DNA from: Candidatus Cloacimonadales bacterium
Lineage (GTDB): Bacteria > Cloacimonadota > Cloacimonadia > Cloacimonadales > DAONDQ01
NCBI GenBank assembly: GCA_963662275.1
Contig: OY759316.1
Location: forward strand, 1,984,001-2,048,000
Direction of reading: 5' to 3'
Length of the DNA: 64,000 nucleotides
Positions within the stretch are counted from its first letter, which is position 1. Each line of letters opens with the position of its first letter. The notes below the pieces were generated by a model, which worked only from the letters and a program-made list of their open reading frames with translations, was not told the origin of the DNA and ran no database searches. Below are positions 1-64,000 of this stretch, one piece after another. The position numbers and the translations under genes are program-made.

Positions 1-34
1 TGGTAATGGATTTTATCATGTATTGCTCCTTAAA

Positions 35-658
35 TCATTCATTCTCAAGATTGATTCCGTTCCAAATCAGATCGAATACTGCCTTTTTTCTTTGCTCGGC
101 ATACTCTTCCATAAGTATCTGCAATTCAGGAATGATCTTTTCAATAATTGGTTTTGCAACAAAAGGGAAGGCACTCATCGCAACGATACTTACGAAAAGA
201 TGATACGGATCGATCTTCCTGATTTGTTTTGTATCAATGGCATTTTGTATGGCTGCTATGAAAGGGTTTTCCCCGAAGCCAAGATTGGCAAATACCCTTG
301 GAATGATCTCACCAATCCTTTCTCCACCCTCTTGTATCTCCCAAAGGAAGAAACGAAAGATGAACCTGTGTTTCGATATGGCTTCAATATACATATCCAT
401 AAATGTCTTTAAGGCCAATTTGAAATCCTTGTCCAAAGGCACAGAAGAACTAAACGAGCGTAGTATTCCAGTAAATATCTTTTCAAAGACGATGTAGTAG
501 AGTTGATCCTTTGAACGAAAATAGTAATGTAACAGTGCCTTATTGATTTTCGCCTGGTCAGCAATGTCCTGCATCCTGGCACCATCTTTTCCTTTCTGGA
601 TAAAGACTTCTGTTGCTGCAATCAGGATACGTTCTTCAGTATCAGTAGTATTTGCCAT
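35..658 (-). CDS. TetR/AcrR family transcriptional regulator
   Basis: N-terminal TetR HTH (ILIAATEVFIQKGKDGARMQDIADQAKINKALLHYYFRSKDQLY); GAGG RBS upstream. Confidence 0.93.
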   Translation of the reverse strand: MANTTDTEERILIAATEVFIQKGKDGARMQDIADQAKINKALLHYYFRSKDQLYYIVFEKIFTGILRSFSSSVPLDKDFKLALKTFMDMYIEAISKHRFIFRFFLWEIQEGGERIGEIIPRVFANLGFGENPFIAAIQNAIDTKQIRKIDPYHLFVSIVAMSAFPFVAKPIIEKIIPELQILMEEYAEQRKKAVFDLIWNGINLENE

Positions 659-685
659 ATTTACCTCTCAGTTTAACTAAATGTA

Positions 686-701
686 TTAACCATATGGTTA
701 A
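686..701. promoter_or_regulatory. Perfect 16-bp palindrome TTAACCATATGGTTAA, probable TetR autoregulatory operator
   Basis: Lies ~30 bp upstream of the tetR start; a minus-strand TTGACA is at 723-728. Confidence 0.6.
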
Positions 702-748
702 AGAAATGAAGTGAAATAAAACTGTCAATAAGATTTTTCATTATGGAA

Positions 749-777
749 GTAGAGACGCCCAACTTGGGCGTCTCTAC
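749..777. repeat. GTAG-type REP-like palindrome GTAGAGACGCCC-aactt-GGGCGTCTCTAC
   Basis: 12-bp perfect stem; near-identical copy at 39782-39810. Confidence 0.8.
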
Positions 778-986
778 CGTTTAAGATTATGTTATACCAC
801 CATGTAAATTTGAATGATTTATAATTGCAGTTGTTTTTTCATTACTAAACGCTATCATTTTCAATATCAGTATCAATGCAGAAAATGAAGTTTAGAGTAA
901 ATCGTATTGACATGATTGCCTATTACAACACATTTGAAAATAAATAGTTTAGCAGGCTCTGTTTCCTGCTTGACGAGGGAGAACTT

Positions 987-1163
987 TTGCATCAGTATTT
1001 ATTAGCTGCCATTGAATGGGTTTGCTTCATTATAGCACTCATACTCTTGTATCCAAAGATAGGATACTTGGGAATTCTAGGACTTTTTTTTGCATACGTT
1101 GGCTTTGAACTTCATCTCATATATCACCGTCGTGATCGTGAAAGGAAAGCAAAACTGAATTAA
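987..1163 (+). CDS. Small membrane protein, 58 aa (MHQYLLAAIEWVCFIIALILLYPKIGYLGILGLFFAYVGFELHLIYHRRDRERKAKLN)
   Basis: Translated by hand (below the ORF-track cut-off); TTG start after GAGGGAGA; two hydrophobic segments and a basic tail. Confidence 0.6.
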   Translation: MHQYLLAAIEWVCFIIALILLYPKIGYLGILGLFFAYVGFELHLIYHRRDRERKAKLN

Positions 1164-1264
1164 ACCTGTACGTTTTTTGTTTTATTATCAAGTCAGTAAT
1201 TTTATTTATTGCCAACTTATAATATCTAATACCTGCTGTGATTGCTACATTCTTAGGAGGTATA

Positions 1265-1843
1265 ATGGAAGACTACACAGAATTTGCACAGAATGCGTAT
1301 CGACTGATTCAAAAAAAAGCAGAAGACAACACCGTTGCGCAATCATTGAGTGGTATCTTTGGATGGCCTTGGACCATAGGGACTGATATCGCGGTTATAC
1401 CAATTATCTATGTCCCTCTCTGGGAAAGAATACGTGAGCTATATGCACGCAACGAGGTTGATTCAGAAGTTGCCGGTTCAATCATTAGAGGAACACTATC
1501 TGAGATTTTTGTCGATATTGCCCTGGATAAATTCTTAGGGAATATTCCTCTCATTGGTATTTACTTCAATGCGATTTGTGCTAAGATGATGACATGGCGT
1601 TTGGGTATACTGTTTACAATGTTATCTGCACGTGGGGAAGAGGTTGATGTTTCTCAAGTTCGTGATTGTATGATGCTGATTCGATTAGTATTTCCACAGC
1701 ATGACATGTTCAAATTTATTACTCCAAATAAAGCGCATTTTATTAAACTGATTAACGGCATGACAGACATACCACAAGAGGATTTCAATCAGAAAGTTGA
1801 CCAGATGCTTGATATGATGAATAATAATCATAATAATGATTGA
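1265..1843 (+). CDS. Hypothetical protein (DUF697/EcsC-like helical protein, tentative)
   Basis: AGGAGG RBS before ATG 1265; 'GNIPLIGIYFNA...TWRLG' pattern resembles DUF697-type proteins. Confidence 0.6.
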   Translation: MEDYTEFAQNAYRLIQKKAEDNTVAQSLSGIFGWPWTIGTDIAVIPIIYVPLWERIRELYARNEVDSEVAGSIIRGTLSEIFVDIALDKFLGNIPLIGIYFNAICAKMMTWRLGILFTMLSARGEEVDVSQVRDCMMLIRLVFPQHDMFKFITPNKAHFIKLINGMTDIPQEDFNQKVDQMLDMMNNNHNND

Positions 1844-1959
1844 TATCCATCAGCTTGGAAGGATATGCGCTAACGAAATAAAACAAATATTTGGAATGAA
1901 ATATGTAATATTTGATTTCGATTTTCAATAATTCATGCAGTTCAATGAGGAGTTATAAT

Positions 1960-4900
1960 ATGATAAAAAATTCCAGATTGTTTTTTATGTGTTTGTGTTT
2001 CCTCTTCAATCTATCGATTTCATTACTCTCTGCTCAACCATATGTTGAATTACCACAGTATTTTCCATCCCGAGAGGCAGTGATTGAAGATTTCGATTCT
2101 CTGAATATAGATCTCACATCATGGTCTACATTTGACACTGAACCCGAAAATTGGAGTATCGATAGTTCGAACACATATCCAGGTTCTGCTCATTCGCTTA
2201 AGTTATTTGGCAATACCTGTAAGCAGAAGATAATTCTTCCAGTCATTGTCGATACAAGTACTGTGTTCCAGGTTTCTGCTTATTCAACCGGAAATGCTTT
2301 GGTACAAGGATTTGGTATAGCAGATTCAATACATGTCTTATACTACTCTTTTAGGGGTAGTGCAGTACAGGATCCGGCAATATGGGCAGCAACCTACCAG
2401 GGGGCTTTCGCATCTGACCAATGGCAAATCTATCAGCTTCCCATTGGAGATGATTGGTTAGCACGTTTTGATTATTTACCGCAGATTACTTCCCTAATCT
2501 TCATGAACCAGGAAAGTGGCTCATCAACTTCAACTATATTTTTTGACCATATCGTGGATATCACTTCTGACTTACCAAAACCACCGCTAGTTCAGATCAG
2601 TTATTCCATAGGTGCTTTTATGAAGAATACTGTAAACGAGAGAACTATTGGAGTGGAATTCTTTAGCCAAATCATCGATACAGATAGTAGTATTTTTTCA
2701 TATTATTGGGATTTTGGTGATGATTCAACCAGTACAGAACCAAATCCTTATCATTCTTATGAAGTAATGGATAATCACCCTTATACGGTTCGTCTCGCAG
2801 TTCGGGATTCAACCAATAAATGGGGGTATGCAACCTGCCAGATAAATGTTGATAATGGAAGTTCATCCTATCCGCTTACAATCAATTTTGTGGGTGATAT
2901 CATGCTAGCAGATGCCTTGGAAACACAGATTATCCCCAATGTAGGTTTTCCTGGAATTTTCGATTCAACATTACCGGTTTTTGGAAATGCAGCAGATATT
3001 TCGGTAGCAAACCTGGAATGTCTTTACAGCAACACAGGAACACCTCATCCGAAACCAACGAATCTACATAGTGCACCTGCAAATGCTGCCGGTTTGGTAT
3101 ATGCCGGAATCGATGTCGGTACCTTGGCGAATAACCATGTTATGGATTATGGTCTGACAGCCTTGAATCAGGATATGTCAGTTTTAGATGATTTAGGCAT
3201 TACTTATTCTGGAGCCGGAGCAAATTCATATGATGCCTATAGACCTGCATTTATTTCCAAAAAAGGAATTAATGTAGCTTTCCTGGCTTGCACAGATCGT
3301 ACAGGACAGTATAATGGCTATCAGCCAAGTTTGGAAGCTGGATATAACAAACCCGGGTTCGCCATGATGACACCTTATTATCTGATGAAACAGATTCAGG
3401 CTGTAGAAGGAATCTCTGATTTAAATGTAGTTGAAATGCATTCCGGTAGTGAATACTCACTTGTGCCTACAGCAGATTATGATAAATTTGTAAACCCCTT
3501 TGCATTGACAACTGAATATACTGATGATGAAGATGAGGATGCTGCTCCCAGGATTGATCTTCCACATATGTGGGATGTTGAGATGAGGCACTTCGCCATT
3601 GATCACGGAGCTGATATTGTGATCAATCATCATCCTCATATCATTCAAGGCTTTGAAATGTACCATGGAAAGCTGATAGCTCATTCTTTAGGGAATTTCG
3701 TTTTTGATCTTACATATCCTGAAACCTTCCCCTCGGTTGTTCTGAATACAAAAGTTAATCAAAACGGCTTTTATGAATATAACATCGTACCGATTTATCT
3801 GGATAACATGATCCCAAAACGAGCAACCGGACTTTTAGGAACACATATCCTTGACTATTTAGCTTTCCGATCAAGAGAGATGAATACTTACCTGGAAATA
3901 GATCGACAAAACATAAATGCAGTTGTTCATACAGACAGTCTCCAATTTTTTACTCACGAAGTTGACCAGACTCTGAATGTAGCATTGACGCAAGAGAATG
4001 CTTACTATGCATCAAAGCCAATAGATTTGGTCAGACAAGGTTCTATTGCCGGAATTCAGAATATACAACCTCCATCAGATTGGAGTTACAGGCTAGGGAA
4101 AGAACAATTGTGGAGTCTCAATTGTGAGGATGAGGGTGGAAATTTATGGGAGTTAAATACAACCAGTGAGACATTCAATACCGAATTTTATGTGTCGGGT
4201 GCAAGATCAATATGTCAATCACGAAGCCAGGGAGCTGTTCAAATACCAACAGATCTTCTACATCGTATGAAAATCTATAACAGGACTAGTATCTATACGA
4301 TGCATGGATGGGTTAAATCTGATAATTCAAATAATGCCGGTTTTGAAATGCGTTTCTATACAAATCGTAATGATGGCTCACCTTTATCTACCGTATCTAT
4401 GGCATCAAGTATTAATGGCACTACTGACTGGACTTATTATTCATTCGATTTCACAATTCCTGATGGAGCAAACTTCTATTCTCTCAGGTTGAAAAGTACG
4501 GGTCCCAGCAATGGTAATTCAAATACTTACTTTGATGATGTTGGGCTTATCATTTGGGATGATTGGGCACAAGTGCAATTGCCGGTTGAGATTACAAATC
4601 CGAATGATTATTATTATGCTCAGATTCGCTGTAGTGACAATATATCCAATATTCAGTTCACTTATCTTGAAAAGGAGTACATTCCTGCACCTGTCTCAAA
4701 CGACGATTCATCGATTTCTGAAGCATCACCTGCTGTTTTATATAAGAACTACCCGAATCCCTTCAATCCTTCAACAACGATACGTTTTCAGCTCTATATT
4801 CCATATCAGGTGAAGATTTCGATCTACAATATCAGAGGTCAATTAGTAAAAACTCTGGTCGATGGACAATTTGAACGTGGAGTGCATGAAATTGTATGGA

Positions 4901-5004
4901 ATGGGAAAGATAATTTTAATAGACAGACAGCTTCAGGAGTATATTTTATGCGTATGGATTCAGGCTCGCATAAATTCACAAGAAAAATTGTGCAGCTTAA
5001 ATAA
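1960..5004 (+). CDS. Secreted CapA (PGA_cap) metallophosphoesterase-family protein with PKD, carbohydrate-binding-like and C-terminal FlgD-Ig/T9SS-like domains
   Basis: Signal peptide; PKD 'YYWDFGD..EPNPYHSY'; CapA motifs GDIML, ANLE, ANNHVMDYG, HSGSEY, HHPH, SLGNFVF; CTD 'NYPNPFNPSTTIRF'. Confidence 0.88.
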   Translation: MIKNSRLFFMCLCFLFNLSISLLSAQPYVELPQYFPSREAVIEDFDSLNIDLTSWSTFDTEPENWSIDSSNTYPGSAHSLKLFGNTCKQKIILPVIVDTSTVFQVSAYSTGNALVQGFGIADSIHVLYYSFRGSAVQDPAIWAATYQGAFASDQWQIYQLPIGDDWLARFDYLPQITSLIFMNQESGSSTSTIFFDHIVDITSDLPKPPLVQISYSIGAFMKNTVNERTIGVEFFSQIIDTDSSIFSYYWDFGDDSTSTEPNPYHSYEVMDNHPYTVRLAVRDSTNKWGYATCQINVDNGSSSYPLTINFVGDIMLADALETQIIPNVGFPGIFDSTLPVFGNAADISVANLECLYSNTGTPHPKPTNLHSAPANAAGLVYAGIDVGTLANNHVMDYGLTALNQDMSVLDDLGITYSGAGANSYDAYRPAFISKKGINVAFLACTDRTGQYNGYQPSLEAGYNKPGFAMMTPYYLMKQIQAVEGISDLNVVEMHSGSEYSLVPTADYDKFVNPFALTTEYTDDEDEDAAPRIDLPHMWDVEMRHFAIDHGADIVINHHPHIIQGFEMYHGKLIAHSLGNFVFDLTYPETFPSVVLNTKVNQNGFYEYNIVPIYLDNMIPKRATGLLGTHILDYLAFRSREMNTYLEIDRQNINAVVHTDSLQFFTHEVDQTLNVALTQENAYYASKPIDLVRQGSIAGIQNIQPPSDWSYRLGKEQLWSLNCEDEGGNLWELNTTSETFNTEFYVSGARSICQSRSQGAVQIPTDLLHRMKIYNRTSIYTMHGWVKSDNSNNAGFEMRFYTNRNDGSPLSTVSMASSINGTTDWTYYSFDFTIPDGANFYSLRLKSTGPSNGNSNTYFDDVGLIIWDDWAQVQLPVEITNPNDYYYAQIRCSDNISNIQFTYLEKEYIPAPVSNDDSSISEASPAVLYKNYPNPFNPSTTIRFQLYIPYQVKISIYNIRGQLVKTLVDGQFERGVHEIVWNGKDNFNRQTASGVYFMRMDSGSHKFTRKIVQLK

Positions 5005-5015
5005 GGGAGAAATTT

Positions 5016-6704
5016 ATGAAAAAGCTTCTTATTATCTTTATGTTTATAGTGTTATTTCAATTATTAAACGCCTTACCACCTGAGTTGGCAGATATTCAGA
5101 AACAGGTAGCCCGACAAGCAGGCGCTTTCCATAACTCCCCATCGCACCAAAAGATCAGAATGGAGCAACCAAATCGTTCATATGTTGTGGGGGATACTCG
5201 CAACTTTTGGCGGTGGAATCTGGCTGTTATGCCTCCACCCTGGATACAAGTCCCTGCAACATGCCGTGCAGTAGGAGCTCATTCCTATTTATTTGTCGCT
5301 AATAGTGAGTGGAATGTTCATATGACCCAGGCGAATGTCGATTCGATTATGGTACGTCTGGAAGAAAGAACTGTCAACGATCCGAATATGGGTGCTATTG
5401 AGATGGATGTTAATGAATTCGGTCCCATACCCGATGAATTGGATAATGACCCGAAAATAATTGTTTTTTATTCTGCTTTGGGTTCCTTCCAAGGTTCTCA
5501 ATTCGATGGATATTTCAGTGCGTATAATCAAGTTACAGAAGCGGAAGCCCAATTGATGGAACAATCAGGGCATAGCAATGAATGTGAGATGATCTATATG
5601 ACCTGTTCACCATTAAATCCAGTAGCTCCGGTTCGATTATCCGTGCTGGCACATGAATTGACCCATATGATTGAGTGGGGACTTGATCCAAATGAAGAGA
5701 CATGGATTGATGAAGGTTTAGCGGAACTTGCTATGGTTAAGTACGGAATTCCAGATCCAATCACAGATTTCAACGGAAATCCTGATAATTCCCTTACTTT
5801 ATGGGATAGAGAATATGCTGATTATGTAAAAGTAATGCTATTTTTCACATATCTTTCCGAACACTATGATACAAACGGCTTAATTAGGGATATTATCTCA
5901 GACCCAACTCACGGTCGGGAAAGCATAAATAACCAAATTGCATCTCATTTCCCAGGAGTTACATTTCAGGATATCTTCAGAGATTGGACTATTGCCAATT
6001 ACATAGACCATCAAACAAATGATTCAGATTTATTCACATATTTTCAATTGGATATTCCACAATTTACAACCACATATCACTTTACGGATGAATTCGTTAA
6101 TGTGGTAGATCAAACTGGTACCGTACAACCCTGGGCAGCAGACTATATCAAAAATGATGAGAATGGCTGGTATCACATTGGTGACTTTGGAGGTAATCAC
6201 CCCTTCCAATTTAGCTATGTTCCCATTACAAACGGTGATAATCTCCCATATTTAGTGTTCTCAAGTTCTGTAGGTAACAATTTTGAGTGGGTTAATACCT
6301 TCTGGTTAGGTTATTATATTCTTGTGATTTCGAATCCCTCTGATTCTGTATTAAGTTACCATTTTTCAATTCTTTCAGGAGATGGAGTTGAAGAGCACAT
6401 TATGCCACCTGCGACTTCTTCAATTGCATGTTATCCAAACCCATATGTAGCTAAAACCGGAAGTATGAATATTCAAGTAAAGAACATTAATAATATTCAG
6501 GTTAACTCCCAGGCTCTCATATATAACATCAAAGGTCAGTTGATTTCTAAGATTACCCTTCAGAAATCTAGCAATCAAAACAGCCTTTCAACTGAATGGA
6601 ATGGGAGAGATCGAGAAGGAAAAATTGCAGCCAGCGGTATGTATATGATTCGTTATCAAAATGGAGATAAAACGCTGAATAAGAAATTCATTATACTTCA
6701 ATAA
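5016..6704 (+). CDS. Secreted zinc metallopeptidase (M30/immune-inhibitor-A-like) with FlgD-Ig/T9SS-like CTD
   Basis: Signal peptide; AHELTH...WIDEGLAE zinc motif; CTD 'CYPNPY...IYNIKGQ'. Confidence 0.8.
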   Translation: MKKLLIIFMFIVLFQLLNALPPELADIQKQVARQAGAFHNSPSHQKIRMEQPNRSYVVGDTRNFWRWNLAVMPPPWIQVPATCRAVGAHSYLFVANSEWNVHMTQANVDSIMVRLEERTVNDPNMGAIEMDVNEFGPIPDELDNDPKIIVFYSALGSFQGSQFDGYFSAYNQVTEAEAQLMEQSGHSNECEMIYMTCSPLNPVAPVRLSVLAHELTHMIEWGLDPNEETWIDEGLAELAMVKYGIPDPITDFNGNPDNSLTLWDREYADYVKVMLFFTYLSEHYDTNGLIRDIISDPTHGRESINNQIASHFPGVTFQDIFRDWTIANYIDHQTNDSDLFTYFQLDIPQFTTTYHFTDEFVNVVDQTGTVQPWAADYIKNDENGWYHIGDFGGNHPFQFSYVPITNGDNLPYLVFSSSVGNNFEWVNTFWLGYYILVISNPSDSVLSYHFSILSGDGVEEHIMPPATSSIACYPNPYVAKTGSMNIQVKNINNIQVNSQALIYNIKGQLISKITLQKSSNQNSLSTEWNGRDREGKIAASGMYMIRYQNGDKTLNKKFIILQ

Positions 6705-6736
6705 TTTACAAGCAGGACGGTAAGTTTATACGAAAG

Positions 6737-7104
6737 CTGAGGATTTGGAGTTCAAATTTCCATCGAATCTACTACGACTTCTCAAGTAAAAGGAAATTCG
6801 GACTTTCTGAATCTGATAATAAGAAGTATGAAGTCCACTCATCCTTTTAGCTAATCCCAATAGATAGATACGAAGGATGAATGAACTCCAAACTTCCAGA
6901 AAGCAGAGAATCAAACTCTCCCCTACCCCTCCCTTTATCCAAAGGGAGGGAAATCAGACCGGGTGCTGACTTGTACCATTCCTCCCTTTGGATAAAGGGA
7001 GGTGGCACTTTAGTGTCGGAGAGTTTGATTCTGAGGTTTTGGAGTTCAATTGCCCTAAACAAATCATCAATGAATACCTGACTAAAAGGGCAAGTGGACT
7101 TCAT
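6737..7104. repeat. Three degenerate ~70-bp units (6737-6806 +, 6827-6899 -, 7031-7104 +), plus an inverted CCTCCCTTT...AAAGGGAGG palindrome pair (~6917-7005)
   Basis: Units share CTG....TTTGGAGTTCA ... TAAAAGG ... GGACTT. Confidence 0.6.
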
Positions 7105-7177
7105 AATCGACCTTTCATCCTCGGTAGCGAAAATCATTATCTAGGAAGTTCAATACAGAGTAGCTTCAACTATCTGT

Positions 7178-7570
7178 TTCTGCAATGCCAATCTTCAATC
7201 TTCCATTTTCCATCTTAAATTCTGCAACCTCTGCCAAATCTTCAATTTTAAATCTTAAATAATTTCAAATTTATTTGAAATACTCCCTCCTATATGGCAG
7301 AAGGTGACAGCTAACAGGTAACAGCCGACAGGTTCAGAACACAGAAGAAAATGCCTCAGAAAGCAACTTCGAACTTCGCACTTCGTACTTCCAAATAAGT
7401 CTCATGGAAGATAAAAAATACATAAAAGAAATAAAAACTAAAGAAAATCTAAGGAAAATCTAAAAAAGTCTAGATGATCCCTAGATGATCCCTAGATGAA
7501 ACCCAGCTCATATTTTCAGTGGAAAATATGAGAATTAAAAAGTAAAAGTGAAAAATTAAAAATTACAGAT
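7178..7570. repeat. Cluster of short heptamer arrays (ATCTTCA-, ACAGNNN-, ACTTCGN-type) and 11-bp repeats (CTAGATGATCC)
   Basis: Visible 7-bp and 11-bp periodicity; TTCTGC boundaries. Confidence 0.65.
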
Positions 7571-7670
7571 GAAAGAGTCGAGATTCGCGGAAGTAAATCC
7601 GTCTGTTCTTCATCCCCCATTGAGAAGGGGGGTAGGGGGGTCTATTTTGTGAACTGTTTCCTGTTCGCTG

Positions 7671-8123
7671 TTAGCTTCTGCTCCGGTATTGCAAAATTCT
7701 TCTCATATCTTTTCGCACTAGCATCGGACAATTAGGAAGTTCATCATAGATCAAGTCCAGTCTATGTTGAGAAATTGGTTGTAGGAATTGGATTTTACCA
7801 TCTATTAATTTCTTCTGTAAATCGCTTTTAGTTACTTTATAAATCCGATATAATTGAATCATTGTGTCCTTAGAAAAACTACTTTCTGTATTAGCTTCAA
7901 TGAAGATACCAGGAAGATCATAGAATTTATATTCTCGTTCAATGTTAGAAGTAGTAAACAGGAATAACGATTCTTCATTGTCATCATTACAGATTACGAT
8001 TAGCCTTTTGTCTGTAGGTGTTCCACCATCTGTATATTCAACATCCAACATCCTAATAACAGTTCCAGCTATGAATAATTGAGTAAGCTGTTCTTCAATA
8101 GTTGGTGTGGAAGTATTCATCAA
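7671..8123 (-). CDS. Putative toxin, PemK/MazF-like fold
   Basis: ATGA overlap with the upstream Panacea gene; 'GTVI..DVEYTDG..PTDKRLIVI...LFLFTTS...F..DTMIQL.RI' pattern resembles PemK-like proteins. Confidence 0.55.
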   Translation of the reverse strand: MMNTSTPTIEEQLTQLFIAGTVIRMLDVEYTDGGTPTDKRLIVICNDDNEESLFLFTTSNIEREYKFYDLPGIFIEANTESSFSKDTMIQLYRIYKVTKSDLQKKLIDGKIQFLQPISQHRLDLIYDELPNCPMLVRKDMRRILQYRSRS

Positions 8124-8671
8124 TGAAATATAAGGTTTATTTCTTTATCGGTTCGTTCCATTTCTCTATTAATTTCTATAAGCTCTTCTCGTTGTTCCGC
8201 ACTTAACTCATGGGCAATTTTATCTATGGTAATTTCTGCACTAATTGGAGTATGAATCCAGGCATATTCTTTATGTGTGTAATCAACTAACTGATTCGCA
8301 GGTACGCTGCCGTATTGCTCCAAAACCTGGTTTAAGCAATCCAGTTCTGATTCAGAAAATTCATCCTCATCAATTGGTTCGATACAACTTAAAGTCCTTA
8401 ATTTATTTGGAGCAAATTCAAGATGCTGTGATAAATAGTTTTTTGTGTGTTCTGATAGCATCTCAGAAGAATAATCAATAAAATTCAGAATATCTTTCGC
8501 TACAGGACCATAACTCCATTTATAGTATTTTACACCAGTGATAGATCTGCCATATTTTAATAAGTGAAATTTGTCTGCAAAATAGATCAGTTTCAACACT
8601 TTCAATTTGGTTACTCGAGGTATTTTACTCGAAATGTACGTAAGCACATTGATTATCTTCCTATCGTCCAT
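8120..8671 (-). CDS. Panacea-domain (DUF4065/SocA-like) antitoxin
   Basis: KVLKLIYFADKFHL..YGRSITG..Y....YGPV and 'L..V...YG....L...TH.E.AW' motifs; GGAGG RBS. Confidence 0.88.
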   Translation of the reverse strand: MDDRKIINVLTYISSKIPRVTKLKVLKLIYFADKFHLLKYGRSITGVKYYKWSYGPVAKDILNFIDYSSEMLSEHTKNYLSQHLEFAPNKLRTLSCIEPIDEDEFSESELDCLNQVLEQYGSVPANQLVDYTHKEYAWIHTPISAEITIDKIAHELSAEQREELIEINREMERTDKEINLIFH

Positions 8672-9302
8672 AATACCTCCCTAACGTCCACCTATTAACA
8701 TAATTTAATATAATATAATTGTGCAATGAATATTCCAAAGTTAATTAGGTCAAGGCTTTTTGTTTTGTTCTGCTCTAGTCTCTATCATCTTCTGCAATGC
8801 CCTGTCAGCTATCAGCTATAAGCTTCTGCACTGCCAATTCTTAATTCTTCACTCTTAATTCTTAATTAAGCGAAGCGTTAAGCCTTCTGCCAGTCTGCCA
8901 ATTCATCGCATTTCACTTGTTTCAATCCTTGTTATGATGGATAGTGGTTATAGACCTGTCCGCTGTACCCTGTCCGCTGTCCGCTTCTGGTGAGTTTCAA
9001 TCCTTGTTATGATGGATAGTGGTTATAGACGGTAAGTATCTGCATCCATAAAATAGTCATATCCTTGTTTCAATCCTTGTTGCATATTCCGCTCAGAAAA
9101 GCCACCTTGTCCGATTAAGTTGAGCCAGTGCTCCACTATAATTGAGCCATACTATATTGTCTTTTTGAGCCACACTACGTATCTGATCGCCATATAACAT
9201 AATATCTGCAGTGTTTGGCAAGATTCTGTTCCGGCTGCTGCGGAGAGAGGACGTAGTCCGAGCGAAGCAGCAGCCGGAACGTTGCGCCTAATGGGCAATA
9301 GG

Positions 9303-10058
9303 CTATTTTCTATTGATTTGTTTTATTCCCTTGCGTTCTCTCATTGACATCTTCCCATCGATAAATATATGGTGAGAGTTATGAACAAGCCGGTCAAGGA
9401 TGGCATCAGCGAGAGTGGGTTGTCCAATCTTCTCGTGCCATCCTCCGGTTTTGAACTGAGAGCACAAGACCGTAGATGCTTTGGAATACCTCATCTCGAC
9501 TATTTCAAAGAGATCTTTAGCTTCCTGTTCGTTTATCCTGGTTAACAGCCATTCATCAAGTATCAGCAGTTTAGCATTGGCATATCTGTCTATGACTCTT
9601 TGATGCCCGCCTTCACAACGACTAACAGCGAGGTCATCCAACAGTTCAGGCAGGCGGACGTATTTTACAGTGAAGTATTTCTTGCAGGCAGCTATGCCAA
9701 ATGCGCAAGCCAGCCATGTTTTACCGCTTCCCGATGCTCCGGTGATGATGATATTCTCATTCTCTCCAATAAAAGAACATGACGCCAATTCAACGATTGC
9801 ACTACGATCAAGTTTCCTGTCTTCATGGTAGTCAATATCTGCTATACTCGCATTACTGAACTTGAAGCCGGCACCGTGAATCAGACGTTTAAGCCTATTA
9901 TTCTTGCGCTTATCCCATTCTATATCAACCAGCATGCCAAAGCGCTCGTCAAAGCTGTAGTTTTCCAGTGATTTATCGTTAACCTGATTTCGGTAGGCAT
10001 CTGCCATGCCATTTAACAGCATCTCTCGAAGTTTAATGATAGTAGTATTATTAGTCAT
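9303..10058 (-). CDS. istB: IS21 helper ATPase IstB
   Basis: Walker A GASGSGKT, LLILDEW, DAILDRLVH. Confidence 0.95.
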   Translation of the reverse strand: MTNNTTIIKLREMLLNGMADAYRNQVNDKSLENYSFDERFGMLVDIEWDKRKNNRLKRLIHGAGFKFSNASIADIDYHEDRKLDRSAIVELASCSFIGENENIIITGASGSGKTWLACAFGIAACKKYFTVKYVRLPELLDDLAVSRCEGGHQRVIDRYANAKLLILDEWLLTRINEQEAKDLFEIVEMRYSKASTVLCSQFKTGGWHEKIGQPTLADAILDRLVHNSHHIFIDGKMSMRERKGIKQINRK

Positions 10059-11603
10059 TTTCGTTTCTCCCGTAGTAACCTGATTCCCGGCTGATGGCAT
10101 ACTCTGAGCTTTGCACCGCTTCAGCATCATTATCGGTGCTTCTCTTCTGTTCATTTGAGTTTAGAATAGTCTTGATGATCCTGTAACTCGGATTTGGCGT
10201 GTAGCTTAATGCTCGTTGACAGGCACTTTCCAAATTTTGACAACCATACTTTTTTGAAGCGCTTAGCACAGCCATGCAAGTGCGATAACCTTGCTGTTCA
10301 ACCCGGCATGATCCCAGGATTGACTTGATTACCAACTCAGTGCTTGTTCCAATAGTACAAGCCCAGTCAACAAAACTTTCTGCATCCCATTTACGGTATT
10401 CCTGATGATCCCTGGGCATATGCTCGGCATTGGTCTGATATCGCTCAGAGTTTCCCTCCAAGCCCCTGTGGGAGGCTATTCTGACTGAATTGTAAAAGAC
10501 CTCCACCACCCTGGCGGTTAGGCGAATATCCACTTTGTGGTGGATATATTCATAAGGCACTGAATAATACTTCTTATCAACCATAATGTGATAGTTGTAA
10601 CCAACCGTTGCTGTAGCCCATGTAGCCAGTTCATAAGCCGCCTCCGGCAAGGGAAGCAGCTGCTCTCGTTCTTCTTGCCAAAATACGCTTTCACGGGAGC
10701 CATCTTTGACCTGGAAAGGCTGAAAGGCTTACTGTTAAATTCAGCCAACTTTTCCCTGATTGCCTTATTGAGTTCTCTAAGCGAGAAGAAACTCCTGTTG
10801 CGAAGAGCAGCCAGAATCCAGGTCGAGATAATACCTACTGTCCCTTCAGCACTTGCCTTATCCTTGGGATGCCTGACCCTGGCAGGGATGACCACTGTAT
10901 TGTAGTAATTAGCCAGTTCATTATATGTCCTGTTGATTACACTGCCTCCACTGGATACCCGCTCCACACCAGTCTTGAGGTTGTCAGGTACCAGTATTTT
11001 TGCCACTCCGCTCATATATTGAAAACAGTTTACATGAGCCTGAATCCAGTTACACAGACTCATATTGGGAAGTGCTTCAACATAAGCATAGCCACTATAG
11101 GGCAAAACAGCGACAAAGACTGGAACTTTAAGCTGTGCCCCGGTAAGATTGTTTGTCAAATACGCAGATTGACCTGCCCAATCAACCTCAAGCTTCTCAC
11201 CCGGCTTGTGATGAATGCGCATGGTTGCCTTGGTTTGATGAGCATATTCCGTGTAAAGCTCGCAGAATCGACTGTATTGATAGGGTATCGTCTGATTCTG
11301 ACGGCATAACTCCGAATATTCATGCCATAACAACGACAAGGTTACACCGCTTTTACCCAATTCCTTGTGAATATGCTCAAAATCAGGCATCCTGCGACAA
11401 CCTTCGATATTTACAATGGGAAATAGCATCTTCCCCAATTCCCTGTCACTAATTGTATCAGAAATTGGCCAGAAAACAGCTTGTTGGGCTGCTGCCCTCA
11501 GCACCTTGGATACGGTATTGCGGGAGCACGGCAGGCTTTGAGCAATATTCCTTTCACTAATTCCTTGCGCCTGTAAACGCAAGATTTCTCGATAATTGGT
11601 CAT
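10051..11603 (-). pseudogene. istA: IS21 transposase IstA, frameshifted by an 8-bp tandem duplication at 10714-10729
   Basis: ORFs 10518-11603 and 10051-10650 join into a full IstA (KPFQVKDGSRESVF) if one GAAAGGCT copy is removed; collinear with the intact IstA at 60798-62342. Confidence 0.9.
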
Positions 11604-13184
11604 TTTGTGACCTCCATTGTGTTATTTGCGCTCTTCAGCGCATTGCCACATGGTTAATCACACTCTGATTTATGCAAGGTGGCTCAAAGTAGAATATTCC
11701 CTGGCTCAATTATAGTGGAGCACTGGCTCAACTTGGGAATACTCATGGCTCAAATTCATAATATTATTCAACTTGTTATGATGGATAGTGGTTATAGACC
11801 GTGTCCTCTACTTTTAACAAGTTTAGGTACTCTACGTTTCAATCCTTGTTATGATGGATAGTGGTTATAGACGCTAAGTTATTGATAGTCAAGAAGTTAG
11901 AAATGAGTTTCAATCCTTGTTATGATGGATAGTGGTTATAGACAAATGTGACCACTGAATGCTTAGCAATGTAGAAAATGTTTCAATCCTTGTTATGATG
12001 GATAGTGGTTATAGACTTCACAGGAATTTCGTATGTATGAATATTTTTAACAAGTTTCAATCCTTGTTATGATGGATAGTGGTTATAGACCCTTATCCAT
12101 TTTCTTCATACTTGCCACGTTTTCTAAGTTTCAATCCTTGTTATGATGGATAGTGGTTATAGACATTCCTTGTCACTTCTATTAGTAGCTGGTTCAAATA
12201 TGTTTCAATCCTTGTTATGATGGATAGTGGTTATAGACTCCTTGCTTTGTTTGGCAGTTTCAAGAATTGACATGTTTCAATCCTTGTTATGATGGATAGT
12301 GGTTATAGACAATACATATTTTTACTTATGAAGATTTGATAGAATGTTTCAATCCTTGTTATGATGGATAGTGGTTATAGACGGAATTAACTTCTTTATT
12401 GGCAATTCTTGAAACTGTGTTTCAATCCTTGTTATGATGGATAGTGGTTATAGACAAATGTATTCAAAGTAACACTACCAGAACTAGTGAAGTTTCAATC
12501 CTTGTTATGATGGATAGTGGTTATAGACCTTAAAAGTAAGTTGTCAACTGAATTGCAAAATCTGGTTTCAATCCTTGTTATGATGGATAGTGGTTATAGA
12601 CGGAGATGTTATGGACACTGACACTGACATTACAATGTTTCAATCCTTGTTATGATGGATAGTGGTTATAGACTTCAGTTGTGGTTCTGGAGTTACCATA
12701 ATTGAAAGAAGTTTCAATCCTTGTTATGATGGATAGTGGTTATAGACGCTTCATTCTCTGAGGGAGTTTGATGCAGAATACCGGTTTCAATCCTTGTTAT
12801 GATGGATAGTGGTTATAGACGAAATCAGTTGCATGTTCGAGCAGGGTATTGACATGTTTCAATCCTTGTTATGATGGATAGTGGTTATAGACACGCTAAT
12901 ACATAGACGGCAAATGATCCTGTGATTAGTTTCAATCCTTGTTATGATGGATAGTGGTTATAGACTTCATTCCACACCAACTACAATCATCGTTACAAAC
13001 ATGTTTCAATCCTTGTTATGATGGATAGTGGTTATAGACTTACGATTGGAATGACATTGGCTATATAAGAGGTCAGTTTCAATCCTTGTTATGATGGATA
13101 GTGGTTATAGACAGGAATAAATCCGATAATGGTTATATATCAGGAAGGTTTCAATCCTTGTTATGATGGATAGTGGTTATAGAC

Positions 13185-13400
13185 TCGTCTGGATGCTCAA
13201 ACACAAGTAAGACAAGCAATTGTCTTCAAAACTCAGAAGAGGATAACACGAGTAAATAACCAAAAATAGCATAAAAACTCCTTATTTTCTTTGTATCGGA
13301 CATATTTTAACACTCTATATACCAGTCAAATAACAAATCATTTCAAATAAAGTCAATAAATATCTCTCGGAAAATAAACTCGAATTCCCTAAGATTGGAA
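13185..13400 (-). promoter_or_regulatory. CRISPR leader
   Basis: AT-rich non-coding stretch between the cas4 side and the first repeat, in the orientation implied by the ATTGAAAC repeat end. Confidence 0.65.
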
Positions 13401-13413
13401 TCTTAGACCACGA

Positions 13414-13530
13414 TATAGCAGGAACGGCGTCCTACTCTATGCAGATAGCAGGAACGGCGTCCTACTCTACGCAGATAGCAAGAACGGCGTCCTACTCTAC
13501 GCAGATAGCAAGAACGGCGTCTTGCTTTAC
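13414..13530 (-). repeat. 4 x 30-bp tandem GTAG-REP (GTAGAGTAGGACGCCGTTCCTGCTATCTGC)
   Basis: Tandem hairpin units immediately after the cas4 stop. Confidence 0.85.
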
Positions 13531-13531
13531 A

Positions 13532-14125
13532 TTACTTATCGCATAGATTGCGATAACAGCAATCCTGGCAGCGGACTTTACTTGTGGAAGCACCCGGATA
13601 CCAGGCATAGTTAATGATCCGAAAGACATCATCTACTATCTTCAACGTCTGTTTCTTAAGTTTATCTGTGATCTTTAATTCTTCCAGATGATTATTACTG
13701 CGAATATAGACGATATAGGCTTTTTCCACTTTTTTACTGAACATCTCTTCTGCAAGCAGGGCATACATAGTCTGTTGGATTCTGAATGTGGAGAATATCT
13801 TGTCTTTCCATTCTGCATATTTATAATCCAATATCGCAGCATTTCCATCAGCAAGGAAAAGCACTTCATCAGCTATACCAACCATTTTCAATTTCTCAGA
13901 ACTCATATAGACATTCAGTTCTTTTCCGATACTTCCAATTTTCTGACGAAGGTAATCTTTATTGGTCACCAGTTTTCTTTCATGCAGAGTCCGTCCTTTT
14001 TGAACAAGGGTTCTTCTTTGTTCATGTTGGTCAATTTTCAAGACGTTCAGGTAGTAGGTGAACCTCGGACAGAAAAGGTATTCTATCACATCAGAGGGGG
14101 TGATGAAGGTGAAAAGTTCAGACAT
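13532..14125 (-). CDS. cas4: CRISPR-associated exonuclease Cas4
   Basis: YLFCPR, G.ADEV...DYK, C-terminal C..C.Y...C Fe-S cysteines. Confidence 0.93.
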   Translation of the reverse strand: MSELFTFITPSDVIEYLFCPRFTYYLNVLKIDQHEQRRTLVQKGRTLHERKLVTNKDYLRQKIGSIGKELNVYMSSEKLKMVGIADEVLFLADGNAAILDYKYAEWKDKIFSTFRIQQTMYALLAEEMFSKKVEKAYIVYIRSNNHLEELKITDKLKKQTLKIVDDVFRIINYAWYPGASTSKVRCQDCCYRNLCDK

Positions 14126-14185
14126 TGTAAACCTTCATTCTGAGAGGATAAACACATGGGTTTATCCCTACATTGATAACATTAT

Positions 14186-14479
<294 letters not shown>

Positions 14480-14611
14480 CTATCCTTCTTTTAAATCTTC
14501 CATCTTATATTCTCATGGCTATCTCCGGTACATTTCGATACGATTTCTCCTTCGTCGAAATCACTCAATGAACCTTCTTCTCTGCAATTTTTCATTTTTA
14601 ATTCTTAATTT

Positions 14612-15595
14612 TTAATTCTCTAAGTCTTCCCTTTTTCCAATGAGCGTATTCGCGAAGGCATGAGCGCTAGCCTGGACGGATTGAATTCTTTTCATATTCT
14701 TATTACCCACACGAATGATCTCATCAAAGTACTCCATCAATGCTGGTACTAATAGTTTCTTGCCACTGTCATTCAGTGTAACTCCGTTATTGATTGTTTC
14801 GATGTTCTCATCTGTTACTTTATGACGTGAAAACAAATAGAATACAGGTTCTTCAATAATTATCCGAAATGGTTCGATGAAATCATAGACGAGAGAGACT
14901 TTGTTGTAGTTGTCCGTATGCAGGAATCCGATATAAGGGTCTAATCCTGCTATGATAAGAGCTTTCTCCACTTTCCCATACAAGATGCCATACCCGTAAT
15001 TCAGGAAAGCGTTAAACGCATCTTTTGCAGGGCGGGAACTCCTCCCCTCAAACTGATACTTATCAGGTATTAATTGAGATAAGCATTTGAAGTATGTCTT
15101 TCCGGCATTTCCTTCATATCCCATTAAGGTCGGTCCAATCAATTCAGGACATCCTTTCAATTCGCCAATCTTATTTCCGAAATCCCGGATACTGGTAATT
15201 TCTTTCTCCAAATCCACTTCACTTCGCTTGGAAACGAGTTTTGCTATTAAGGAAGCCTGATTCCTTACTTTTGAAGAAACCCATTTCTTAACAAACTCTG
15301 CCCCAGCATCAGTAACACTGATTTCCAGAAGCTTACGTCTAATGAAAGTTGTACTACCTAATTTAGGAAACCACACCCTGCCATAGGGATTACCAAATTC
15401 ATCAAGGAACAGAATATCAATGTTATGATCCATCGCCAGCTTGATCACATCCGAAGTAATCATGACGCCGTTGCAGATAATGATGGAACTGACCTTTTCC
15501 GGTGATATCTTCTTCTTATCATTCCCATTCTGTATTTCAAACATGTCTGCTGTCTTATGCAGCATTGTTCCGTAGGTGGTGATGTAGAGTTCCAT
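14612..15595 (-). CDS. cas1: CRISPR-associated endonuclease Cas1
   Basis: MGYEG.A...YF, FNAFLNYGYGILY, GLDPYIGFLH, SLVYDFIEPFR; TAATG overlap with the cas3 stop. Confidence 0.96.
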   Translation of the reverse strand: MELYITTYGTMLHKTADMFEIQNGNDKKKISPEKVSSIIICNGVMITSDVIKLAMDHNIDILFLDEFGNPYGRVWFPKLGSTTFIRRKLLEISVTDAGAEFVKKWVSSKVRNQASLIAKLVSKRSEVDLEKEITSIRDFGNKIGELKGCPELIGPTLMGYEGNAGKTYFKCLSQLIPDKYQFEGRSSRPAKDAFNAFLNYGYGILYGKVEKALIIAGLDPYIGFLHTDNYNKVSLVYDFIEPFRIIIEEPVFYLFSRHKVTDENIETINNGVTLNDSGKKLLVPALMEYFDEIIRVGNKNMKRIQSVQASAHAFANTLIGKREDLEN

Positions 15596-17916
15596 TAAAA
15601 ACAGCAATCCTCATATTTGGGTTCAGTATAATAACCGGTATCTTTATCATATTGTGGTGAGAGAGTATATTGATCTATAATCTGTAAATCCGATTCTGAA
15701 TCTTGCTTACCTGATTTTGTATGAACAAGAACAATATACTGGCTCATTTCTGACCAAATCAGTTTCAGTTTTCTCTTCTTTTCAAACCTATCGAGAATAT
15801 CATTTCTCTTCAGATCATAATATCTTTGAAGAATACTGGATGCTTCATCATCAAATTCAATAAACACTGGCACCTTGGGCAATTCTTTAATCAGTTCAAA
15901 CGCATATTGGTTTTTACCAGTGCCTAAATGAAAAGCCTGATGATATTGCAGTTTCTCGATAAACTTAATTAATTCCTTTGAATCCTGATTATTCTTTCTT
16001 TCCATCAAAGTAGAATAGTATTGATGTGATAGCTCATAAAAAGAGGATTCCCGAATTACTTCTTCAATGGGAACAATCTTCTTTGTACAATCAATTAAGA
16101 CTGTATCATAGATATAACTCCAATAGTATTTGTTCTTATCATCGTGCAATTCCCACAATTCAACGATACCATTGCTCGACATTTCGTTTCTTTTACATCT
16201 GCCGGCAGCTTGAAAGATCGCATCCAAAGGAGCCATATCACGATAGACGATATCTAAATCAATATCAACACCAGCTTCCACAAGCTGAGTTGAAACAACG
16301 ATCTTACCTTTGTTTGATTCTTTTATTTCCCTGATTCTTTCCAGTCTGTGTTTTGGAATGATATTCGTCGATAAATAGACCAAATCAGCTTGAGGAATTT
16401 GTTCATTAATTGCATGATAGACATGTAGTGATGATTTAATTGTATTTAGGATGATAAGCCTGCTTTTATCAGGTTCAGCTTTAATCTGATCAACCAGGAA
16501 TTTAATGAAACTATCTATGCTTGATGGATTCTTCCTAATTAAGGAAATCCGATTCATCTCATGGAAATACTCTTTTTTATGAGTTGCCAACTCTGTAATT
16601 TCATTCTTTTCCTCTGAAAAAATCAACGGCATGGTTGCAGTACAGAGAATGAAATGAATATCAAGCATCTCAGCCATTTTAGTGAATTGTGTATTTATCA
16701 AAGCCCAATATTTGAAATCAATTGTCTGAACTTCATCCAGGATTATTATGGAATGAGCCAAAGTAAACATTCGTTTCAGCATGGAGTTCTGATTGGTAAA
16801 GATACAATATAGCAACTGGTAAAAAGTAGTAATGATCATTTCACTTTGCCAGGTTTCAATAGGAAATAGCATATCGTTACCTGCATCATCTTCATCAATC
16901 ATATCTCTCAAGCTATTATGATGATGTATGAGGAGATTCCCAAGGTTCTGATCAATATTATTTTCTTCCAGTATCTTCTTCATAACATCAGCATTCTGAT
17001 CAATAATGGAAGTAAATGGCAAAGCATAGATAATTCTCTTCTTTTGTTTATACCTGTCACGTAAAATCATAGCCGCTTGCAAAGCTGTAAGGGTCTTACC
17101 GCTACCAGTTGGTAAATTGATGGAGAGAATCCTTGAACCGCTCTTAGTCACAGAGTTGATAACATCCAAATATACTCTTTCACGGAGTTCATTGATTCTT
17201 GCAGATTGAGTCAGACTCTTTTTGAATTCCGGTATGAATTCTTTGTTCCATTGAATCTCCACATGATCATCATCCGTTCTCATATAAATAGCAGAATTCT
17301 TATCTGCATAAATCAGGATTGAGAAAAGATAATTTAATACTTGAAAGTCATTCGGTTGAATCATCTGCTTCCATTTAATCAAAGAAATTCCTGAAAAACT
17401 GCTATCCTTGAATTGAAGCTTCTCTTCCAGATTAGCGGCTGTAAAGTATTCAGGTGAAATCAATAATCTGAAAATAGGTTCAAGTGAAATGTAATCAATG
17501 TTTTGGTTAATTTCACTTAGCTGATGCATTTCTAAATATCGAACACCAATTTCATTGAAATCAATTAAATCCTTATGATGGGATTTGACGATGATATATC
17601 CATAATATGCTTGAATATCACTTACTTTCAAAATATCCCGTAGATAATGGAAAACCAATAAGGCACTCAGTTCAGCATGGTTTTTTAATTCTGTATTATG
17701 CTTATCCGGCTCACGTATGTATCTTTGAAAGAAGATAGAGGCTTTTCCGAAATCATGCAGTAACAGTGCTGCTTCCAAGATTGGACGATATTCAGGGAAT
17801 AATCCATTCTGATCAAATATGTTCAATCCAGTTTGTTGAACTGTTATTAAGTGATCACAAAGTAACACTTCAGGATGAGAAAGCAACTTATAACCAGCAG
17901 ATTTTATCTGTTCCAT
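15595..17916 (-). CDS. cas3: CRISPR-associated helicase/nuclease Cas3
   Basis: HD domain (HDFGK, HAELSA), PTGSGKT, DEVQ, STQLVEAGVDID, QAAGRC; start position approximate. Confidence 0.95.
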   Translation of the reverse strand: MEQIKSAGYKLLSHPEVLLCDHLITVQQTGLNIFDQNGLFPEYRPILEAALLLHDFGKASIFFQRYIREPDKHNTELKNHAELSALLVFHYLRDILKVSDIQAYYGYIIVKSHHKDLIDFNEIGVRYLEMHQLSEINQNIDYISLEPIFRLLISPEYFTAANLEEKLQFKDSSFSGISLIKWKQMIQPNDFQVLNYLFSILIYADKNSAIYMRTDDDHVEIQWNKEFIPEFKKSLTQSARINELRERVYLDVINSVTKSGSRILSINLPTGSGKTLTALQAAMILRDRYKQKKRIIYALPFTSIIDQNADVMKKILEENNIDQNLGNLLIHHHNSLRDMIDEDDAGNDMLFPIETWQSEMIITTFYQLLYCIFTNQNSMLKRMFTLAHSIIILDEVQTIDFKYWALINTQFTKMAEMLDIHFILCTATMPLIFSEEKNEITELATHKKEYFHEMNRISLIRKNPSSIDSFIKFLVDQIKAEPDKSRLIILNTIKSSLHVYHAINEQIPQADLVYLSTNIIPKHRLERIREIKESNKGKIVVSTQLVEAGVDIDLDIVYRDMAPLDAIFQAAGRCKRNEMSSNGIVELWELHDDKNKYYWSYIYDTVLIDCTKKIVPIEEVIRESSFYELSHQYYSTLMERKNNQDSKELIKFIEKLQYHQAFHLGTGKNQYAFELIKELPKVPVFIEFDDEASSILQRYYDLKRNDILDRFEKKRKLKLIWSEMSQYIVLVHTKSGKQDSESDLQIIDQYTLSPQYDKDTGYYTEPKYEDCCF

Positions 17917-18598
17917 CTTCTGCAATCCAATATTCTTTTGGAATTACTTTCATCTTCTTTCCTGAGCTTTCAAAGATGTATTGCTCATATTGGAAGGTTT
18001 CCCTGTCATTTTTCATTGCTCTGGGTAGTAATGTCCTGAATATTTGAATATTACTCCCAAAATCAATATCAATCACGTCATTATCTTTGATTGCTGTTTT
18101 GATAAAATGCCATTCCTTATTCTCTGAAACCGATGAATATTCAATTTCTTTTATGTAGGAAAAATTAGCAAGACAGTTACTGATTCCGAGGCATATCGTA
18201 TATTGGCTTTTATGTTCTTTCAAATGAGATAAAAGCTTCTGATATATGCCATCATCATTATGTGAAAAATAAATTCGATATTTTGGACATTTCAGATATT
18301 CCACATGGGTAGGTTTATGCTCTTTAAAACGTGAGAACTGAGACATACCTCCACTTGTTTTTAGATTATTGACGGGTATCTTCACATTCCTGCTTTGCTG
18401 TAATATCTGAATGCCAATATATGAAATTTCGGGAGAGAATTTCTCAGGGTTCTCTGCTTTATCAATGCCGATGATACCTCCTATGATTCCGGCAATAACT
18501 GTCCTGGGAGGTATCTGATAGGTAAGTGGTGACATATTGGTATAGAATTTCCTAAACTGGGCATAATCTGCCCATATATCAAATTCGAGTACCTTCAT
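17888..18598 (-). CDS. cas5: Type I-B Cas5 (Cas5b/Cas5h)
   Basis: FDIWADYAQFRK.YT..SPLTY.IPPRT.IAGIIG. Confidence 0.92.
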   Translation of the reverse strand: MKVLEFDIWADYAQFRKFYTNMSPLTYQIPPRTVIAGIIGGIIGIDKAENPEKFSPEISYIGIQILQQSRNVKIPVNNLKTSGGMSQFSRFKEHKPTHVEYLKCPKYRIYFSHNDDGIYQKLLSHLKEHKSQYTICLGISNCLANFSYIKEIEYSSVSENKEWHFIKTAIKDNDVIDIDFGSNIQIFRTLLPRAMKNDRETFQYEQYIFESSGKKMKVIPKEYWIAEDGTDKICWL

Positions 18599-18619
18599 CT
18601 TAGCCTCAATGTTTAATAA

Positions 18620-19549
18620 TTATAGTATCCATTCCTTATTCAGATTTTTTACAGAATCCAAACCAATGTATTTTAATCTGGAATCAGCAATGATACGAAC
18701 ATCTTGTATATGATCCTGGTTTTTGATAAGCACTTTTCCTAATTCAGATAAATTAAGTATTACTTCTCCGATATCTCTCAATTGCTCATCAGAGATTGTT
18801 TTATCCAAAGACACATATTTATCCAATTCACCAATAAAGAATGATGGATCTTTGTAGGTAACTACCAAAAGCAATCTTGGCTGATGTTCCATTTTAGAAC
18901 GTGTGATCAAATTCTTGGTTCCATACCACATACTCTTGTACAGCAACTTTACATCAGCTTCAGTCAATTTAGTTTTCTCTGCAGCATTCTCATTAACAAC
19001 ACCATAAAAAGCAATGAGAGAATAAGGAAGGATATGCTCTTCACGGAATGTCTTATTTTCTTTTCCAGCCTGTGATGCAAAAGCTCCAGTACCCTTAATA
19101 AACATTGGCTTTACTTTATGAAGTGAATGACCCATTTTGAATTGCACTGGACCAGTAAATGTTAGAGAGTCCTTTTCTATTGGGAGTACACCTCCAAATA
19201 AACGTATATCTATACAGGAATTTAAAACATTATCTGCATCATTACTAAAGCAACCGGTTCTTTGCTTTCCATCCATAATACCAAGTTTCCCATTTTCTTT
19301 TGCCTTCTTAGCAGGATCAGGCAAAGCTTCCATTTCTCGGACAAAAATGTCTTTCTCTTTTGTATTGTGTCCTTCAAAATTGAACAAATAATCACGTATA
19401 GTTCTTTTCAGACGAACATCGGTTACAATATTAATACCCGTTTCGTTATCAATTCGTGGCATATTTCCATCAGCAGGATCACCATTGGGATTGGCATTAG
19501 TGACATCATACAGAAAGAGGATTTCACTGCGATTGAGAGACATCTTCAT
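18620..19549 (-). CDS. cas7: Type I-B Cas7 (Csh2)
   Basis: NRSEILFLYDV.NANPNGDP..GNMPRID, VTDVRLKRTIRDY, IDIRLFG, TGPVQF. Confidence 0.94.
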   Translation of the reverse strand: MKMSLNRSEILFLYDVTNANPNGDPADGNMPRIDNETGINIVTDVRLKRTIRDYLFNFEGHNTKEKDIFVREMEALPDPAKKAKENGKLGIMDGKQRTGCFSNDADNVLNSCIDIRLFGGVLPIEKDSLTFTGPVQFKMGHSLHKVKPMFIKGTGAFASQAGKENKTFREEHILPYSLIAFYGVVNENAAEKTKLTEADVKLLYKSMWYGTKNLITRSKMEHQPRLLLVVTYKDPSFFIGELDKYVSLDKTISDEQLRDIGEVILNLSELGKVLIKNQDHIQDVRIIADSRLKYIGLDSVKNLNKEWIL

Positions 19550-20142
19550 TCTCCTTTTTTTCTTTGAATTGTTTATTAAGTGTCATACCGAGAGTAAAAT
19601 TAAAGCTAATATCATCATTAGGCATCTTACTGAAATCAGACTCAATAAACAATGACGCGATATTGCTTTCCAAATCTCGATAGTAATTCTTATCATACTG
19701 ATTCAATTTTTCTACTATTTCAGTATAAAGCCTTTGTACCATTTGCGGATTTAACTTCATATTGTTCAGCTTTGAACGAAATGGAGTAGAATCTGTTTGT
19801 TGCTTTGTGATATCCATCAGGTGTTGGCATAACATAATAAGCATTTCCCATCATAGACATGATTGGATATGCTGTTGAACAAGCTCAAGTAGCAGGGTGA
19901 TTTTGAATATGTATTTGGAAATTGCTTTTTGAAGATTTCTTGGGTTGAATTGGATTTTTACAATTTTAGCAGAGTCTTTTCCAATGGAAGAGATGATTTT
20001 CTTTTCAGAAGTTATCAAATCACTTTGAGATCAGACTTTTTGTGTATGGGCTGATATTGTTTTCAAGTATTTTAGCAAATTGCCTGTAATATTTCGGTTG
20101 TTTCTATAATTTAGGCAAGACAATCCCGTCGGTAAAATTAAC

Positions 20143-21285
20143 TTACAGTTTACCGCCATCAAAGCAATTTGCCAAAAACAACAGCGACCAAGGCGGTGAT
20201 CTTGGTTTTCCGGTAATTGAAGCATGCTGTGTCATCTTTGATTTGCAATTAGGGCAGAGGTCTTTTTCAAATTTGGGAATTACAAAAGTTTTAGCTGTCT
20301 GATTCTTGTCATTAGAATCGGACTTTGCTGGGAAAAAGCTGTTGACCATCTCCCAGACAGATTTTGCCGCCGGACTGAGAAATCCGTAGTATCTGATTTT
20401 CTGAAATCCCTGCGGCAGAACATGCATCAGGAACTTATTGATAAACTCCACGGAGTCGACGCTTTTAAAGGCGAATTTAGCTGAACCTGCCGGCTTGTAT
20501 TTAAAGGTTACCAGCCCGTCCTTTTCCCAAAGGATGCGATTGTTGGTGATGGCGGTCCGATACACATAATTGGCCAAATAAGTCAGAGCCTCCCGACCTT
20601 TTCCGACGGGTCGGGAGTCTGTGACAAACTCTTTTTGCTGCCAGACTAGCGGGGATATCCGACCAAACAGATGCTGATTTTCCAGTCGAAGCAAATCACG
20701 GAATTTTGCCCGGTAAATCACCGAAAGAGCTTTGACCGGAATCAGGAACTTATTGCCTGCTTTTTGCCATTCCTTTCGTTCTTTATTCCAAGCTCCGCCG
20801 GGGACTATATAATGAATATGAGGATGATATTCAAGCTGCCTTGTCCAGGTATGAAGTACCCCGGTAAAGCCTGAAACGCCACCGGCATATTTGGGATCTG
20901 AAAGCAATGTCTTTAAGGCTTCAGATGATGCTTTGAACTGAAGATCATAAAGCAGTTTCTGATTTGACAGGCATGTTTTGTGCAGTTCCCGGGGTATGGT
21001 GAAAGTTACCATGAAGTACTTAACCGGCAGCAGTTTGGCAAGCTGCTTTTCCAGCCATTTCGCTGAATCATTACGGCCACACTTCGGGCAGTGACGGTTT
21101 TTGCAGGAATGATAGGAATAATGCAGTTCCGCACATTCCTGGCATAAATAGACTTCTCCGCCCAGTTCAGGTGTCCGGCAAAGGAGAATATCTCTGATCG
21201 CTCTTAAATGGCTTTCCGGTGACTGGTTTCCATATTTTTCCAGATACTCGGACAGGTTGTTTTTGAGAATCCTGCTAAAATCCAT
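20143..21285 (-). CDS. IS91-family (Y2 HUH) transposase with N-terminal Zn finger
   Basis: CQEC...SCKNRHCPKC, FMVTFTIP, LHTW...HPHIH, YLANY, HVLPQGFQKIRYYG. Confidence 0.93.
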   Translation of the reverse strand: MDFSRILKNNLSEYLEKYGNQSPESHLRAIRDILLCRTPELGGEVYLCQECAELHYSYHSCKNRHCPKCGRNDSAKWLEKQLAKLLPVKYFMVTFTIPRELHKTCLSNQKLLYDLQFKASSEALKTLLSDPKYAGGVSGFTGVLHTWTRQLEYHPHIHYIVPGGAWNKERKEWQKAGNKFLIPVKALSVIYRAKFRDLLRLENQHLFGRISPLVWQQKEFVTDSRPVGKGREALTYLANYVYRTAITNNRILWEKDGLVTFKYKPAGSAKFAFKSVDSVEFINKFLMHVLPQGFQKIRYYGFLSPAAKSVWEMVNSFFPAKSDSNDKNQTAKTFVIPKFEKDLCPNCKSKMTQHASITGKPRSPPWSLLFLANCFDGGKL

Positions 21286-22158
21286 TTACATCTTATTCAT
21301 CAGTTCATTGATGATTTTACATGACTGCTCTCGGGAAACGTTAGTCAAATGCACGTATACCATGGTCGCTCTAAGACTTTCGTGCCCGAGCAAGTCTTTG
21401 ATGATGATGATACTGACACCTGCTTCCAATAAATGTGTGGCATAAGAATGTCTGAGTGTATGACAGGTTACATGCTTAGGGATGCGTGTCTCCTTTAAGG
21501 CTGACTTCAGAGCTGACCGAAGAGTTTGGACAGAAATCTGGTTCGAGGTTGTCATTCTGTTAATATCAGCCTGTCTGGTGCTTCTGCTCGGGAATAAAAG
21601 CTGTCTGTTCTGATGGGTTTTCCAATATTCCCGGAGTTCCTGATACAATTTTTCAGGCAGAGGTATTGACCTGTCTTTGTTGCCTTTGGATTGCCTTACC
21701 GTGATGGTCATCAATTCCCGGTTGATATCGGCTATTTTAATCTTGACTGCTTCCGAAATCCTTAATCCGCATTGATAGGTAAGAGTCAGTAAGAGTCGAT
21801 AATCATAAGTATGAATGCGGGAGATAAGCATTCTAACTTCGTCTGTGGTCAGAATCACAGGAAGTTTGTGCTCAATCTTTGCCTTAAAAAAGGTAAAATC
21901 CTCTTGCCTGAAACCAACAACATGGATGAAAAAAAATCTGATGCCATAATAGGCTGATTTTAAACTCTGAGGACTATAATTCTTGACGTTATGCAGGTAG
22001 ACAAAATATGTTCTTACCTGTTCAATAGATAGTGTGCCGGGGTCTTGACCATAATATGATGCTAAAGAAGTGACTTGTCTGATGTAATTGTATTTTGTCT
22101 CTCGGGACACGCCTCGAAGATCAAGGCACTCTAAAAAGCGAACTTCGTATGATTCCAT
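21286..22158 (-). CDS. Tyrosine recombinase (integron-integrase-like N-terminal SAM domain)
   Basis: KLPVIL, YQCGLRISE, KG.KDR, HTLRHSYATHLLE, LLGH, TMVY catalytic R-K-H-R-H-Y set. Confidence 0.93.
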   Translation of the reverse strand: MESYEVRFLECLDLRGVSRETKYNYIRQVTSLASYYGQDPGTLSIEQVRTYFVYLHNVKNYSPQSLKSAYYGIRFFFIHVVGFRQEDFTFFKAKIEHKLPVILTTDEVRMLISRIHTYDYRLLLTLTYQCGLRISEAVKIKIADINRELMTITVRQSKGNKDRSIPLPEKLYQELREYWKTHQNRQLLFPSRSTRQADINRMTTSNQISVQTLRSALKSALKETRIPKHVTCHTLRHSYATHLLEAGVSIIIIKDLLGHESLRATMVYVHLTNVSREQSCKIINELMNKM

Positions 22159-23829
22159 ACTTACCTCCAGTTAATTTTGGGGGTAAGTATGCTTTTAGTG
22201 AGGGTTCAGTATATCAATAGTTTAAATGCATGAAACACGAGTTTACTGCGAACGGTACTGCTGCTTGCAGCTTCGTTCAACACTCCTGTTAAGAATACAG
22301 ATTTCTTAGCATTTGAATTAAAGTATGACGCATGTTCCTGGAAGAAGTCATTATATTTAGTATCCAAACTAACCTCCTGATCTTTGTTTGTTGGGAAATC
22401 TATACATTTTAATTCTTGCATAAAGAGAATGATTTGAAATGCTTTTAGCACAAGATGGTCGATGAATTCTCCTTTAGCAAATCTGGAAACGATCAATGAC
22501 ATGATTCTATGTGACAGATAATCATAATCATATTGCTTTTGCTGAAACGTACTTTGAACTATCTTAAGAAAAGCCTCAGTGTAATCACCTTCAATTCTGC
22601 TTTTAATCGGAAAGAAATCTTTTACAATTGAGTAGGTAAATTCAAGAGTTCCAGCTACTCCTTTTTCGTTAATGCCTTTAATATTCTTGAAAACAGAATG
22701 TTTTTCAGCTCGATCTTTTGCATTAAAAAGTGCTTTGAAGTGAGTTGGGAAAAGACCTTCAATCGATTCAAGAATAGAGAACTTAGCATTCTCTGCATCG
22801 AAAAAGAATATTGAATAATTTGCTCTGTTATTCAAATCTGACAAAAGATCAAAAACTTCATCTTCAATAGATGATACATTTACAATGTGTTTACGAGTCA
22901 TGTTCATCTGTCCAATTGATTTTCCGTTATCAGTGAAAAGCTCCAGAATTTGATTGTTAGCTTCCGATACTTTGAGAAACTCTGGTATAAGGTAATAATC
23001 AAGACCACAGAATTTATAATGAAGATAGCGATCATTGAACTGCTTTGCTCTTTCCAGCTTTAATGCACAATTCTCACAGACAGGATAGTTCTTCCAAGCT
23101 TCTTTGCGATTAAAACCGGATGCTAATGGAGCTAGTTCTGTTTTAGCTGTATAAAAATTATATGTGCTTACAAACCCCCAAACTTGAACAGAATCTCTAT
23201 GGCACAGACTACAGGTTTTATTATCTCCGATATAGACTTTATCTCCCAATGTGTAATAATCTTTGTTTCTATCTGTTATTGCTTGTTTTCGGATTTTATC
23301 GAAATCACCTGATTCTCCTATTGATTCATTGTTGATACGTATTGTAAGAATAAACAGGTCTTTCGTTTTTGAAAGGTGTTCATCAACCGATTTAGCTATA
23401 AAGCCAATATCACTCTGGATATAGTTGAAATAGGCTCTAATATCGGATCAATGCTGAGACAGTTTTTCCATATACGAAACCATTTACCTATTGCTTTAGT
23501 AGTTATCAACTGATCATCAGAATCATCAAGAAGGAAGTCTCTATCTGATACAAAGATAGTTGGGAAATCAGATACGCTGTTTGCTTGTGATCTTTTAAAA
23601 AACCACTTAGTTTGATTATCTTCTTTTTTATAATCATATAGATCAGAACCAGTAAATTGTATATTATCTTTCTCTATTTGGAAATTTAAGACAATCACCT
23701 TTTCTTTTCGATCTTCTAATTCCAATCCATAAGAATCATATTCTACTGAATCATTTGGTATAAATGGCTCAAGATTGATTAATTTCTGTATCATTCTTTC
23801 TCCTTCATCACAACAACTCTTAACAAGCA

Positions 23830-23955
23830 GAACAGACAGTAAGCTCGGCATCTTACTCCACTCAGACAGCAGGAACGGCGTCCTGCTCTACGACACAAAA
23901 CAGTAAGATCGGCATCTTACTCCACGCAGACAGCAGGAACGGAGTCCTGCTCTAC
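23830..23955 (-). repeat. REP cluster (alternating GTAGAGCAGGAC... and GTGGAGTAAGATGCCGA... hairpins) between cas6 and cas8b
   Basis: Four hairpin units; the first GTAG overlaps the cas6 TAG stop. Confidence 0.8.
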
Positions 23956-24614
23956 GACTCCTTCATCACAACACCGAACCCTCTAGCGCTTTGTTTTCCC
24001 AGACCAACAAAGTCAGGCAGGTCGAAGTTCATGACAAATTTCCCTTTAAAACCGAGCATTTTCTGATTTTTGAAATTCATCTGCGTTTCTTCAAAGAAGC
24101 CATCCACCTTTATTTGCTCAATATCAGGTATCTGATAGACAAAGCCTTTAGAGATGGTTTTCAGATTCTCTCTCAGTATGTGACGCAGGAACTTCTGACG
24201 TTCAATTGTATCTAATGATATATAGGTTTTGTGATTTTCTTCCTTCAGAGCCATCCAGGGGGACAGGAAAGAATACTTCTGATATGTTGATGTAGCACCA
24301 AAGTCATATTCGCCTAAAAATACTTCCCTATCATGGGCAGGATATATCGTCTGGTTGATTCTTATTTCATTTGTGCGAAAGAAGATGTCCTTGAGTATGT
24401 GAATGCCTTCATTCATCGCCATGAGAGCTGGATGGTTATCAATCATGCGATATTGTATGACCGGATATTTATAGGAAAACGTGTTATCGGGTAAGTGGTT
24501 ATGGAGTTGAGTATGCTCTGGAAATTGATGTGAGAACCAGCCGCGCAGCTTCGGTATATCCTGTGGCTGCAATTGAATATCCGTAAATTTCATGGTTAAG
24601 ATCGTTACTTTCAT
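23952..24614 (-). CDS. cas6: CRISPR-associated endoribonuclease Cas6 (Cas6b type)
   Basis: LHNH....F.Y.YP.IQY, F.SPWMAL, C-terminal GLGKQSARGFG G-rich loop. Confidence 0.9.
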   Translation of the reverse strand: MKVTILTMKFTDIQLQPQDIPKLRGWFSHQFPEHTQLHNHLPDNTFSYKYPVIQYRMIDNHPALMAMNEGIHILKDIFFRTNEIRINQTIYPAHDREVFLGEYDFGATSTYQKYSFLSPWMALKEENHKTYISLDTIERQKFLRHILRENLKTISKGFVYQIPDIEQIKVDGFFEETQMNFKNQKMLGFKGKFVMNFDLPDFVGLGKQSARGFGVVMKES

Positions 24615-24904
24615 CAGAACACCTTTCCTCTACATCAATATAGATGTTATTATGTTTGGTGATACTACCAAGATGAAGTTACACTTAATATTTACAGAAT
24701 ATCTAAAGGAAATTTAAATGTTTGTTGTCAATTGAAAAATTCAATTATTAGGTGTCCTTTCCAGTTTCTCACGATACTGTGTATGATACGTCATCTCTCC
24801 GAGATTCAGAGGGAAGCATGTCTGGGTTCATTTCACCGGATTAAAATCCAGTGTTAATATCTTTCTTCCCTCTGGGAATTTGGTTAAATGTAGACTTACT
24901 TTAC

Positions 24905-25105
24905 TACCGCGTAAATGCGGAGCTACTATAAGAATGATCGGCATCCTACTCTACAACCGCGTAAATGCGGAGCTACTCATAAGAATGAACGTCGTCCTAC
25001 TCTTCAACCGAGTAAATGCGGAGCTACTCATAAGAATGAACGTCGTCCAATTCTTCAACCGCGTAAATGCGGAGCTACTATAAGAATGAACGACGTCCTA
25101 CTCAA
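24905..25105 (-). repeat. 4 x ~51-bp tandem units containing the REP GTAGCTCCGCATTTACGCGGT
   Basis: Tandem near-identical units directly after the stop of the 25112-30244 gene; same REP at 53390-53470. Confidence 0.85.
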
Positions 25106-25111
25106 CTTCTT

Positions 25112-28100
25112 CTATTTCAAAACGATCATTTTCCTTGTGCTATGATAGCTGCCTGATTGCATCTTATACAGATATATACCGGACGGCAACGTATTCCCAT
25201 TATCATCTTTTCCATTCCAACTGATACTTTGGGTACCGGAGAATCTTTCGTTATTAACAATTGTCGCCACTTTCTGACCCCTGATATTATATACTTCAAT
25301 GGTAACAGGTTTGCTGGATTTTGCAGCAAAACGAATTGCTGTTGAACCAGTGAAAGGATTTGGCACATTTCCAAAGAGAACAGGTACTGAAACCTGGGCA
25401 ATCTGATCATCATTGTCAACCGGGAAATCAACCAAATCACGGGCTGTAATCTCAAAAACCGTATCATACGGAAATGCGATGGCTGTGATTGGACCAGGGA
25501 TTGCTGGAATTGTCGTTCCGATATAATCTGATTCCTGGAAACTAGTCCTGAAAATGATGCTGGCTCCACTTTCATCAGTAACCGTATAATTTCTGCCATA
25601 CACGAAAAGACCCCCTGTCGTATCAGGGAGGAAACTTGCATTTGCAATACGGATCAGTTCCTGGCTGTAATTATTGAAGTTTGTGTTCAGTTCTGCGATT
25701 GTTACTGTTTGTGGTTCAATGAAATGCCCTTGAGATGTGGGTTGCCCCGGATCCTGGACAGGTACGAATTCAAATTGAGCATGATAAATCATCAATTTGC
25801 CTGTAATATTAGTCAATCCATCTCCACGAAGGTATTGAGTTGTGATATGACCGTTTGGATCATCAATCATAATACCCGCTGTGTTATCCTGGATATATTT
25901 CTGATTTCTAGCAGTACGTAAGTATGTAATCCAGGCTTCTCCAGTTAGACGATATACTGTCATATTATCTGCAAATTGGGTTCTCAGGGTTGCTAAATCA
26001 GCAACATCAATTGGGTTAGTCGATTGAAAATCAGCCAGGTAACGAGCAGCTATCTGGTTAACAGTGTCGTAGGGGAGAGCTATAGCAACAATACTGGTTT
26101 GTGTTGTTGGAATCAATGTACCTATGTAATCAGACTCAACAAAGTTGGTTCTGAATATGATCGTCCCGCCACTATTGTCAGTGATAGAATAACTCCTGCC
26201 GTTCAGGAATATACCCCCTGTAGTATCAGGGAGGAAACTTGCATTTGCAATACGGATCAGTTCCTGGCTATAATTATTGAAGTTAGTGTTCAGTTCTGCG
26301 ATTGTCACTGTTTGTGGTTCAATGACATGCCCATGAGATGAAGGCTGACCCGGATCAAGGACTGGTATGAATTCGAATTGGGCATGATATAGCATTAGCT
26401 TACCCTGGAGGTTCGTGATGCCATCACCACTTGAATAAGGTGTGGTTATGATACCTAATGGGTCGTCAATTAAAATCCCACCTGTATTATCCTGGATATA
26501 TTTCTGATTTCTTGCTGCACGTAAGTATGTAATCCAAGCTTCTCCGGTAAGACGATAGATGGTAGTATTATCAGCGACCTGTGCTCTTAGGGTTGCCAAA
26601 TCTGCTACTTCAATTATTGGTATTACTGGAATTAAAGAGAATGTACTATCTGATAAGTCAACAGCAATGCTATTAGGTCCGGATATGCGAATTGTATAAT
26701 CAGAACCCAGTATGAGATTCGCTGCAATATTCCACATCCATGAACCAGTGTTTTCTACGGATTCAACTAAGGTAATAGCATTAGTATCACTAATCAATTC
26801 GATTTTCACATTTCCAGTAAAATTGGCATGTGTCCACGTTATCGGGTGATTAGTTCCTAAATGCCACTGTTCTCCGCCATTGGGTGAAGAAATTACAATA
26901 ATAGGATCTGTTGTTCCACCAATAAAAGTGTGTAACCCTAAATTTGTAAAAGTGTTTACTGAATATTCTGACCATTCATTGACATCCCATACAAGCCTGG
27001 GTATATAAACGGTTGCATTGCGAATAAGAGTCTTGTCTGTACCCCAGAAAAGCGTGGGTTGATCTACAACACCTACCACATCAAGAAGCGCACCATTCTT
27101 ACATAAGGCAACGCAATCATTACCATTGAAAGCCAGGACAAAGGTCGTTGTTACTAAATCGACATAAGGCTGACCTTCAAGAGAAGTACCGGATGTACCG
27201 CTAAATACAACAACATAACAATCATTATCACTCAAAATCCCTGATAGAGCAAGTTCCTCACCAAACATACCTGCACCATTCGTTTGTTTCTTCAGCGAAT
27301 ATTGAGATAAATCAACCGGAGCACCGGTTCCATTGAAGATTTCAATGGCTTTCTGATTAGAAGTTCCTTCTACATATTCAGATATGAATAAATCGGTGGC
27401 ATGTCCCGGATTATCAACCTGTCCGAAATCAGCTAAGTCACGTGCAGATATTTGGAGCATTGTATCATAAGGAATAGCAATCGCTGTAATTCTTTTAGGT
27501 ACAGTTGGTATTTGCGTGCCGATATAATCAGATTCAGGGAAGGAAGTTCTAAAAATGAATGAACCACCGTTGTTATCAGTGATATCATAACTCCTGGATG
27601 CTAGAAAAATACCTCCAGTTGTATCAGCAAGGAAACTTGCGCTGGAAAGAACAATCAATTCCTGACTATAATTATTGAAATTTGCTGTCAGTTCAGCAAG
27701 TGTCACTTCTTGAGGTGCGATAAAGTTATGGGATGTAATTAGACCAGGATCCTCGACAGGAATGAACTCATATTGAGCATGATAAATCATGAGTGTACCC
27801 TTCAGATTTGTCATGCCATCACCACGAGTGTATGGTGTTGTAATTATAGCATTTGGATCATCTATCAAAATCCCGCCCGTATTATCTTGGATATACTTTT
27901 GATTTCTCGCTGTACGGGCATATGTGACCCAAGCTTCACCTGTAAGACGATAAATTGTCAGGTTATCAGCAGGCTGAGTTCTCAGATCTGCTATGTTTGG
28001 GACATCAATCATCGTGACAGCGGGAAGCAGGGAGAATGTGGTATCTGACATATCCGCAGGTGTACCATTCGGACCGGAGACACGGATTAAGTAATTAGAT

Positions 28101-30244
28101 CCCAATGGAAGATTGTTTGAAACATTCCATGTCCATGAACCTGTATTTTCCGTTGATTCAATTAATGTTATGGTTGTTGTATCATTCATCAGTTCAATTT
28201 TTACGTTACTTGTAAAATTGGCATGTGCCCAAATTATCTGATGATTACTTCCTACATTCCACTGCTCTGCTCCATTTGGAGAAATAACACTAACCAATGG
28301 TTCCGTTGTTCCACCAGTAAAAAAATGAAGCCCTAAGTTTGTAAAAGTATTCACAGGGTAGGTTGTCCATTCAGCAGGATCCCAAATGATTCTAGGCATA
28401 AATACATCAGCATTGCGGACAAGCGTCATATCCGTACCCCAGAATGGTGAGGGTTGATCTATGATACCGACAACATCCAGAAGATTTCCATTCTTACATA
28501 AAGCTACACAATCGTTTCCATTGAATGTCAAAGCCCAGATAGTTGTCACTAAATCGACATAAGGCTGACCTTCAAGAGGACCACTAAGCACAATTACATA
28601 ACAATCATTGTTATCCAGAATACCGGATAAAACTAGTTCTTCTCCAAACTCACCGACTCCATTTGTTTGTTTCTTCAGCGAGTATTGAGATAAATCAACG
28701 GGAGCACCGGTTCCATTGAAAATTTCAATGGCTTTCTGATTTCCAGTTCCTTCAACATATTCTGAGATAAATAAGTCTGTGGCATGACCTTCGTTATCAA
28801 CAGGTCCAATATCAGCTAAGTCACGAGACGATATTTGGAGAGTTGCATTATATGGTATTGCAATAGCAACAATATTTTTGGGTGAAGTAGGTATTGCAGC
28901 ACCTATGTAATCTGCTTCAGAGAAGTTTGTTCTGAATATTATAGTGCCTGAACTTGGATCAGTAATATTGTAACTTGAGGCACTAGCGAAAATCCCCCCT
29001 GTTACATCAGGTAGGAAGGTGACGTTGTTGATTCGGATCAATTCCTGGTTATAATTTTCAAAATTTGCAGTTAATTCCGCAAGAGTGATAGTTTGTGGTT
29101 GTACTACATGATTTTGCGAAGTTGGGGGACCAGGATCCAGGATTGGAACAAATTCATATTGAGCGTTATAAGTCACTAGAGTACCCTTAAGGTTTGTCAG
29201 TCCATCACCGCGTAAATAAGTTGTTGAAATAATACCGTTTGGATCATCAATCAGTATACCTGCGGTATTATCCTGGATATATTTTTGGCTTCTTGTCGTA
29301 CGGGTAAATGTAACCCACGCTTCTCCAGTAAGACGATAGATAGTTAAGTTATCAGCAGCGTGTGTTCTGAGTGCTGCCAAGTTTGGGACATCGATAGTCT
29401 GGATAGCTGCAATCAGGGAGAATGGACTATCGGACATATCCGACGGTGTACCATTTGGACCAGAAATGCGTATTTTATAGTTAGAACCCAGTGTCAGATC
29501 AGAGGCTATACTCCAAATCCAAGAACCTGTATTCGGAGCAGATTCAACTAATGTGGTGGGTATTGTACCATTCATTAATTCAATTTTCACATCACCGGTA
29601 AAATTAGAATGAGCCCAGTTTATCTGATGACTCGTCCCTAAATTCCAGGATTCACCACCATTCGGAATAGAAACCGAAATCACGGGGTCAGTAGTTCCAC
29701 CAGTAAATGTATGATTTCCTAGAAACGAGAATGTGTTCACAGGATAGGTAGTCCATTCAGTGGTAACCCAAACAACAGTTGGCATAAATACTTCTGCATT
29801 ACGAACAAAAGTGATATCGAAACCCCAGTTAGGTGTGATTTGATCAATTATACCTACAACATCAAGTAAAGCACCATTTTTGCAGAGAGCAACGGCGTCG
29901 TTACCATTGAAAGCACAGACAAAGCTTGTTGTTGCTAAATCAACATAAGGCTGACCGACAAGAGTGGTTCCGGTTGAACTAAAGCAAATAACAAAACAAT
30001 CATTATTAGCCAAAGTACCTGAAAATACAAGTTCAGTTCCGAAAGCACCGGTACCATTGGTTTGTTTCATTAGCGAATACTGCGATAAGTCAACTGGAGC
30101 GCCGGTTCCATTAAAGATTTCAATGGCTTTCTGATTTGACGTTCCTTCGACATATTCTGATATGAATAAATCGGTGGCTTGAGCCAGGATAAGAGTAGAC
30201 ATAGTGTACAACAAAACGCAAAGTAGAAAAGTTCTCATGTTCAT
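25112..30244 (-). CDS. Large secreted modular protein: 3 x [lamin-tail domain + Ig-like + OB-fold-like region], an extra OB-like region, FlgD-Ig/T9SS-like CTD
   Basis: Three ATDLFISEYVEG...KAIEIFNGTG modules; PNGGE.W..G..H.I.W Ig domains; repeated YRLTGEAW...QKYIQDNT.GI.IDDP. Confidence 0.85.
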   Translation of the reverse strand: MNMRTFLLCVLLYTMSTLILAQATDLFISEYVEGTSNQKAIEIFNGTGAPVDLSQYSLMKQTNGTGAFGTELVFSGTLANNDCFVICFSSTGTTLVGQPYVDLATTSFVCAFNGNDAVALCKNGALLDVVGIIDQITPNWGFDITFVRNAEVFMPTVVWVTTEWTTYPVNTFSFLGNHTFTGGTTDPVISVSIPNGGESWNLGTSHQINWAHSNFTGDVKIELMNGTIPTTLVESAPNTGSWIWSIASDLTLGSNYKIRISGPNGTPSDMSDSPFSLIAAIQTIDVPNLAALRTHAADNLTIYRLTGEAWVTFTRTTRSQKYIQDNTAGILIDDPNGIISTTYLRGDGLTNLKGTLVTYNAQYEFVPILDPGPPTSQNHVVQPQTITLAELTANFENYNQELIRINNVTFLPDVTGGIFASASSYNITDPSSGTIIFRTNFSEADYIGAAIPTSPKNIVAIAIPYNATLQISSRDLADIGPVDNEGHATDLFISEYVEGTGNQKAIEIFNGTGAPVDLSQYSLKKQTNGVGEFGEELVLSGILDNNDCYVIVLSGPLEGQPYVDLVTTIWALTFNGNDCVALCKNGNLLDVVGIIDQPSPFWGTDMTLVRNADVFMPRIIWDPAEWTTYPVNTFTNLGLHFFTGGTTEPLVSVISPNGAEQWNVGSNHQIIWAHANFTSNVKIELMNDTTTITLIESTENTGSWTWNVSNNLPLGSNYLIRVSGPNGTPADMSDTTFSLLPAVTMIDVPNIADLRTQPADNLTIYRLTGEAWVTYARTARNQKYIQDNTGGILIDDPNAIITTPYTRGDGMTNLKGTLMIYHAQYEFIPVEDPGLITSHNFIAPQEVTLAELTANFNNYSQELIVLSSASFLADTTGGIFLASRSYDITDNNGGSFIFRTSFPESDYIGTQIPTVPKRITAIAIPYDTMLQISARDLADFGQVDNPGHATDLFISEYVEGTSNQKAIEIFNGTGAPVDLSQYSLKKQTNGAGMFGEELALSGILSDNDCYVVVFSGTSGTSLEGQPYVDLVTTTFVLAFNGNDCVALCKNGALLDVVGVVDQPTLFWGTDKTLIRNATVYIPRLVWDVNEWSEYSVNTFTNLGLHTFIGGTTDPIIVISSPNGGEQWHLGTNHPITWTHANFTGNVKIELISDTNAITLVESVENTGSWMWNIAANLILGSDYTIRISGPNSIAVDLSDSTFSLIPVIPIIEVADLATLRAQVADNTTIYRLTGEAWITYLRAARNQKYIQDNTGGILIDDPLGIITTPYSSGDGITNLQGKLMLYHAQFEFIPVLDPGQPSSHGHVIEPQTVTIAELNTNFNNYSQELIRIANASFLPDTTGGIFLNGRSYSITDNSGGTIIFRTNFVESDYIGTLIPTTQTSIVAIALPYDTVNQIAARYLADFQSTNPIDVADLATLRTQFADNMTVYRLTGEAWITYLRTARNQKYIQDNTAGIMIDDPNGHITTQYLRGDGLTNITGKLMIYHAQFEFVPVQDPGQPTSQGHFIEPQTVTIAELNTNFNNYSQELIRIANASFLPDTTGGLFVYGRNYTVTDESGASIIFRTSFQESDYIGTTIPAIPGPITAIAFPYDTVFEITARDLVDFPVDNDDQIAQVSVPVLFGNVPNPFTGSTAIRFAAKSSKPVTIEVYNIRGQKVATIVNNERFSGTQSISWNGKDDNGNTLPSGIYLYKMQSGSYHSTRKMIVLK

Positions 30245-30333
30245 CTTACCTCCAATATTAGTTTATTACTAAGTGATAGAAGTAAAAAATACTATTTATT
30301 AATGTCAATTTATAATTATCAATAAAAGTAAAA

Positions 30334-30365
30334 AAAAAAACGGCAGGATAACCTGCCGTTTTTTT
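30334..30365 (-). terminator. Intrinsic terminator (CGGCAGG-ataa-CCTGCCG, A/T tracts on both sides)
   Basis: GC stem directly after the 30380-32176 gene stop. Confidence 0.85.
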
Positions 30366-30379
30366 AAATGTATGAATTC

Positions 30380-32176
30380 TTACTTCATAAGAATCATTTT
30401 CTTAGTGCTACTATAGCTGCCTGATTGCATCTTATAAAGATAGACGCCTGAAGGAAGCTTGTTGCCATTATTGTCAGTCCCATTCCAATTGATGCTCTGT
30501 AAGCCATTTGAACGTTCGTTATTCACAACTGAAGCAACTTTCTGTCCTTTCACATTGAAAACTTCTATAGAAACAGGATTGTTTGATTTTGCATCAAAAC
30601 GAATTGAAGTAGAACCCATGAAAGGATTAGGAACGTTATTATAAAGGACAGGTGTTGAAACCTGAGCAATTGGATCTTCATTAGCAATAACATAATCGAA
30701 ATCAGCAAGATTACGAGCTGATATCTGCATAGCGGCATCATATGGTATTGCGATAGCTGCTATATTTTTGGGTGTAGTCGGAATAGCTGCACCGATATAA
30801 TCTGCTTCAGAGAAGTTTGCTCTGAAGATCATTGTTCCAGAACTTGGGTCTGTGATATTATAATTAATGAGAGTTGCGAAAACACCGCTTTCAACGAAGC
30901 TTACATTCGAAATGTAAACCAATTGTTGGCTGTAAGCAGGAAAATTGGTTGATAATTCAGTTAGTGTAACTGGTATTGGTTGCACAATATGGTTATGTGA
31001 GGTAGGCTGACCCGGATCCTGGACAGGAATAAATTCGAACTGAGTATGATATAGTACCAAAGTACCTTTTAGGTTAGTCATACCGTCATTACGAACGTAA
31101 GGAGTTGTAATTATGCCGGAAGGGTCATCAATAAGAATACCGGCAGTGTTATCCTGGATGTACTTTTGGCTTCTGGATGTGCGTGCAAGTGTGATCCAAG
31201 CTTCACCTGTCAAACGATACACAGTAGTACCATCGGTTGCCTGTGTTCTTAAGGTTGCGATATCAGGGACATCAATGACAGCAACAGCAGGGATTATGGA
31301 GAATGGATTATCAGAAAGATCCGTAGGTGTACCGCCTGGACCTGAAATACGGATTTTATAGTTGGTACCTGTAGCAATTTCGGATGGAATTGCCCAAGCC
31401 CATAAGCCAGTATCTTCTGTAGATTCAACTAATGTAGTAGGTGTAGTGCCATTTAATAACTCAATTTTTACATTTCCTGTAAAATTAGCATGAGTCCAAG
31501 TAATCTGATGAGAAGTTCCTACATTCCATTGTTCGCCACCCATTGGAGAGGTAACCATGATCAACGGATCAGTTGTTCCACCTGTAAATTCATGAGAACC
31601 AAGATAAGTAACAGTATCCTGCTCATAAACTATCCATTGAGAATTCCCTGCATCTGTACCGGCGGAAGCAGTCCAACTGGTAGTAGGAGTAAAGACTTCA
31701 GGTTTTCTAACGATTGTGTGATTTAACATAGCGCCAGTAGTACCAGCGACATCCCATCCGGCTGCTCCAGGATCAGTTCCCTGCAGACCGACTGTATCAA
31801 TCAACTGTCCATTCTTAAAAAGACCCACAGCATCATTACCATTATAATATGTGACAGTGCTGGTTGTGTCTGCAACTGCTAAAATCGAAGCATTTGCACC
31901 GGCATTTGCGATAATAAATACATCATTGTTTGCAAGAGTACGTGTAGAGGTTAACGTGGTACTCCATGAACCACCATTAGGAGCGAGCCTGACTGAGTAT
32001 TGACTTAAGTTGACAGGTGCACCAGTACCATTGAAAATCTCGATAGCTTTATTATTGCTTGAACCTTCGAGATATTCGGATATAAATAAATCAGTTGCTT
32101 GAGCCATAACAAGGGTTGCCATACTCATTAACAAAATGCTAAGTAATAACGTTCTAATTTTCATTCTTACCTCCAA
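30380..32176 (-). CDS. Secreted lamin-tail/Ig/OB-like protein, single-module paralog of 25112-30244
   Basis: Same domain order; CTD 'NNVPNPF...KKMILMK'; real start probably the ATG ~12 nt inside, after GGAGG. Confidence 0.85.
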   Translation of the reverse strand: MEVRMKIRTLLLSILLMSMATLVMAQATDLFISEYLEGSSNNKAIEIFNGTGAPVNLSQYSVRLAPNGGSWSTTLTSTRTLANNDVFIIANAGANASILAVADTTSTVTYYNGNDAVGLFKNGQLIDTVGLQGTDPGAAGWDVAGTTGAMLNHTIVRKPEVFTPTTSWTASAGTDAGNSQWIVYEQDTVTYLGSHEFTGGTTDPLIMVTSPMGGEQWNVGTSHQITWTHANFTGNVKIELLNGTTPTTLVESTEDTGLWAWAIPSEIATGTNYKIRISGPGGTPTDLSDNPFSIIPAVAVIDVPDIATLRTQATDGTTVYRLTGEAWITLARTSRSQKYIQDNTAGILIDDPSGIITTPYVRNDGMTNLKGTLVLYHTQFEFIPVQDPGQPTSHNHIVQPIPVTLTELSTNFPAYSQQLVYISNVSFVESGVFATLINYNITDPSSGTMIFRANFSEADYIGAAIPTTPKNIAAIAIPYDAAMQISARNLADFDYVIANEDPIAQVSTPVLYNNVPNPFMGSTSIRFDAKSNNPVSIEVFNVKGQKVASVVNNERSNGLQSINWNGTDNNGNKLPSGVYLYKMQSGSYSSTKKMILMK

Positions 32177-32194
32177 GGTGAGCTTAATCTATTG

Positions 32195-32998
32195 TCATTT
32201 ATAAAAGTGATTTATTAATGTCAACAAAAAATAATATATGGGGACAGCCACTAATACGCTATCAAAACGATCCAGGATACCTCCATGTCCCGGAATCAGA
32301 TTTGAACTATCTTTAATTCCTACATCTCGTTTCAGCATGGATTCAAAGAGATCACCCAACTGACCGAAGATTCCTGCAGCTAATCCAGCGGATATGATTT
32401 GTTCTATAGTAAAAAAGCCAGGTTTAAAATAATGAAAAACTAAGAGGGCAACCAATGTAATGAGGAATCCTCCAAAGAATCCTTCCAATGATTTTTTAGG
32501 ACTGGCGGTAAAAATATTACGATGCTTTCCAAAACACATACCAACGAAATAGGCAAATGTATCTGTGATCCAGCAGGCTACAAGAATGAGTATCAAAAGT
32601 TTTGGACCGTGATCCAGCAAACTGATACGGTAAATTGCAGCCGGTAATAAGGCTGTATATAAAACAGCAAATGTACTGACTGAACCGCGGACAATACTGC
32701 CGTCCAGTCTATTGAAGAAGAGGTCTCTGAAGAAGATGAAGAGAAATAGCAAAATAAGCGCAAAATATAGCTCAATACCTTGCATAAGTGCTGCAATCAG
32801 AAGAAAGACAGCATTTAGAGGAATAAGTAGGCGAGAAAGTTTAATATTCTTCAGCAGCATCATGTTCCGCATTTCCCACATACCAAGAATTGATAGACAG
32901 GTTAAGAATACTAAGAGGGGTATTTCTCCAAAATAAAAGATCAGGAGTAAAACAGGGGCAAAAATAAGGGCAACTGCAGTTCTTTTCAATAATTCCAT
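32195..32998 (-). CDS. cdsA: Phosphatidate cytidylyltransferase
   Basis: SPKKSLEGFFGG, GDLFESMLKRDVGIKDSSNLIPGHGGILDRFDS. Confidence 0.96.
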   Translation of the reverse strand: MELLKRTAVALIFAPVLLLIFYFGEIPLLVFLTCLSILGMWEMRNMMLLKNIKLSRLLIPLNAVFLLIAALMQGIELYFALILLFLFIFFRDLFFNRLDGSIVRGSVSTFAVLYTALLPAAIYRISLLDHGPKLLILILVACWITDTFAYFVGMCFGKHRNIFTASPKKSLEGFFGGFLITLVALLVFHYFKPGFFTIEQIISAGLAAGIFGQLGDLFESMLKRDVGIKDSSNLIPGHGGILDRFDSVLVAVPIYYFLLTLINHFYK

Positions 32999-33732
32999 CA
33001 AAGTGCTCCATATCTGCGATTACGTTTCTGGAATTCCAGAAGAGCTTCTAAAAATTCAAGCTTCCCAAAATCAGGCCATAATGTTTCTGTTACATAAAAC
33101 TCGCTATAAGCTGTCTGCCAGATAAGAAAATTGGATAAGCGCTGCTCACCGCTTGTACGAATTACAAAATCCGGATCAGGTATTGTTGCTGTGTAGAGAT
33201 AGGAATTGATCGTCTTTTCGGTGATTGGACTTTCTATCTTTTTTCCTGAATGAACATCATCTAAAATCAAATTAACTACATCCAGGATTTCCTGTCTGCC
33301 ACCATAATTGAAAGCTACATTCAGATTTAATCCCGTATTGTTCCAGGTAGGTCTGCATGTGTCATCCAACTTTGCCCAGAAGTCACTGTCAAGTTGAGAT
33401 CGACAACCAATGAAGCGCACAATGACATTATTCTTATCCAAGTCATCTATTTCTCTAATTAAAGTATCACGCAGCAATTTTAACAGTCCATTTACCTCAT
33501 CTTTCGGACGATTCCAATTTTCTGTGGAAAATGCATATACGGTCATATATTCAAGACCAATTTCCACCGCCGCTTCCACAACCTTGCGCAATGTCCTGGC
33601 ACCTTTGTGATGCCCATACAGTCGGTTTCGACGATGTTTCTTTGCCCATCTTCCATTTCCATCCATAATAATAGCTACATGATGGGGGAGATGAGCTTTA
33701 TCGAGTTTTAGAATCAGATCCTTGTATTCCAA
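32998..33732 (-). CDS. uppS: Undecaprenyl diphosphate synthase
   Basis: PHHVAIIMDGNGRWA, YAFSTENWNRP, RTSGEQRLSNFLIWQ. Confidence 0.97.
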   Translation of the reverse strand: MEYKDLILKLDKAHLPHHVAIIMDGNGRWAKKHRRNRLYGHHKGARTLRKVVEAAVEIGLEYMTVYAFSTENWNRPKDEVNGLLKLLRDTLIREIDDLDKNNVIVRFIGCRSQLDSDFWAKLDDTCRPTWNNTGLNLNVAFNYGGRQEILDVVNLILDDVHSGKKIESPITEKTINSYLYTATIPDPDFVIRTSGEQRLSNFLIWQTAYSEFYVTETLWPDFGKLEFLEALLEFQKRNRRYGAL

Positions 33733-33741
33733 ATGTTACTC

Positions 33742-34858
33742 CTAAACTTTCACTTTCTCAGCAGCAGACCATTTTAAATAGGCGTTCATGAAGCCATCCA
33801 GCTCTCCGTCCATAACAGAGGAAGTATTTCCATTCTCGAAATTCGTACGATGATCTTTCACCATCTGGTAGGGTTGGAATACATAGGAACGAATCTGGTT
33901 TCCCCAGCCAATCTCAGTTTTAGTATTTTCTAATGCCTGGCGTTCTTTATCACGTTTTTCCTCGTAATATTGGAAGAGCTTAGATTTTAGAATTTGCATT
34001 GCCTTTTCTCTGTTTTGTACTTGAGATCGTTCGTTTTGACAGTTCGCTACCAGGTTAGTTGGGAGATGAGTGATTCGAACTGCTGAATCTGTTGTATTAA
34101 CGTGCTGACCACCTGCACCACTGGAGCGATAAGTATCTATTTTCAGATCTTTTGCATCAATATCGATATCGATATCATCGTCCATCTCAGGTATAACGAA
34201 TACCGAGGCAAAGGAAGTTTGACGTTTTCCCTGGGCATTAAAGGGAGAAATTCTGACCAGGCGATGGATTCCTATTTCTGATTTAAGAAGACCATAAGCA
34301 AAATCACCATTCACTTCAATGGTTGCGCTTTTAATTCCTGCTTCTTCACCGGCTAGGATATCCACGATGGTAAATTTGTATTTATTCTTTTCTGCCCATC
34401 TGTTATACATTCGAAGCAGCATCTCTGCCCAGTCCTGTGCTTCCGTTCCTCCGGCACCGCCATGAATAGTCAAAATGGCATTATTATGATCGAATTTTCC
34501 ATTCAGGAGAAATTCAACTTCTATCTTATCAACTGTCTGTCGTATTTCATTCAATTTATCTACAGCTTCAGCGAAAAGAGATTCATTGAAGTCTTCATCA
34601 AGGAGAAGGATATATGTTTCTATTTCTTCTTGAATATCTTGAAGAGCTTTTTCATTTTGCATTTCGATTTGTAATACAGCTAACTCTTTTGTTGTCTTTT
34701 TAGCTTGATTTTGGTCATTCCAAAAATCTGGTTTGTGCAGTTCCTTTTCTAAAATCAGGATTTTTTCCTTCACAGAGGAAATGTCAAAGTAACCTCCGTA
34801 TCGTAAATATCCTTTCAATAATTTGTTCCGTTTCACGTTTATAATCAAATAATTCCAT
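33742..34858 (-). CDS. prfB: Peptide chain release factor 2 with programmed +1 frameshift (CTT TGA C at 34789-34783)
   Basis: AGGAG RBS, ATG 34858 (MELFDYKRETEQIIERIFTIRRLL*); internal GGAGG SD before CTTTGAC; SPF and GGQ motifs. Confidence 0.97.
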
Positions 34859-34880
34859 CTTATCTCCTATGATTTGCTGA

Positions 34881-35100
34881 AGGTGTTAGGTGTTAGGTGT
34901 TAGGTGTTAGGTGTTAGGTGTTAGGTGTTAGGTGTTAGGTGTTAGTACACCTGTGCCCTGTACCCTGTACCCTGTACCCTGTACCCTGTACCCTGTACCC
35001 TGTACCCTGTACCCTGTACCCTGTACCCTGTACCCTGTACCCTGTACCCTGTACCCTGTACCCTGTACCCTGTACCCTGTACCCTGTACCCTGTACCCTG
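34881..35100. repeat. Bipartite heptamer array: (AGGTGTT)x9, then (CCCTGTA)x20
   Basis: Directly visible; fills the gap between the HD gene stop and the prfB RBS. Confidence 0.97.
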
Positions 35101-35104
35101 ATGT

Positions 35105-36253
35105 TCAGTGTTTCCAGGGAACAAGAAAATCTTTGATTTCTTCATTGTAATAGAAATCTGTCATTGTAGCGATAAAATCACGCACTTTCTCAGCATCAGA
35201 AAAAGAAGAAAGATATTGTTCATTCTTCTGATTCAGAAAATGCATATAGATCTTTGACTTCTGGTTTTTTGCCTCGATATCAGCCATGTATTTATCAAAA
35301 AGAAGACCCATTGTTCGGAAGATCACACCATTTGAATGCTTCACATTCGCATCAGTATAAATATGTTGATAATTGAATTTCTTAAGCTTGGCGAGATAAT
35401 AGGATGTCTGTTCATCAAAAGCAACTTGATCCTTCTCGAAACTATTCTGAATGACATTTTTTACTAACGCATCAATAATAAGACTATTCGTATTTCCTAG
35501 AAATGCTACGCAATCATCGGGTAATTCTTCTCGTTTCAGTATTTTCAAACGTATTGCATCTTCTATATCCTGTCCAATATATGCGATTGTATCAGTGATT
35601 CTAACAACGCAGCCTTCAAGTGTTGCCGGCATCCAATTTGTAGGAGTTCCATTTTTGATATTTTCTATATAGGTTTGAATATCCTCTTCTTTTTTTGCAC
35701 GATTAGGAACTAAAACCTGGTTATGAACTTCACCATCATGTGAAATAATACCATCTCGAACCTGGAAAGTCAGATTCAAACCTCTTCCTTTCCTGGAGAT
35801 ATGATCAACGATGTGCAAACTTTCAATATTATGATGAAATTCACCAATACTATAATTACGGCATACACTGCTTAAGGCTATTTCACCATCATGTCCGAAA
35901 GGAGCATGACCGAGATCATGTCCTAATGAAATTGCTTCGATCAATTCCAGGTTTAAACCCAGGAATTTTCCAATTGTCCTGGCAATCTGAGAAACGTAGG
36001 TTGTATGCAGATTACGGTTGGTCATTTCCTCATCGATCAGGTTACTAAAAGAAAAGACCTGTGTCTTTCCATGATACCGGCGATAAGCACCGCTGTAGAG
36101 AATTCTATCTCGATCAAGGGCAAAAGGTGCCCTGATATCATCATCGACTTCGACATTCAAACGCCAGGCTGAATCATCTTGGCAGGCGTATTTGGACATC
36201 GTGCTTTCATACATCGATTTTACTTTATTCTGTATTTCTGAAAAATCATACAT
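35105..36253 (-). CDS. dGTP triphosphohydrolase-like HD-domain protein
   Basis: DRDRILYS.AYRR..GKTQVF, R.LHT..VSQIAR, GHDLGHAPFGHDGE, V.DFIA.MTD. Confidence 0.88.
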   Translation of the reverse strand: MYDFSEIQNKVKSMYESTMSKYACQDDSAWRLNVEVDDDIRAPFALDRDRILYSGAYRRYHGKTQVFSFSNLIDEEMTNRNLHTTYVSQIARTIGKFLGLNLELIEAISLGHDLGHAPFGHDGEIALSSVCRNYSIGEFHHNIESLHIVDHISRKGRGLNLTFQVRDGIISHDGEVHNQVLVPNRAKKEEDIQTYIENIKNGTPTNWMPATLEGCVVRITDTIAYIGQDIEDAIRLKILKREELPDDCVAFLGNTNSLIIDALVKNVIQNSFEKDQVAFDEQTSYYLAKLKKFNYQHIYTDANVKHSNGVIFRTMGLLFDKYMADIEAKNQKSKIYMHFLNQKNEQYLSSFSDAEKVRDFIATMTDFYYNEEIKDFLVPWKH

Positions 36254-36255
36254 GT

Positions 36256-36894
36256 TTACCTCGCTTTCCTGTATTGAAAGAAGCATGGTTCAAAGCCTTC
36301 CCTACGCTTTTCCATTTCAAAATATGTTTCTATATGGTCTTCATCAGCTATCTTCGAAATGTGCCCAGGATAGTTGGGAACAAAATCATTTCGTTTTGAG
36401 AACTGAGAAATAATCCATTGCTGATACCCCTGGTGATCCGTAGATAATTCTACTACTCCATCTCTGGAAAGCATGTAAGAAAGGCAGTCAATTAAATCCT
36501 GCTGGATTAACCTATTCTTGATATGTTTTCTCTTAGGCCAGGGATCAGGATGTTGAATATAGATTCGTTCCACAGACTTCTCCCTGATCTTTTCCTTGAT
36601 GCACACATCGACAAACAATTCAATCAGTCTAACATTTGGATGTTTTTCAAAATCCAGTTTTCTCAGGATTGAGACGACTCTTTTATGTTTTAATTCAATA
36701 CCTACGAAGTTTATCCCTGGATTTCTATAAGCTGCTTGCGACAGAAATTCACCTTTACCAGAGCCAATTTCCATGTGAACTGGATGGTCATTACCAAATA
36801 TTTGCTGCCAGTCAAGCGGTTCGGTAACTACTGAAGAGAGCATAAAAAAGTCACATTTCTGCTGATAATCAACTGGGATCTTTCTCATCATCAT
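36256..36894 (-). CDS. trmB: tRNA (guanine-N7)-methyltransferase
   Basis: EIGSGKGEF, FVGIE, PDPWPKRKHIKNRL, STDH, T.FE. Confidence 0.93.
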   Translation of the reverse strand: MMMRKIPVDYQQKCDFFMLSSVVTEPLDWQQIFGNDHPVHMEIGSGKGEFLSQAAYRNPGINFVGIELKHKRVVSILRKLDFEKHPNVRLIELFVDVCIKEKIREKSVERIYIQHPDPWPKRKHIKNRLIQQDLIDCLSYMLSRDGVVELSTDHQGYQQWIISQFSKRNDFVPNYPGHISKIADEDHIETYFEMEKRREGFEPCFFQYRKAR

Positions 36895-37564
36895 CCTTGC
36901 TTATGATATTATTATCATGATTTTCATTTTTCACTTCTGCATCATCGTCATCATCATCAGCATCTTCATCGATAGGATCAACAGTTAATAGGTCAGGTTT
37001 CAAATGATAACGGCTGGCAATGGCATTAACTACTATATCCGTTAAGAGAAACCCAATACCAATTACGGCAAACAGCATGAATCCCATCCCAAAATCACTA
37101 TAGAACATATTTTTAGTGATATGATGATCTGTAAAAATGAGAAGCAGTGAAAACATGACGGTAAAAACAACTGCACCTGAAAGTGAGAAGGTCAGTGTAC
37201 GAATAGATCTGAAATCTTTATTTAGAAATATGTAACGGATACAAAGAGAAATTCCAGCAAGAAAGACAATTACAAGTAATAGATTCAATAAAAAGCTCAC
37301 ATCACTGAAGAGAAAGCTATGCCTGAGAGTGAACGTTTGAAAAATAGATACTATTAGGATATATCCCCATCCATAAAGCATCTTGAAGTTCTTTAAAATG
37401 AAAAGAAGTAATCCTAAAGATACGGTAAGTCCAATTAAAAATTTAGCATACGGGAAGAAATTTGCTGAACCGGATAAAATCATCATACCACCAAGTGTCG
37501 TTATCACAAGTGGTATCAGGATAAATAAAATCAGGCTGTATGCTATCAGTTGCTCTTGTTTCAT
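36869..37564 (-). CDS. Hypothetical multi-pass membrane protein with acidic tail
   Basis: About six hydrophobic segments; AGGAG RBS; overlaps trmB. Confidence 0.75.
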   Translation of the reverse strand: MKQEQLIAYSLILFILIPLVITTLGGMMILSGSANFFPYAKFLIGLTVSLGLLLFILKNFKMLYGWGYILIVSIFQTFTLRHSFLFSDVSFLLNLLLVIVFLAGISLCIRYIFLNKDFRSIRTLTFSLSGAVVFTVMFSLLLIFTDHHITKNMFYSDFGMGFMLFAVIGIGFLLTDIVVNAIASRYHLKPDLLTVDPIDEDADDDDDDAEVKNENHDNNIISKDDDEKDPS

Positions 37565-37685
37565 GTCTTAACTCCTTGTATTAGGAATATTCAAATTAAC
37601 CCAAAGAACACAATCGTAAATATTTATTTTCAGGCAAGGAGTTTTTATTTTGGACTACAATTTGGTATTACTGAGAGCGAATTCT

Positions 37686-37842
37686 AACCACGAAACACTT
37701 GAAATACACGAAAGAAGATTTTATTAAGGCTTTGCAACAAATTAACATTATATATAATTTCGTATCACTGAGTGATGCCATTTTCAGTTTCAAAGAATAT
37801 AATATCTGCTCTGCTTTCGTGTATTTCGTGTGTTTCGTGGTT
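37686..37842. repeat. 157-bp MITE-like unit with 29-bp terminal inverted repeats built of 9-bp ACACGAAAT-like subunits
   Basis: AACCACGAAACACTTGAAATACACGAAAG vs reverse complement of CTTTCGTGTATTTCGTGTGTTTCGTGGTT (27/29 match). Confidence 0.8.
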
Positions 37843-37856
37843 GATAAATCTGTTTT

Positions 37857-39725
37857 CTATATTTCTTTCAGATTCTCATCAATTCCTTTTCTGATTTCAT
37901 ACCAGTAATCCAGGGCTGCTTCCTTTTTATTTTCAGCAAAACGCTGCAGCCAATAGTCAAGACTTTCGTCTTTTACTCCCAATACCTCTTTCTGGCGTTT
38001 GAGATACTCGAGAACAAAATCCATATTTCTTTCTGCTACCCAAAAGACCGAAGTGTTACGGCAATTGATCCTGCGTGATGTAATGTGACTATTGAGTACA
38101 ATGTCATATTCCTTCCCATAAACAGATTCGATAATCTCAGGTAACATTTCTTCAGCCCAAGCCCGATGAAAACGGCAAACACCAAGATTATCCAGCATGA
38201 GTTCTGTCTTCATGCGATCAACATTCATTTTACCTAAAAGTCTTGGTGGAAAATACTGAGGTGCATAATGCATATAGTAACGCCCCATTGTCGGCATAGG
38301 GGAGAGGACGCCAGGTACCCAATATTGATTGGGAACCATCCACCCGCGACGGGCGAAGGAATTTATTATAAAGCTTTTCATTAATGGAAGTTTCTTTCTT
38401 CTTGCCAGGCGACGTGCAAAACTGCGTGCCCCTTCAATAACATCGATAGCTCTGTTTTCTCCCAGCATATTTTCCAGTATTCGACAACCGAGTTCAGCAT
38501 TATGAAGTGAATCTGTGACTGTATCAAAATTGCTTATATTCCAGTTTGGCTTGTTTTCCAGACCCAATTCATCCGGTGTTAAACTGCCTTCATCTAAACA
38601 CTCAAAGAGCCAACTGATCATGCCTCCAACAGAGATCGCATCGAAACCAAGAGTGTCAGCTTTATGGTTGAGGAGTTCTGCAGCCCTTTGGTCGAAAATC
38701 CCTGCCAAAGGTCCCATTGTTTGATACGGTTCATAATCCTTTTTATAGATTCCATTGCTTTTTTTACACACGGCGACGCATGGTTCTCCACAGGTTGCAA
38801 ATTGCTTTGTAGCTATGGTTTCTTCATTAAATTGCTTCAGGTAGTGATTCTTGATATGCTTTTCATGGAATGCTTTTCGTTCCTCTTCAGTCCAGTAGAT
38901 ACTTTTATAATTAAAAGCCAATAATGTTCCTGCATTAGTGGCATAGTTCACACCGAAAGTACCGCCTGTTTCGAAATCAGGATCAAAGCGATATTTCTTT
39001 GTTGCTTCGAAATCCTTCGCAAGCAGCTTTCTTTCATAACGTGCCTGGAACCATTCATCAGCGACTTTACAATCCCTAAAATCTTCATCGATATGCGTTC
39101 CACCGTAGATGATAGAACATATACCATGTTGCTGCAGGAGCTTTGAACCGAATCCGCCACGCCCTGCCCATGTATCGATGTAGGATTGTTTTCCATTCGT
39201 AATAGGTAATGAGACAATAGCTCCAATATCGGTATATTTAGCTGCAGGTCCAACTGCCAAGACACGAGGATCATGCTCATACTTCCCTTTATATCTTTCA
39301 AATGTATCATTTATTAAAGTGTAAACTCCATCTTTGTACCAAGAATCTTCAACATTAAAAGGTTGGATTTCCAATTCAATTTCTTCTCCACCTTGGCGAT
39401 TCAGTATCAGGATAGATGGAGTCGGTGCTTTGCCAATAATGGAGAGTATATTGATGCCAAGATTATCAAAGACTAATCCGGCTCCCCCCATAGATGAAAT
39501 ATAGAATCCACCCCAAGCTGGTGACATACCAGTAAAGATCAACCTATTAGAACCGGGGAAGATAGAACCGGCAAGTAATCCGGTTCCAATATTCAGGGAA
39601 TTATACTTTCCTGCCAGGTGAAGTCCCAAATCTACCGGTCCATAGAATGCTCCAAGAGGATAACGTTTCATTTTATAAAAACCTGTAGCTGCATCAACCA
39701 CCAAAACTTTAAGCGTATGATTCAT
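37857..39725 (-). CDS. Tungsten/molybdopterin aldehyde:ferredoxin oxidoreductase family protein, GAPOR-like
   Basis: PGSNRLIF...SP.WGG...SSMGGAG, TGGTFG.NY, TCGEPC.AVCKK, YEPY...GPL.G, GFDAI..GG, DNLG.CRFHR.W. Confidence 0.85.
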   Translation of the reverse strand: MNHTLKVLVVDAATGFYKMKRYPLGAFYGPVDLGLHLAGKYNSLNIGTGLLAGSIFPGSNRLIFTGMSPAWGGFYISSMGGAGLVFDNLGINILSIIGKAPTPSILILNRQGGEEIELEIQPFNVEDSWYKDGVYTLINDTFERYKGKYEHDPRVLAVGPAAKYTDIGAIVSLPITNGKQSYIDTWAGRGGFGSKLLQQHGICSIIYGGTHIDEDFRDCKVADEWFQARYERKLLAKDFEATKKYRFDPDFETGGTFGVNYATNAGTLLAFNYKSIYWTEEERKAFHEKHIKNHYLKQFNEETIATKQFATCGEPCVAVCKKSNGIYKKDYEPYQTMGPLAGIFDQRAAELLNHKADTLGFDAISVGGMISWLFECLDEGSLTPDELGLENKPNWNISNFDTVTDSLHNAELGCRILENMLGENRAIDVIEGARSFARRLARRKKLPLMKSFIINSFARRGWMVPNQYWVPGVLSPMPTMGRYYMHYAPQYFPPRLLGKMNVDRMKTELMLDNLGVCRFHRAWAEEMLPEIIESVYGKEYDIVLNSHITSRRINCRNTSVFWVAERNMDFVLEYLKRQKEVLGVKDESLDYWLQRFAENKKEAALDYWYEIRKGIDENLKEI

Positions 39726-39781
39726 ATAGATACCTCTAAGGAAATAATATGTGATTATCATTAATTGTCAAGAAATGGAAC

Positions 39782-39810
39782 GTAGAGACGCCCTACACGG
39801 GCGTCTCTAC
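39782..39810. repeat. GTAG-type REP palindrome, same family as 749-777
   Basis: GTAGAGACGCCC-tacac-GGGCGTCTCTAC. Confidence 0.8.
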
Positions 39811-39897
39811 AAAAATTGATTGACGCACTTCTCATATCCCGAATATCAACTTCAATCTAAGAAAGTAATATATAAATAGAAATATAGGAGCTAATGC

Positions 39898-40860
39898 ATG
39901 CTATCCTTTGTACGGAATTTACGAGAGAAATTAGCTAAAACGAAGAACAGTTTTGTTGGTAAAATTGCAGAAGCCATCAAGCTTCGTGGAAAAGTAGATG
40001 AAGAGTTGATGGAGGAGTTGGAAGAGATTCTGATTCGTTCAGATGTTGGTATCCAAATGAGTATGGATATTATAGAGAAACTGCGTGATGAAGTCAGGGT
40101 TCGTAAGATAACTGAAGTAGATATCGTCCAGGAAGCTCTGCAAAAGATCATGTCCGATATCATGATTCATGATTACGAAGAAAATGTACATGTCTTTGAT
40201 ATGGAAACTAAAAAACCTTTTATTATCCTATTTATCGGTGTGAATGGTGTGGGGAAGACCACTACCATTGGTAAATTAGCAAATCGCTTCCGTAAGGAAG
40301 GAAAGTCTGTCATGATTATTGCCGGTGATACATTCCGAGCTGCTGCCATTGAACAATTAGAGATTTGGGCACAAAGAGCAGGAGTTGTCATTATTAAAAG
40401 CCAATCAGGTGGCGATCCATCAGCGATTATTTATGATGGGATCAGTTCAGCGATCAGCAAGAAAATAGATGTCGTATTAATTGATACTGCCGGAAGACAG
40501 CATAATAAATTCAACCTCATGAATGAACTTGAAAAAATCTACAGAACCATTCAGAAATTGCTTCCGGAAGCTCCTCATGAAACTTTACTTGTTGTGGATG
40601 CTACTACCGGTCAGAATGCTATATCCCAGGCAACAACCTTTAATAAACTCATTCCCTTAACCGGATTAGTTCTCGCCAAATTGGATGGTACAGCGAAAGG
40701 CGGTATTGTTCTCAGTATTAAGCATGAGCTTTCTATACCTGTTAAATTGATTGGAATAGGCGAAAGTATTGATGATCTGCGGGATTTTGATGTTCGGGAA
40801 TTTGTTGATGCTATGTTCACAATGACAGGGGAAGAATCAGAGAATTCTTCTGAAGATTAA
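39898..40860 (+). CDS. ftsY: Signal recognition particle receptor FtsY
   Basis: GVNGVGKTTTIGKLA, DTFRAAAIEQL, DTAGR, KLDGTAKGG. Confidence 0.97.
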   Translation: MLSFVRNLREKLAKTKNSFVGKIAEAIKLRGKVDEELMEELEEILIRSDVGIQMSMDIIEKLRDEVRVRKITEVDIVQEALQKIMSDIMIHDYEENVHVFDMETKKPFIILFIGVNGVGKTTTIGKLANRFRKEGKSVMIIAGDTFRAAAIEQLEIWAQRAGVVIIKSQSGGDPSAIIYDGISSAISKKIDVVLIDTAGRQHNKFNLMNELEKIYRTIQKLLPEAPHETLLVVDATTGQNAISQATTFNKLIPLTGLVLAKLDGTAKGGIVLSIKHELSIPVKLIGIGESIDDLRDFDVREFVDAMFTMTGEESENSSED

Positions 40861-40869
40861 GGAGATTAC

Positions 40870-41148
40870 ATGAAAAAACTCAAATGGCTTCGTATCCTGA
40901 ATATTTTTGTTGTACTTGGTTTTCTGACAGCAGCTATAAGCATAATACTGGATATATATTTCCATGTGCAGCTTTTTAACGATGGTGAGATGCTTGTCAA
41001 AATTCATATGCTTGCCGGTAAGATATTAATTATCCTCATAGTTCTGCATTTGATCCTTAATTGGAATTGGATTCAAACGCAATATCTGAAGAAAAAGAAA
41101 CAAGCTCCATTGCCAAAATCAAAACCATCATCTAAAAAAACTAAGTAA
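40870..41148 (+). CDS. Small membrane protein (DUF4405-like)
   Basis: Two TM segments with IH..AG......LHLILNWNWI; GGAG RBS. Confidence 0.7.
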   Translation: MKKLKWLRILNIFVVLGFLTAAISIILDIYFHVQLFNDGEMLVKIHMLAGKILIILIVLHLILNWNWIQTQYLKKKKQAPLPKSKPSSKKTK

Positions 41149-44123
41149 TGCAACAAAACTCGGAGGAAAGGGCTTCTGATTCAATCGCTATTATCTATGC
41201 TCAATTACTACGTATTGATAAAAAAGAGAATGAATCCCAGGTTATCACTTATACTCTTCATTGTATTGACCTAAGGAAAAATGAATCATTTGTAGTTGAA
41301 GCCTGTTTTGCAGAAAGACAGCCTGGAAATGATTTAGATTTCGTTTCTCTTGCCTGGGAAGGTGCACTAGTCAATTTCATCAATTCAACAATAAGCACGA
41401 ATGATAGAACTCTATTTGTCCAGCACCCGGATACCATGATTGTTCTCGAACCGGACTATTTGATTGATGCATCTGCGATTGCTGAATGTTTCATGGATCG
41501 AACGTATAATCTGATGTTGTATTTTTTGCAGCGTTGCCTACCTAGTCCTTCAAGCCCATCAATGATTTCCGGGATCTTGGTAAATCAACTATTAGATGCG
41601 TATCTCGAAGAAGAATGTCCTGATTTCCAAACAGTTTTCAAACAAGCTCTCATTTCCAATATCTTCACGGCTCTTTATATTGGTTCGGAAGAACTGAATA
41701 GACTACGCAGGCAGGTTACTCTGGAACATCTGCCGGTGATTCGGAACATAGCTGCATTGTGGAAGGATAAGCAGAAAACGCTGGAACCTTCATTTATTTC
41801 AATTGATTATGGTTTACAGGGAAGATTGGATGTACTTTTGGAAGTTCGAAGTGCAGATGAAGAAGATCACCCTGCCTCTCTTCTCAAGGGGGGAAGTACG
41901 AAAATGGAAGATGAAGAAGATCACCCTGCCTCTCTTCTCAAGGGGGATAATAATAGGGATATCATCGAACTGAAGAGCAGTAAAGCCAGGGATAGGGATG
42001 TTTGGACAAATCACAGGATGCAGGTAGTATGCTATCATCTGATTTTGCGTTCAGTTTATGGAAATAGCCGTAAAGGAAATAACTACATTTTGTATTCTCG
42101 TGCCCCGAATCATCCTCTTCGGGAAGTTCCAACATCCAATGTATGGGAAAAACAGGTTATTTCAGTTCGTAATGCTATCATTTCCAAGATTCATGCGATC
42201 GCCTTCGAAAAAGATTCACTATTGAATATGAATGTTGAGAATTTCGGTGAATTCCCTATTTTTAAAAAAGATGACCTGGTTGAGTTTCAATACCTGGTAA
42301 AACAGCTATCTTCCATCGAATCCATTTATATTGATAAGTTCGTCCAATTTCTCTTTAGGGAATTATGGCATACGAAAGTGGGTGTCTCATCCCAACTGAA
42401 TAAAAGAAATTATGGTTTTAGTGCACTCTGGAAGTTGTCGAAAAATGAAAAGAAAGAAGATTTTACTATCATGGAAGGACTTTCATTTTCTTCAATTATT
42501 GATAATCAGATCATCTTCCAGGTCAATCAAGATAAGAATGTTACGAATTTTCGGAAAGGTGATATTGTTATTCTTTATCCAGGCTGTGCAGATGAGAGAA
42601 TCCTTCTGAAGGATCAAATACGGAAAGGATTCATTGTAGAACTGAGTCATACTCAATTAGTACTGCAAATGAAGAATCCTGGCAGTTTACAGCATCTTCT
42701 GGATCAGTATCGGCAATGGGTCATCGAGCATGATTTTATGGAAAGCGGTACGATAAATATGATTCGGGGTATGTTCAATTTTATGCGGGGAGACAAGACA
42801 AAAAGAGAATTAATTCTAGGTATTACTCCTCCTAAATCATTATCTATTCAACTACCAGACCGTGATGATGAATCGGAAACCATCATTCTGAAAGCACTTG
42901 CTGCACAGGATTACTTCCTGGTGCAAGGACCTCCCGGAACTGGGAAGACATCCCGCATCCTGACTTCATTGGTTTCGAGGATTCTGGTTCAAACTCATGA
43001 ACATATGATGATACTGGCGTTTACCAATCGGGCAGTTGATGAAATCTGTGACCGATTGGAGCAGTATGATATTGATTTCATCCGTCTTGGCAATGGGATG
43101 AATACGAAGTATCATTATCTTCCCCAAATGATACAGGAAATGACATTCAAAGAGATTGAAGAACTAATCTCTTCGACTCGTGTGTTTGTTTCAACCGTAT
43201 CCTCTTTGTTAAGTCAATACCAGGAATTGTTGAGAATCAAGAACTTTGATACTCTCTTCGTTGATGAAGCTTCACAACTCCTGGAACCGCATTTGGCTGG
43301 AATTCTCATCCATTTCAACCGTTTTATCCTGATTGGTGACCAAAATCAATTACCCGCTGTTGTTTCTCAAAACGCAGATGAATTGTTTTCTGCTGATCCT
43401 TTATTTTCCGATTTGGCATTTCATAGTCTGCACCAATCTTTATTTGAAAGATTATACCGAAGATGTGTGGAGCAGCATTGGAATCATGCTTTCGATATGC
43501 TGACAAACCATTATCGGATGCATTCGGATATCGAAAATCTAGTGAATCCTTTCTATCATAACAGATTGAAAGCTAATTCCGCGAGACAGTCTCTCGAATG
43601 GAATAAAATAGCAGCTACCGGGGAAAGGATTGATGAAATTCTTGCCAGTAGCCGGGTTATTTTTCTTGAAGTATCACCCAATACAGAATTCAAACGTTCT
43701 GCAAATGAAGCCAGGATAGTTGATTTACTGCTGCAAGCTATTTATAAACAATACGGGGATTCTTTTGATCAGCAGAAAGTCGGTGTAATAACAACCTGGC
43801 GTGCCCAGATTAATGAAATTGTCTCACATATCAGCGAACCGAATCTGATACGTGATGTGACGGTGGATACAGTTGAGAGATTCCAGGGATCAGAACGTGA
43901 TATCATTATTTTTTCAACGGCATTATCTGCCCCTGGACAATTACAAATTATTCAGTCAATTTCTCCAGATCAAATGGTTGATAGAAAATTAAATGTTGCC
44001 ATCTCTAGGGCACGTGAACAATTTATCCTTCTTGGAGATGCCCTGATATTAAATCAGTCGCTTCAATACAGACGTATCCTGGATTTAATCAGAATCATGC
44101 ACGGTTATTATGTCGTGGAGTAA
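41148..44123 (+). CDS. Dna2/Nam7-like SF1 helicase with N-terminal PD-(D/E)xK nuclease
   Basis: LEPDYLID, GLQGRLD...IELKS...Q...Y; QGPPGTGKT, FTNRAVDEI, VDEASQ, IGDQNQLP, YRMH, DTVERFQGSERD, KLNVAISRA. Confidence 0.9.
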   Translation: MQQNSEERASDSIAIIYAQLLRIDKKENESQVITYTLHCIDLRKNESFVVEACFAERQPGNDLDFVSLAWEGALVNFINSTISTNDRTLFVQHPDTMIVLEPDYLIDASAIAECFMDRTYNLMLYFLQRCLPSPSSPSMISGILVNQLLDAYLEEECPDFQTVFKQALISNIFTALYIGSEELNRLRRQVTLEHLPVIRNIAALWKDKQKTLEPSFISIDYGLQGRLDVLLEVRSADEEDHPASLLKGGSTKMEDEEDHPASLLKGDNNRDIIELKSSKARDRDVWTNHRMQVVCYHLILRSVYGNSRKGNNYILYSRAPNHPLREVPTSNVWEKQVISVRNAIISKIHAIAFEKDSLLNMNVENFGEFPIFKKDDLVEFQYLVKQLSSIESIYIDKFVQFLFRELWHTKVGVSSQLNKRNYGFSALWKLSKNEKKEDFTIMEGLSFSSIIDNQIIFQVNQDKNVTNFRKGDIVILYPGCADERILLKDQIRKGFIVELSHTQLVLQMKNPGSLQHLLDQYRQWVIEHDFMESGTINMIRGMFNFMRGDKTKRELILGITPPKSLSIQLPDRDDESETIILKALAAQDYFLVQGPPGTGKTSRILTSLVSRILVQTHEHMMILAFTNRAVDEICDRLEQYDIDFIRLGNGMNTKYHYLPQMIQEMTFKEIEELISSTRVFVSTVSSLLSQYQELLRIKNFDTLFVDEASQLLEPHLAGILIHFNRFILIGDQNQLPAVVSQNADELFSADPLFSDLAFHSLHQSLFERLYRRCVEQHWNHAFDMLTNHYRMHSDIENLVNPFYHNRLKANSARQSLEWNKIAATGERIDEILASSRVIFLEVSPNTEFKRSANEARIVDLLLQAIYKQYGDSFDQQKVGVITTWRAQINEIVSHISEPNLIRDVTVDTVERFQGSERDIIIFSTALSAPGQLQIIQSISPDQMVDRKLNVAISRAREQFILLGDALILNQSLQYRRILDLIRIMHGYYVVE

Positions 44124-44547
44124 GATTCCGATCTTACTGAATCATAGCTCCGACTTCAAGCGGTTAAGTCTTGTGGAGTAAGATTCCGATCTTACTGAAT
44201 CGTAGCACCGACTTCAGGCGGTTAAATCTTGTGGAGTAAGTTTCCGATCTTACTGAATCGTAGCGCCGACTTCAGGCGGTTATGTCTTGTGGAGTAAGAT
44301 TCCGATCTTACTGAATCGTAGCACCGACTTCAGGCGGTTATGTCTTGTGGAGTAAGATTCCGATCTTACTGAATCGTAGCACCGACTTCAGGCGGTTATG
44401 TCTTGTGGAGTAAGATTCCGATCTTACTGAATCGTAGCACCGACTTCAGGCGGTTATGTCTTGTGGAGTAAGATTCCGATCTTACTGAATCGTAGCACCG
44501 ACTTCAGGCGGTTATGTCTTGTGGAGTAAGATTCCGATCATGCTGTC
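44117..44547 (+). repeat. 7 x 58-bp tandem BIME-like units plus a partial eighth (GTGGAGTAAGATTCCGATCTTACT hairpin + GTAGCACCGACTTCAGGCGGT)
   Basis: GGAGTAAG recurs at 44117, 44175, 44233, 44291, 44349, 44407, 44465, 44523. Confidence 0.95.
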
Positions 44548-44568
44548 TTTATAAAGAGAGGTTGAAAT

Positions 44569-45690
44569 ATGAGAATAGCTTTCTTAGGTCCAGCATATCC
44601 ACATCGTGGTGGTATAGCTCAATTTATGGCAAGTTGGGCAGATAATTTTATTAAAGCCGGACACGAAGTTATGATTTTCTCTTTTATTCACCAGTATCCG
44701 GAATGGCTTTTCCCTGGAAAAGATCAGCAAGATCATAGTGAGACAATCTTACAATTACCTATCCAACCTGTTTTAACACCTTATAATCCACTAACTTTTA
44801 TGAAAACGGTCATAGCAATAAAAAAATATAAGCCTGATGTGTTAATTCTGAAGTATTGGATCCCATTCTTTGCACCGGCATTTGGTTTCATTCTAAGAAA
44901 ACTGAAGCAGCAAACTAAGATTCGGATCCTTTATAACATAGATAATATAGATTTTCATGAAAGATGGTTATTTTCAAATTCTTTAACAAGATATGCGCTT
45001 AGTCCGGCAGATTACTACATGACTATGTCAAATTCTGTTTATCAAAGTTTGAAGCGAATCATGCCCAAAGTAGCAGAGAATAGAATCATACAATCCTATC
45101 ATCCTACCTATGATTTTTATAAGCAAAAGAAAACTCTTTCTCCAGAAAAACCAGCAAATGAAGCTCAACAAATCCTATTTTTTGGATTTATTAAGCATTA
45201 TAAAGGACTTGATACTTTGTTAAATGCCATGCCATTGGTTATCAGTAAGATGCCTAAAATTATGCTGATTATTGTAGGTGAAGTATATGGTAATGATAAT
45301 AAATATAAAAATATGATAACAACTCTGCATATTGAGAGAAATGTCGAATTCCACGCTGTATATGTTCCCAATGAAGAGGTACAGAACTATTTTACCAATG
45401 CTGATGTTTGCGTTTTACCATATCGCACAGCTACCCAGAGCGGAATTACCCAGCTTGCTTTTGCTTTTCACATGCCCGTGATTGCTACAAGAGTGGGTGG
45501 TTTGACAGAAGTTATCGAAGAAGATAAAAACGGCTTTTTAGTTGACCCCGAGAATCCGGAACAACTTGCAGAGGCTATTCTTCGTTTTTATGAAAATAAC
45601 TGCCGACCTCGATTTGTGAAATATATCGCAGAGCAGCAAAGAACATATTCTTGGGAATCACTTGTTAAATCTATTGAGGAATTACTATGA
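44569..45690 (+). CDS. Glycosyltransferase family 4 (GT-B)
   Basis: GPAYPHRGGI, LFFGFIKHYKGLD, LPYRTATQSG, PVIATRVGGL.E. Confidence 0.92.
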   Translation: MRIAFLGPAYPHRGGIAQFMASWADNFIKAGHEVMIFSFIHQYPEWLFPGKDQQDHSETILQLPIQPVLTPYNPLTFMKTVIAIKKYKPDVLILKYWIPFFAPAFGFILRKLKQQTKIRILYNIDNIDFHERWLFSNSLTRYALSPADYYMTMSNSVYQSLKRIMPKVAENRIIQSYHPTYDFYKQKKTLSPEKPANEAQQILFFGFIKHYKGLDTLLNAMPLVISKMPKIMLIIVGEVYGNDNKYKNMITTLHIERNVEFHAVYVPNEEVQNYFTNADVCVLPYRTATQSGITQLAFAFHMPVIATRVGGLTEVIEEDKNGFLVDPENPEQLAEAILRFYENNCRPRFVKYIAEQQRTYSWESLVKSIEELL

Positions 45691-46949
45691 AAAAATTTAT
45701 CCTCCTTTCCTACTATTTCCCTCCATGTGGTGGAGCAGGTGTCCAGAGATGGCTCAGACTTCTGAAGTATCTGCCCGAATATGGCTGGCAACCTACGGTA
45801 ATTACAACGGATGATGGTGATTATCCCGTACGTGATGAATCTCTTTTGGATCATGTACCTAAAAGAGTAAAAGTCATTCATACAAAGACGCTTTCTTTTG
45901 GACATATGTTCAGATCTATGTCTGGAGACCAGGCTGGATTGCCCTATGGAAGTTTACAAACAGATAAGAATGACGGTATTTGGAAGAAATCTCTTTTCTG
46001 GATTCGTTTGAATCTCATTTTTCCTGATGCTCGTGTCATTTGGAATCATTCTTGCCTGAAAGCAGCTTTGAAAGAGCTTCTTACTGATAAATATTCCTGT
46101 GTAATCACTACCGGTCCACCACAATCCACTCATCTGGTTGGAATGAAACTGAAAAAAGCATATCATGTAAAATGGATAGCTGATTTCCGAGATCCCTGGA
46201 CAAAGATTATTTATTTGAAATTCGTTTCTCAGAATCGATTGATTAAGAGATTGAATCTGAGGGCAGAAAGAAAGGCTGTTGCAAGAGCTGATTTGAATTT
46301 GGTCATTTCACAATACATCTCTGATAGTTTGTCGCACGGAAATAAGCAAGTGTTCTGGAATGGATTTGATCCTTCAGATTTCCTGGATATGAAATATGAA
46401 AGAAGTCTTGTATTTCGTATTAAATATATGGGGAATCTGACTGATGGACAAGATATCCATCAAATATTGAAAATACTTCTGAAGTGGCTCGTTAATAATC
46501 CTAAAATTCACATAGAATTCAGTTTTCTTGGTACTTTCCAGGAAATTCCCAAGGATATTCAAGCCTATGGTATCAATATCAGAAATATGGCTTTTATGCC
46601 GCACCAGGAAGCTTTAAAGGAAACTGTTGATGCGGAGCTATTGCTGCTTATTATTAATGAGTATGAAGGGAATGAAGGGATGTTAACCAACAAGCTTTTT
46701 GAATATATCGGTTCCAGGACTCCAATTCTCTGCCTGGGACCACTTCATGGTGAAGCTGCCTCAATCATCACTAAATTCAAGGCTGGAACAGTATATGATT
46801 ATACAGATGAAAATGGGGTACTGAATACTTTAGATTCACAATATAATAAATGGAATACCGGCGAAGATTTACGTAATACTGAGGATATTTCTGAATTATC
46901 CGCTCCTGTTCAAGCTAAGAAGCTTTCTGAAATTCTTGATAAACTGTAG
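45687..46949 (+). CDS. Glycosyltransferase family 4-like
   Basis: YYFPP.GGAGVQR...L.KYL, TTGPP.S.HL.G, WIADFRDPW, KLFEY. Confidence 0.88.
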   Translation: MKKFILLSYYFPPCGGAGVQRWLRLLKYLPEYGWQPTVITTDDGDYPVRDESLLDHVPKRVKVIHTKTLSFGHMFRSMSGDQAGLPYGSLQTDKNDGIWKKSLFWIRLNLIFPDARVIWNHSCLKAALKELLTDKYSCVITTGPPQSTHLVGMKLKKAYHVKWIADFRDPWTKIIYLKFVSQNRLIKRLNLRAERKAVARADLNLVISQYISDSLSHGNKQVFWNGFDPSDFLDMKYERSLVFRIKYMGNLTDGQDIHQILKILLKWLVNNPKIHIEFSFLGTFQEIPKDIQAYGINIRNMAFMPHQEALKETVDAELLLLIINEYEGNEGMLTNKLFEYIGSRTPILCLGPLHGEAASIITKFKAGTVYDYTDENGVLNTLDSQYNKWNTGEDLRNTEDISELSAPVQAKKLSEILDKL

Positions 46950-47097
46950 AGCATGACGCCGATCATGCTGTCTGTTGCGGAGTAAGATTCCGATCATGCT
47001 GCCTGTTGTGGAGTAAGATTCCGATCTTACTGTTTGTTGTGGAGTAAGATTCCGATCTTACTGTCTGTCGTGGAGTAAGAATCCGATCTTACTGTCT
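46946..47097 (+). repeat. 5 x 31-bp tandem REP units (GTGGAGTAAGATTCCGATCTTACTGTCTGTT)
   Basis: Same hairpin as 44117-44547; the first GTAG overlaps the glycosyltransferase TAG stop. Confidence 0.88.
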
Positions 47098-47369
47098 CCG
47101 AATTATTCTTTAGGATACTCTAAGCTACTCGGAAAAAAAGATTTTCGTTACCAATGATCAGAGCAGAGTTCTCCGAGTGAATAGATGGTCATTGAGCGAA
47201 GTCGAAATGCATCTATTAGTATCGAGGAGACGACATTACACTCAAATCGACCTTTCATCCTCGGCAGCGAAAACCTGTTTTCAAGGAAGTTCAGAAGTGA
47301 TATCTTCTATTCTGCAATTCGTAATTCTAATTCGTAATTCGTAATTCTTAATCAGAATTTCTGCTTCTT

Positions 47370-49712
47370 CTATTTCACCTTTATCATCTTCTTAGCATAG
47401 CTATGCCCCGGTTTATCCACTTTGCAGAAATAGACACCCGATGCTGTTGATTTGCCGTTATCATCCAAACCATTCCAGGTTAGCTGAATCGTTCCCGAAC
47501 CCATCTTACCCGCTGCGAGTGTTTTGACCTGCTGACCGCGAATATTGAAGATATTGATTACTATTTCATCAGGTGCGGGTAAATCAAATTCAATCTTTGT
47601 GTTTTCCCGGAAAGGATTAGGATAAATCCTGATATTGGATACATCCGCAATGGGTGTAGTATCATCATGAACATCTACAGAACCGTATTCATAACAGCCC
47701 ATATCAACACCATTCCCATGAATACGGGGAGCGCCGTTCAGATCATAGGGATACAACCCACCCGGCACATCATTTGTCCCTGCATCAATACAGGGAGAAC
47801 CGGAGGCTAGTTCATATGGCTTTTCAGTGTTACCTGAATTGAATAAAGGCAATTCATTAATATTCCCTTCCTGCCAATAAATAGTTCCCCACCAGTCTTC
47901 ATTGAAAACTCCATCAATTCCATCTTGTACATTACAGTGATTAAAAGCCACGTGATTAACCGGCGGATTAGGCTCAAATGGATGAAGCAAATATACCTGG
48001 TGGGATGTATCATTCGCAAATATGCAGTTCCAGAAGTTTACCGAGTCTGCACATATCTGTACTGCTGCACTTGGACTTTCGTTATCAGCAAATGTACAAT
48101 TTATTATATTGAATATCCCAAATCCGGAGAATCCAATAGGTCTCCCTTTATACAAATTATTCGAGAAAGTACTTTGGTTATGAGTAAATAAACAGTTTTC
48201 AATACGATAAGTAGGTACTGCATAGTCTAAACTCGTCGTGACAATAGCTGCACCACCATAAGGGATGTGATCAGTGTTGTTTTGAAAAATGCAATAGCGA
48301 ATCAGTACATTGTCTGATGCATCTGTTCTAAGTGCCCCAGCTTGCTCATAATCTATATAGTCTGAATGATTATCTCTGAAAGTGCAGTTATCAAAGGTTG
48401 CCTTGTCAACTCCGCTCATATAAACACCCGCTATTCCATCGGTACTTGAATTATTGACTACTTGGACATTCTTAAAATGATATTCACCGATATAGATAAA
48501 CATCATGGCAGTATAACTTTCTGTATGACAGTCAGAAACAGTTAAATCTTCAAAGCTGATATCTGTTGAATATGCTCCAAATATAGCACTCTTATGAGAT
48601 TCTGAAAAGCAATTTCTGAATGACATTTTCTTTGTATTAAATTTTCTGCATTGATCTGGAATCATCAACAATTGATATCGCTCATCACCATCGATGATTA
48701 CACTCTCTTGAGATGCTCCTTCAATGTTAACAAATGACTTTCCACTCAATGGAAATTTCTGCTGATTCTCAGAAGTTGAATACACTCCAGGCGAAATATG
48801 TACCGTTTTAGGATTGAGGCTATCGCTGGCAATGTTATGCAATGCCCACGCTATAGTTTTCAATGGTGATGCTGAAGAAAGACCATCGTTGTGATTATTT
48901 CCATTCGCAGCAACATATAGATCATGATTAACCTGTGCCAGAAAGGCATGCTGAATATCAAAGGAAAAGTGATACATATCTTCGATGAAGTTAACGACTG
49001 TATTTGCATAATACCGATCCGGATTAATTACAGTAAATGTATCCACTATGACTGGAACTGTGAGAGGAACATCAATACACAAGAAGTCAGTTCCCTCCCC
49101 CGAATAATTGTTATAGATACTGCAGCGCTCATTTGCATTCATCGAAAAACTCACTTCAGAGCCTTCCAGGCAAATACCGCCACCACCAATTGTAGCGAGA
49201 TTATCAACTAATACGGTATCTTTTAGAACAACATTTGCTCGTCTGGCGTATAATCCCCCTCCAGATTCTGTTTCATTCGCAAAAATGCGACAGCTTTCTA
49301 TGGATAACGAACTATATTCTCCTACTAGTATGCCCCCTCCTTGGATACAGTAGTAGTAATAAAATCCTGCCCCGTTGGTAATAGAGAAGCCGATTATCCT
49401 GGCGGAAGTTTCTCCGCCCATCACACGTACACAACTACCCATCCGTTGACCGTCAATAATCGTCGTCCCGATATAGACAGGATCATTTGTCGTGAACTTC
49501 AAACTGGCAACTGTAATGTTTTTACCGTTAAAATCAATGTTCTCCAAATACCTGCCCGGATGTACAAGTACCAAGTCACCATTATTAGAGGCATTGATGG
49601 CTGCCTGGATGGTTAGGTAATTCCCCAGCCCATCCTGTCTGACAGTGATCGTAATGGCACTTAGTGATACTATTGAGAGCGTAACAATGATCAGCAGCAT
49701 GAATTTTAACAT
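47370..49712 (-). CDS. Secreted right-handed beta-helix (pectin-lyase-like) protein with FlgD-Ig/T9SS-like CTD
   Basis: TIQAAI...GD.VLV.PG.Y.ENI; GGG repeats; SPCIDAG...DLNG.PRI.G..VDMGCYEY; IYPNPF CTD. Confidence 0.82.
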   Translation of the reverse strand: MLKFMLLIIVTLSIVSLSAITITVRQDGLGNYLTIQAAINASNNGDLVLVHPGRYLENIDFNGKNITVASLKFTTNDPVYIGTTIIDGQRMGSCVRVMGGETSARIIGFSITNGAGFYYYYCIQGGGILVGEYSSLSIESCRIFANETESGGGLYARRANVVLKDTVLVDNLATIGGGGICLEGSEVSFSMNANERCSIYNNYSGEGTDFLCIDVPLTVPVIVDTFTVINPDRYYANTVVNFIEDMYHFSFDIQHAFLAQVNHDLYVAANGNNHNDGLSSASPLKTIAWALHNIASDSLNPKTVHISPGVYSTSENQQKFPLSGKSFVNIEGASQESVIIDGDERYQLLMIPDQCRKFNTKKMSFRNCFSESHKSAIFGAYSTDISFEDLTVSDCHTESYTAMMFIYIGEYHFKNVQVVNNSSTDGIAGVYMSGVDKATFDNCTFRDNHSDYIDYEQAGALRTDASDNVLIRYCIFQNNTDHIPYGGAAIVTTSLDYAVPTYRIENCLFTHNQSTFSNNLYKGRPIGFSGFGIFNIINCTFADNESPSAAVQICADSVNFWNCIFANDTSHQVYLLHPFEPNPPVNHVAFNHCNVQDGIDGVFNEDWWGTIYWQEGNINELPLFNSGNTEKPYELASGSPCIDAGTNDVPGGLYPYDLNGAPRIHGNGVDMGCYEYGSVDVHDDTTPIADVSNIRIYPNPFRENTKIEFDLPAPDEIVINIFNIRGQQVKTLAAGKMGSGTIQLTWNGLDDNGKSTASGVYFCKVDKPGHSYAKKMIKVK

Positions 49713-49728
49713 CTTTTCTCCAGGATTA

Positions 49729-49757
49729 TCAGGCAGAGAGACCAGCTCTCTGCCTGA
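49729..49757. terminator. Hairpin TCAGGCAGAGAG-accag-CTCTCTGCCTGA, possible terminator or attenuator
   Basis: 12-bp stem just upstream of the 47370-49712 start; no clear U-tract. Confidence 0.4.
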
Positions 49758-49879
49758 ATCATGTTTTGTCTCTTTACTTCTGTTTATTTTGATACACGTT
49801 TTAGGATATTAAGTAACTTTTATCAGGTGTTAGAGATGAACCATCGCCTTCACAAGGATGACAGTGCTGTTATTCTGAT

Positions 49880-50181
49880 CTTCTGCCCTGACACCTGGCA
49901 CCTAGTACCTAGCACCTAGCACCTAACACCTAGCACCTAACACCTGGCACCTAGTACCTAGCACCTAACACCTAGCACCTAGCACCTAACACCTAGCACC
50001 TGGCACCTGGCACCTAACACCTAGCACCTGGCACCTGGCACCTAACACCTAGCACCTGGCACCTGGCACCTAACACCTAACACCTAGCACCTAGCACCTA
50101 GCACCTAGCACCTAGCACCTAGCACCTAGCACCTAGCACCTAGCACCTAGCACCTAGCACCTAACACCTAACACCTTCTGC
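49880..50181 (+). repeat. 41 mosaic heptamers (CTAGCAC/CTAACAC/CTGGCAC/CTAGTAC) bounded by CTTCTGC at both ends
   Basis: Units span 49888-50174; CTTCTGC at 49880-86 and 50175-81. Confidence 0.97.
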
Positions 50182-50184
50182 AAC

Positions 50185-52677
50185 CTATTTCAGCAGCATC
50201 AGCTTTTTCATGACCTGGTGTTCAGCAGTCTGCAAGCGGGCAAAATATATACCGCTGCTCACTGCTTCACCATTTTCATTGTTACCGTCCCATTTTATTT
50301 TGTGAGAACCTTCTATTTGCCAGCCATCCCACAGAGTTTTTACCAGTTGTCCCTTCACATTATAAATCTGCAGAGAAGACGAACCGGCTTTAACAGTATT
50401 GTATTCAATGACAGTGCTGGGATTGAAAGGATTGGGATAACAGGTCATTCGTATCGGTACTTCTGCAGCAGGTGTCATGAACGATAGCCTGGTGCCGGCA
50501 TAGAGGTAATCATCACCCTTATGAAGCTTCAGAGGCGACTGTGTAATGACCCTGGTTTGAGGATCATAGACGTAGGCTGTGGAAATGTGCTGCAGTCCGG
50601 CTTTCGATTCATAGTATTTGACAATTTCCAGTTCCGTGTCTTCCGGAAGATCAAGGACATAAGCATTGATTTCCATCAGCGTATCATCAACAACCGAAGC
50701 TCCTTTGCAGACACCGTCCGCATAGACAGCGACCTCTTTCAAGCCGGTTTCTGCTCCGAGAGCGATAAATACCGGCAGGTAATCCGCTTTCTCATTGAAG
50801 GTGAAGTATTCCGGTATTTCCCTGACTACATGAGGTATTGGTCTAATCCGATTCCAGATAAAACTCGGAACTTCATTGTAGCATTTGATGATCGCCATAT
50901 CACCATAATTGAACTGTCTTTTTCCGCTGGAAATCATCCAGCCGTCTTTAGTTCTTGCCATAAACCAGGTTTGGGTTTGAATCGAATACACATTTGCCCA
51001 GATGGAAGCCAGGGCTTTTTCCGGAGACTGGGATTCCGGTAGAAAATATCCAACCCAGTTTTCAATGCGGTTGCCATACAGGTGAAGCGGTGTATCCGGT
51101 GAACATCTCGGTGCTGTGATCGAAAGCTCAGAATAATCTGCGGGAGTAGTAATCAGAGCTTTGTAGCCTTGAGGTGAAGTGAGAACATGTGACTGATTTG
51201 TCCAGAGAGAACCTTCCCGAATATAATTATACGGGTTTCCCATGATACTCCATTCTTCATGCTGTAGAACACCTGTGCCCGCAAGATGTTCCATGACATT
51301 CCCAATCTGAGGATTCGTGTCATAGACATCCAGGACGGGATAACAGAGCCAGGTACAGCCATGATGGCTGGAATCAGTACCGTAGAACTTGTAGTTGCGT
51401 GTTTCCTGGGAAACAGGTAATGCTCCCATATCACTACGGGTATTATCAGCATCAGGAAGTTCAGGATCACCGGCATCAATACACGGGCTTTTACAGTTTG
51501 ATTCCCAGGCTAGCGAGAAGTCATCAGACTCCAGGTTCTTAAACCCGGGATCAAGATTAATAGTGCCTGTATTAACCGTCGGATATACGGTATTACCAAT
51601 ATCGCAATAGGTAATTGTCTGGGGATATTCATTGCTGGAACCAAACGCGCCATTAGTTGCCAGTTGTATTGGCAGGTCATTATGCATCGCATCCTGGTTA
51701 TGATAAATAATGCAATTGCTTAAAACTGCCTGACCGCCCAGATTGCCGGAAGCTCTCTCAAAATAAACGCCGACAGCATTGGTAGATGATATGTGATTAT
51801 GAGCAACTGTGCAATAATCCATGATAAATCTCACCTTGTCCGGACCCAAAAAGTTGAATGCATCCGCTGCATAGATGGCACAGGAATGTGAGAAGTTATC
51901 GTATACCTGGCAACTGCCGAATAGGACATTGTAGGCATTTGACTGATTTTCTGCAGCATGATTTACTTCAAATGCTCCGGCATATCCCGTTGGAGCAGAA
52001 TTTGTATAAATCCCGCACGACTGGACTGTATGCGTACCTTCTTCAATATACAAGCCCCCTCCGGAACTGTCATACCCTCCGTCATCTGCAACTGAATTGC
52101 TGTATATTTTACAATTTGTAATGCTGCTGCTTCCCCGCATGAGGGCAATGCCTCCGCCATGAAGAGCAGTATTATTCCTGATATCGCAATGATCAATATT
52201 TACATTTATGGCATTTTTACAGAATACTCCGCCGCCTCTGCGCTCATTATGCCCATTTGCCGAAATTAATGTACCACCGCCATTTTTCAGTGTGAAACCC
52301 TTCAGATAAATGCTTACACCCGGAGTGACGCAATTAATGATCTCACAGGCGGAATCCGTTAATTGAGCTCCCGTGTTTCCGTGGATCATGGTGGAGCCGA
52401 TAAAATTGGAATTATTCGCTTCACAGTAACGGCTCTCAATCGTCAGGTTAGACGTCCTTCCTGAAATGACAATCGGTCCATAGTCACCGGGATAAACAAT
52501 GATCCTGACAGCCTCGTTAGGATTCATACACGAAATTGCCGTATAAATTTGCTGGAATGGAGAGGCAAGCGTACCTGCTCCGCCGGTTGAAGATGTGATG
52601 TTGACATAAAGCGTTTGCAGTGAGAATAAGATAGAAGTGAGCGTGAGCAGCGTTCCCAAGAAAATGACTCGTTTCAT
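50185..52677 (-). CDS. Secreted beta-helix protein with FlgD-Ig/T9SS-like CTD
   Basis: Signal peptide; GGG repeats; SPCIDAGDP...SDMGA; CYPNPFNPST CTD; GGAGG RBS. Confidence 0.82.
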   Translation of the reverse strand: MKRVIFLGTLLTLTSILFSLQTLYVNITSSTGGAGTLASPFQQIYTAISCMNPNEAVRIIVYPGDYGPIVISGRTSNLTIESRYCEANNSNFIGSTMIHGNTGAQLTDSACEIINCVTPGVSIYLKGFTLKNGGGTLISANGHNERRGGGVFCKNAINVNIDHCDIRNNTALHGGGIALMRGSSSITNCKIYSNSVADDGGYDSSGGGLYIEEGTHTVQSCGIYTNSAPTGYAGAFEVNHAAENQSNAYNVLFGSCQVYDNFSHSCAIYAADAFNFLGPDKVRFIMDYCTVAHNHISSTNAVGVYFERASGNLGGQAVLSNCIIYHNQDAMHNDLPIQLATNGAFGSSNEYPQTITYCDIGNTVYPTVNTGTINLDPGFKNLESDDFSLAWESNCKSPCIDAGDPELPDADNTRSDMGALPVSQETRNYKFYGTDSSHHGCTWLCYPVLDVYDTNPQIGNVMEHLAGTGVLQHEEWSIMGNPYNYIREGSLWTNQSHVLTSPQGYKALITTPADYSELSITAPRCSPDTPLHLYGNRIENWVGYFLPESQSPEKALASIWANVYSIQTQTWFMARTKDGWMISSGKRQFNYGDMAIIKCYNEVPSFIWNRIRPIPHVVREIPEYFTFNEKADYLPVFIALGAETGLKEVAVYADGVCKGASVVDDTLMEINAYVLDLPEDTELEIVKYYESKAGLQHISTAYVYDPQTRVITQSPLKLHKGDDYLYAGTRLSFMTPAAEVPIRMTCYPNPFNPSTVIEYNTVKAGSSSLQIYNVKGQLVKTLWDGWQIEGSHKIKWDGNNENGEAVSSGIYFARLQTAEHQVMKKLMLLK

Positions 52678-52892
52678 TTTTTTCCTCCGTGGGTTGTTCC
52701 TAAAACGTGTATGCCTTAATAGTAATCATTATAATTATATGTCAAGAAAAAGATGGGAATAAATTAATAATTAAATACAAATTGAATATGATGATATTTC
52801 TAACTATATATGGGATCATTTGCAGTCGAGACATGGAACGCTGTTTTCAAACGGCTATGCTTCCAAATAAACTACTATCATTCCACTTAATT

Positions 52893-52972
52893 GATACCAA
52901 GTTCATACCTGTTTCATACCAGTTTCATTCCTGTTTCATTCCTGTTTCGAGAAACTGGTATGAGATAGGATT
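52893..52972. repeat. 11-bp tandem repeats (ATACCTGTTTC-like x5) with one inverted copy
   Basis: ataccaagttc atacctgtttc ataccagtttc attcctgtttc attcctgtttc ... gaaactggtatga. Confidence 0.7.
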
Positions 52973-53389
52973 AATATTTGTTTGAACTTGCTATATATCA
53001 AGTATAAACTTTGGGGCATGATATCGGTTGTTTGGCGGAGATCTGGATATTGAATTGTAGATTATTTTTTGGTATTGATTTTCGAAATAGTTTAGGGTTT
53101 AAGTCCGAAGGACGTTATTCTGTTAGCCAAGGAAGTCCCTACTGGGAAAAGTAGGGGTTCGCGTCAGCAGACACATTCTGGTTAAGAGTCCTGTAGGACG
53201 GAACAAGACTGTAGCGCTTACTTTAGGAGGTTTTTTCTTTGTAGTCACTGCTTCAGCTTGTGTGTAATGATCTTTAGGTCATTGTCTGCCGTCCTGTGAG
53301 CTACCGGAACGCCTGACCCCGTCAGGTGGCAAAACGCACCCCGTGCGTTTCTATCTCCAAGCTGAAGTATGATCGGTATCCTGTTCTTC

Positions 53390-53470
53390 AACCGCGTAAA
53401 TGCGGAGCCACAAAGACCAACCGCGTCAAGGCGGAGCTACGAAGACCAACCGCATAAATGCGGAGCTACG
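53390..53470 (-). repeat. Three copies of the GTAGCTCCGCATTTACGCGGT REP upstream of rpsT
   Basis: Same unit as 24905-25105. Confidence 0.75.
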
Positions 53471-53573
53471 AAAATAGTATGATCGGCATCCTTCTCGAAA
53501 AAAGAAATTGACATAAAAACGCTCTAACTTTCTTTTACACATAATATTATAAGTTAAATGGAGGAACCACCGA

Positions 53574-53831
53574 ATGCCACAACACAAATCACCTCGCAAG
53601 AGACTAAAACAGAACGCAAAACGTGAAGCTCGTAACAACTACGTCAAGAAGACCATCAAAACCTTAGCAAAGAAAATTCATTCTGAGATGCCTATCGAAG
53701 AAAAGAAAGTCATGCTCAGTGAAGTTTTTTCTCAATTAGATAAAGCTGCCAAGAAAGGTGTGATTCATGCCAGAACCGCATCACGCCGCAAATCCCGTAT
53801 TGCCCTATACCTGAATAAACTTGAAGGCTAA
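53574..53831 (+). CDS. rpsT: 30S ribosomal protein S20
   Basis: MPQHKS..KR.KQ..KR..RN; LDKAAKKGVIH.RTASRRKSR. Confidence 0.96.
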   Translation: MPQHKSPRKRLKQNAKREARNNYVKKTIKTLAKKIHSEMPIEEKKVMLSEVFSQLDKAAKKGVIHARTASRRKSRIALYLNKLEG

Positions 53832-53844
53832 ACCATTATAGATG

Positions 53845-53872
53845 AAACGGCAGGTGATGAACCTGCCGTTTT
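53845..53872 (+). terminator. Intrinsic terminator of rpsT
   Basis: AAACGGCAGGT-gatga-ACCTGCCGTTTT. Confidence 0.8.
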
Positions 53873-53924
53873 GCTTTGGAACGCAGTTTGTACTTTCTGT
53901 TGTACCCCCAGTTGAACCGCCAGT

Positions 53925-54049
53925 TGTACCGCGTTATTCATAACGTGTTCCGCTGAATTTATTCAGCTACTACGATCGCAATATCAATATTGCAGTACAC
54001 GTTATGAATAACGCGTTACAATTAGTAGGTTATGAATAACGCGTTACAG
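53925..54049. repeat. REPIN-like inverted pair of GTA(A/C)CGCGTTATTCATAACGTG units plus a third copy
   Basis: CGCGTTATTCATAACGTG (~53930) inverted at ~53998; GTTATGAATAACGCGTTACA repeated at ~54001 and ~54029. Confidence 0.7.
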
Positions 54050-54318
54050 ATTGGAATCTAATGAGTAATCTGCTCTTATGTCACACCTTAGAAGCATCAT
54101 ATTAAAATATAGAAATTACTTTATCTGATATTTCAACTAAAACCATTAATAATCAACTTTTGAGTACCTTTCAAGAACGCAGTCAAATTAATAAAAAAAA
54201 CAATGTAACTAATATATATTGATAAATTAGGATTTATACACAATTTTACTTGACACGAAATATATTGTAAGCTTTTCTGAAATTGCCGGGGATAAATATA
54301 GTAAAAAAATAAATTGTT

Positions 54319-55083
54319 GTGAGAGGTATTCGTGTGAAGTTTGTAGTTTTTTTAGTATTATTTTTATCTGTCCTTCAACTATATTCTCAGGATGTTACTT
54401 ATGTTGATAGAGGATTCAATCGCTATTATGAGGATTTATTAGAAAATACATCAGTGTATTTTTCGACCTCTGATTATGAAATAAGAACAAACACTATTCA
54501 TAATTGTAATGACCTTATGTCCAGGATGAAAGCTCTTAGAAATTCTAAAAGAAAACTAAATAATCTAGAAACAGATAAGTATATTCATTTCTCACAGCTC
54601 TATCTCCAATTACTAAAAAACTATGGTGCTTACAAGATACTTGAAAAAGTAAAAGATGACCTGAAGACATTAAATCCACTAATTCAACAGGATACTTTAT
54701 CATATATTTGGGAAATGAAACCTCTCTTGAAAAAGCAAGTGCTTGATTCATTAAAAATTAATGCACTCGGTATCGATTATTTAAAGCCTACTTTGAATGT
54801 GCAAAATCCCCAAAAGCTAAAATCTATAATAAAGATAACTTATCAATGTCTAAAAGACTCACTTGTAAGTAATGATATTAACGATAATATCGAAAAAAAA
54901 CAGAAAATATTTATATTTGAAAGAGATCGGTTTAATCAAGAAATTCAAGTTGGCTTTATTTCAGGATACTATTGTTTTCCAGATGGTAAATATATTTTTG
55001 ATGATGGAATCAACACTCAAACTGTTTTTTTGAGTTTGCATAATATTGTTTCAATTACCTTACCTCTTTCTTCTTCAAATTAA
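54319..55083 (+). CDS. Hypothetical secreted protein
   Basis: Signal-peptide-like N-terminus; first gene of the ExbBD-like cluster; start uncertain. Confidence 0.7.
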   Translation: MRGIRVKFVVFLVLFLSVLQLYSQDVTYVDRGFNRYYEDLLENTSVYFSTSDYEIRTNTIHNCNDLMSRMKALRNSKRKLNNLETDKYIHFSQLYLQLLKNYGAYKILEKVKDDLKTLNPLIQQDTLSYIWEMKPLLKKQVLDSLKINALGIDYLKPTLNVQNPQKLKSIIKITYQCLKDSLVSNDINDNIEKKQKIFIFERDRFNQEIQVGFISGYYCFPDGKYIFDDGINTQTVFLSLHNIVSITLPLSSSN

Positions 55084-55139
55084 AGAAAATACGGTATTAG
55101 TGATAAATTTTGCATCAATACAATAAAACGGAGGATTAA

Positions 55140-55886
55140 ATGAGCATATGGTTACATTTTGTTAAGTTCTATACCGAAGGAGGTTTTTTTATGAATATTA
55201 TAACCTTCTGGGGCATAACGGCTATTGTTCTTTTTATTGAAAGGTATTACGTGATTTGGTTATCGAAAACAAAGAAAATGTCGAAAATTCAACTTGATAA
55301 TTTAGGAAATAGTATTCTTGAAGAGAGTCAAAAAAGTATCAGCTATAAGGAAATGAAAGAGCAACTGACCAAATCGATATATACTAATTATGAAAACATT
55401 CCAAAGCATCCGAAGGAAATTAACTCACTTACAACTGAAAACCAATTAAAAGAATCATTGGCAATAGATGATTTAAATAACGAAATAGTTCATAAAACTA
55501 AACTCCAGGATAAAGTTGATCCGGATCTTTTAACCTATCAAACAATAAGTAGTTATTATATACTTATGGAAGAAGAGAGAAGGATGGAAAACTATATCCG
55601 TGATGAATATGAAAGGTTGAACGATAGAGTAGATTGGTTATATCAATTAGCAAATCTATCAACATTAACAGGCTTGTTAGGAACTGTTTTTGGATTAATC
55701 ACAGCATTTGCTTCAACATCTGCTGCTGATCCTTCCCAAAAAGGGATATTGCTATCGATAGGAATTTCAAATGCTATGAATACGACGGCTTTTGGATTAG
55801 TCATTGCATTGCCTTGTCTGGCAATATTTCAACTTTTTTGTTGGAAAATTGATAAGAGAATACACAAATTGGAAAAAAGTTTGTAA
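55140..55886 (+). CDS. MotA/TolQ/ExbB proton channel protein
   Basis: EGGFFM..I...G.....L.IER; TLTGLLGTVFGLI.AF......DP.QK..LL..GIS.AM.TTAFGL.IA. Confidence 0.9.
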   Translation: MSIWLHFVKFYTEGGFFMNIITFWGITAIVLFIERYYVIWLSKTKKMSKIQLDNLGNSILEESQKSISYKEMKEQLTKSIYTNYENIPKHPKEINSLTTENQLKESLAIDDLNNEIVHKTKLQDKVDPDLLTYQTISSYYILMEEERRMENYIRDEYERLNDRVDWLYQLANLSTLTGLLGTVFGLITAFASTSAADPSQKGILLSIGISNAMNTTAFGLVIALPCLAIFQLFCWKIDKRIHKLEKSL

Positions 55887-55888
55887 AA

Positions 55889-56320
55889 ATGTCAAAATAT
55901 TCAAAATCAAGAGATCAGAGAGAGTTACTGCTCATACCAATTATGGGACTTTTTCTTACAATAGTTCCATTATTGCTATTGTCAGTAAGTTTTGTTCATG
56001 TTGGGTCAATCAATATTTCTCTTCCCACTTTAGGTGTTGTTTCTAGGGAACAGAAAGCTGTGATGAAAGATGATATTATAACGGTGAAACTGCAAGAAGA
56101 TCATACCTTGACACTGGTTCAAAACGATCTTGTATTAAAAAATACTAAATTAGAAGCGAGCGCTATCTATGACTATCTAAAGCTATCAATACCCAATAAT
56201 ATCAAAACATCCACAATTGTCTTTATTGATATTGCTGATCAGATCCCTTATGCTGACATGATTCAAATAATAGATGCCCTTAGAGATAGGGGATTTTATA
56301 AAATAAGTGTTTACAAATGA
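55889..56320 (+). CDS. ExbD/TolR-like protein (TM segment lacks the usual Asp)
   Basis: ELLLIPIMGLFLTIVPLLLLSVSF....I.I.LP; IPYADMIQIIDALR..GF.KI. Confidence 0.8.
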   Translation: MSKYSKSRDQRELLLIPIMGLFLTIVPLLLLSVSFVHVGSINISLPTLGVVSREQKAVMKDDIITVKLQEDHTLTLVQNDLVLKNTKLEASAIYDYLKLSIPNNIKTSTIVFIDIADQIPYADMIQIIDALRDRGFYKISVYK

Positions 56321-56787
56321 AAAGAAAAACATATCTAAAAAAGCCAAATCGTAAAACAATACAAATCACATCGATGCTTGATGTTTTTACGATTCTGCTC
56401 GTTTTTCTAATAAAAAATATCTCATCAGATAGTGACAATATGTTGAATATGATCAAGGAATTTGAATTACCTTACTCACACTCTCTAGAGAACGTGCATA
56501 AAACATACTTAATTGTAATTGGAGTCAACGGGATTTCCGTTAATAATGAGTCAGTAATCGAGAAAGCAAATACTAGTCAGCTAACAGCTCATGATTTTGA
56601 TTTGATGCGTAAGAAAATAGAGAATATGAAGGCTGAAGTTCAAAAATCAAAATTAAAGTTCTCAGTAGAAATCACAATAGCTGCAGACAAAAAAATACCT
56701 TCCTACGTAATTAAAAATGTCCTTGCTCTATGCGCAGAAAATGGATTCAATCAGATTTATTTGGCGACTAAGAAGTTGGAACCCTAA
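56317..56787 (+). CDS. ExbD/TolR-like protein
   Basis: IQITSMLDVFTILLVFLIK; IAADKKIP..VIK.VL......GF.QI.LA. Confidence 0.85.
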   Translation: MKRKTYLKKPNRKTIQITSMLDVFTILLVFLIKNISSDSDNMLNMIKEFELPYSHSLENVHKTYLIVIGVNGISVNNESVIEKANTSQLTAHDFDLMRKKIENMKAEVQKSKLKFSVEITIAADKKIPSYVIKNVLALCAENGFNQIYLATKKLEP

Positions 56788-57746
56788 TGTCATTTATTAT
56801 GTTTTTCAATTTCAAGACTCTATTATTAATTGGCCTAATGGGGTATGTTGTTTTACTCTTTGCAATATACAATACCAAGTTACCCAGTAATCTGAATAAT
56901 ATGAGTGATAAATATATAAAAAGATTAGTAGGTTATGCGGTTAAAAATGAAACCCAAGACTATAAATTAGCTAGCTTTCATAATGAACAGATGACTAATA
57001 ATGTTTTTAAAAACAATACAGATAAATCTCTAACACAAAAGAACAATAAAAAGCCAAACAGAACGATAAAGAAGTTAGAAAACATTAACTCATTTGAAGA
57101 TTCAGATCTTAAGAATTCTTCAAACAATGAAGAATCTTATGAAATACCTCAAATTGCATCACCTAAAATCAGGAATCGAACCAACACCGAGACACCCCAA
57201 AGATCAATGTTTACTTCATCAAACACAGATTTGATTGTCACAACTAAATCACAAAATGAATCATTTGATATTCTAGAAAATGCAATTCCTAAATCATCAA
57301 GGAAATTGAACAAAGGCCTAATTTTTAGTCCCAGTGATAACTATAAAAAATCAAATAATAGGAATAATGAAACTAAAGCAAATGATTTATCTAGTAAATC
57401 ATCTGTAAATATACAAAATTCTGAGACTATCGAAATTAATGATGTAATTAGGAAATATGGAAGCAAAACGTATGATCCAATTCCCCCAATGAACATGAGA
57501 CAAATATATGATAAATTATTGAAATTGTATCCAATGATTGAACGATACGAAAAAGATGAACAAGTTGTCGTTATTTCTGATCCGGAAGGCCAACCAAGTA
57601 TCCATGTCGTGATAGATATTAAGACTTATCCCCCAAAAATATCGTTCTTAAAAAATGAATTTTCACAAAATAGAATTCCTTACTTGCTTGATTATTTGAA
57701 AGCTACCTGTAAAAATTTAGAAAAAAAATATCAGAAAAGCAAATAG
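56787..57746 (+). CDS. Single-TM protein with long low-complexity spacer (TonB/GltG-like position)
   Basis: N-terminal TM, N/S/K-rich linker, compact C-terminal domain; context only. Confidence 0.5.
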   Translation: MSFIMFFNFKTLLLIGLMGYVVLLFAIYNTKLPSNLNNMSDKYIKRLVGYAVKNETQDYKLASFHNEQMTNNVFKNNTDKSLTQKNNKKPNRTIKKLENINSFEDSDLKNSSNNEESYEIPQIASPKIRNRTNTETPQRSMFTSSNTDLIVTTKSQNESFDILENAIPKSSRKLNKGLIFSPSDNYKKSNNRNNETKANDLSSKSSVNIQNSETIEINDVIRKYGSKTYDPIPPMNMRQIYDKLLKLYPMIERYEKDEQVVVISDPEGQPSIHVVIDIKTYPPKISFLKNEFSQNRIPYLLDYLKATCKNLEKKYQKSK

Positions 57747-57769
57747 TTGCTAATGAAGGCAGGGCAAAA

Positions 57770-59701
57770 ATGACTAGAAACATGTTTGTATTGATTTGCA
57801 TTTTGTTTTATACAAGCTTAATGGCTCAGTATTTACAACCGAATCCAAAATTAGCCAAAAAATGTAGGGTGCTTGCTGCTCATCGTTTTCAAGTTGAAGA
57901 TTATTCAGGGGCAAAAGTAACCTGCGATAGTTTATTACTGTTCGTACCATATACTAGTTTAATTAGCACATTGAAATCAGTAGGGTCAAATTTCTTTGTT
58001 GGTGCAGATAATTTTGATGATGATCGTCAACAGCAGCTTCAGCTATACGGATACGCACTAACATATTTTAATAGAGCTATCGAATATACTACAAAACCAG
58101 ATCTGTACTTCTATAAATATGCTTGTGAATATAGGATTAACAATTTGAATGCCAGACCTGATGATAATTTCCCTTACATTGTCCGATTGTGGAATTCTAT
58201 CCAAGATCATGAAACATATAATGAATGGAAAGATAAGTATTACTCAGATATGCCAGATAGTAATTACTATCAAATCTTCTTTGATTATTCAATACAATCA
58301 GCATTAGTTGATGCATCACCATCCAGATATTTACCGATGTTATTAAACTGTTGTGATCGTTTGGCTGAAATGTCTGATGCTCAAAAGAAAATTACTTGGG
58401 AAAAAACCAAATCCAGGCTTGAATTTGATAATCAGAATTTCGATTGTGGTGTTCTTTTCTATTACGGTTTAGAAACCGCGAATGCGGCACTACAAGTAAA
58501 GGATAAACAGTTATTAGAAATATCCCTCAATAGATATTTCGAGAACGCAATAAAGAAGGCAAAATTACCCGGATCAAAGGCTTTAATTTGTTATAATGCA
58601 TATATGTATGAATACGTAAATGATATTCATGATTTCGAGAGAGCATGTGAATTTATAAAAAGGGCTGTTGAATTTTCTCCCAATGATCCTGATTATCAAG
58701 AGTGTTTTGGCTATACATTTGTCCAAAACTATGAATCTCATAAAAAACAAGGTGAAAACGATTCTGAAAATAGAGCTTCTAATTGGGAGAGTGCTCTAGA
58801 ATATATCACTGAGGTGGCTGATTTTGCTTATTCGAAGCAAAACGAAGCTTGTTTTAAAGCAGCTGATTTTTACACTTTTCTGCATATGATGAGTGTATCA
58901 CCCGGAGAGAAAATCTTAAAAGCAAAAGAATACATAAATAAATCCTATATTCTTAATCCCAATTGGGCATCATCACAGACAGTGTTGAAAGATTTAATGT
59001 GGAATATTTACGATTTAAATGGCGGTCAACTTGAACTACGAACTTTTATTAATAACCATGGGGGAGATTATGATGCGTTTTACGCGTACAAGTATTCAGA
59101 AAAAAATAACGATAATAAGGATAATATCCAATACACTGCTAATATACAAGAATACATTGATCTATTAAATATTTATCAGATATCATTGTCGAATAATATG
59201 AATATTCCTGATTCACTCTTATTTTTAAGGAAGGCAGGTCGTAAATTAGAAGAATTTACTAAATCTATTCAAACTACGGACATCAATTCTTCTGAATGGG
59301 TTGATTTTCAAACTAGTATTCAGAACTTTCTCAAATCGGTAGATTTAGCAATTAAAAGAAAATTTGAATTAGTATATAATCCTCTAAGGAACTGGAGATC
59401 TTTTTCCAGTTTGAAACAAGCAAAAGCGTTTTCCAGTGTGTTTGATTCTGCGGTGAATTTGATGGATCATGAAATTTTTATTGAGTTAAATGTAAATACT
59501 CCAAATAAGGTAATTCGTAAATTTTCGTCTAAATTCGAAAGTATTTGCGCAGAAAAAATCAGATTAGGGAATACTCAATATATCCAAGATGTAGAATTCC
59601 CATTTTATCAGAATTTGAAAGAAAAAAGTAGATCAGTGCTAGTTAAGAATTTTACAAATCAAAACGTAAAAGACATGCTCAGAGGTCTTTTAATGAAATA
59701 A
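57770..59701 (+). CDS. Secreted TPR-like helical protein
   Basis: Signal peptide; ALTYFNRAIEY, ACEFIKRAVEFSPND.DY, AKEYINKSYILNPN TPR-like segments. Confidence 0.65.
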   Translation: MTRNMFVLICILFYTSLMAQYLQPNPKLAKKCRVLAAHRFQVEDYSGAKVTCDSLLLFVPYTSLISTLKSVGSNFFVGADNFDDDRQQQLQLYGYALTYFNRAIEYTTKPDLYFYKYACEYRINNLNARPDDNFPYIVRLWNSIQDHETYNEWKDKYYSDMPDSNYYQIFFDYSIQSALVDASPSRYLPMLLNCCDRLAEMSDAQKKITWEKTKSRLEFDNQNFDCGVLFYYGLETANAALQVKDKQLLEISLNRYFENAIKKAKLPGSKALICYNAYMYEYVNDIHDFERACEFIKRAVEFSPNDPDYQECFGYTFVQNYESHKKQGENDSENRASNWESALEYITEVADFAYSKQNEACFKAADFYTFLHMMSVSPGEKILKAKEYINKSYILNPNWASSQTVLKDLMWNIYDLNGGQLELRTFINNHGGDYDAFYAYKYSEKNNDNKDNIQYTANIQEYIDLLNIYQISLSNNMNIPDSLLFLRKAGRKLEEFTKSIQTTDINSSEWVDFQTSIQNFLKSVDLAIKRKFELVYNPLRNWRSFSSLKQAKAFSSVFDSAVNLMDHEIFIELNVNTPNKVIRKFSSKFESICAEKIRLGNTQYIQDVEFPFYQNLKEKSRSVLVKNFTNQNVKDMLRGLLMK

Positions 59702-59768
59702 TAAAGGTGAAATTGAAGTTGATTTTTTGATTCAAAATTGATTCTTAGTTAAATTATAGGAGGTTAAT

Positions 59769-59825
59769 ATGGGTGGAAGTGTTATTCAAGAACAACAAAA
59801 AAGTGATCAAAGAGTATACTTAACA
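59769..59825 (+). pseudogene. 5' stub of a gene (MGGSVIQEQQKSDQRVYL...) interrupted by YR-IS91 element copy 2
   Basis: AGGAGG RBS + ATG; the frame ends at the element junction; the remainder would lie beyond the window. Confidence 0.55.
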
Positions 59826-60054
59826 TAATATGGATATTTCGGAGTGAGAGAGCATAGTGTACGCTCCAACAGAGCCACGTCTTCGGAAAAATAGAGCCAC
59901 TCTTCTATTTTCAATAATTAATACAGGTAATATACAAAAAAATAAGCTATAACTAATCTTTTTGCGACGGCTGCCGTGAAGTGAGGCCGTAGGCCGAGCG
60001 AAGCGGCAGCCGTCGCCGGGAAAGTTGTAGTACCATCCCAAGTATTAACTATCG

Positions 60055-60801
60055 TTATTCTTTCTTAATGCCATTGCGTTCTCTCATTGACACTTTACCA
60101 TCGATAAAAATAGGATAGGAATCGTGTATAATCCGGTCAAGGATGGCATCGGCAAGGGTTTCCTGACCAATCTTCTCATGCCATCCTCCGGTTCTGAACT
60201 GAGAACAGAAGATCGTTGATGAGTGCTGATGCCTCGCTTCGATAATCTCCAAAAGATCTCTTGCCTCTTGTTCTCTGAGTGGTGTCAGCAGCCATTCATC
60301 AAGTATCAGCAGTTTGATCTGCTTGTATTGTTTTATGACTTTCTTAAAAATACCTTCACCTCTGGCAACTGCCAGGTCATCCAGCAATTCGGGAAGTCGT
60401 ATATATCTGACAGGATAATAGTTCCGGCAGGCTGCTATCCCGAAAGCACAACCCAGCCAGGATTTCCCGTTTCCTGATGCTCCCATAATGATTATATTCC
60501 GATTTTCGCTGATGTAACTGCAGGTTGATAAACGGATAATCTCAGATCGATCCAGCTTTCTGTCATCATGATATTCTACGTCTTCAATACTTGCCTGGCT
60601 GAACTTCAAGTTTGCCTTCTTAATTAGCCTCTGCAGTCTGTTATTTTTGCGTCTGGCCCATTCAGCATCTACGAGCAGACTGAAGCGTTCTTCGAAAAGC
60701 AAATCCTTAAATGCACCATCATGTAATTGCTGGCAGAAAGTATCAGCCATAGCACTCAAATGCATCTCGTGAAGCTTATTGACTGTTGATTGGCTGATCA
60801 T
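60055..60801 (-). CDS. istB: IS21 helper ATPase IstB
   Basis: GASGNGKS, LLILDEW, DAILDRIIH. Confidence 0.95.
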   Translation of the reverse strand: MISQSTVNKLHEMHLSAMADTFCQQLHDGAFKDLLFEERFSLLVDAEWARRKNNRLQRLIKKANLKFSQASIEDVEYHDDRKLDRSEIIRLSTCSYISENRNIIIMGASGNGKSWLGCAFGIAACRNYYPVRYIRLPELLDDLAVARGEGIFKKVIKQYKQIKLLILDEWLLTPLREQEARDLLEIIEARHQHSSTIFCSQFRTGGWHEKIGQETLADAILDRIIHDSYPIFIDGKVSMRERNGIKKE

Positions 60802-62342
60802 TTATTTTTCCTCCCGTAGTAGTCTGCACCTCTGGTAATACCAAAATCAGAAGCAGGATCATTCTTTGCAGTCTCTGCCGCATTATTGATCTTATCAAAA
60901 CCCGTCTTGAGTATGGTTTGGATATTTTTATAACCGGGATTGGGTGTATAAGATAATGCCCTTTGACATGCACTTTCGAGCCTCTGCACAGAATACCTGT
61001 CAGCTGATTTCAGAAGTGCCATACAGGAACGGTATCCCTGCTGTTCAACACGATAGGATGCCAGAATAGACTTAATTACGATCATCGTATGTTCCCCTAT
61101 TTCCTTTGCCCAGGAGATAAACCTCTCTGCATTCCATTCCTGATATTTCTGATGCTGTTCAGGCATATGTTCAGGGAGTGTCTGATACTGACCGGGATGA
61201 CCAAATTTCCTGACATGGGAAGCGATTCTGTTGGAGTTATAGAAAACCTCGACAACTCTGCTTGTGATGCGTACATCCACATAGTATTTTATGTATTCAT
61301 AAGGAACCGAATAGTACATCTTATCCACGCTTATATGATAATTGAACTGTACTGTTGCCTTTGACCAGGCAGCAAGCTCATATGGCGACAATGACAATGG
61401 AATAAGCATGGGCTGTTCTTCTGCCTGAAAGACACTTTCTCTGCTTCCTTCTTTCTTTTGAAAGGGCTTGGTATTGAACTCTCCCAGTTTTTCCCTGATT
61501 GACATATTGAGTTCATGAAGCGAAAAGAATGTCTGGTTTCGCAAGGCAGCAATGATCCAGGTTGAGATGACTCCAACTGTGCCTTCTGCACTGGGCTTAT
61601 CCTTTGGTCTTCTAACTCTGGCAGGTATTACCGCAGTATCGTAATAAGCAGACATTTCTCCATAGGTTCTGTTGATAACGGGAGTATACCACGACACATG
61701 GTCAACTCCCGTCTTAAGATTATCAGGAACAAGTATTTTAGTAACTCCATTAAAGTACTTGAAGCTATTTATATGAGCCTGAATCCAGCTTTCCATATTC
61801 ATGGAAAGAAAGGCTTCCACATAGGAATAACCACTGTACGGGAGGGTTGCTACAAAAACATAGGCTTTGATCGGTTCACCGGTAATGTTGTTTTTGATGG
61901 CGGCAGTCTGTCCAGCCCAGTCCACTTCCAGCTTTTCTCCTGGTTTGTGTTTTATTCGCATGGTTGCTTTTGTCTTTTGTGAGTAATCATGGTAATGTTT
62001 GCAAAATTGCGTATACTTGTAGGGAATAGCCTGATTATTCCTGCATCCCTCAGAGTATTCATGCCAGAGTAGCGACAGTGTTACACCACTCTTGGCAAGT
62101 TCCTTGTGTATGTGTTCATAATCAGGCATCTTCTGCGGGTTTGACGATAAGTAAGCCGGAAAGAGCTGCTCTTCGATCATCTCATTTGTTAATGTATCAG
62201 GAAGCGGCCATTCAAGGCTCTGGTCTGTTGCCCTTTGAATGATCATCGACACGTTATTGCGGGAACAGGATAAACTCGCCGCTATGCCTCGTCTGCTTAT
62301 TCCCTGGCTGTGTAAGCGAAGGATCTCTCGGTAATTGGTCAT
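60798..62342 (-). CDS. istA: IS21 transposase IstA
   Basis: MTNYREILRL HTH; VDWAG, VPDNLK, PKDK..AE DDE motifs; GGAGG RBS. Confidence 0.95.
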   Translation of the reverse strand: MTNYREILRLHSQGISRRGIAASLSCSRNNVSMIIQRATDQSLEWPLPDTLTNEMIEEQLFPAYLSSNPQKMPDYEHIHKELAKSGVTLSLLWHEYSEGCRNNQAIPYKYTQFCKHYHDYSQKTKATMRIKHKPGEKLEVDWAGQTAAIKNNITGEPIKAYVFVATLPYSGYSYVEAFLSMNMESWIQAHINSFKYFNGVTKILVPDNLKTGVDHVSWYTPVINRTYGEMSAYYDTAVIPARVRRPKDKPSAEGTVGVISTWIIAALRNQTFFSLHELNMSIREKLGEFNTKPFQKKEGSRESVFQAEEQPMLIPLSLSPYELAAWSKATVQFNYHISVDKMYYSVPYEYIKYYVDVRITSRVVEVFYNSNRIASHVRKFGHPGQYQTLPEHMPEQHQKYQEWNAERFISWAKEIGEHTMIVIKSILASYRVEQQGYRSCMALLKSADRYSVQRLESACQRALSYTPNPGYKNIQTILKTGFDKINNAAETAKNDPASDFGITRGADYYGRKNK

Positions 62343-62797
62343 TGCATTGACCTCCATGAATTGATTTACACTGATACAGTGCATTAATTCATGTTGGTTT
62401 TTTCTTTCAAAATAGCAAGGTGGCTCTATTTTAGCGAAGACGTGGCTCTAAAACTCCGTACAAGTGGCTCTCATTTAGAATATTATTCAAATAAGCATTT
62501 CCCATCATAGGCATGATTGGATATGCTGTTGAACAAGCTCAAGTAGCAGGGTGATTTTGAATATGTATTTGGAAATTGCTTTTTGAAGATTTCTTGGGTT
62601 GAATTGGATTTTTACAATTTTAGCAGAGTCTTTTACCAATGGAAGAGATGATTTTCTTTTCAGAAGTTATCAAATCACTTTGAGATCAGACTTTTTGTGT
62701 ATGGGCTGATATTGTTTTCAAGTATTTTAGCAAATTGCCTGTAATATTTCGGTTGTTTCTATAATTTAGGCAAGACAATCCCGTCGGTAAAATTAAC

Positions 62798-63940
62798 TTA
62801 CAGTTTACCGCCATCAAAGCAATTTGCCAAAAACAACAGCGACCAAGGCGGTGATCTTGGTTTTCCGGTAATTGAAGCATGCTGTGTCATCTTTGATTTG
62901 CAATTAGGGCAGAGGTCTTTTTCAAATTTGGGAATTACAAAAGTTTTAGCTGTCTGATTCTTGTCATTAGAATCGGACTTTGCTGGGAAAAAGCTGTTGA
63001 CCATCTCCCAGACAGATTTTGCCGCCGGACTGAGAAATCCGTAGTATCTGATTTTCTGAAATCCCTGCGGCAGAACATGCATCAGGAACTTATTGATAAA
63101 CTCCACGGAGTCGACGCTTTTAAAGGCGAATTTAGCTGAACCTGCCGGCTTGTATTTAAAGGTTACCAGCCCGTCCTTTTCCCAAAGGATGCGATTGTTG
63201 GTGATGGCGGTCCGATACACATAATTGGCCAAATAAGTCAGAGCCTCCCGACCTTTTCCGACGGGTCGGGAGTCTGTGACAAACTCTTTTTGCTGCCAGA
63301 CTAGCGGGGATATCCGACCAAACAGATGCTGATTTTCCAGTCGAAGCAAATCACGGAATTTTGCCCGGTAAATCACCGAAAGAGCTTTGACCGGAATCAG
63401 GAACTTATTGCCTGCTTTTTGCCATTCCTTTCGTTCTTTATTCCAAGCTCCGCCGGGGACTATATAATGAATATGAGGATGATATTCAAGCTGCCTTGTC
63501 CAGGTATGAAGTACCCCGGTAAAGCCTGAAACGCCACCGGCATATTTGGGATCTGAAAGCAATGTCTTTAAGGCTTCAGATGATGCTTTGAACTGAAGAT
63601 CATAAAGCAGTTTCTGATTTGACAGGCATGTTTTGTGCAGTTCCCGGGGTATGGTGAAAGTTACCATGAAGTACTTAACCGGCAGCAGTTTGGCAAGCTG
63701 CTTTTCCAGCCATTTCGCTGAATCATTACGGCCACACTTCGGGCAGTGACGGTTTTTGCAGGAATGATAGGAATAATGCAGTTCCGCACATTCCTGGCAT
63801 AAATAGACTTCTCCGCCCAGTTCAGGTGTCCGGCAAAGGAGAATATCTCTGATCGCTCTTAAATGGCTTTCCGGTGACTGGTTTCCATATTTTTCCAGAT
63901 ACTCGGACAGGTTGTTTTTGAGAATCCTGCTAAAATCCAT
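62798..63940 (-). CDS. IS91-family Y2 HUH transposase, identical protein to 20143-21285
   Basis: Identical translation in the ORF track. Confidence 0.93.
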   Translation of the reverse strand: MDFSRILKNNLSEYLEKYGNQSPESHLRAIRDILLCRTPELGGEVYLCQECAELHYSYHSCKNRHCPKCGRNDSAKWLEKQLAKLLPVKYFMVTFTIPRELHKTCLSNQKLLYDLQFKASSEALKTLLSDPKYAGGVSGFTGVLHTWTRQLEYHPHIHYIVPGGAWNKERKEWQKAGNKFLIPVKALSVIYRAKFRDLLRLENQHLFGRISPLVWQQKEFVTDSRPVGKGREALTYLANYVYRTAITNNRILWEKDGLVTFKYKPAGSAKFAFKSVDSVEFINKFLMHVLPQGFQKIRYYGFLSPAAKSVWEMVNSFFPAKSDSNDKNQTAKTFVIPKFEKDLCPNCKSKMTQHASITGKPRSPPWSLLFLANCFDGGKL

Positions 63941-64000
63941 TTACATCTTATTCATCAGTTCATTGATGATTTTACATGACTGCTCTCGGGAAACGTTAGT
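63941..64000 (-). CDS. 3' end of the tyrosine recombinase of element copy 2 (partial)
   Basis: Sequence identical to 21286-21345. Confidence 0.9.
   Translation of the reverse strand, partial: TNVSREQSCKIINELMNKM

Follow-up and report, generated by a model that had tools for sequence, protein, structure and literature searches.

Results

Heptamer arrays in the window

The window, a stretch of 64,000 nucleotides from the 4.38-Mb genome of a Candidatus Cloacimonadales bacterium (G000), carries tandem heptamer arrays of different unit sequence, many of them bounded on one or both sides by the pentamer TCTGC. All arrays cited in a first-pass annotation of this DNA were found again, one of them (7298-7332) being a single base off and running from 7297 to 7333. 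A complete module lies on the plus strand at 7179-7225, where TCTGC (7179-7183) is followed by AATGCC, 4.4 copies of AATCTTC-type units and a second TCTGC (7221-7225). The linker TCTGC-AACC-TCTGCC joins it to the array at 7230-7260 (+), which has the word on its 5′ side only (TCTGCC, then 3.6 copies of AAATCTT). On the minus strand at 7297-7333 about 4.5 CCTGTYR-type units end in CCT-TCTGC, the plus strand reading GCAGAAGG..., and 3.9 copies of AACTTCG at 7365-7391 (+) have no TCTGC; the left flank and the array itself are repeated at position 1830198 of the genome.

An A/T-rich array at 7533-7565 (4.7 copies, AATTTTT-type on the minus strand) has an inverted partner at 8836-8867, and the two enclose a two-gene cassette (7671-8668). 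The partner is the body of a module at 8825-8867 (+) made up of TCTGC, ACTGCC and 4.6 copies of AATTCTT, whose first word (8825-8829) also ends the short complete module at 8791-8829 (+), in which TCTGC (8791-8795) and AATGCC are followed by the heptads CTGTCAG, CTATCAG and CTATAAG and a final CT. Even a 38-nt CRISPR spacer (8956-8993, +), located between two full type I-B repeats, is a heptamer module, with 4.3 CTGTCCG-type units and then TCTGG-TGA. Rfam CRISPR-DR matches in the window are confined to 8919-9030 and 11836-13184.

At 14581-14617 (+) TCTGC (14581-14585) precedes 4.6 copies of AATTTTT-type units. Between a dGTPase-like gene and prfB, 9.3 copies of CTAACAC on the minus strand (34876-34945) end in CT-TCAGC, a decayed word, and abut 22.1 copies of GTACCCT (34945-35100, +) with no TCTGC, whose edge is 4 nt behind the stop-side boundary of a minus-strand ORF (35105-36286). 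The module at 47311-47364 (+) extends from TCTGC (47311-47315) through 5.4 AATTCGT-type units and AATCAGAATT to TCTGC (47360-47364). An expanded module at 49882-50181 (+), composed of TCTGC (49882-49886), CCTGA, 40.7 copies of CACCTRG and TCTGC (50177-50181), lies 3 nt behind the stop codon of a T9SS-tailed gene (50185-52677, -). Its paralogous sites hold 3, 23 and 49 copies, compared with 41 here, with the TCTGC frame unchanged, and it is clear that some modules grow or shrink by replication slippage in 7-nt steps inside this fixed frame.

In the public data (four runs, all contigs), the repeat blocks 6705-7733 and 8763-8900 reach a depth of up to ~90 times that of their flanks, and assemblies break there. 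A 7-nt insertion near 7660-7663 is present in one contig each of X4 and X5.

A strand-specific terminal word

Period-7 arrays were called with TRF over the whole genome, where seven is the commonest period (684 rows, 23.5 kb in total); the 267 rows of period 8 and the 296 of period 9 are nearly all 2-copy. Among 495 oriented arrays, TCTGC begins at offset 0 past the array end in 84 and abuts the array start (offsets 0-1) in 83, against a background of ~1.5 per position at distances of 30-63 nt. When the 530 arrays of at least three copies are considered, the word occurs within ~14 nt of an end on one strand in 250 cases, on both strands in one and on neither in 279, the chance expectation being ~2% per 19-nt window; about half of the arrays are devoid of the word. 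The strand that bears it is the one with more C than G (178 of 190 arrays), hereafter the G-poor strand. The 5′-side word is TCTG[C/A] (144 arrays with C plus 77 with A, out of 510) and the 3′-side word TCTGC (123 of 510). As a control, 195 period-11 arrays have TCTGC as end word in one case and GCAGA in two.

The word is base-exact. Following CCTN4CCTN4CCT, TCTGC occurs 64 times in the genome, and one-letter variants are not enriched there (TCTGG 0, TCTCC 4, TCAGC 2, TGTGC 0). The first-pass annotation had described the boundary as a heptamer, NTTCWGC, shared in phase by arrays of unrelated units. The common, exact end word is borne out genome-wide; its core, however, is TCTGC, and A at the W position is not enriched (25 TTCAGC against 218 TTCTGC near arrays), TCAGC-type ends being rare decayed copies. 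Nor do both flanking words keep a common register, as their spacing modulo 7 is 1-2 in 48 of 69 cases, with TCTGC-to-TCTGC distances mostly of 36-42 nt. A strand-specific, base-exact word common to both ends of ~10 unrelated heptad families goes beyond what slippage alone produces, and on this point the first-pass annotation was right.

Modules of defined length and polarity

The arrays are discrete modules with two terminal words of their own. They consist of one to three TCTGC words, an optional A or C, ~31 nt of G-poor heptads and a closing TCTGC, ~40 bases in total, and the four full units plus a partial one of the body provide five copies of the conserved core of the unit. There are 167 canonical unit types in the genome, ~10 of them major. 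The length mode is sharp, 188 of 664 arrays measuring 30-33 nt; numbers fall from 256 arrays with 4.x copies to 45 with 5.x copies, and the distribution peaks at 4.3-4.7 units and does not decay from the minimum. Neighbouring modules have the same orientation in 40 cases and are opposed in 12, and because the linkers joining same-orientation neighbours contain two words each module carries both of its ends.

Variation within arrays sits in one or two unit positions and not in whole-unit copies; mismatches are concentrated in one position to a degree of 0.586, compared with 0.434 under the null. The commonest 28-mer of short arrays occurs only 7 times, so bodies are not near-identical copies, and therefore either there was no recent burst or bodies diverge fast. 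In modules of the AATTTTT type a C variant is found in unit 3 at 23% (6% and 16% in units 1 and 2), a signal too weak to reveal a master copy.

Gene calls were crude longest ORFs, outside of which 18,665 of 23,217 array bases are located. An array edge is found at most 5 nt from a stop-codon boundary in 77 of 515 arrays (15.0%) versus 3.4% of random intergenic 31-mers, a difference that is inflated because the arrays are rich in stop triplets. Relative to co-directional flanking genes the G-poor strand is antisense in 96 cases and sense in 43. In a manual tally, the plus orientation was counted for 58 of 131 arrays in the genome half with positive skew and for 73 of 117 in the half with negative skew; this replication-strand bias is slight, is confounded by the orientation of genes, and supports no conclusion. 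A type III CRISPR locus has degenerate flanks packed with modules, which also cluster beside REPs. They are distinct from CRISPR repeats in that the conserved word has only 5 nt, compared with long identical repeats of >20 nt.

Distribution and turnover

The pattern CCTN4CCTN4CCTTCTGC occurs 64 times in G000, 10 times in a congener (G001) and once across the other 149 genomes of the order. The module design is confined to one genus among these 151 genomes, plus phage. In the congener 41 of 105 arrays have the word, always on one strand, and in two other genera none of 13. In relatives from another genus the array unit itself is CCTCTGC or CCTCAGC, and a provirus record carries (GGCAGAA)n; the word can therefore itself be a heptad unit.

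We compared 384 syntenic gene pairs of G000 and G001. Arrays are present in 22 of the spacers, in 13 only in G000, in five only in G001 and in four in both with different families; in one of the shared spacers the two arrays occupy the same place after a stop codon but in opposite orientations. A spacer with an array exceeds its empty counterpart by 100-600 nt, and since the empty orthologous spacers of G001 measure only 2-70 nt the arrays arrived with new DNA. At orthologous or paralogous spots the whole array can switch unit family with its length retained, and at one orthologous position G001 has TCTGC and G000 has TCAGC, which is ordinary point decay. Among 28 recent paralogous site pairs, 17 have the same length, eight differ by k x 7 nt, two differ otherwise, one is replaced and none is empty. 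No pair of filled and empty alleles with a readable junction was found. The first-pass annotation had named gradual slippage alone, at orthologous sites, as an outcome that would refute it, and the 25 of 28 paralogous pairs that are identical in length or differ by k x 7, none of them empty, go part of the way towards that outcome. Between the congeners, 18 of the 22 array-bearing spacers differ.

A 35-kb temperate-phage record (with portal, protease and integrase matches) contains 12 modules whose leader and terminal words match those of G000. The 12 share one orientation, which opposes 20 of the record's 21 long ORFs, and the record has only 45 nt in common with G000. It comes from a viral collection with at least 127 pattern matches, most of them single and probably due to chance, of which the multi-match records alone were examined.

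Arrays around PF05635 genes

Inverted complementary heptamer arrays flank the PF05635 four-helix-bundle genes at all five loci of G000 (1.27, 1.31, 4.06, 4.17 and 4.20 Mb). Elsewhere, in many phyla, inverted arrays flank 57 of 80 such loci and are complementary in 54. A link between heptamer tracts and this type of gene, mentioned in the first-pass annotation, is thereby confirmed. The arms at the 80 loci of other phyla have a median length of 32 nt (71 of 146 arms are 28-35 nt long), and the ~30-32 nt of the cassette arms is matched by the 30-33 nt mode of arrays in G000. There is no PF05635 gene in the window, whose arrays are gene-less or bracket other genes. In G000 as a whole neighbouring arrays are unrelated in 379 pairs and inverted in 34, and inverted like-arrays also enclose non-PF05635 genes: a HEPN gene, a SocA/Panacea pair, an ADH, a Na/Ca exchanger and four ORFs without Pfam match, too mixed a set to define a cassette class.

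We also considered the word as a stem clamp (GCAGAAGG...CCTTCTGC) that fixes the register of paired arms. In 26 purine-to-pyrimidine pairs it is present at 7 and 6 inner and at 2 and 4 outer ends; because inner ends have it at least as frequently as outer ones it is not merely such a clamp, and the idea was rejected. The cassettes are reminiscent of ORF-bearing 23S rRNA intervening sequences (a stem with an S23p/PF05635 ORF) in their inverted complementary arms of ~32 nt around a PF05635 gene; the difference is that most G000 arrays are solo or have unrelated neighbours. In the literature we found nothing tying PF05635 to heptamers or describing the terminal word, and we know of no function for the family since its first description.

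Candidate enzymes

There are 18 RVT_1 matches in G000. Judged by size and copy number, 17 appear to be group II intron reverse transcriptases; the other falls in an ORF of 893 aa that closes a probable type III CRISPR operon and is a putative RT-Cas1-type fusion. No reverse transcriptase (RT) is encoded within 50 kb of any PF05635 gene, the nearest RVT_1 match being ~60 kb away, a distance at odds with a diversity-generating retroelement (DGR), where Avd is beside the RT. The Rfam search of the window, which returned CRISPR repeats only, gave no template RNA candidate.

Of the 15 Y1_Tnp (HUH) matches, 11 are RAYT-like, each adjoining its own hairpin REP, and four are IS200-like with no arrays nearby. 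Among 14 Y1_Tnp genes examined there is no real period-7 array within 600 nt, a single 2.3-copy run being taken as chance. In one REP family the end, ...CTAC-TCTGC, does lead into an array; it occurs 31 times genome-wide, and 16 intergenic cases were listed. As a general explanation REP/RAYT was rejected, as RAYT genes have no heptamer arrays and hairpins within 30 nt of TCTGC are not enriched (49/358 near arrays, 14%, versus 388/3000 at random, 13%). The modules contain no attC-like palindrome of the kind found in integron cassettes, and the sole integron-integrase-like match in the window, a tyrosine recombinase (21286-22155), reaches 180 bits where the cut-off is 265; its gene adjoins that of an IS91 transposase. 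No enzyme that would mobilise the modules emerged from these searches.

Discussion

Heptamer tandem repeats such as STRR, TAACTGA repeats and long SSRs have been catalogued for decades, with polymerase slippage as the usual explanation. STRR are said to have been originally described by Mazel in 1990, and to our knowledge no origin or function has been established for any bacterial heptamer tandem repeats. In cyanobacteria, STRR are intergenic tandem 7-bp units with several families per genome, sometimes hairpin-forming, whose function is given as unknown (PMC2670836). Heptanucleotide long SSRs occur in many bacteria (Mrazek 2007, as summarised in the introduction of PMC4679880). The G000 arrays share with both the over-represented, mostly intergenic tandem 7-nt units of several families, and fit both descriptions; the organism differs from the STRR hosts in having no photosynthetic reaction centre gene and in encoding T9SS cargo. 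TAACTGA repeats of marine Beggiatoaceae, some Cyanobacteria and Bacteroidetes are likewise short intergenic sets of direct heptamer repeats, gene-oriented and of unknown mechanism, with a patchy spread suggesting horizontal transfer (MacGregor 2015, PMC4679880). They have one unit, which in most cases precedes a start codon by a few nt, and the accessible text reports no flanking word, whereas the G000 modules have many unit families, one terminal word and a location mostly behind stop codons. In the accessible literature we found no account of heptamer repeats that includes a fixed terminal word, a five-core length or the chaining of modules.

Our preferred reading, with a probability of roughly 0.45, is that the modules are a lineage-specific, REP-like family of miniature dispersed elements whose terminal word is recognised in trans and which can later expand by slippage. 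Whole modules would be inserted and lost as units, in a REP-like lifestyle; TCTGC would be the word that a trans-acting machinery recognises or joins at, and the heptad body would diverge fast with its ends retained. A non-autonomous element was one of two options put forward in the first-pass annotation, and it fits with the two ends of each module, with gain or loss together with spacer DNA between congeners and with the spread within one genus and phage.

The likeness to REP/REPIN-RAYT systems is manifold, the modules being tiny, abundant, intergenic, often behind stop codons, lineage-specific, clustered and equipped with a short end word (GTAG in REPs). On the other hand, the heptad bodies are G-poor direct repeats and not palindromic, and none of the 14 Y1_Tnp genes examined has a real array within 600 nt. 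With IS200/IS605 elements (left target pentanucleotide, right cleavage site) and integron cassettes (7-bp core sites) the modules may share a short one-strand word at both borders, TCTG[C/A] on the 5′ and TCTGC on the 3′ side, either of which might be a target copy, and strand-polar insertion; they differ by the absence of subterminal hairpins, attC-like palindromes, TnpA or IntI. Nostoc SDRs (Elhai et al. 2008) are reportedly units of 21-27 nt with a predicted hairpin that lie within tandem heptameric repeats and for which mobility was proposed. They would resemble the modules in very small size, proposed mobility and association with heptamers, except that here the unit is the heptad tract itself with its end words.

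The orientation bias, stop adjacency, fixed length and position-concentrated mismatches fit a selected function at the RNA or DNA level equally well. The modules might be immobile and selected to act in cis as punctuation, either of the RNA or of a single DNA strand. A host protein would sit on the periodic heptads, TCTGC/GCAGA would be their cap or an RNase site, and host and phage would both use the signal between cistrons. Such a role would account for the antisense preference of the G-poor strand (96 versus 43), the phage modules all opposing the long ORFs, the 15.0% of arrays close to a stop codon, the narrow length mode of 30-33 nt, the limitation of variation to one or two unit positions and the retention of 12 copies in a compact phage genome. 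Similar speculation has been published for cyanobacterial STRR (PMC2670836) and TAACTGA repeats (PMC4679880). We nevertheless consider this rather unlikely: both congeners have an array at only 4 of 22 array-bearing syntenic spacers, with differing families, the design was not found in the 149 other genomes of the order, modules accumulate at such typical junk sites as degenerate CRISPR flanks and the vicinity of REPs, and about half of the arrays have no word.

Slippage and descent without a trans factor would make TCTGC the relic of a founder array's or cassette's edge, frozen in place because edges escape homogenisation. The 3, 23, 41 and 49 copies at paralogous sites in one frame, the eight of 28 paralogous pairs differing by k x 7 with none empty, the point decay of TCTGC to TCAGC between the congeners and the existence of CCTCTGC/CCTCAGC and (GGCAGAA)n units are all in keeping with it. 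What makes it improbable as the whole story is the word at both ends, on one strand, of ~10 unrelated families, the lack of register between the two words, the length mode of 4.3-4.7 units where decay from a minimum is expected, the 2-70 nt of the empty G001 spacers and the independent presence in a phage sharing only 45 nt with G000.

A bolder and decidedly doubtful proposal is that the modules are the substrate of PF05635 proteins. In this scheme every paralog would form a pentamer that reads the five cores of its own heptad family, and the complex together with a host nuclease or polymerase would cut, join or copy at TCTGC, the solo modules being non-autonomous, phage-carried derivatives of cassettes.

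It is very improbable that an enzyme primes or aligns at TCTGC and builds heptads iteratively from a short template in a telomerase-like or RT-like manner that sets the ~4.4-unit run, the other option of the first-pass annotation. In its favour, module length is uniform, unit families are swapped at orthologous or paralogous spots with length kept, the word is present at both ends and PF05635 is related to the DGR accessory protein bAvd (with a PF22296 match below cut-off). Against it, the RVT_1 matches are accounted for by 17 apparent group II intron enzymes and one in a probable CRISPR operon, none within 50 kb of a PF05635 gene, the 14 HUH genes examined are without real arrays within 600 nt, within-array variants are position-specific and not whole-unit copies, recent paralogs are stable and there is no template RNA candidate.

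What had been a vague sequence statistic becomes testable, as the heptamer repeats of this organism resolve into modules with a base-exact word, a fixed five-core length, strand polarity and a spread through one genus and phage. For annotation it matters that such modules interrupt assemblies made from short reads, lengthen or shorten ORFs at their ends and can pass for CRISPR-like or regulatory repeats. The modules match in design the cassette arms around PF05635 genes in many phyla and, if PF05635 proteins do act on them, this would be the first function for the family and would provide a mechanism for bacterial heptamer repeats, including STRR.

Terminal word of the heptamer arrays

The structure, polarity, distribution, turnover and slippage that we observe lead us to read the heptamer arrays, tentatively and with a probability of roughly 45%, as a family of miniature modular elements resembling REPs, with conserved ends, diverging bodies and occasional expansion by slippage. 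Seven is by far the commonest repeat period found by TRF in the host genome (G000, a single contig of 4.38 Mb and 39% GC), with 684 rows covering 23.5 kb. The first-pass annotation had proposed that unrelated heptamer arrays end on one in-register heptamer, NTTCWGC, and the instances that it quoted are all present in the window (G000:1984001–2048000), one of them with a coordinate off by one base. The genome-wide period-7 test that it suggested confirms the enrichment: in 495 arrays oriented by their C>G strand, the word TCTGC starts on the first base 3′ of the array in 84 and ends 0–1 nt 5′ of it in 83, against a background of ~1.5 per position 30–63 nt away, these offsets depending on the end points set by TRF. 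Among the 530 arrays with at least three copies, TCTGC lies within ~14 nt of an end on a single strand only in 250, on both strands in one and on neither in 279 (chance ~2% per 19-nt window), and the C>G strand is the word strand in 178 of 190 arrays.

On the 5′ side the word is TCTGC or TCTGA (144 and 77 of 510 arrays) and on the 3′ side TCTGC (123 of 510), with 4–12 occurrences in the opposite-strand controls. Behind CCTN4CCTN4CCT we counted TCTGC 64 times, TCTGG and TGTGC never, TCTCC four times and TCAGC twice; one-letter variants are not enriched at these ends. Nor is TCTGC generally enriched in intergenic DNA (2.30/kb away from arrays vs 2.53/kb in coding sequence), and the 195 period-11 arrays with at least three copies have a terminal TCTGC once and a terminal GCAGA twice. 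The genome-wide counts, the controls and the tests of variants and register therefore uphold the original observation with three corrections. A shared boundary word is real, its form is TCTGC and the A variant is rare (TTCTGC 218 times near arrays vs TTCAGC 25), being in one orthologous pair a point-mutated copy of the word. The claim of register fails, as the two flanking words do not lie in one heptad register.

Period-11 arrays form the second most abundant class (363 TRF rows genome-wide; 7429–7499 and 52894–52948 in the window), with a mode of 3–4 copies; TCATCTAGGGA and GAAACAGGAAT are examples of the unit. As a class they lack TCTGC and look as if they belonged to larger dispersed elements.

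Anatomy and genomic context of the modules

Array length has a sharp mode at 30–33 nt (188 of 664 non-overlapping arrays), copy number drops from 256 arrays at 4.x copies to 45 at 5.x, and TCTGC-to-TCTGC spacing clusters at 36–42 nt. A length of 30–33 nt equals four full heptads and a partial one, that is, five conserved unit cores (e.g. ACCT, ACTTC or AATT). The ~10 major unit families are all G-poor on the word-bearing strand. Mismatches within arrays gather in one unit position, for example position 7 of ACTTCGN, with a mean share of 0.586 compared with 0.434 ± 0.012 for a uniform null (none of 500 simulations got as high as the observed share), low entropy at the remaining positions being partly forced by the family definitions themselves. 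The 5′ word is frequently doubled or tripled (TCTGCTCTGC). Arrays at most 40 nt apart have the same orientation in 40 cases and opposed orientations in 12, and since the linkers between them typically hold two words (TCTGC-N3-12-YTCTGM), each module brings both of its ends.

Where the flanking genes on both sides are co-directional, the G-poor strand runs antisense to them in 96 instances, compared with 43 in the sense direction, gene calls being crude longest ORFs. Of 515 arrays, 77 have an edge no more than 5 nt from a stop-codon boundary. This share of 15.0%, vs 3.4% for random intergenic 31-mers, is inflated by the abundance of stop triplets in arrays. The 41-copy array at 49892–50176 of the window starts 3 nt behind the stop codon of a T9SS-tailed gene, and T9SS sorting domains terminate many window genes, a hallmark suggestive of the Bacteroidota-like (FCB) group. 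The array at G000:117549–117580 overlaps a gene at its 3′ end and provides the stop codon; the C-terminal tail of this gene is unlike that of its ortholog (L151) in G001, the only congener among the 151 genomes of the order.

The main rival explanation, which we regard as unlikely, is that host and phage both employ the modules as punctuation signals maintained by selection. It is equally consistent with the bias in orientation, the closeness to stop codons, the constant length and the conservation by unit position, and it and the mobile-element reading are not mutually exclusive, as the example of REPs illustrates.

The window also holds tandem hairpin (REP) arrays of 29–64-nt units at 13415–13521, 23832–23958, 24906–25103, 44108–44539, 46959–47097 and 53389–53472; one REP type ends in CTAC-TCTGC, and a heptamer array often comes after it. 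A two-gene cassette at 7533–8867, bracketed by inverted A/T-rich heptamer arrays (7533–7565 and 8836–8867), encodes a 149-aa ORF without family match and a SocA/Panacea antitoxin-like gene. A type I-B CRISPR-Cas locus is broken up by IS21 and IS91 elements. Its array, with a 37-nt repeat (Rfam CRISPR-DR7), occupies 8919–9030 and 11836–13184 and is split by an IS21 at 9303–11600 (istB 9303–10151, istA 10518–11600), the insertion stranding two repeats and one spacer at 8919–9030. An IS91-family transposase gene and a tyrosine recombinase gene at 20143–22155 (also at 62798–63937) lie inside the cas operon, with cas7/cas5 on one side and cas8b on the other; the recombinase matches an integron-integrase model below the cut-off.

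Distribution in the order and in phage

The module design is specific to one lineage: we counted CCTN4CCTN4CCTTCTGC 64 times in G000 and 10 times in G001 (reversed-pattern controls 0), and a single time across the 149 remaining genomes that were sampled in the order. In G001, sampled at 1.14 of 3.2 Mb, the word is found on 41 of 105 arrays and never on both strands. Of 60 further genomes in the order, 25 have CCT-core heptamer arrays, though in far lower numbers, and none of 13 heptamer arrays from two other genera carries the word. In another genus of the order (G058, G045, G028) the heptamer unit itself is CCTCTGC or CCTCAGC, and a provirus record with a gene of the four-helix-bundle (23S_rRNA_IVP) family PF05635 (G153, L225) contains (GGCAGAA/GGCAGGA/GGCAGGT)n; thus, TCTGC elsewhere is a repeat unit.

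A scan of viral contigs gave a 35-kb temperate-phage record (G151) with portal, head-protease, tail-fibre-like, integrase and methyltransferase matches. It carries 12 modules with a (TCTGC)2-3 leader and with families and a 3′ TCTGC as in G000, and has only one 45-nt stretch in common with G000. All 12 point the same way, against the direction of 20 of its 21 long ORFs. The stranded type I-B spacer at 8956–8993 is a heptamer module, (CTGTCCG/CTGTACC) x4.3 with a CT-TCTGG-TGA end, and has no further match in G000 at up to 5 mismatches; modules like it exist in the phage record G151.

Turnover and slippage

Among recent paralogs, array sites are stable or have changed by slippage. In 28 site pairs with both flanks at least 85% identical, array length is equal in 17, differs by k × 7 nt in eight and otherwise in two, and in one pair the array is swapped for another family; none of the 28 has an empty site. 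Four paralogs of the window T9SS locus have 3, 23, 41 and 49 copies between unchanged flanking TCTGC words. Across the greater distance to G001 (median protein identity 73%), turnover prevails: of 384 neighboring gene pairs in synteny, 13 have arrays in the spacer in G000 only, five in G001 only and four in both, the unit families then being different. In one spacer filled in both congeners, the arrays occupy one and the same position, immediately after a shared stop codon, and have opposite orientations. An empty orthologous spacer often measures just 2–70 nt, while filled ones are 100–600 nt longer and additionally contain REPs and G-rich hairpins, so the arrays came with new DNA and not out of pre-existing sequence.

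A terminal word produced as a by-product of slippage is excluded. Slippage with a frozen ancestral edge is a poorer fit and rather improbable.

Candidate enzymes and PF05635 genes

As the first-pass annotation had stated, no candidate enzyme was found in the window. G000 has 15 Y1_Tnp (HUH) matches, four IS200-like and 11 RAYT-like, each RAYT-like gene having a hairpin REP family of its own on its flanks. Of the 14 Y1_Tnp genes examined, none lies within 600 nt of a real heptamer array; one has a 2.3-copy run there. No Photo_RC gene was found in G000, so the host is not a cyanobacterium. Judging from size and copy number, 17 of its 18 RVT_1 matches look like group II intron reverse transcriptases, and the remaining one falls in an 893-aa ORF that closes a probable type III CRISPR operon and is read as a putative RT-Cas1-type fusion. 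Heptamer modules joined to partial repeats crowd both degenerate array ends of this type III locus (L168, G000:3089000–3108000; 2200–3000 and 16290–17300 of the locus). Between the first 13 nt of the type III repeat, GTCTCAATTCTTA, and a typical module start, TCTGCAATTCTTA, a single base is different. Templated iterative synthesis of the arrays is also a poorer fit, and very unlikely.

The association of heptamers with four-helix-bundle genes that the first-pass annotation mentioned was borne out. All five PF05635 matches in G000 (four intact, one fragment) lie between inverted heptamer arrays, and in 80 loci encoding relatives, which are non-independent samples (Acidobacteriota, Verrucomicrobiota, Planctomycetota, Bacillota, Chloroflexota, Cyanobacteria and others), TRF found 193 period-7 rows in 243 kb, with arrays on both sides of the gene in 57 (54 complementary), on one side in 18 and on neither in five, and a median arm length of 32 nt. 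The arms of the five G000 genes belong to four major local families, ACCTARC (twice), CCCTGTA, AATCTTN and ACTTCGN. PF05635 genes occur in 43 of 61 genomes of the order, G000 included, and our literature search found no paper linking PF05635 to heptamers; a passage in Zhang and Ye (2013, PMC3936711) describes PF05635-type genes wedged within cas operons. The two closest solved structures have five chains per entry, which is only a hint that PF05635 proteins may be pentamers. The proposal that these proteins would themselves read the tracts of five heptad cores, with the TCTGC words as their sites of action, is speculative and rather unlikely.

In five loci (L023, L030, L031, L040, L049) from distant organisms, namely Chlorobium, a proteobacterial MAG, Nitrosomonas, Pseudanabaena and Akkermansiaceae, the PF05635 cassette takes up an identical position, with a conserved coding-like stretch on either side (...gagtattacattcgacc... 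and ...atcaaaatctgcga(y)cc...); together the two stretches look like one single gene.

Model for the origin of the arrays

Against a mobile element stand three results: no readable filled/empty junction, no near-identical module copies in G000 and no enzyme were found. In the REP-like family of modular elements that we favor, whole modules would be inserted as units and a trans-acting factor would recognize TCTGC; the heptad bodies would then diverge and now and then expand by slippage, while the ends would stay conserved.

Follow-up and report, generated by a model that had tools for sequence, protein, structure and literature searches.

The window analysed here, a 64,000-nt stretch of a Candidatus Cloacimonadales genome that forms a single contig (C1; 4.38 Mb, 39% GC), carries a CRISPR array whose oldest spacer, at 8956-8993, consists largely of tandem heptamers like those of a repeat family in the same genome. 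The question raised by this locus is where such a spacer came from. A preliminary description of the window proposed that the spacer copies a heptamer-array element, and that it was either captured from the host, self-targeting then favouring loss of Cascade, or taken from arrays that travel on a phage or other mobile DNA or as free DNA intermediates.

Array 1, its cas operon and the oldest spacer

Array 1 has a 37-nt repeat (GTTTCAATCC...TATAGAC on the plus strand), of which 21 copies are intact (8919-13184) and one is split by an IS21-family element (table 1). This 2.7-kb element, with CTTGTT duplicated at both of its junctions, sits between the leader-distal unit and the leader. We place the leader at 13185-13531 on three grounds. 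The minus-strand cas operon, from cas6 to cas4, leads into the array; the reverse complement of the repeat, as read from the sequence, has ATTGAAAC as its end, which we take to be the usual crRNA handle; and every one of the 21 intact repeats is matched by Rfam CRISPR-DR7 on the minus strand. The spacer at 8956-8993 is therefore the leader-distal, oldest unit, in agreement with the preliminary description. The repeat of array 1 was not found in the 40 relatives searched or in JGI metagenome contigs. A search by eye for an extra degenerate repeat to the left of 8919 found none there.

Directly to the right of the array lies a type I-B operon on the minus strand, which includes a cas6-like gene. 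The earlier reading of cas8b as broken holds: an IS91-family transposase (20143-21285) and a tyrosine recombinase (21286-22158) lie between its pieces, the IS91 in cas8b being one among several IS matches within the CRISPR-Cas locus.

Table 1. Positions of array 1, the cas genes and the heptamer elements in the window
Feature	Position	Strand	Content or evidence
Host heptamer element	7298..7332	-	CTGTCGG CTGTTAC CTGTTAG CTGTCAC CTTCTGCC
Inverted partner element	7654..7685	+	CTGTTTC CTGTTCG CTGTTAG CTTCTGC
Trailer heptamer element	8802..8830	+	CTGTCAG CTATCAG CTATAAG CTTCTGC, then (AATTCTT)n array
Terminal leader-distal CRISPR repeat, perfect copy	8919..8955	-	repeat match; Rfam CRISPR-DR7
Oldest spacer, 38 nt	8956..8993	-	four CTGTNNN heptamers, CTTCTG, GTGA
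CRISPR repeat, perfect 37-mer	8994..9030	-	
Second-oldest spacer, 37 nt	9031..9067	-	phage contig G041 match 35/37
Split CRISPR repeat, first 15 nt	9068..9082	-	remainder at 11775-11799
IS21-family element within repeat	9083..11774	-	istA 10518-11603, istB 9303-10154
Leader-proximal array part	11800..13184	-	19 spacers (34-37 nt), 19 perfect repeats
Leader region, cas4 to first repeat	13185..13531	-	3.6 copies of 30-nt tandem repeat, 13415-13521
Adaptation genes cas4 (13532-14125), cas2 (14186-14476), cas1 (14612-15607)	13532..15607	-	full length against profiles
cas3 (15595-17925), cas5b (17888-18598), cas7/Csh2 (18620-19549)	15595..19549	-	
cas8b fragments	19524..23249	-	C-terminal piece 19524-19844, middle piece 22206-23249
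22-copy GTACCCT array (CTGTACC rotated)	34945..35100	+	TRF; beside nine AGGTGTT copies, 34881-34945

By position the oldest unit is a spacer: it lies between full repeats (8919-8955 and 8994-9030, both perfect 37-mers) in an array beside full-length cas1, cas2 and cas4, and it is the longest of the array by 1 nt (38 vs. 34-37 nt in the other 20 spacers). It reads CTGTCCG CTGTACC CTGTCCG CTGTCCG CTTCTG GTGA, the content of one heptamer-element end plus 4 nt of flank. Where the heptamer family is defined by at least three tandem CTGTNNN units directly followed by CTTCTG, the spacer has four. The flanks that also mark the family, a C after CTTCTG and pyrimidine-rich TGAAC before the first unit, are not those of the spacer. 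The base after CTTCTG is G in the spacer and, among 50 host elements, C in 43, T in 6, A in one and G in none, and any flank upstream of the first heptamer is cut away by the CRISPR repeat, which ends AGAC.

Self-similarity at period 7 is 0.65 for this spacer and at most 0.41 for the other 20 of array 1, and reaches at most 0.48 among 44 spacers listed from the other arrays of the genome. In related arrays of the order, where a look for heptamer-type spacers had been suggested, the maximum among 363 spacers of eight arrays (nine loci were examined, one being masked and yielding no spacers) is 0.59, in an A-rich spacer. Architecture, pattern counts and period-7 scores together confirm the proposal that the spacer copies an end of the genome's heptamer-repeat element, and the resemblance is statistically secure rather than due to chance. 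The details given for this proposal stand as well, since the spacer has the architecture of the minus strand of 7298-7332 (the locus at C1:1991298) and has its CTGTACC unit in common with the array at 34956-35100, where the GTACCCT unit reported by TRF is CTGTACC rotated.

Three features of the locus are recorded here in their own right. The operon order is cas3-cas1-cas2-cas4, with cas4 last and adjoining the leader (13532-17925); the usual type I-B order is cas4-cas1-cas2, and the order here is thus unusual. The same IS21-family element lies after repeat base 15 in two unrelated CRISPR arrays (window 9083-11774 and C1:3415173-3419730), two further left ends of the ten abut or sit inside heptamer arrays (C1:2846504 and 2509959), and four of the ten copies are in repeat arrays of this genome. 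Arrays of tandem units some 30-60 nt long are present at 13415-13521, 23832-23958, 24906-25103, 44108-44539, 46959-47097 and 53389-53472, one in the CRISPR leader and one between cas6 and cas8b; their units look hairpin-like by eye, and they may be members of the REP/RAYT family.

Heptamer elements in the host and in other genomes

The pattern (CT[GA]TNNN)n-CTTCTG, with n of at least 2, occurs at 64 loci of the host genome including the spacer itself (63 others), and the stricter form of three CTGTNNN units plus CTTCTG at 38 host loci, vs. none for a reversed control pattern. The consensus of 50 host elements is pyrimidine-rich and then TGAAC before the first unit, and A-rich beyond the C that follows CTTCTG. 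Most elements are intergenic, 40 of 51 having no overlap with ORFs of at least 100 aa, though 87% of the genome lies within such ORFs. A gene on the opposite strand has its stop codon within ~30 nt beyond CTTCTG in about 14 of the 51.

Period-7 arrays flank all four intact PF05635 ("23S rRNA IVS protein") genes of the host, as inverted arms at three of the four. One such cassette (C1:1265377-1265691) has arms of CTGTACC, CTGTACG and CTGTCCG, that is, the unit types of the spacer, and another is bounded by GCAGAAG...CTTCTGC; in a further genome (G001) a PF05635 gene lies 63 nt from a (CTGTTAC)3-CTTCTG element. The heptamer elements are arms of PF05635 cassettes, a membership (inverted period-7 arrays bracketing a gene) that applies to the element family and not to the spacer at 8956-8993. 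Between the inverted elements to the left of array 1, the ~320 nt of 7333-7653 hold short tandem repeats and a G-rich hairpin; this stretch appears to be a gene-less cassette, since its interior has no PF05635 gene and only a 15-codon ORF.

Beyond the host, the strict element was found at two loci in the second genome of the genus (a 240-contig MAG), and a search of 39 other genomes of the order did not find it. Three soil-metagenome runs from three studies in the SRA contain stretches identical over 31-32 nt to 8956-8987 (four heptamers and CTTCT), with differing GC-rich flanks and no CRISPR repeat. As these flanks are unrelated and the CRISPR repeat is missing, we regard the soil contigs as carrying relatives of the element and not the target of the spacer. 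A Longimicrobium MAG has one near copy between two tRNA genes (L069:301-334). With the soil copies it indicates that the element architecture is common to several phyla. High-GC viral contigs in IMG/VR bear similar heptamer units.

Heptamer cassettes are also found in other CRISPR arrays of the genome. Two further arrays (C1:3091150-3092290 and 3105250-3108080, leaders on the high-coordinate side) are built of a 35-nt repeat, GTCTCAATTCTT[CTCGAG or ACCGGT]AAGTCATG..., and their trailers contain, in all, six composite cassettes of heptamers, each >100 nt, that end CTTCTGC-A(A/T)C or CTTCTGC-AGATC. All six are fused directly to repeats without their first 6 nt, and at three places a cassette occupies all of the space from one truncated repeat to the next; in these arrays and in array 1 alike, the CTTCTG end is toward the leader-proximal repeat. 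Because of this fusion to truncated repeats, heptamer cassettes can enter arrays without adaptation. The six are largely duplicates of one another and therefore count as about one independent event. A fourth array (C1:3414904-3420760) has no heptamer units. As side observations, the 35-nt repeat forms a hairpin in two compensatory variants, and the trailers of these arrays are mosaics of CTATTCC-type and CTGTNNN-type cassettes in which a 126-nt unit occurs three times in tandem.

Protospacer searches and the viral contig G041

The preliminary description reported no exact protospacer in the window, which is correct and extends to the rest of the 4.38-Mb host genome, where the exact 38-mer is likewise absent. 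The best host matches agree at 32 of 38 positions, at six places, all mismatched at the PAM-proximal GGTGA end. Exact 25-nt stretches of the spacer occur at five host places, and >200 places agree at 26-32 of 38 positions. The PAM-proximal 10 nt, CTTCTGGTGA, are found at three other host places, none of them preceded by heptamers. A host match with an intact seed, as self-targeting would need, is thus absent, and none of the other 20 spacers of array 1 matches the host chromosome, which gives no hint of primed self-acquisition. The suggestion that self-targeting favoured the loss of Cascade loses its footing with these results: the best host match is 32/38, no host heptamer element carries CTTCTGGTGA, and the idea is unsupported because no protospacer was found. 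Nothing connects the loss of Cascade to this spacer.

Wider searches were similarly negative. No match with up to 3 mismatches was found in 203 genomes of the order; IMG/VR has neither the exact 38-mer nor a degenerate four-unit pattern ending CTTCTGGTGA, JGI metagenome contigs have no degenerate three-unit pattern ending CTTCTGGTGA, and GTDB representative genome contigs have no match to a 32-mer of the spacer, these collection scans being exact or pattern-based, so that protospacer variants could escape them. BLAST against PLSDB plasmids gave only partial matches in unrelated taxa (at most 30 nt with 93% identity and 34 nt with 83%), the best of them being runs of one heptamer unit, and BLAST against cultured phages gave matches solely outside 8956-8993. 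Arrays of CTGT[AC]C[CG] lie at 16 viral loci of 32-71% GC, none of which is a protospacer. No unrelated phage coding sequence matching the spacer came up in these searches, and near matches do exist among the host arrays.

The heptamer pattern was also scanned for across the viral contigs of IMG/VR (2.9 million by the description of the database), giving six loci on four contigs. Host-type flanks occur on one of these only, the 35-kb contig IMGVR_UViG_3300014204_000458 (hereafter G041; about 38% GC), which is the only low-GC viral contig with host-flanked elements and carries three, each (CTGTTCC)4-CTTCTGC. A looser pattern added only high-GC contigs. When all 21 spacers of array 1 were compared with G041 by BLAST, one gave a strong match: the second-oldest (9031-9067), at 35 of 37 positions, and a 24-nt piece of it matched exactly one IMG/VR contig, again G041. 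The heptamer scan and the search with the second-oldest spacer thus converge independently on the same contig. G041 has no protospacer for the oldest spacer itself.

Its genes (portal protein, head protease, tail fibre, two integrases, primase, methyltransferases) show that G041 is a real temperate phage. Many host-type period-7 arrays (CTGTTCC, CTATTCC, AATTCTT and others) fill its intergenic gaps, and dozens of 35-60-nt stretches are ~81-97% identical to host intergenic DNA. Sites with the architecture of the spacer number three in 35 kb of G041 (86/Mb) vs. 35 in the 4.38 Mb of the host (8/Mb, spacer included), a density about 11 times higher, the figure being from one phage. The density argument rests on that one phage because G041 has no relatives in IMG/VR, where a 645-aa protein that the contig end truncates and the portal protein, used as queries, both matched G041 only; prophage homologues in the order are only 24-49% identical. 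A prophage-like region of the host near 1.53 Mb encodes a methyltransferase 60% identical to one of G041 and gives a distant portal-like match, and a (CTGTTCC)6-CTTCTGC element is close to it.

The protospacer of the second-oldest spacer is 170 nt from the end of the contig, and the adjoining phage DNA is therefore unseen. Its flank in crRNA sense ends TTT, which falls within the range of TTN-type PAMs that Table 1 of PMC8482600 gives for type I-B; the PAM of array 1 is not fixed by this, as one protospacer is known and it has two mismatches. Relative to the array, the three G041 elements and this protospacer are all on one strand, for which the chance expectation is 1 in 2. The option that the arrays travel on a phage or other mobile element thus gained real support from G041, its three elements and the match of the adjacent spacer.

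We also observed that in gaps between co-directional genes of G041 (e.g. 9400-9810, 11440-11760 and 16520-16585 of L017/L018) the period-7 arrays run opposite to the gene strand, and that a GCAGA-repeat and AAGTAACCTAAAGGATACTACTACC motif recurs behind them, immediately ahead of the next start codon.

Origin of the spacer and comparison with known systems

The explanation that we prefer, with about even confidence, is an ordinary acquisition by Cas1-Cas2-Cas4, with a phage or other mobile DNA bearing a heptamer cassette as the donor of the spacer. The adaptation proteins of the locus would have integrated the 38-nt unit as a genuine spacer when the array was young. The source DNA would have been the outermost part of an intergenic cassette with heptamer arms (four CTGTNNN units and the CTTCTG boundary, plus 4 nt of flank), and the source replicon most likely foreign, a temperate phage of the lineage or other mobile DNA with such cassettes and not the chromosome. 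A phage source is favoured because the adjacent spacer targets a phage with such elements and a host target is absent today; the prophage-like host region near 1.53 Mb, close to a heptamer element, was taken as a second phage in its favour, and the patchy spread of the element across phyla, with different flanks, was counted toward horizontal movement. Both of the oldest spacers may come from one kind of phage, possibly via primed adaptation, which the single-strand layout on G041 fits at the level of chance already given. The spacer is presumably inert today, since cas8b is broken and the IS21 element separates the unit from the leader. Against a phage source, the G041 elements use CTGTTCC, whereas CTGTCCG and CTGTACC are typical of host chromosomal arrays, and the heptamer cassettes at the trailers of two other host arrays would fit a non-adaptive process.

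Those unit types bring in the host itself, from one of whose heptamer elements the spacer could have been taken, the original target having since been altered by slippage or mutation or been lost. Such capture is a fair rival, if on balance an unlikely one. The host has 63 other family elements and 34 other sites of the exact architecture, with heptamer elements no more than 1.7 kb from array 1. Its arrays contain CTGTCCG and CTGTACC units, the arms of the PF05635 cassette at C1:1265377-1265691 are built of the units of the spacer, and the exact 25-nt stretches at five places and the six 32/38 matches are its own; repeat arrays are moreover plausible break or stalling sites that feed spacer adaptation. 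This abundance has to be set against the absence of anything better than 32/38, every near match failing at PAM-proximal GGTGA, and of a G after CTTCTG in any of the 50 host elements. The other 20 spacers have no chromosomal match, the one known phage is per base about 11 times richer in such sites, and a perfect self spacer would be toxic under an intact Cascade, yet 20 later spacers were added. It is less probable still that adaptation played no part and that cassettes colonize array trailers by insertion or microhomology recombination, the 38-nt unit being a minimal product inside a duplicated repeat. The six trailer cassettes fused to truncated repeats in the two arrays with GTCTCAATTCTT... 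repeats, three of which fill gaps between repeats, speak for such a process, as do the common orientation of the CTTCTG end and a trailer of array 1 (8780-8918) that is full of heptamer elements. The inserts there, however, are >100 nt long and their repeats truncated, while the unit here is 38 nt (other spacers 34-37) between two perfect repeats, and the extra perfect repeat beyond it has no simple source but Cas1-Cas2 integration. In addition, the six instances, being largely mutual duplicates, amount to about one event, and the fourth array is without heptamer units.

A role as regulatory guide is very improbable. Degenerate mini-CRISPRs, CreA/CreR, act as regulators of type I systems and exist in type I-B; a crRNA of this kind would, by partial complementarity to many of the heptamer elements, direct Cascade to bind but not cut dozens of intergenic sites, and the >200 host places matched at 26-32 of 38 positions could serve it. 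The distal repeat-spacer-repeat unit resembles these mini-CRISPRs in having a guide that partly matches host DNA. It differs in that its repeats are perfect and not degenerate, that the host has no seed target flanked by a PAM, and that it is a normal array end severed by an IS; CTTCTGGTGA is present at only three other host places, none after heptamers, cas8b is broken, and IS21 stands between the unit and the leader. The CreA-like reading was rejected on the perfect repeats and on the lack of a seed-matching host site in heptamer context.

Under the preferred explanation, acquisition from phage or other mobile DNA, the spacer compares most directly with ordinary phage-derived type I-B spacers, whose adaptation is Cas4-assisted and PAM-selected. 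Like them it is a spacer-sized unit between perfect repeats, in an array beside a cas6-cas8b-cas7-cas5-cas3 plus cas1-cas2-cas4 operon, with a neighbouring spacer that matches a temperate phage. Unlike them, it derives from a tandem-repeat element and not from a unique stretch of phage DNA, the searches gave neither a protospacer nor a PAM for it, the gene order is cas3-cas1-cas2-cas4, and the locus is in decay, its cas8b interrupted by IS91 and its array by IS21. Taken alone, the oldest spacer is a single oddity of this array, ordinary in kind and not a new kind of system.

Heptanucleotide repeats (STRR) were reportedly described in cyanobacteria by Mazel and co-workers in 1990. The host's tandem 7-nt units agree with STRR and PF05635 cassettes in being intergenic (40/51) and in flanking PF05635 genes (4/4), and differ in that an element end is stored in a CRISPR array and elements are carried on a phage contig. 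In the literature listings we found no published report of a CRISPR spacer from STRR-like or other intergenic repeats, or of such elements on a phage. We tentatively consider, as a doubtful wider reading, that heptamer cassettes of the PF05635 type are phage-borne mobile DNA sampled by CRISPR adaptation, the spacer being a fossil of this, and that they also invade array trailers. If so, phages would act as carriers that spread an old and unexplained class of repeat between phyla, and CRISPR arrays would preserve a dated record of heptamer cassettes. The presence of STRR-like cassettes on phage DNA makes their horizontal movement testable. The main worth of the results is that the spacer match, together with the genus-typical repeats, links the uncultured temperate phage G041 to a Cloacimonadota host. 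They also advise caution in spacer-to-host matching, where a repeat-family spacer yields many misleading partial "self" matches.

An inactivated effector gene is a pattern described for self-targeting arrays, and the spacer at 8956-8993 is alike in resembling host DNA and in coinciding with such a gene. It is unlike them in having no full or seed-intact host match, its resemblance being to a repeat family and not to a single locus. Self-targeting spacers are the subject of a review (PMC6990116). Two spacers elsewhere in the genome are candidates for true self-targeting, directed at a prophage: in the fourth array, with its 36-nt repeat (C1:3419822-3419917), two 30-nt spacers match the chromosome over 27 and 25 contiguous bases, at 1555055-1555081 and 1558212-1558236, in or near the prophage-like region at ~1.53-1.56 Mb.
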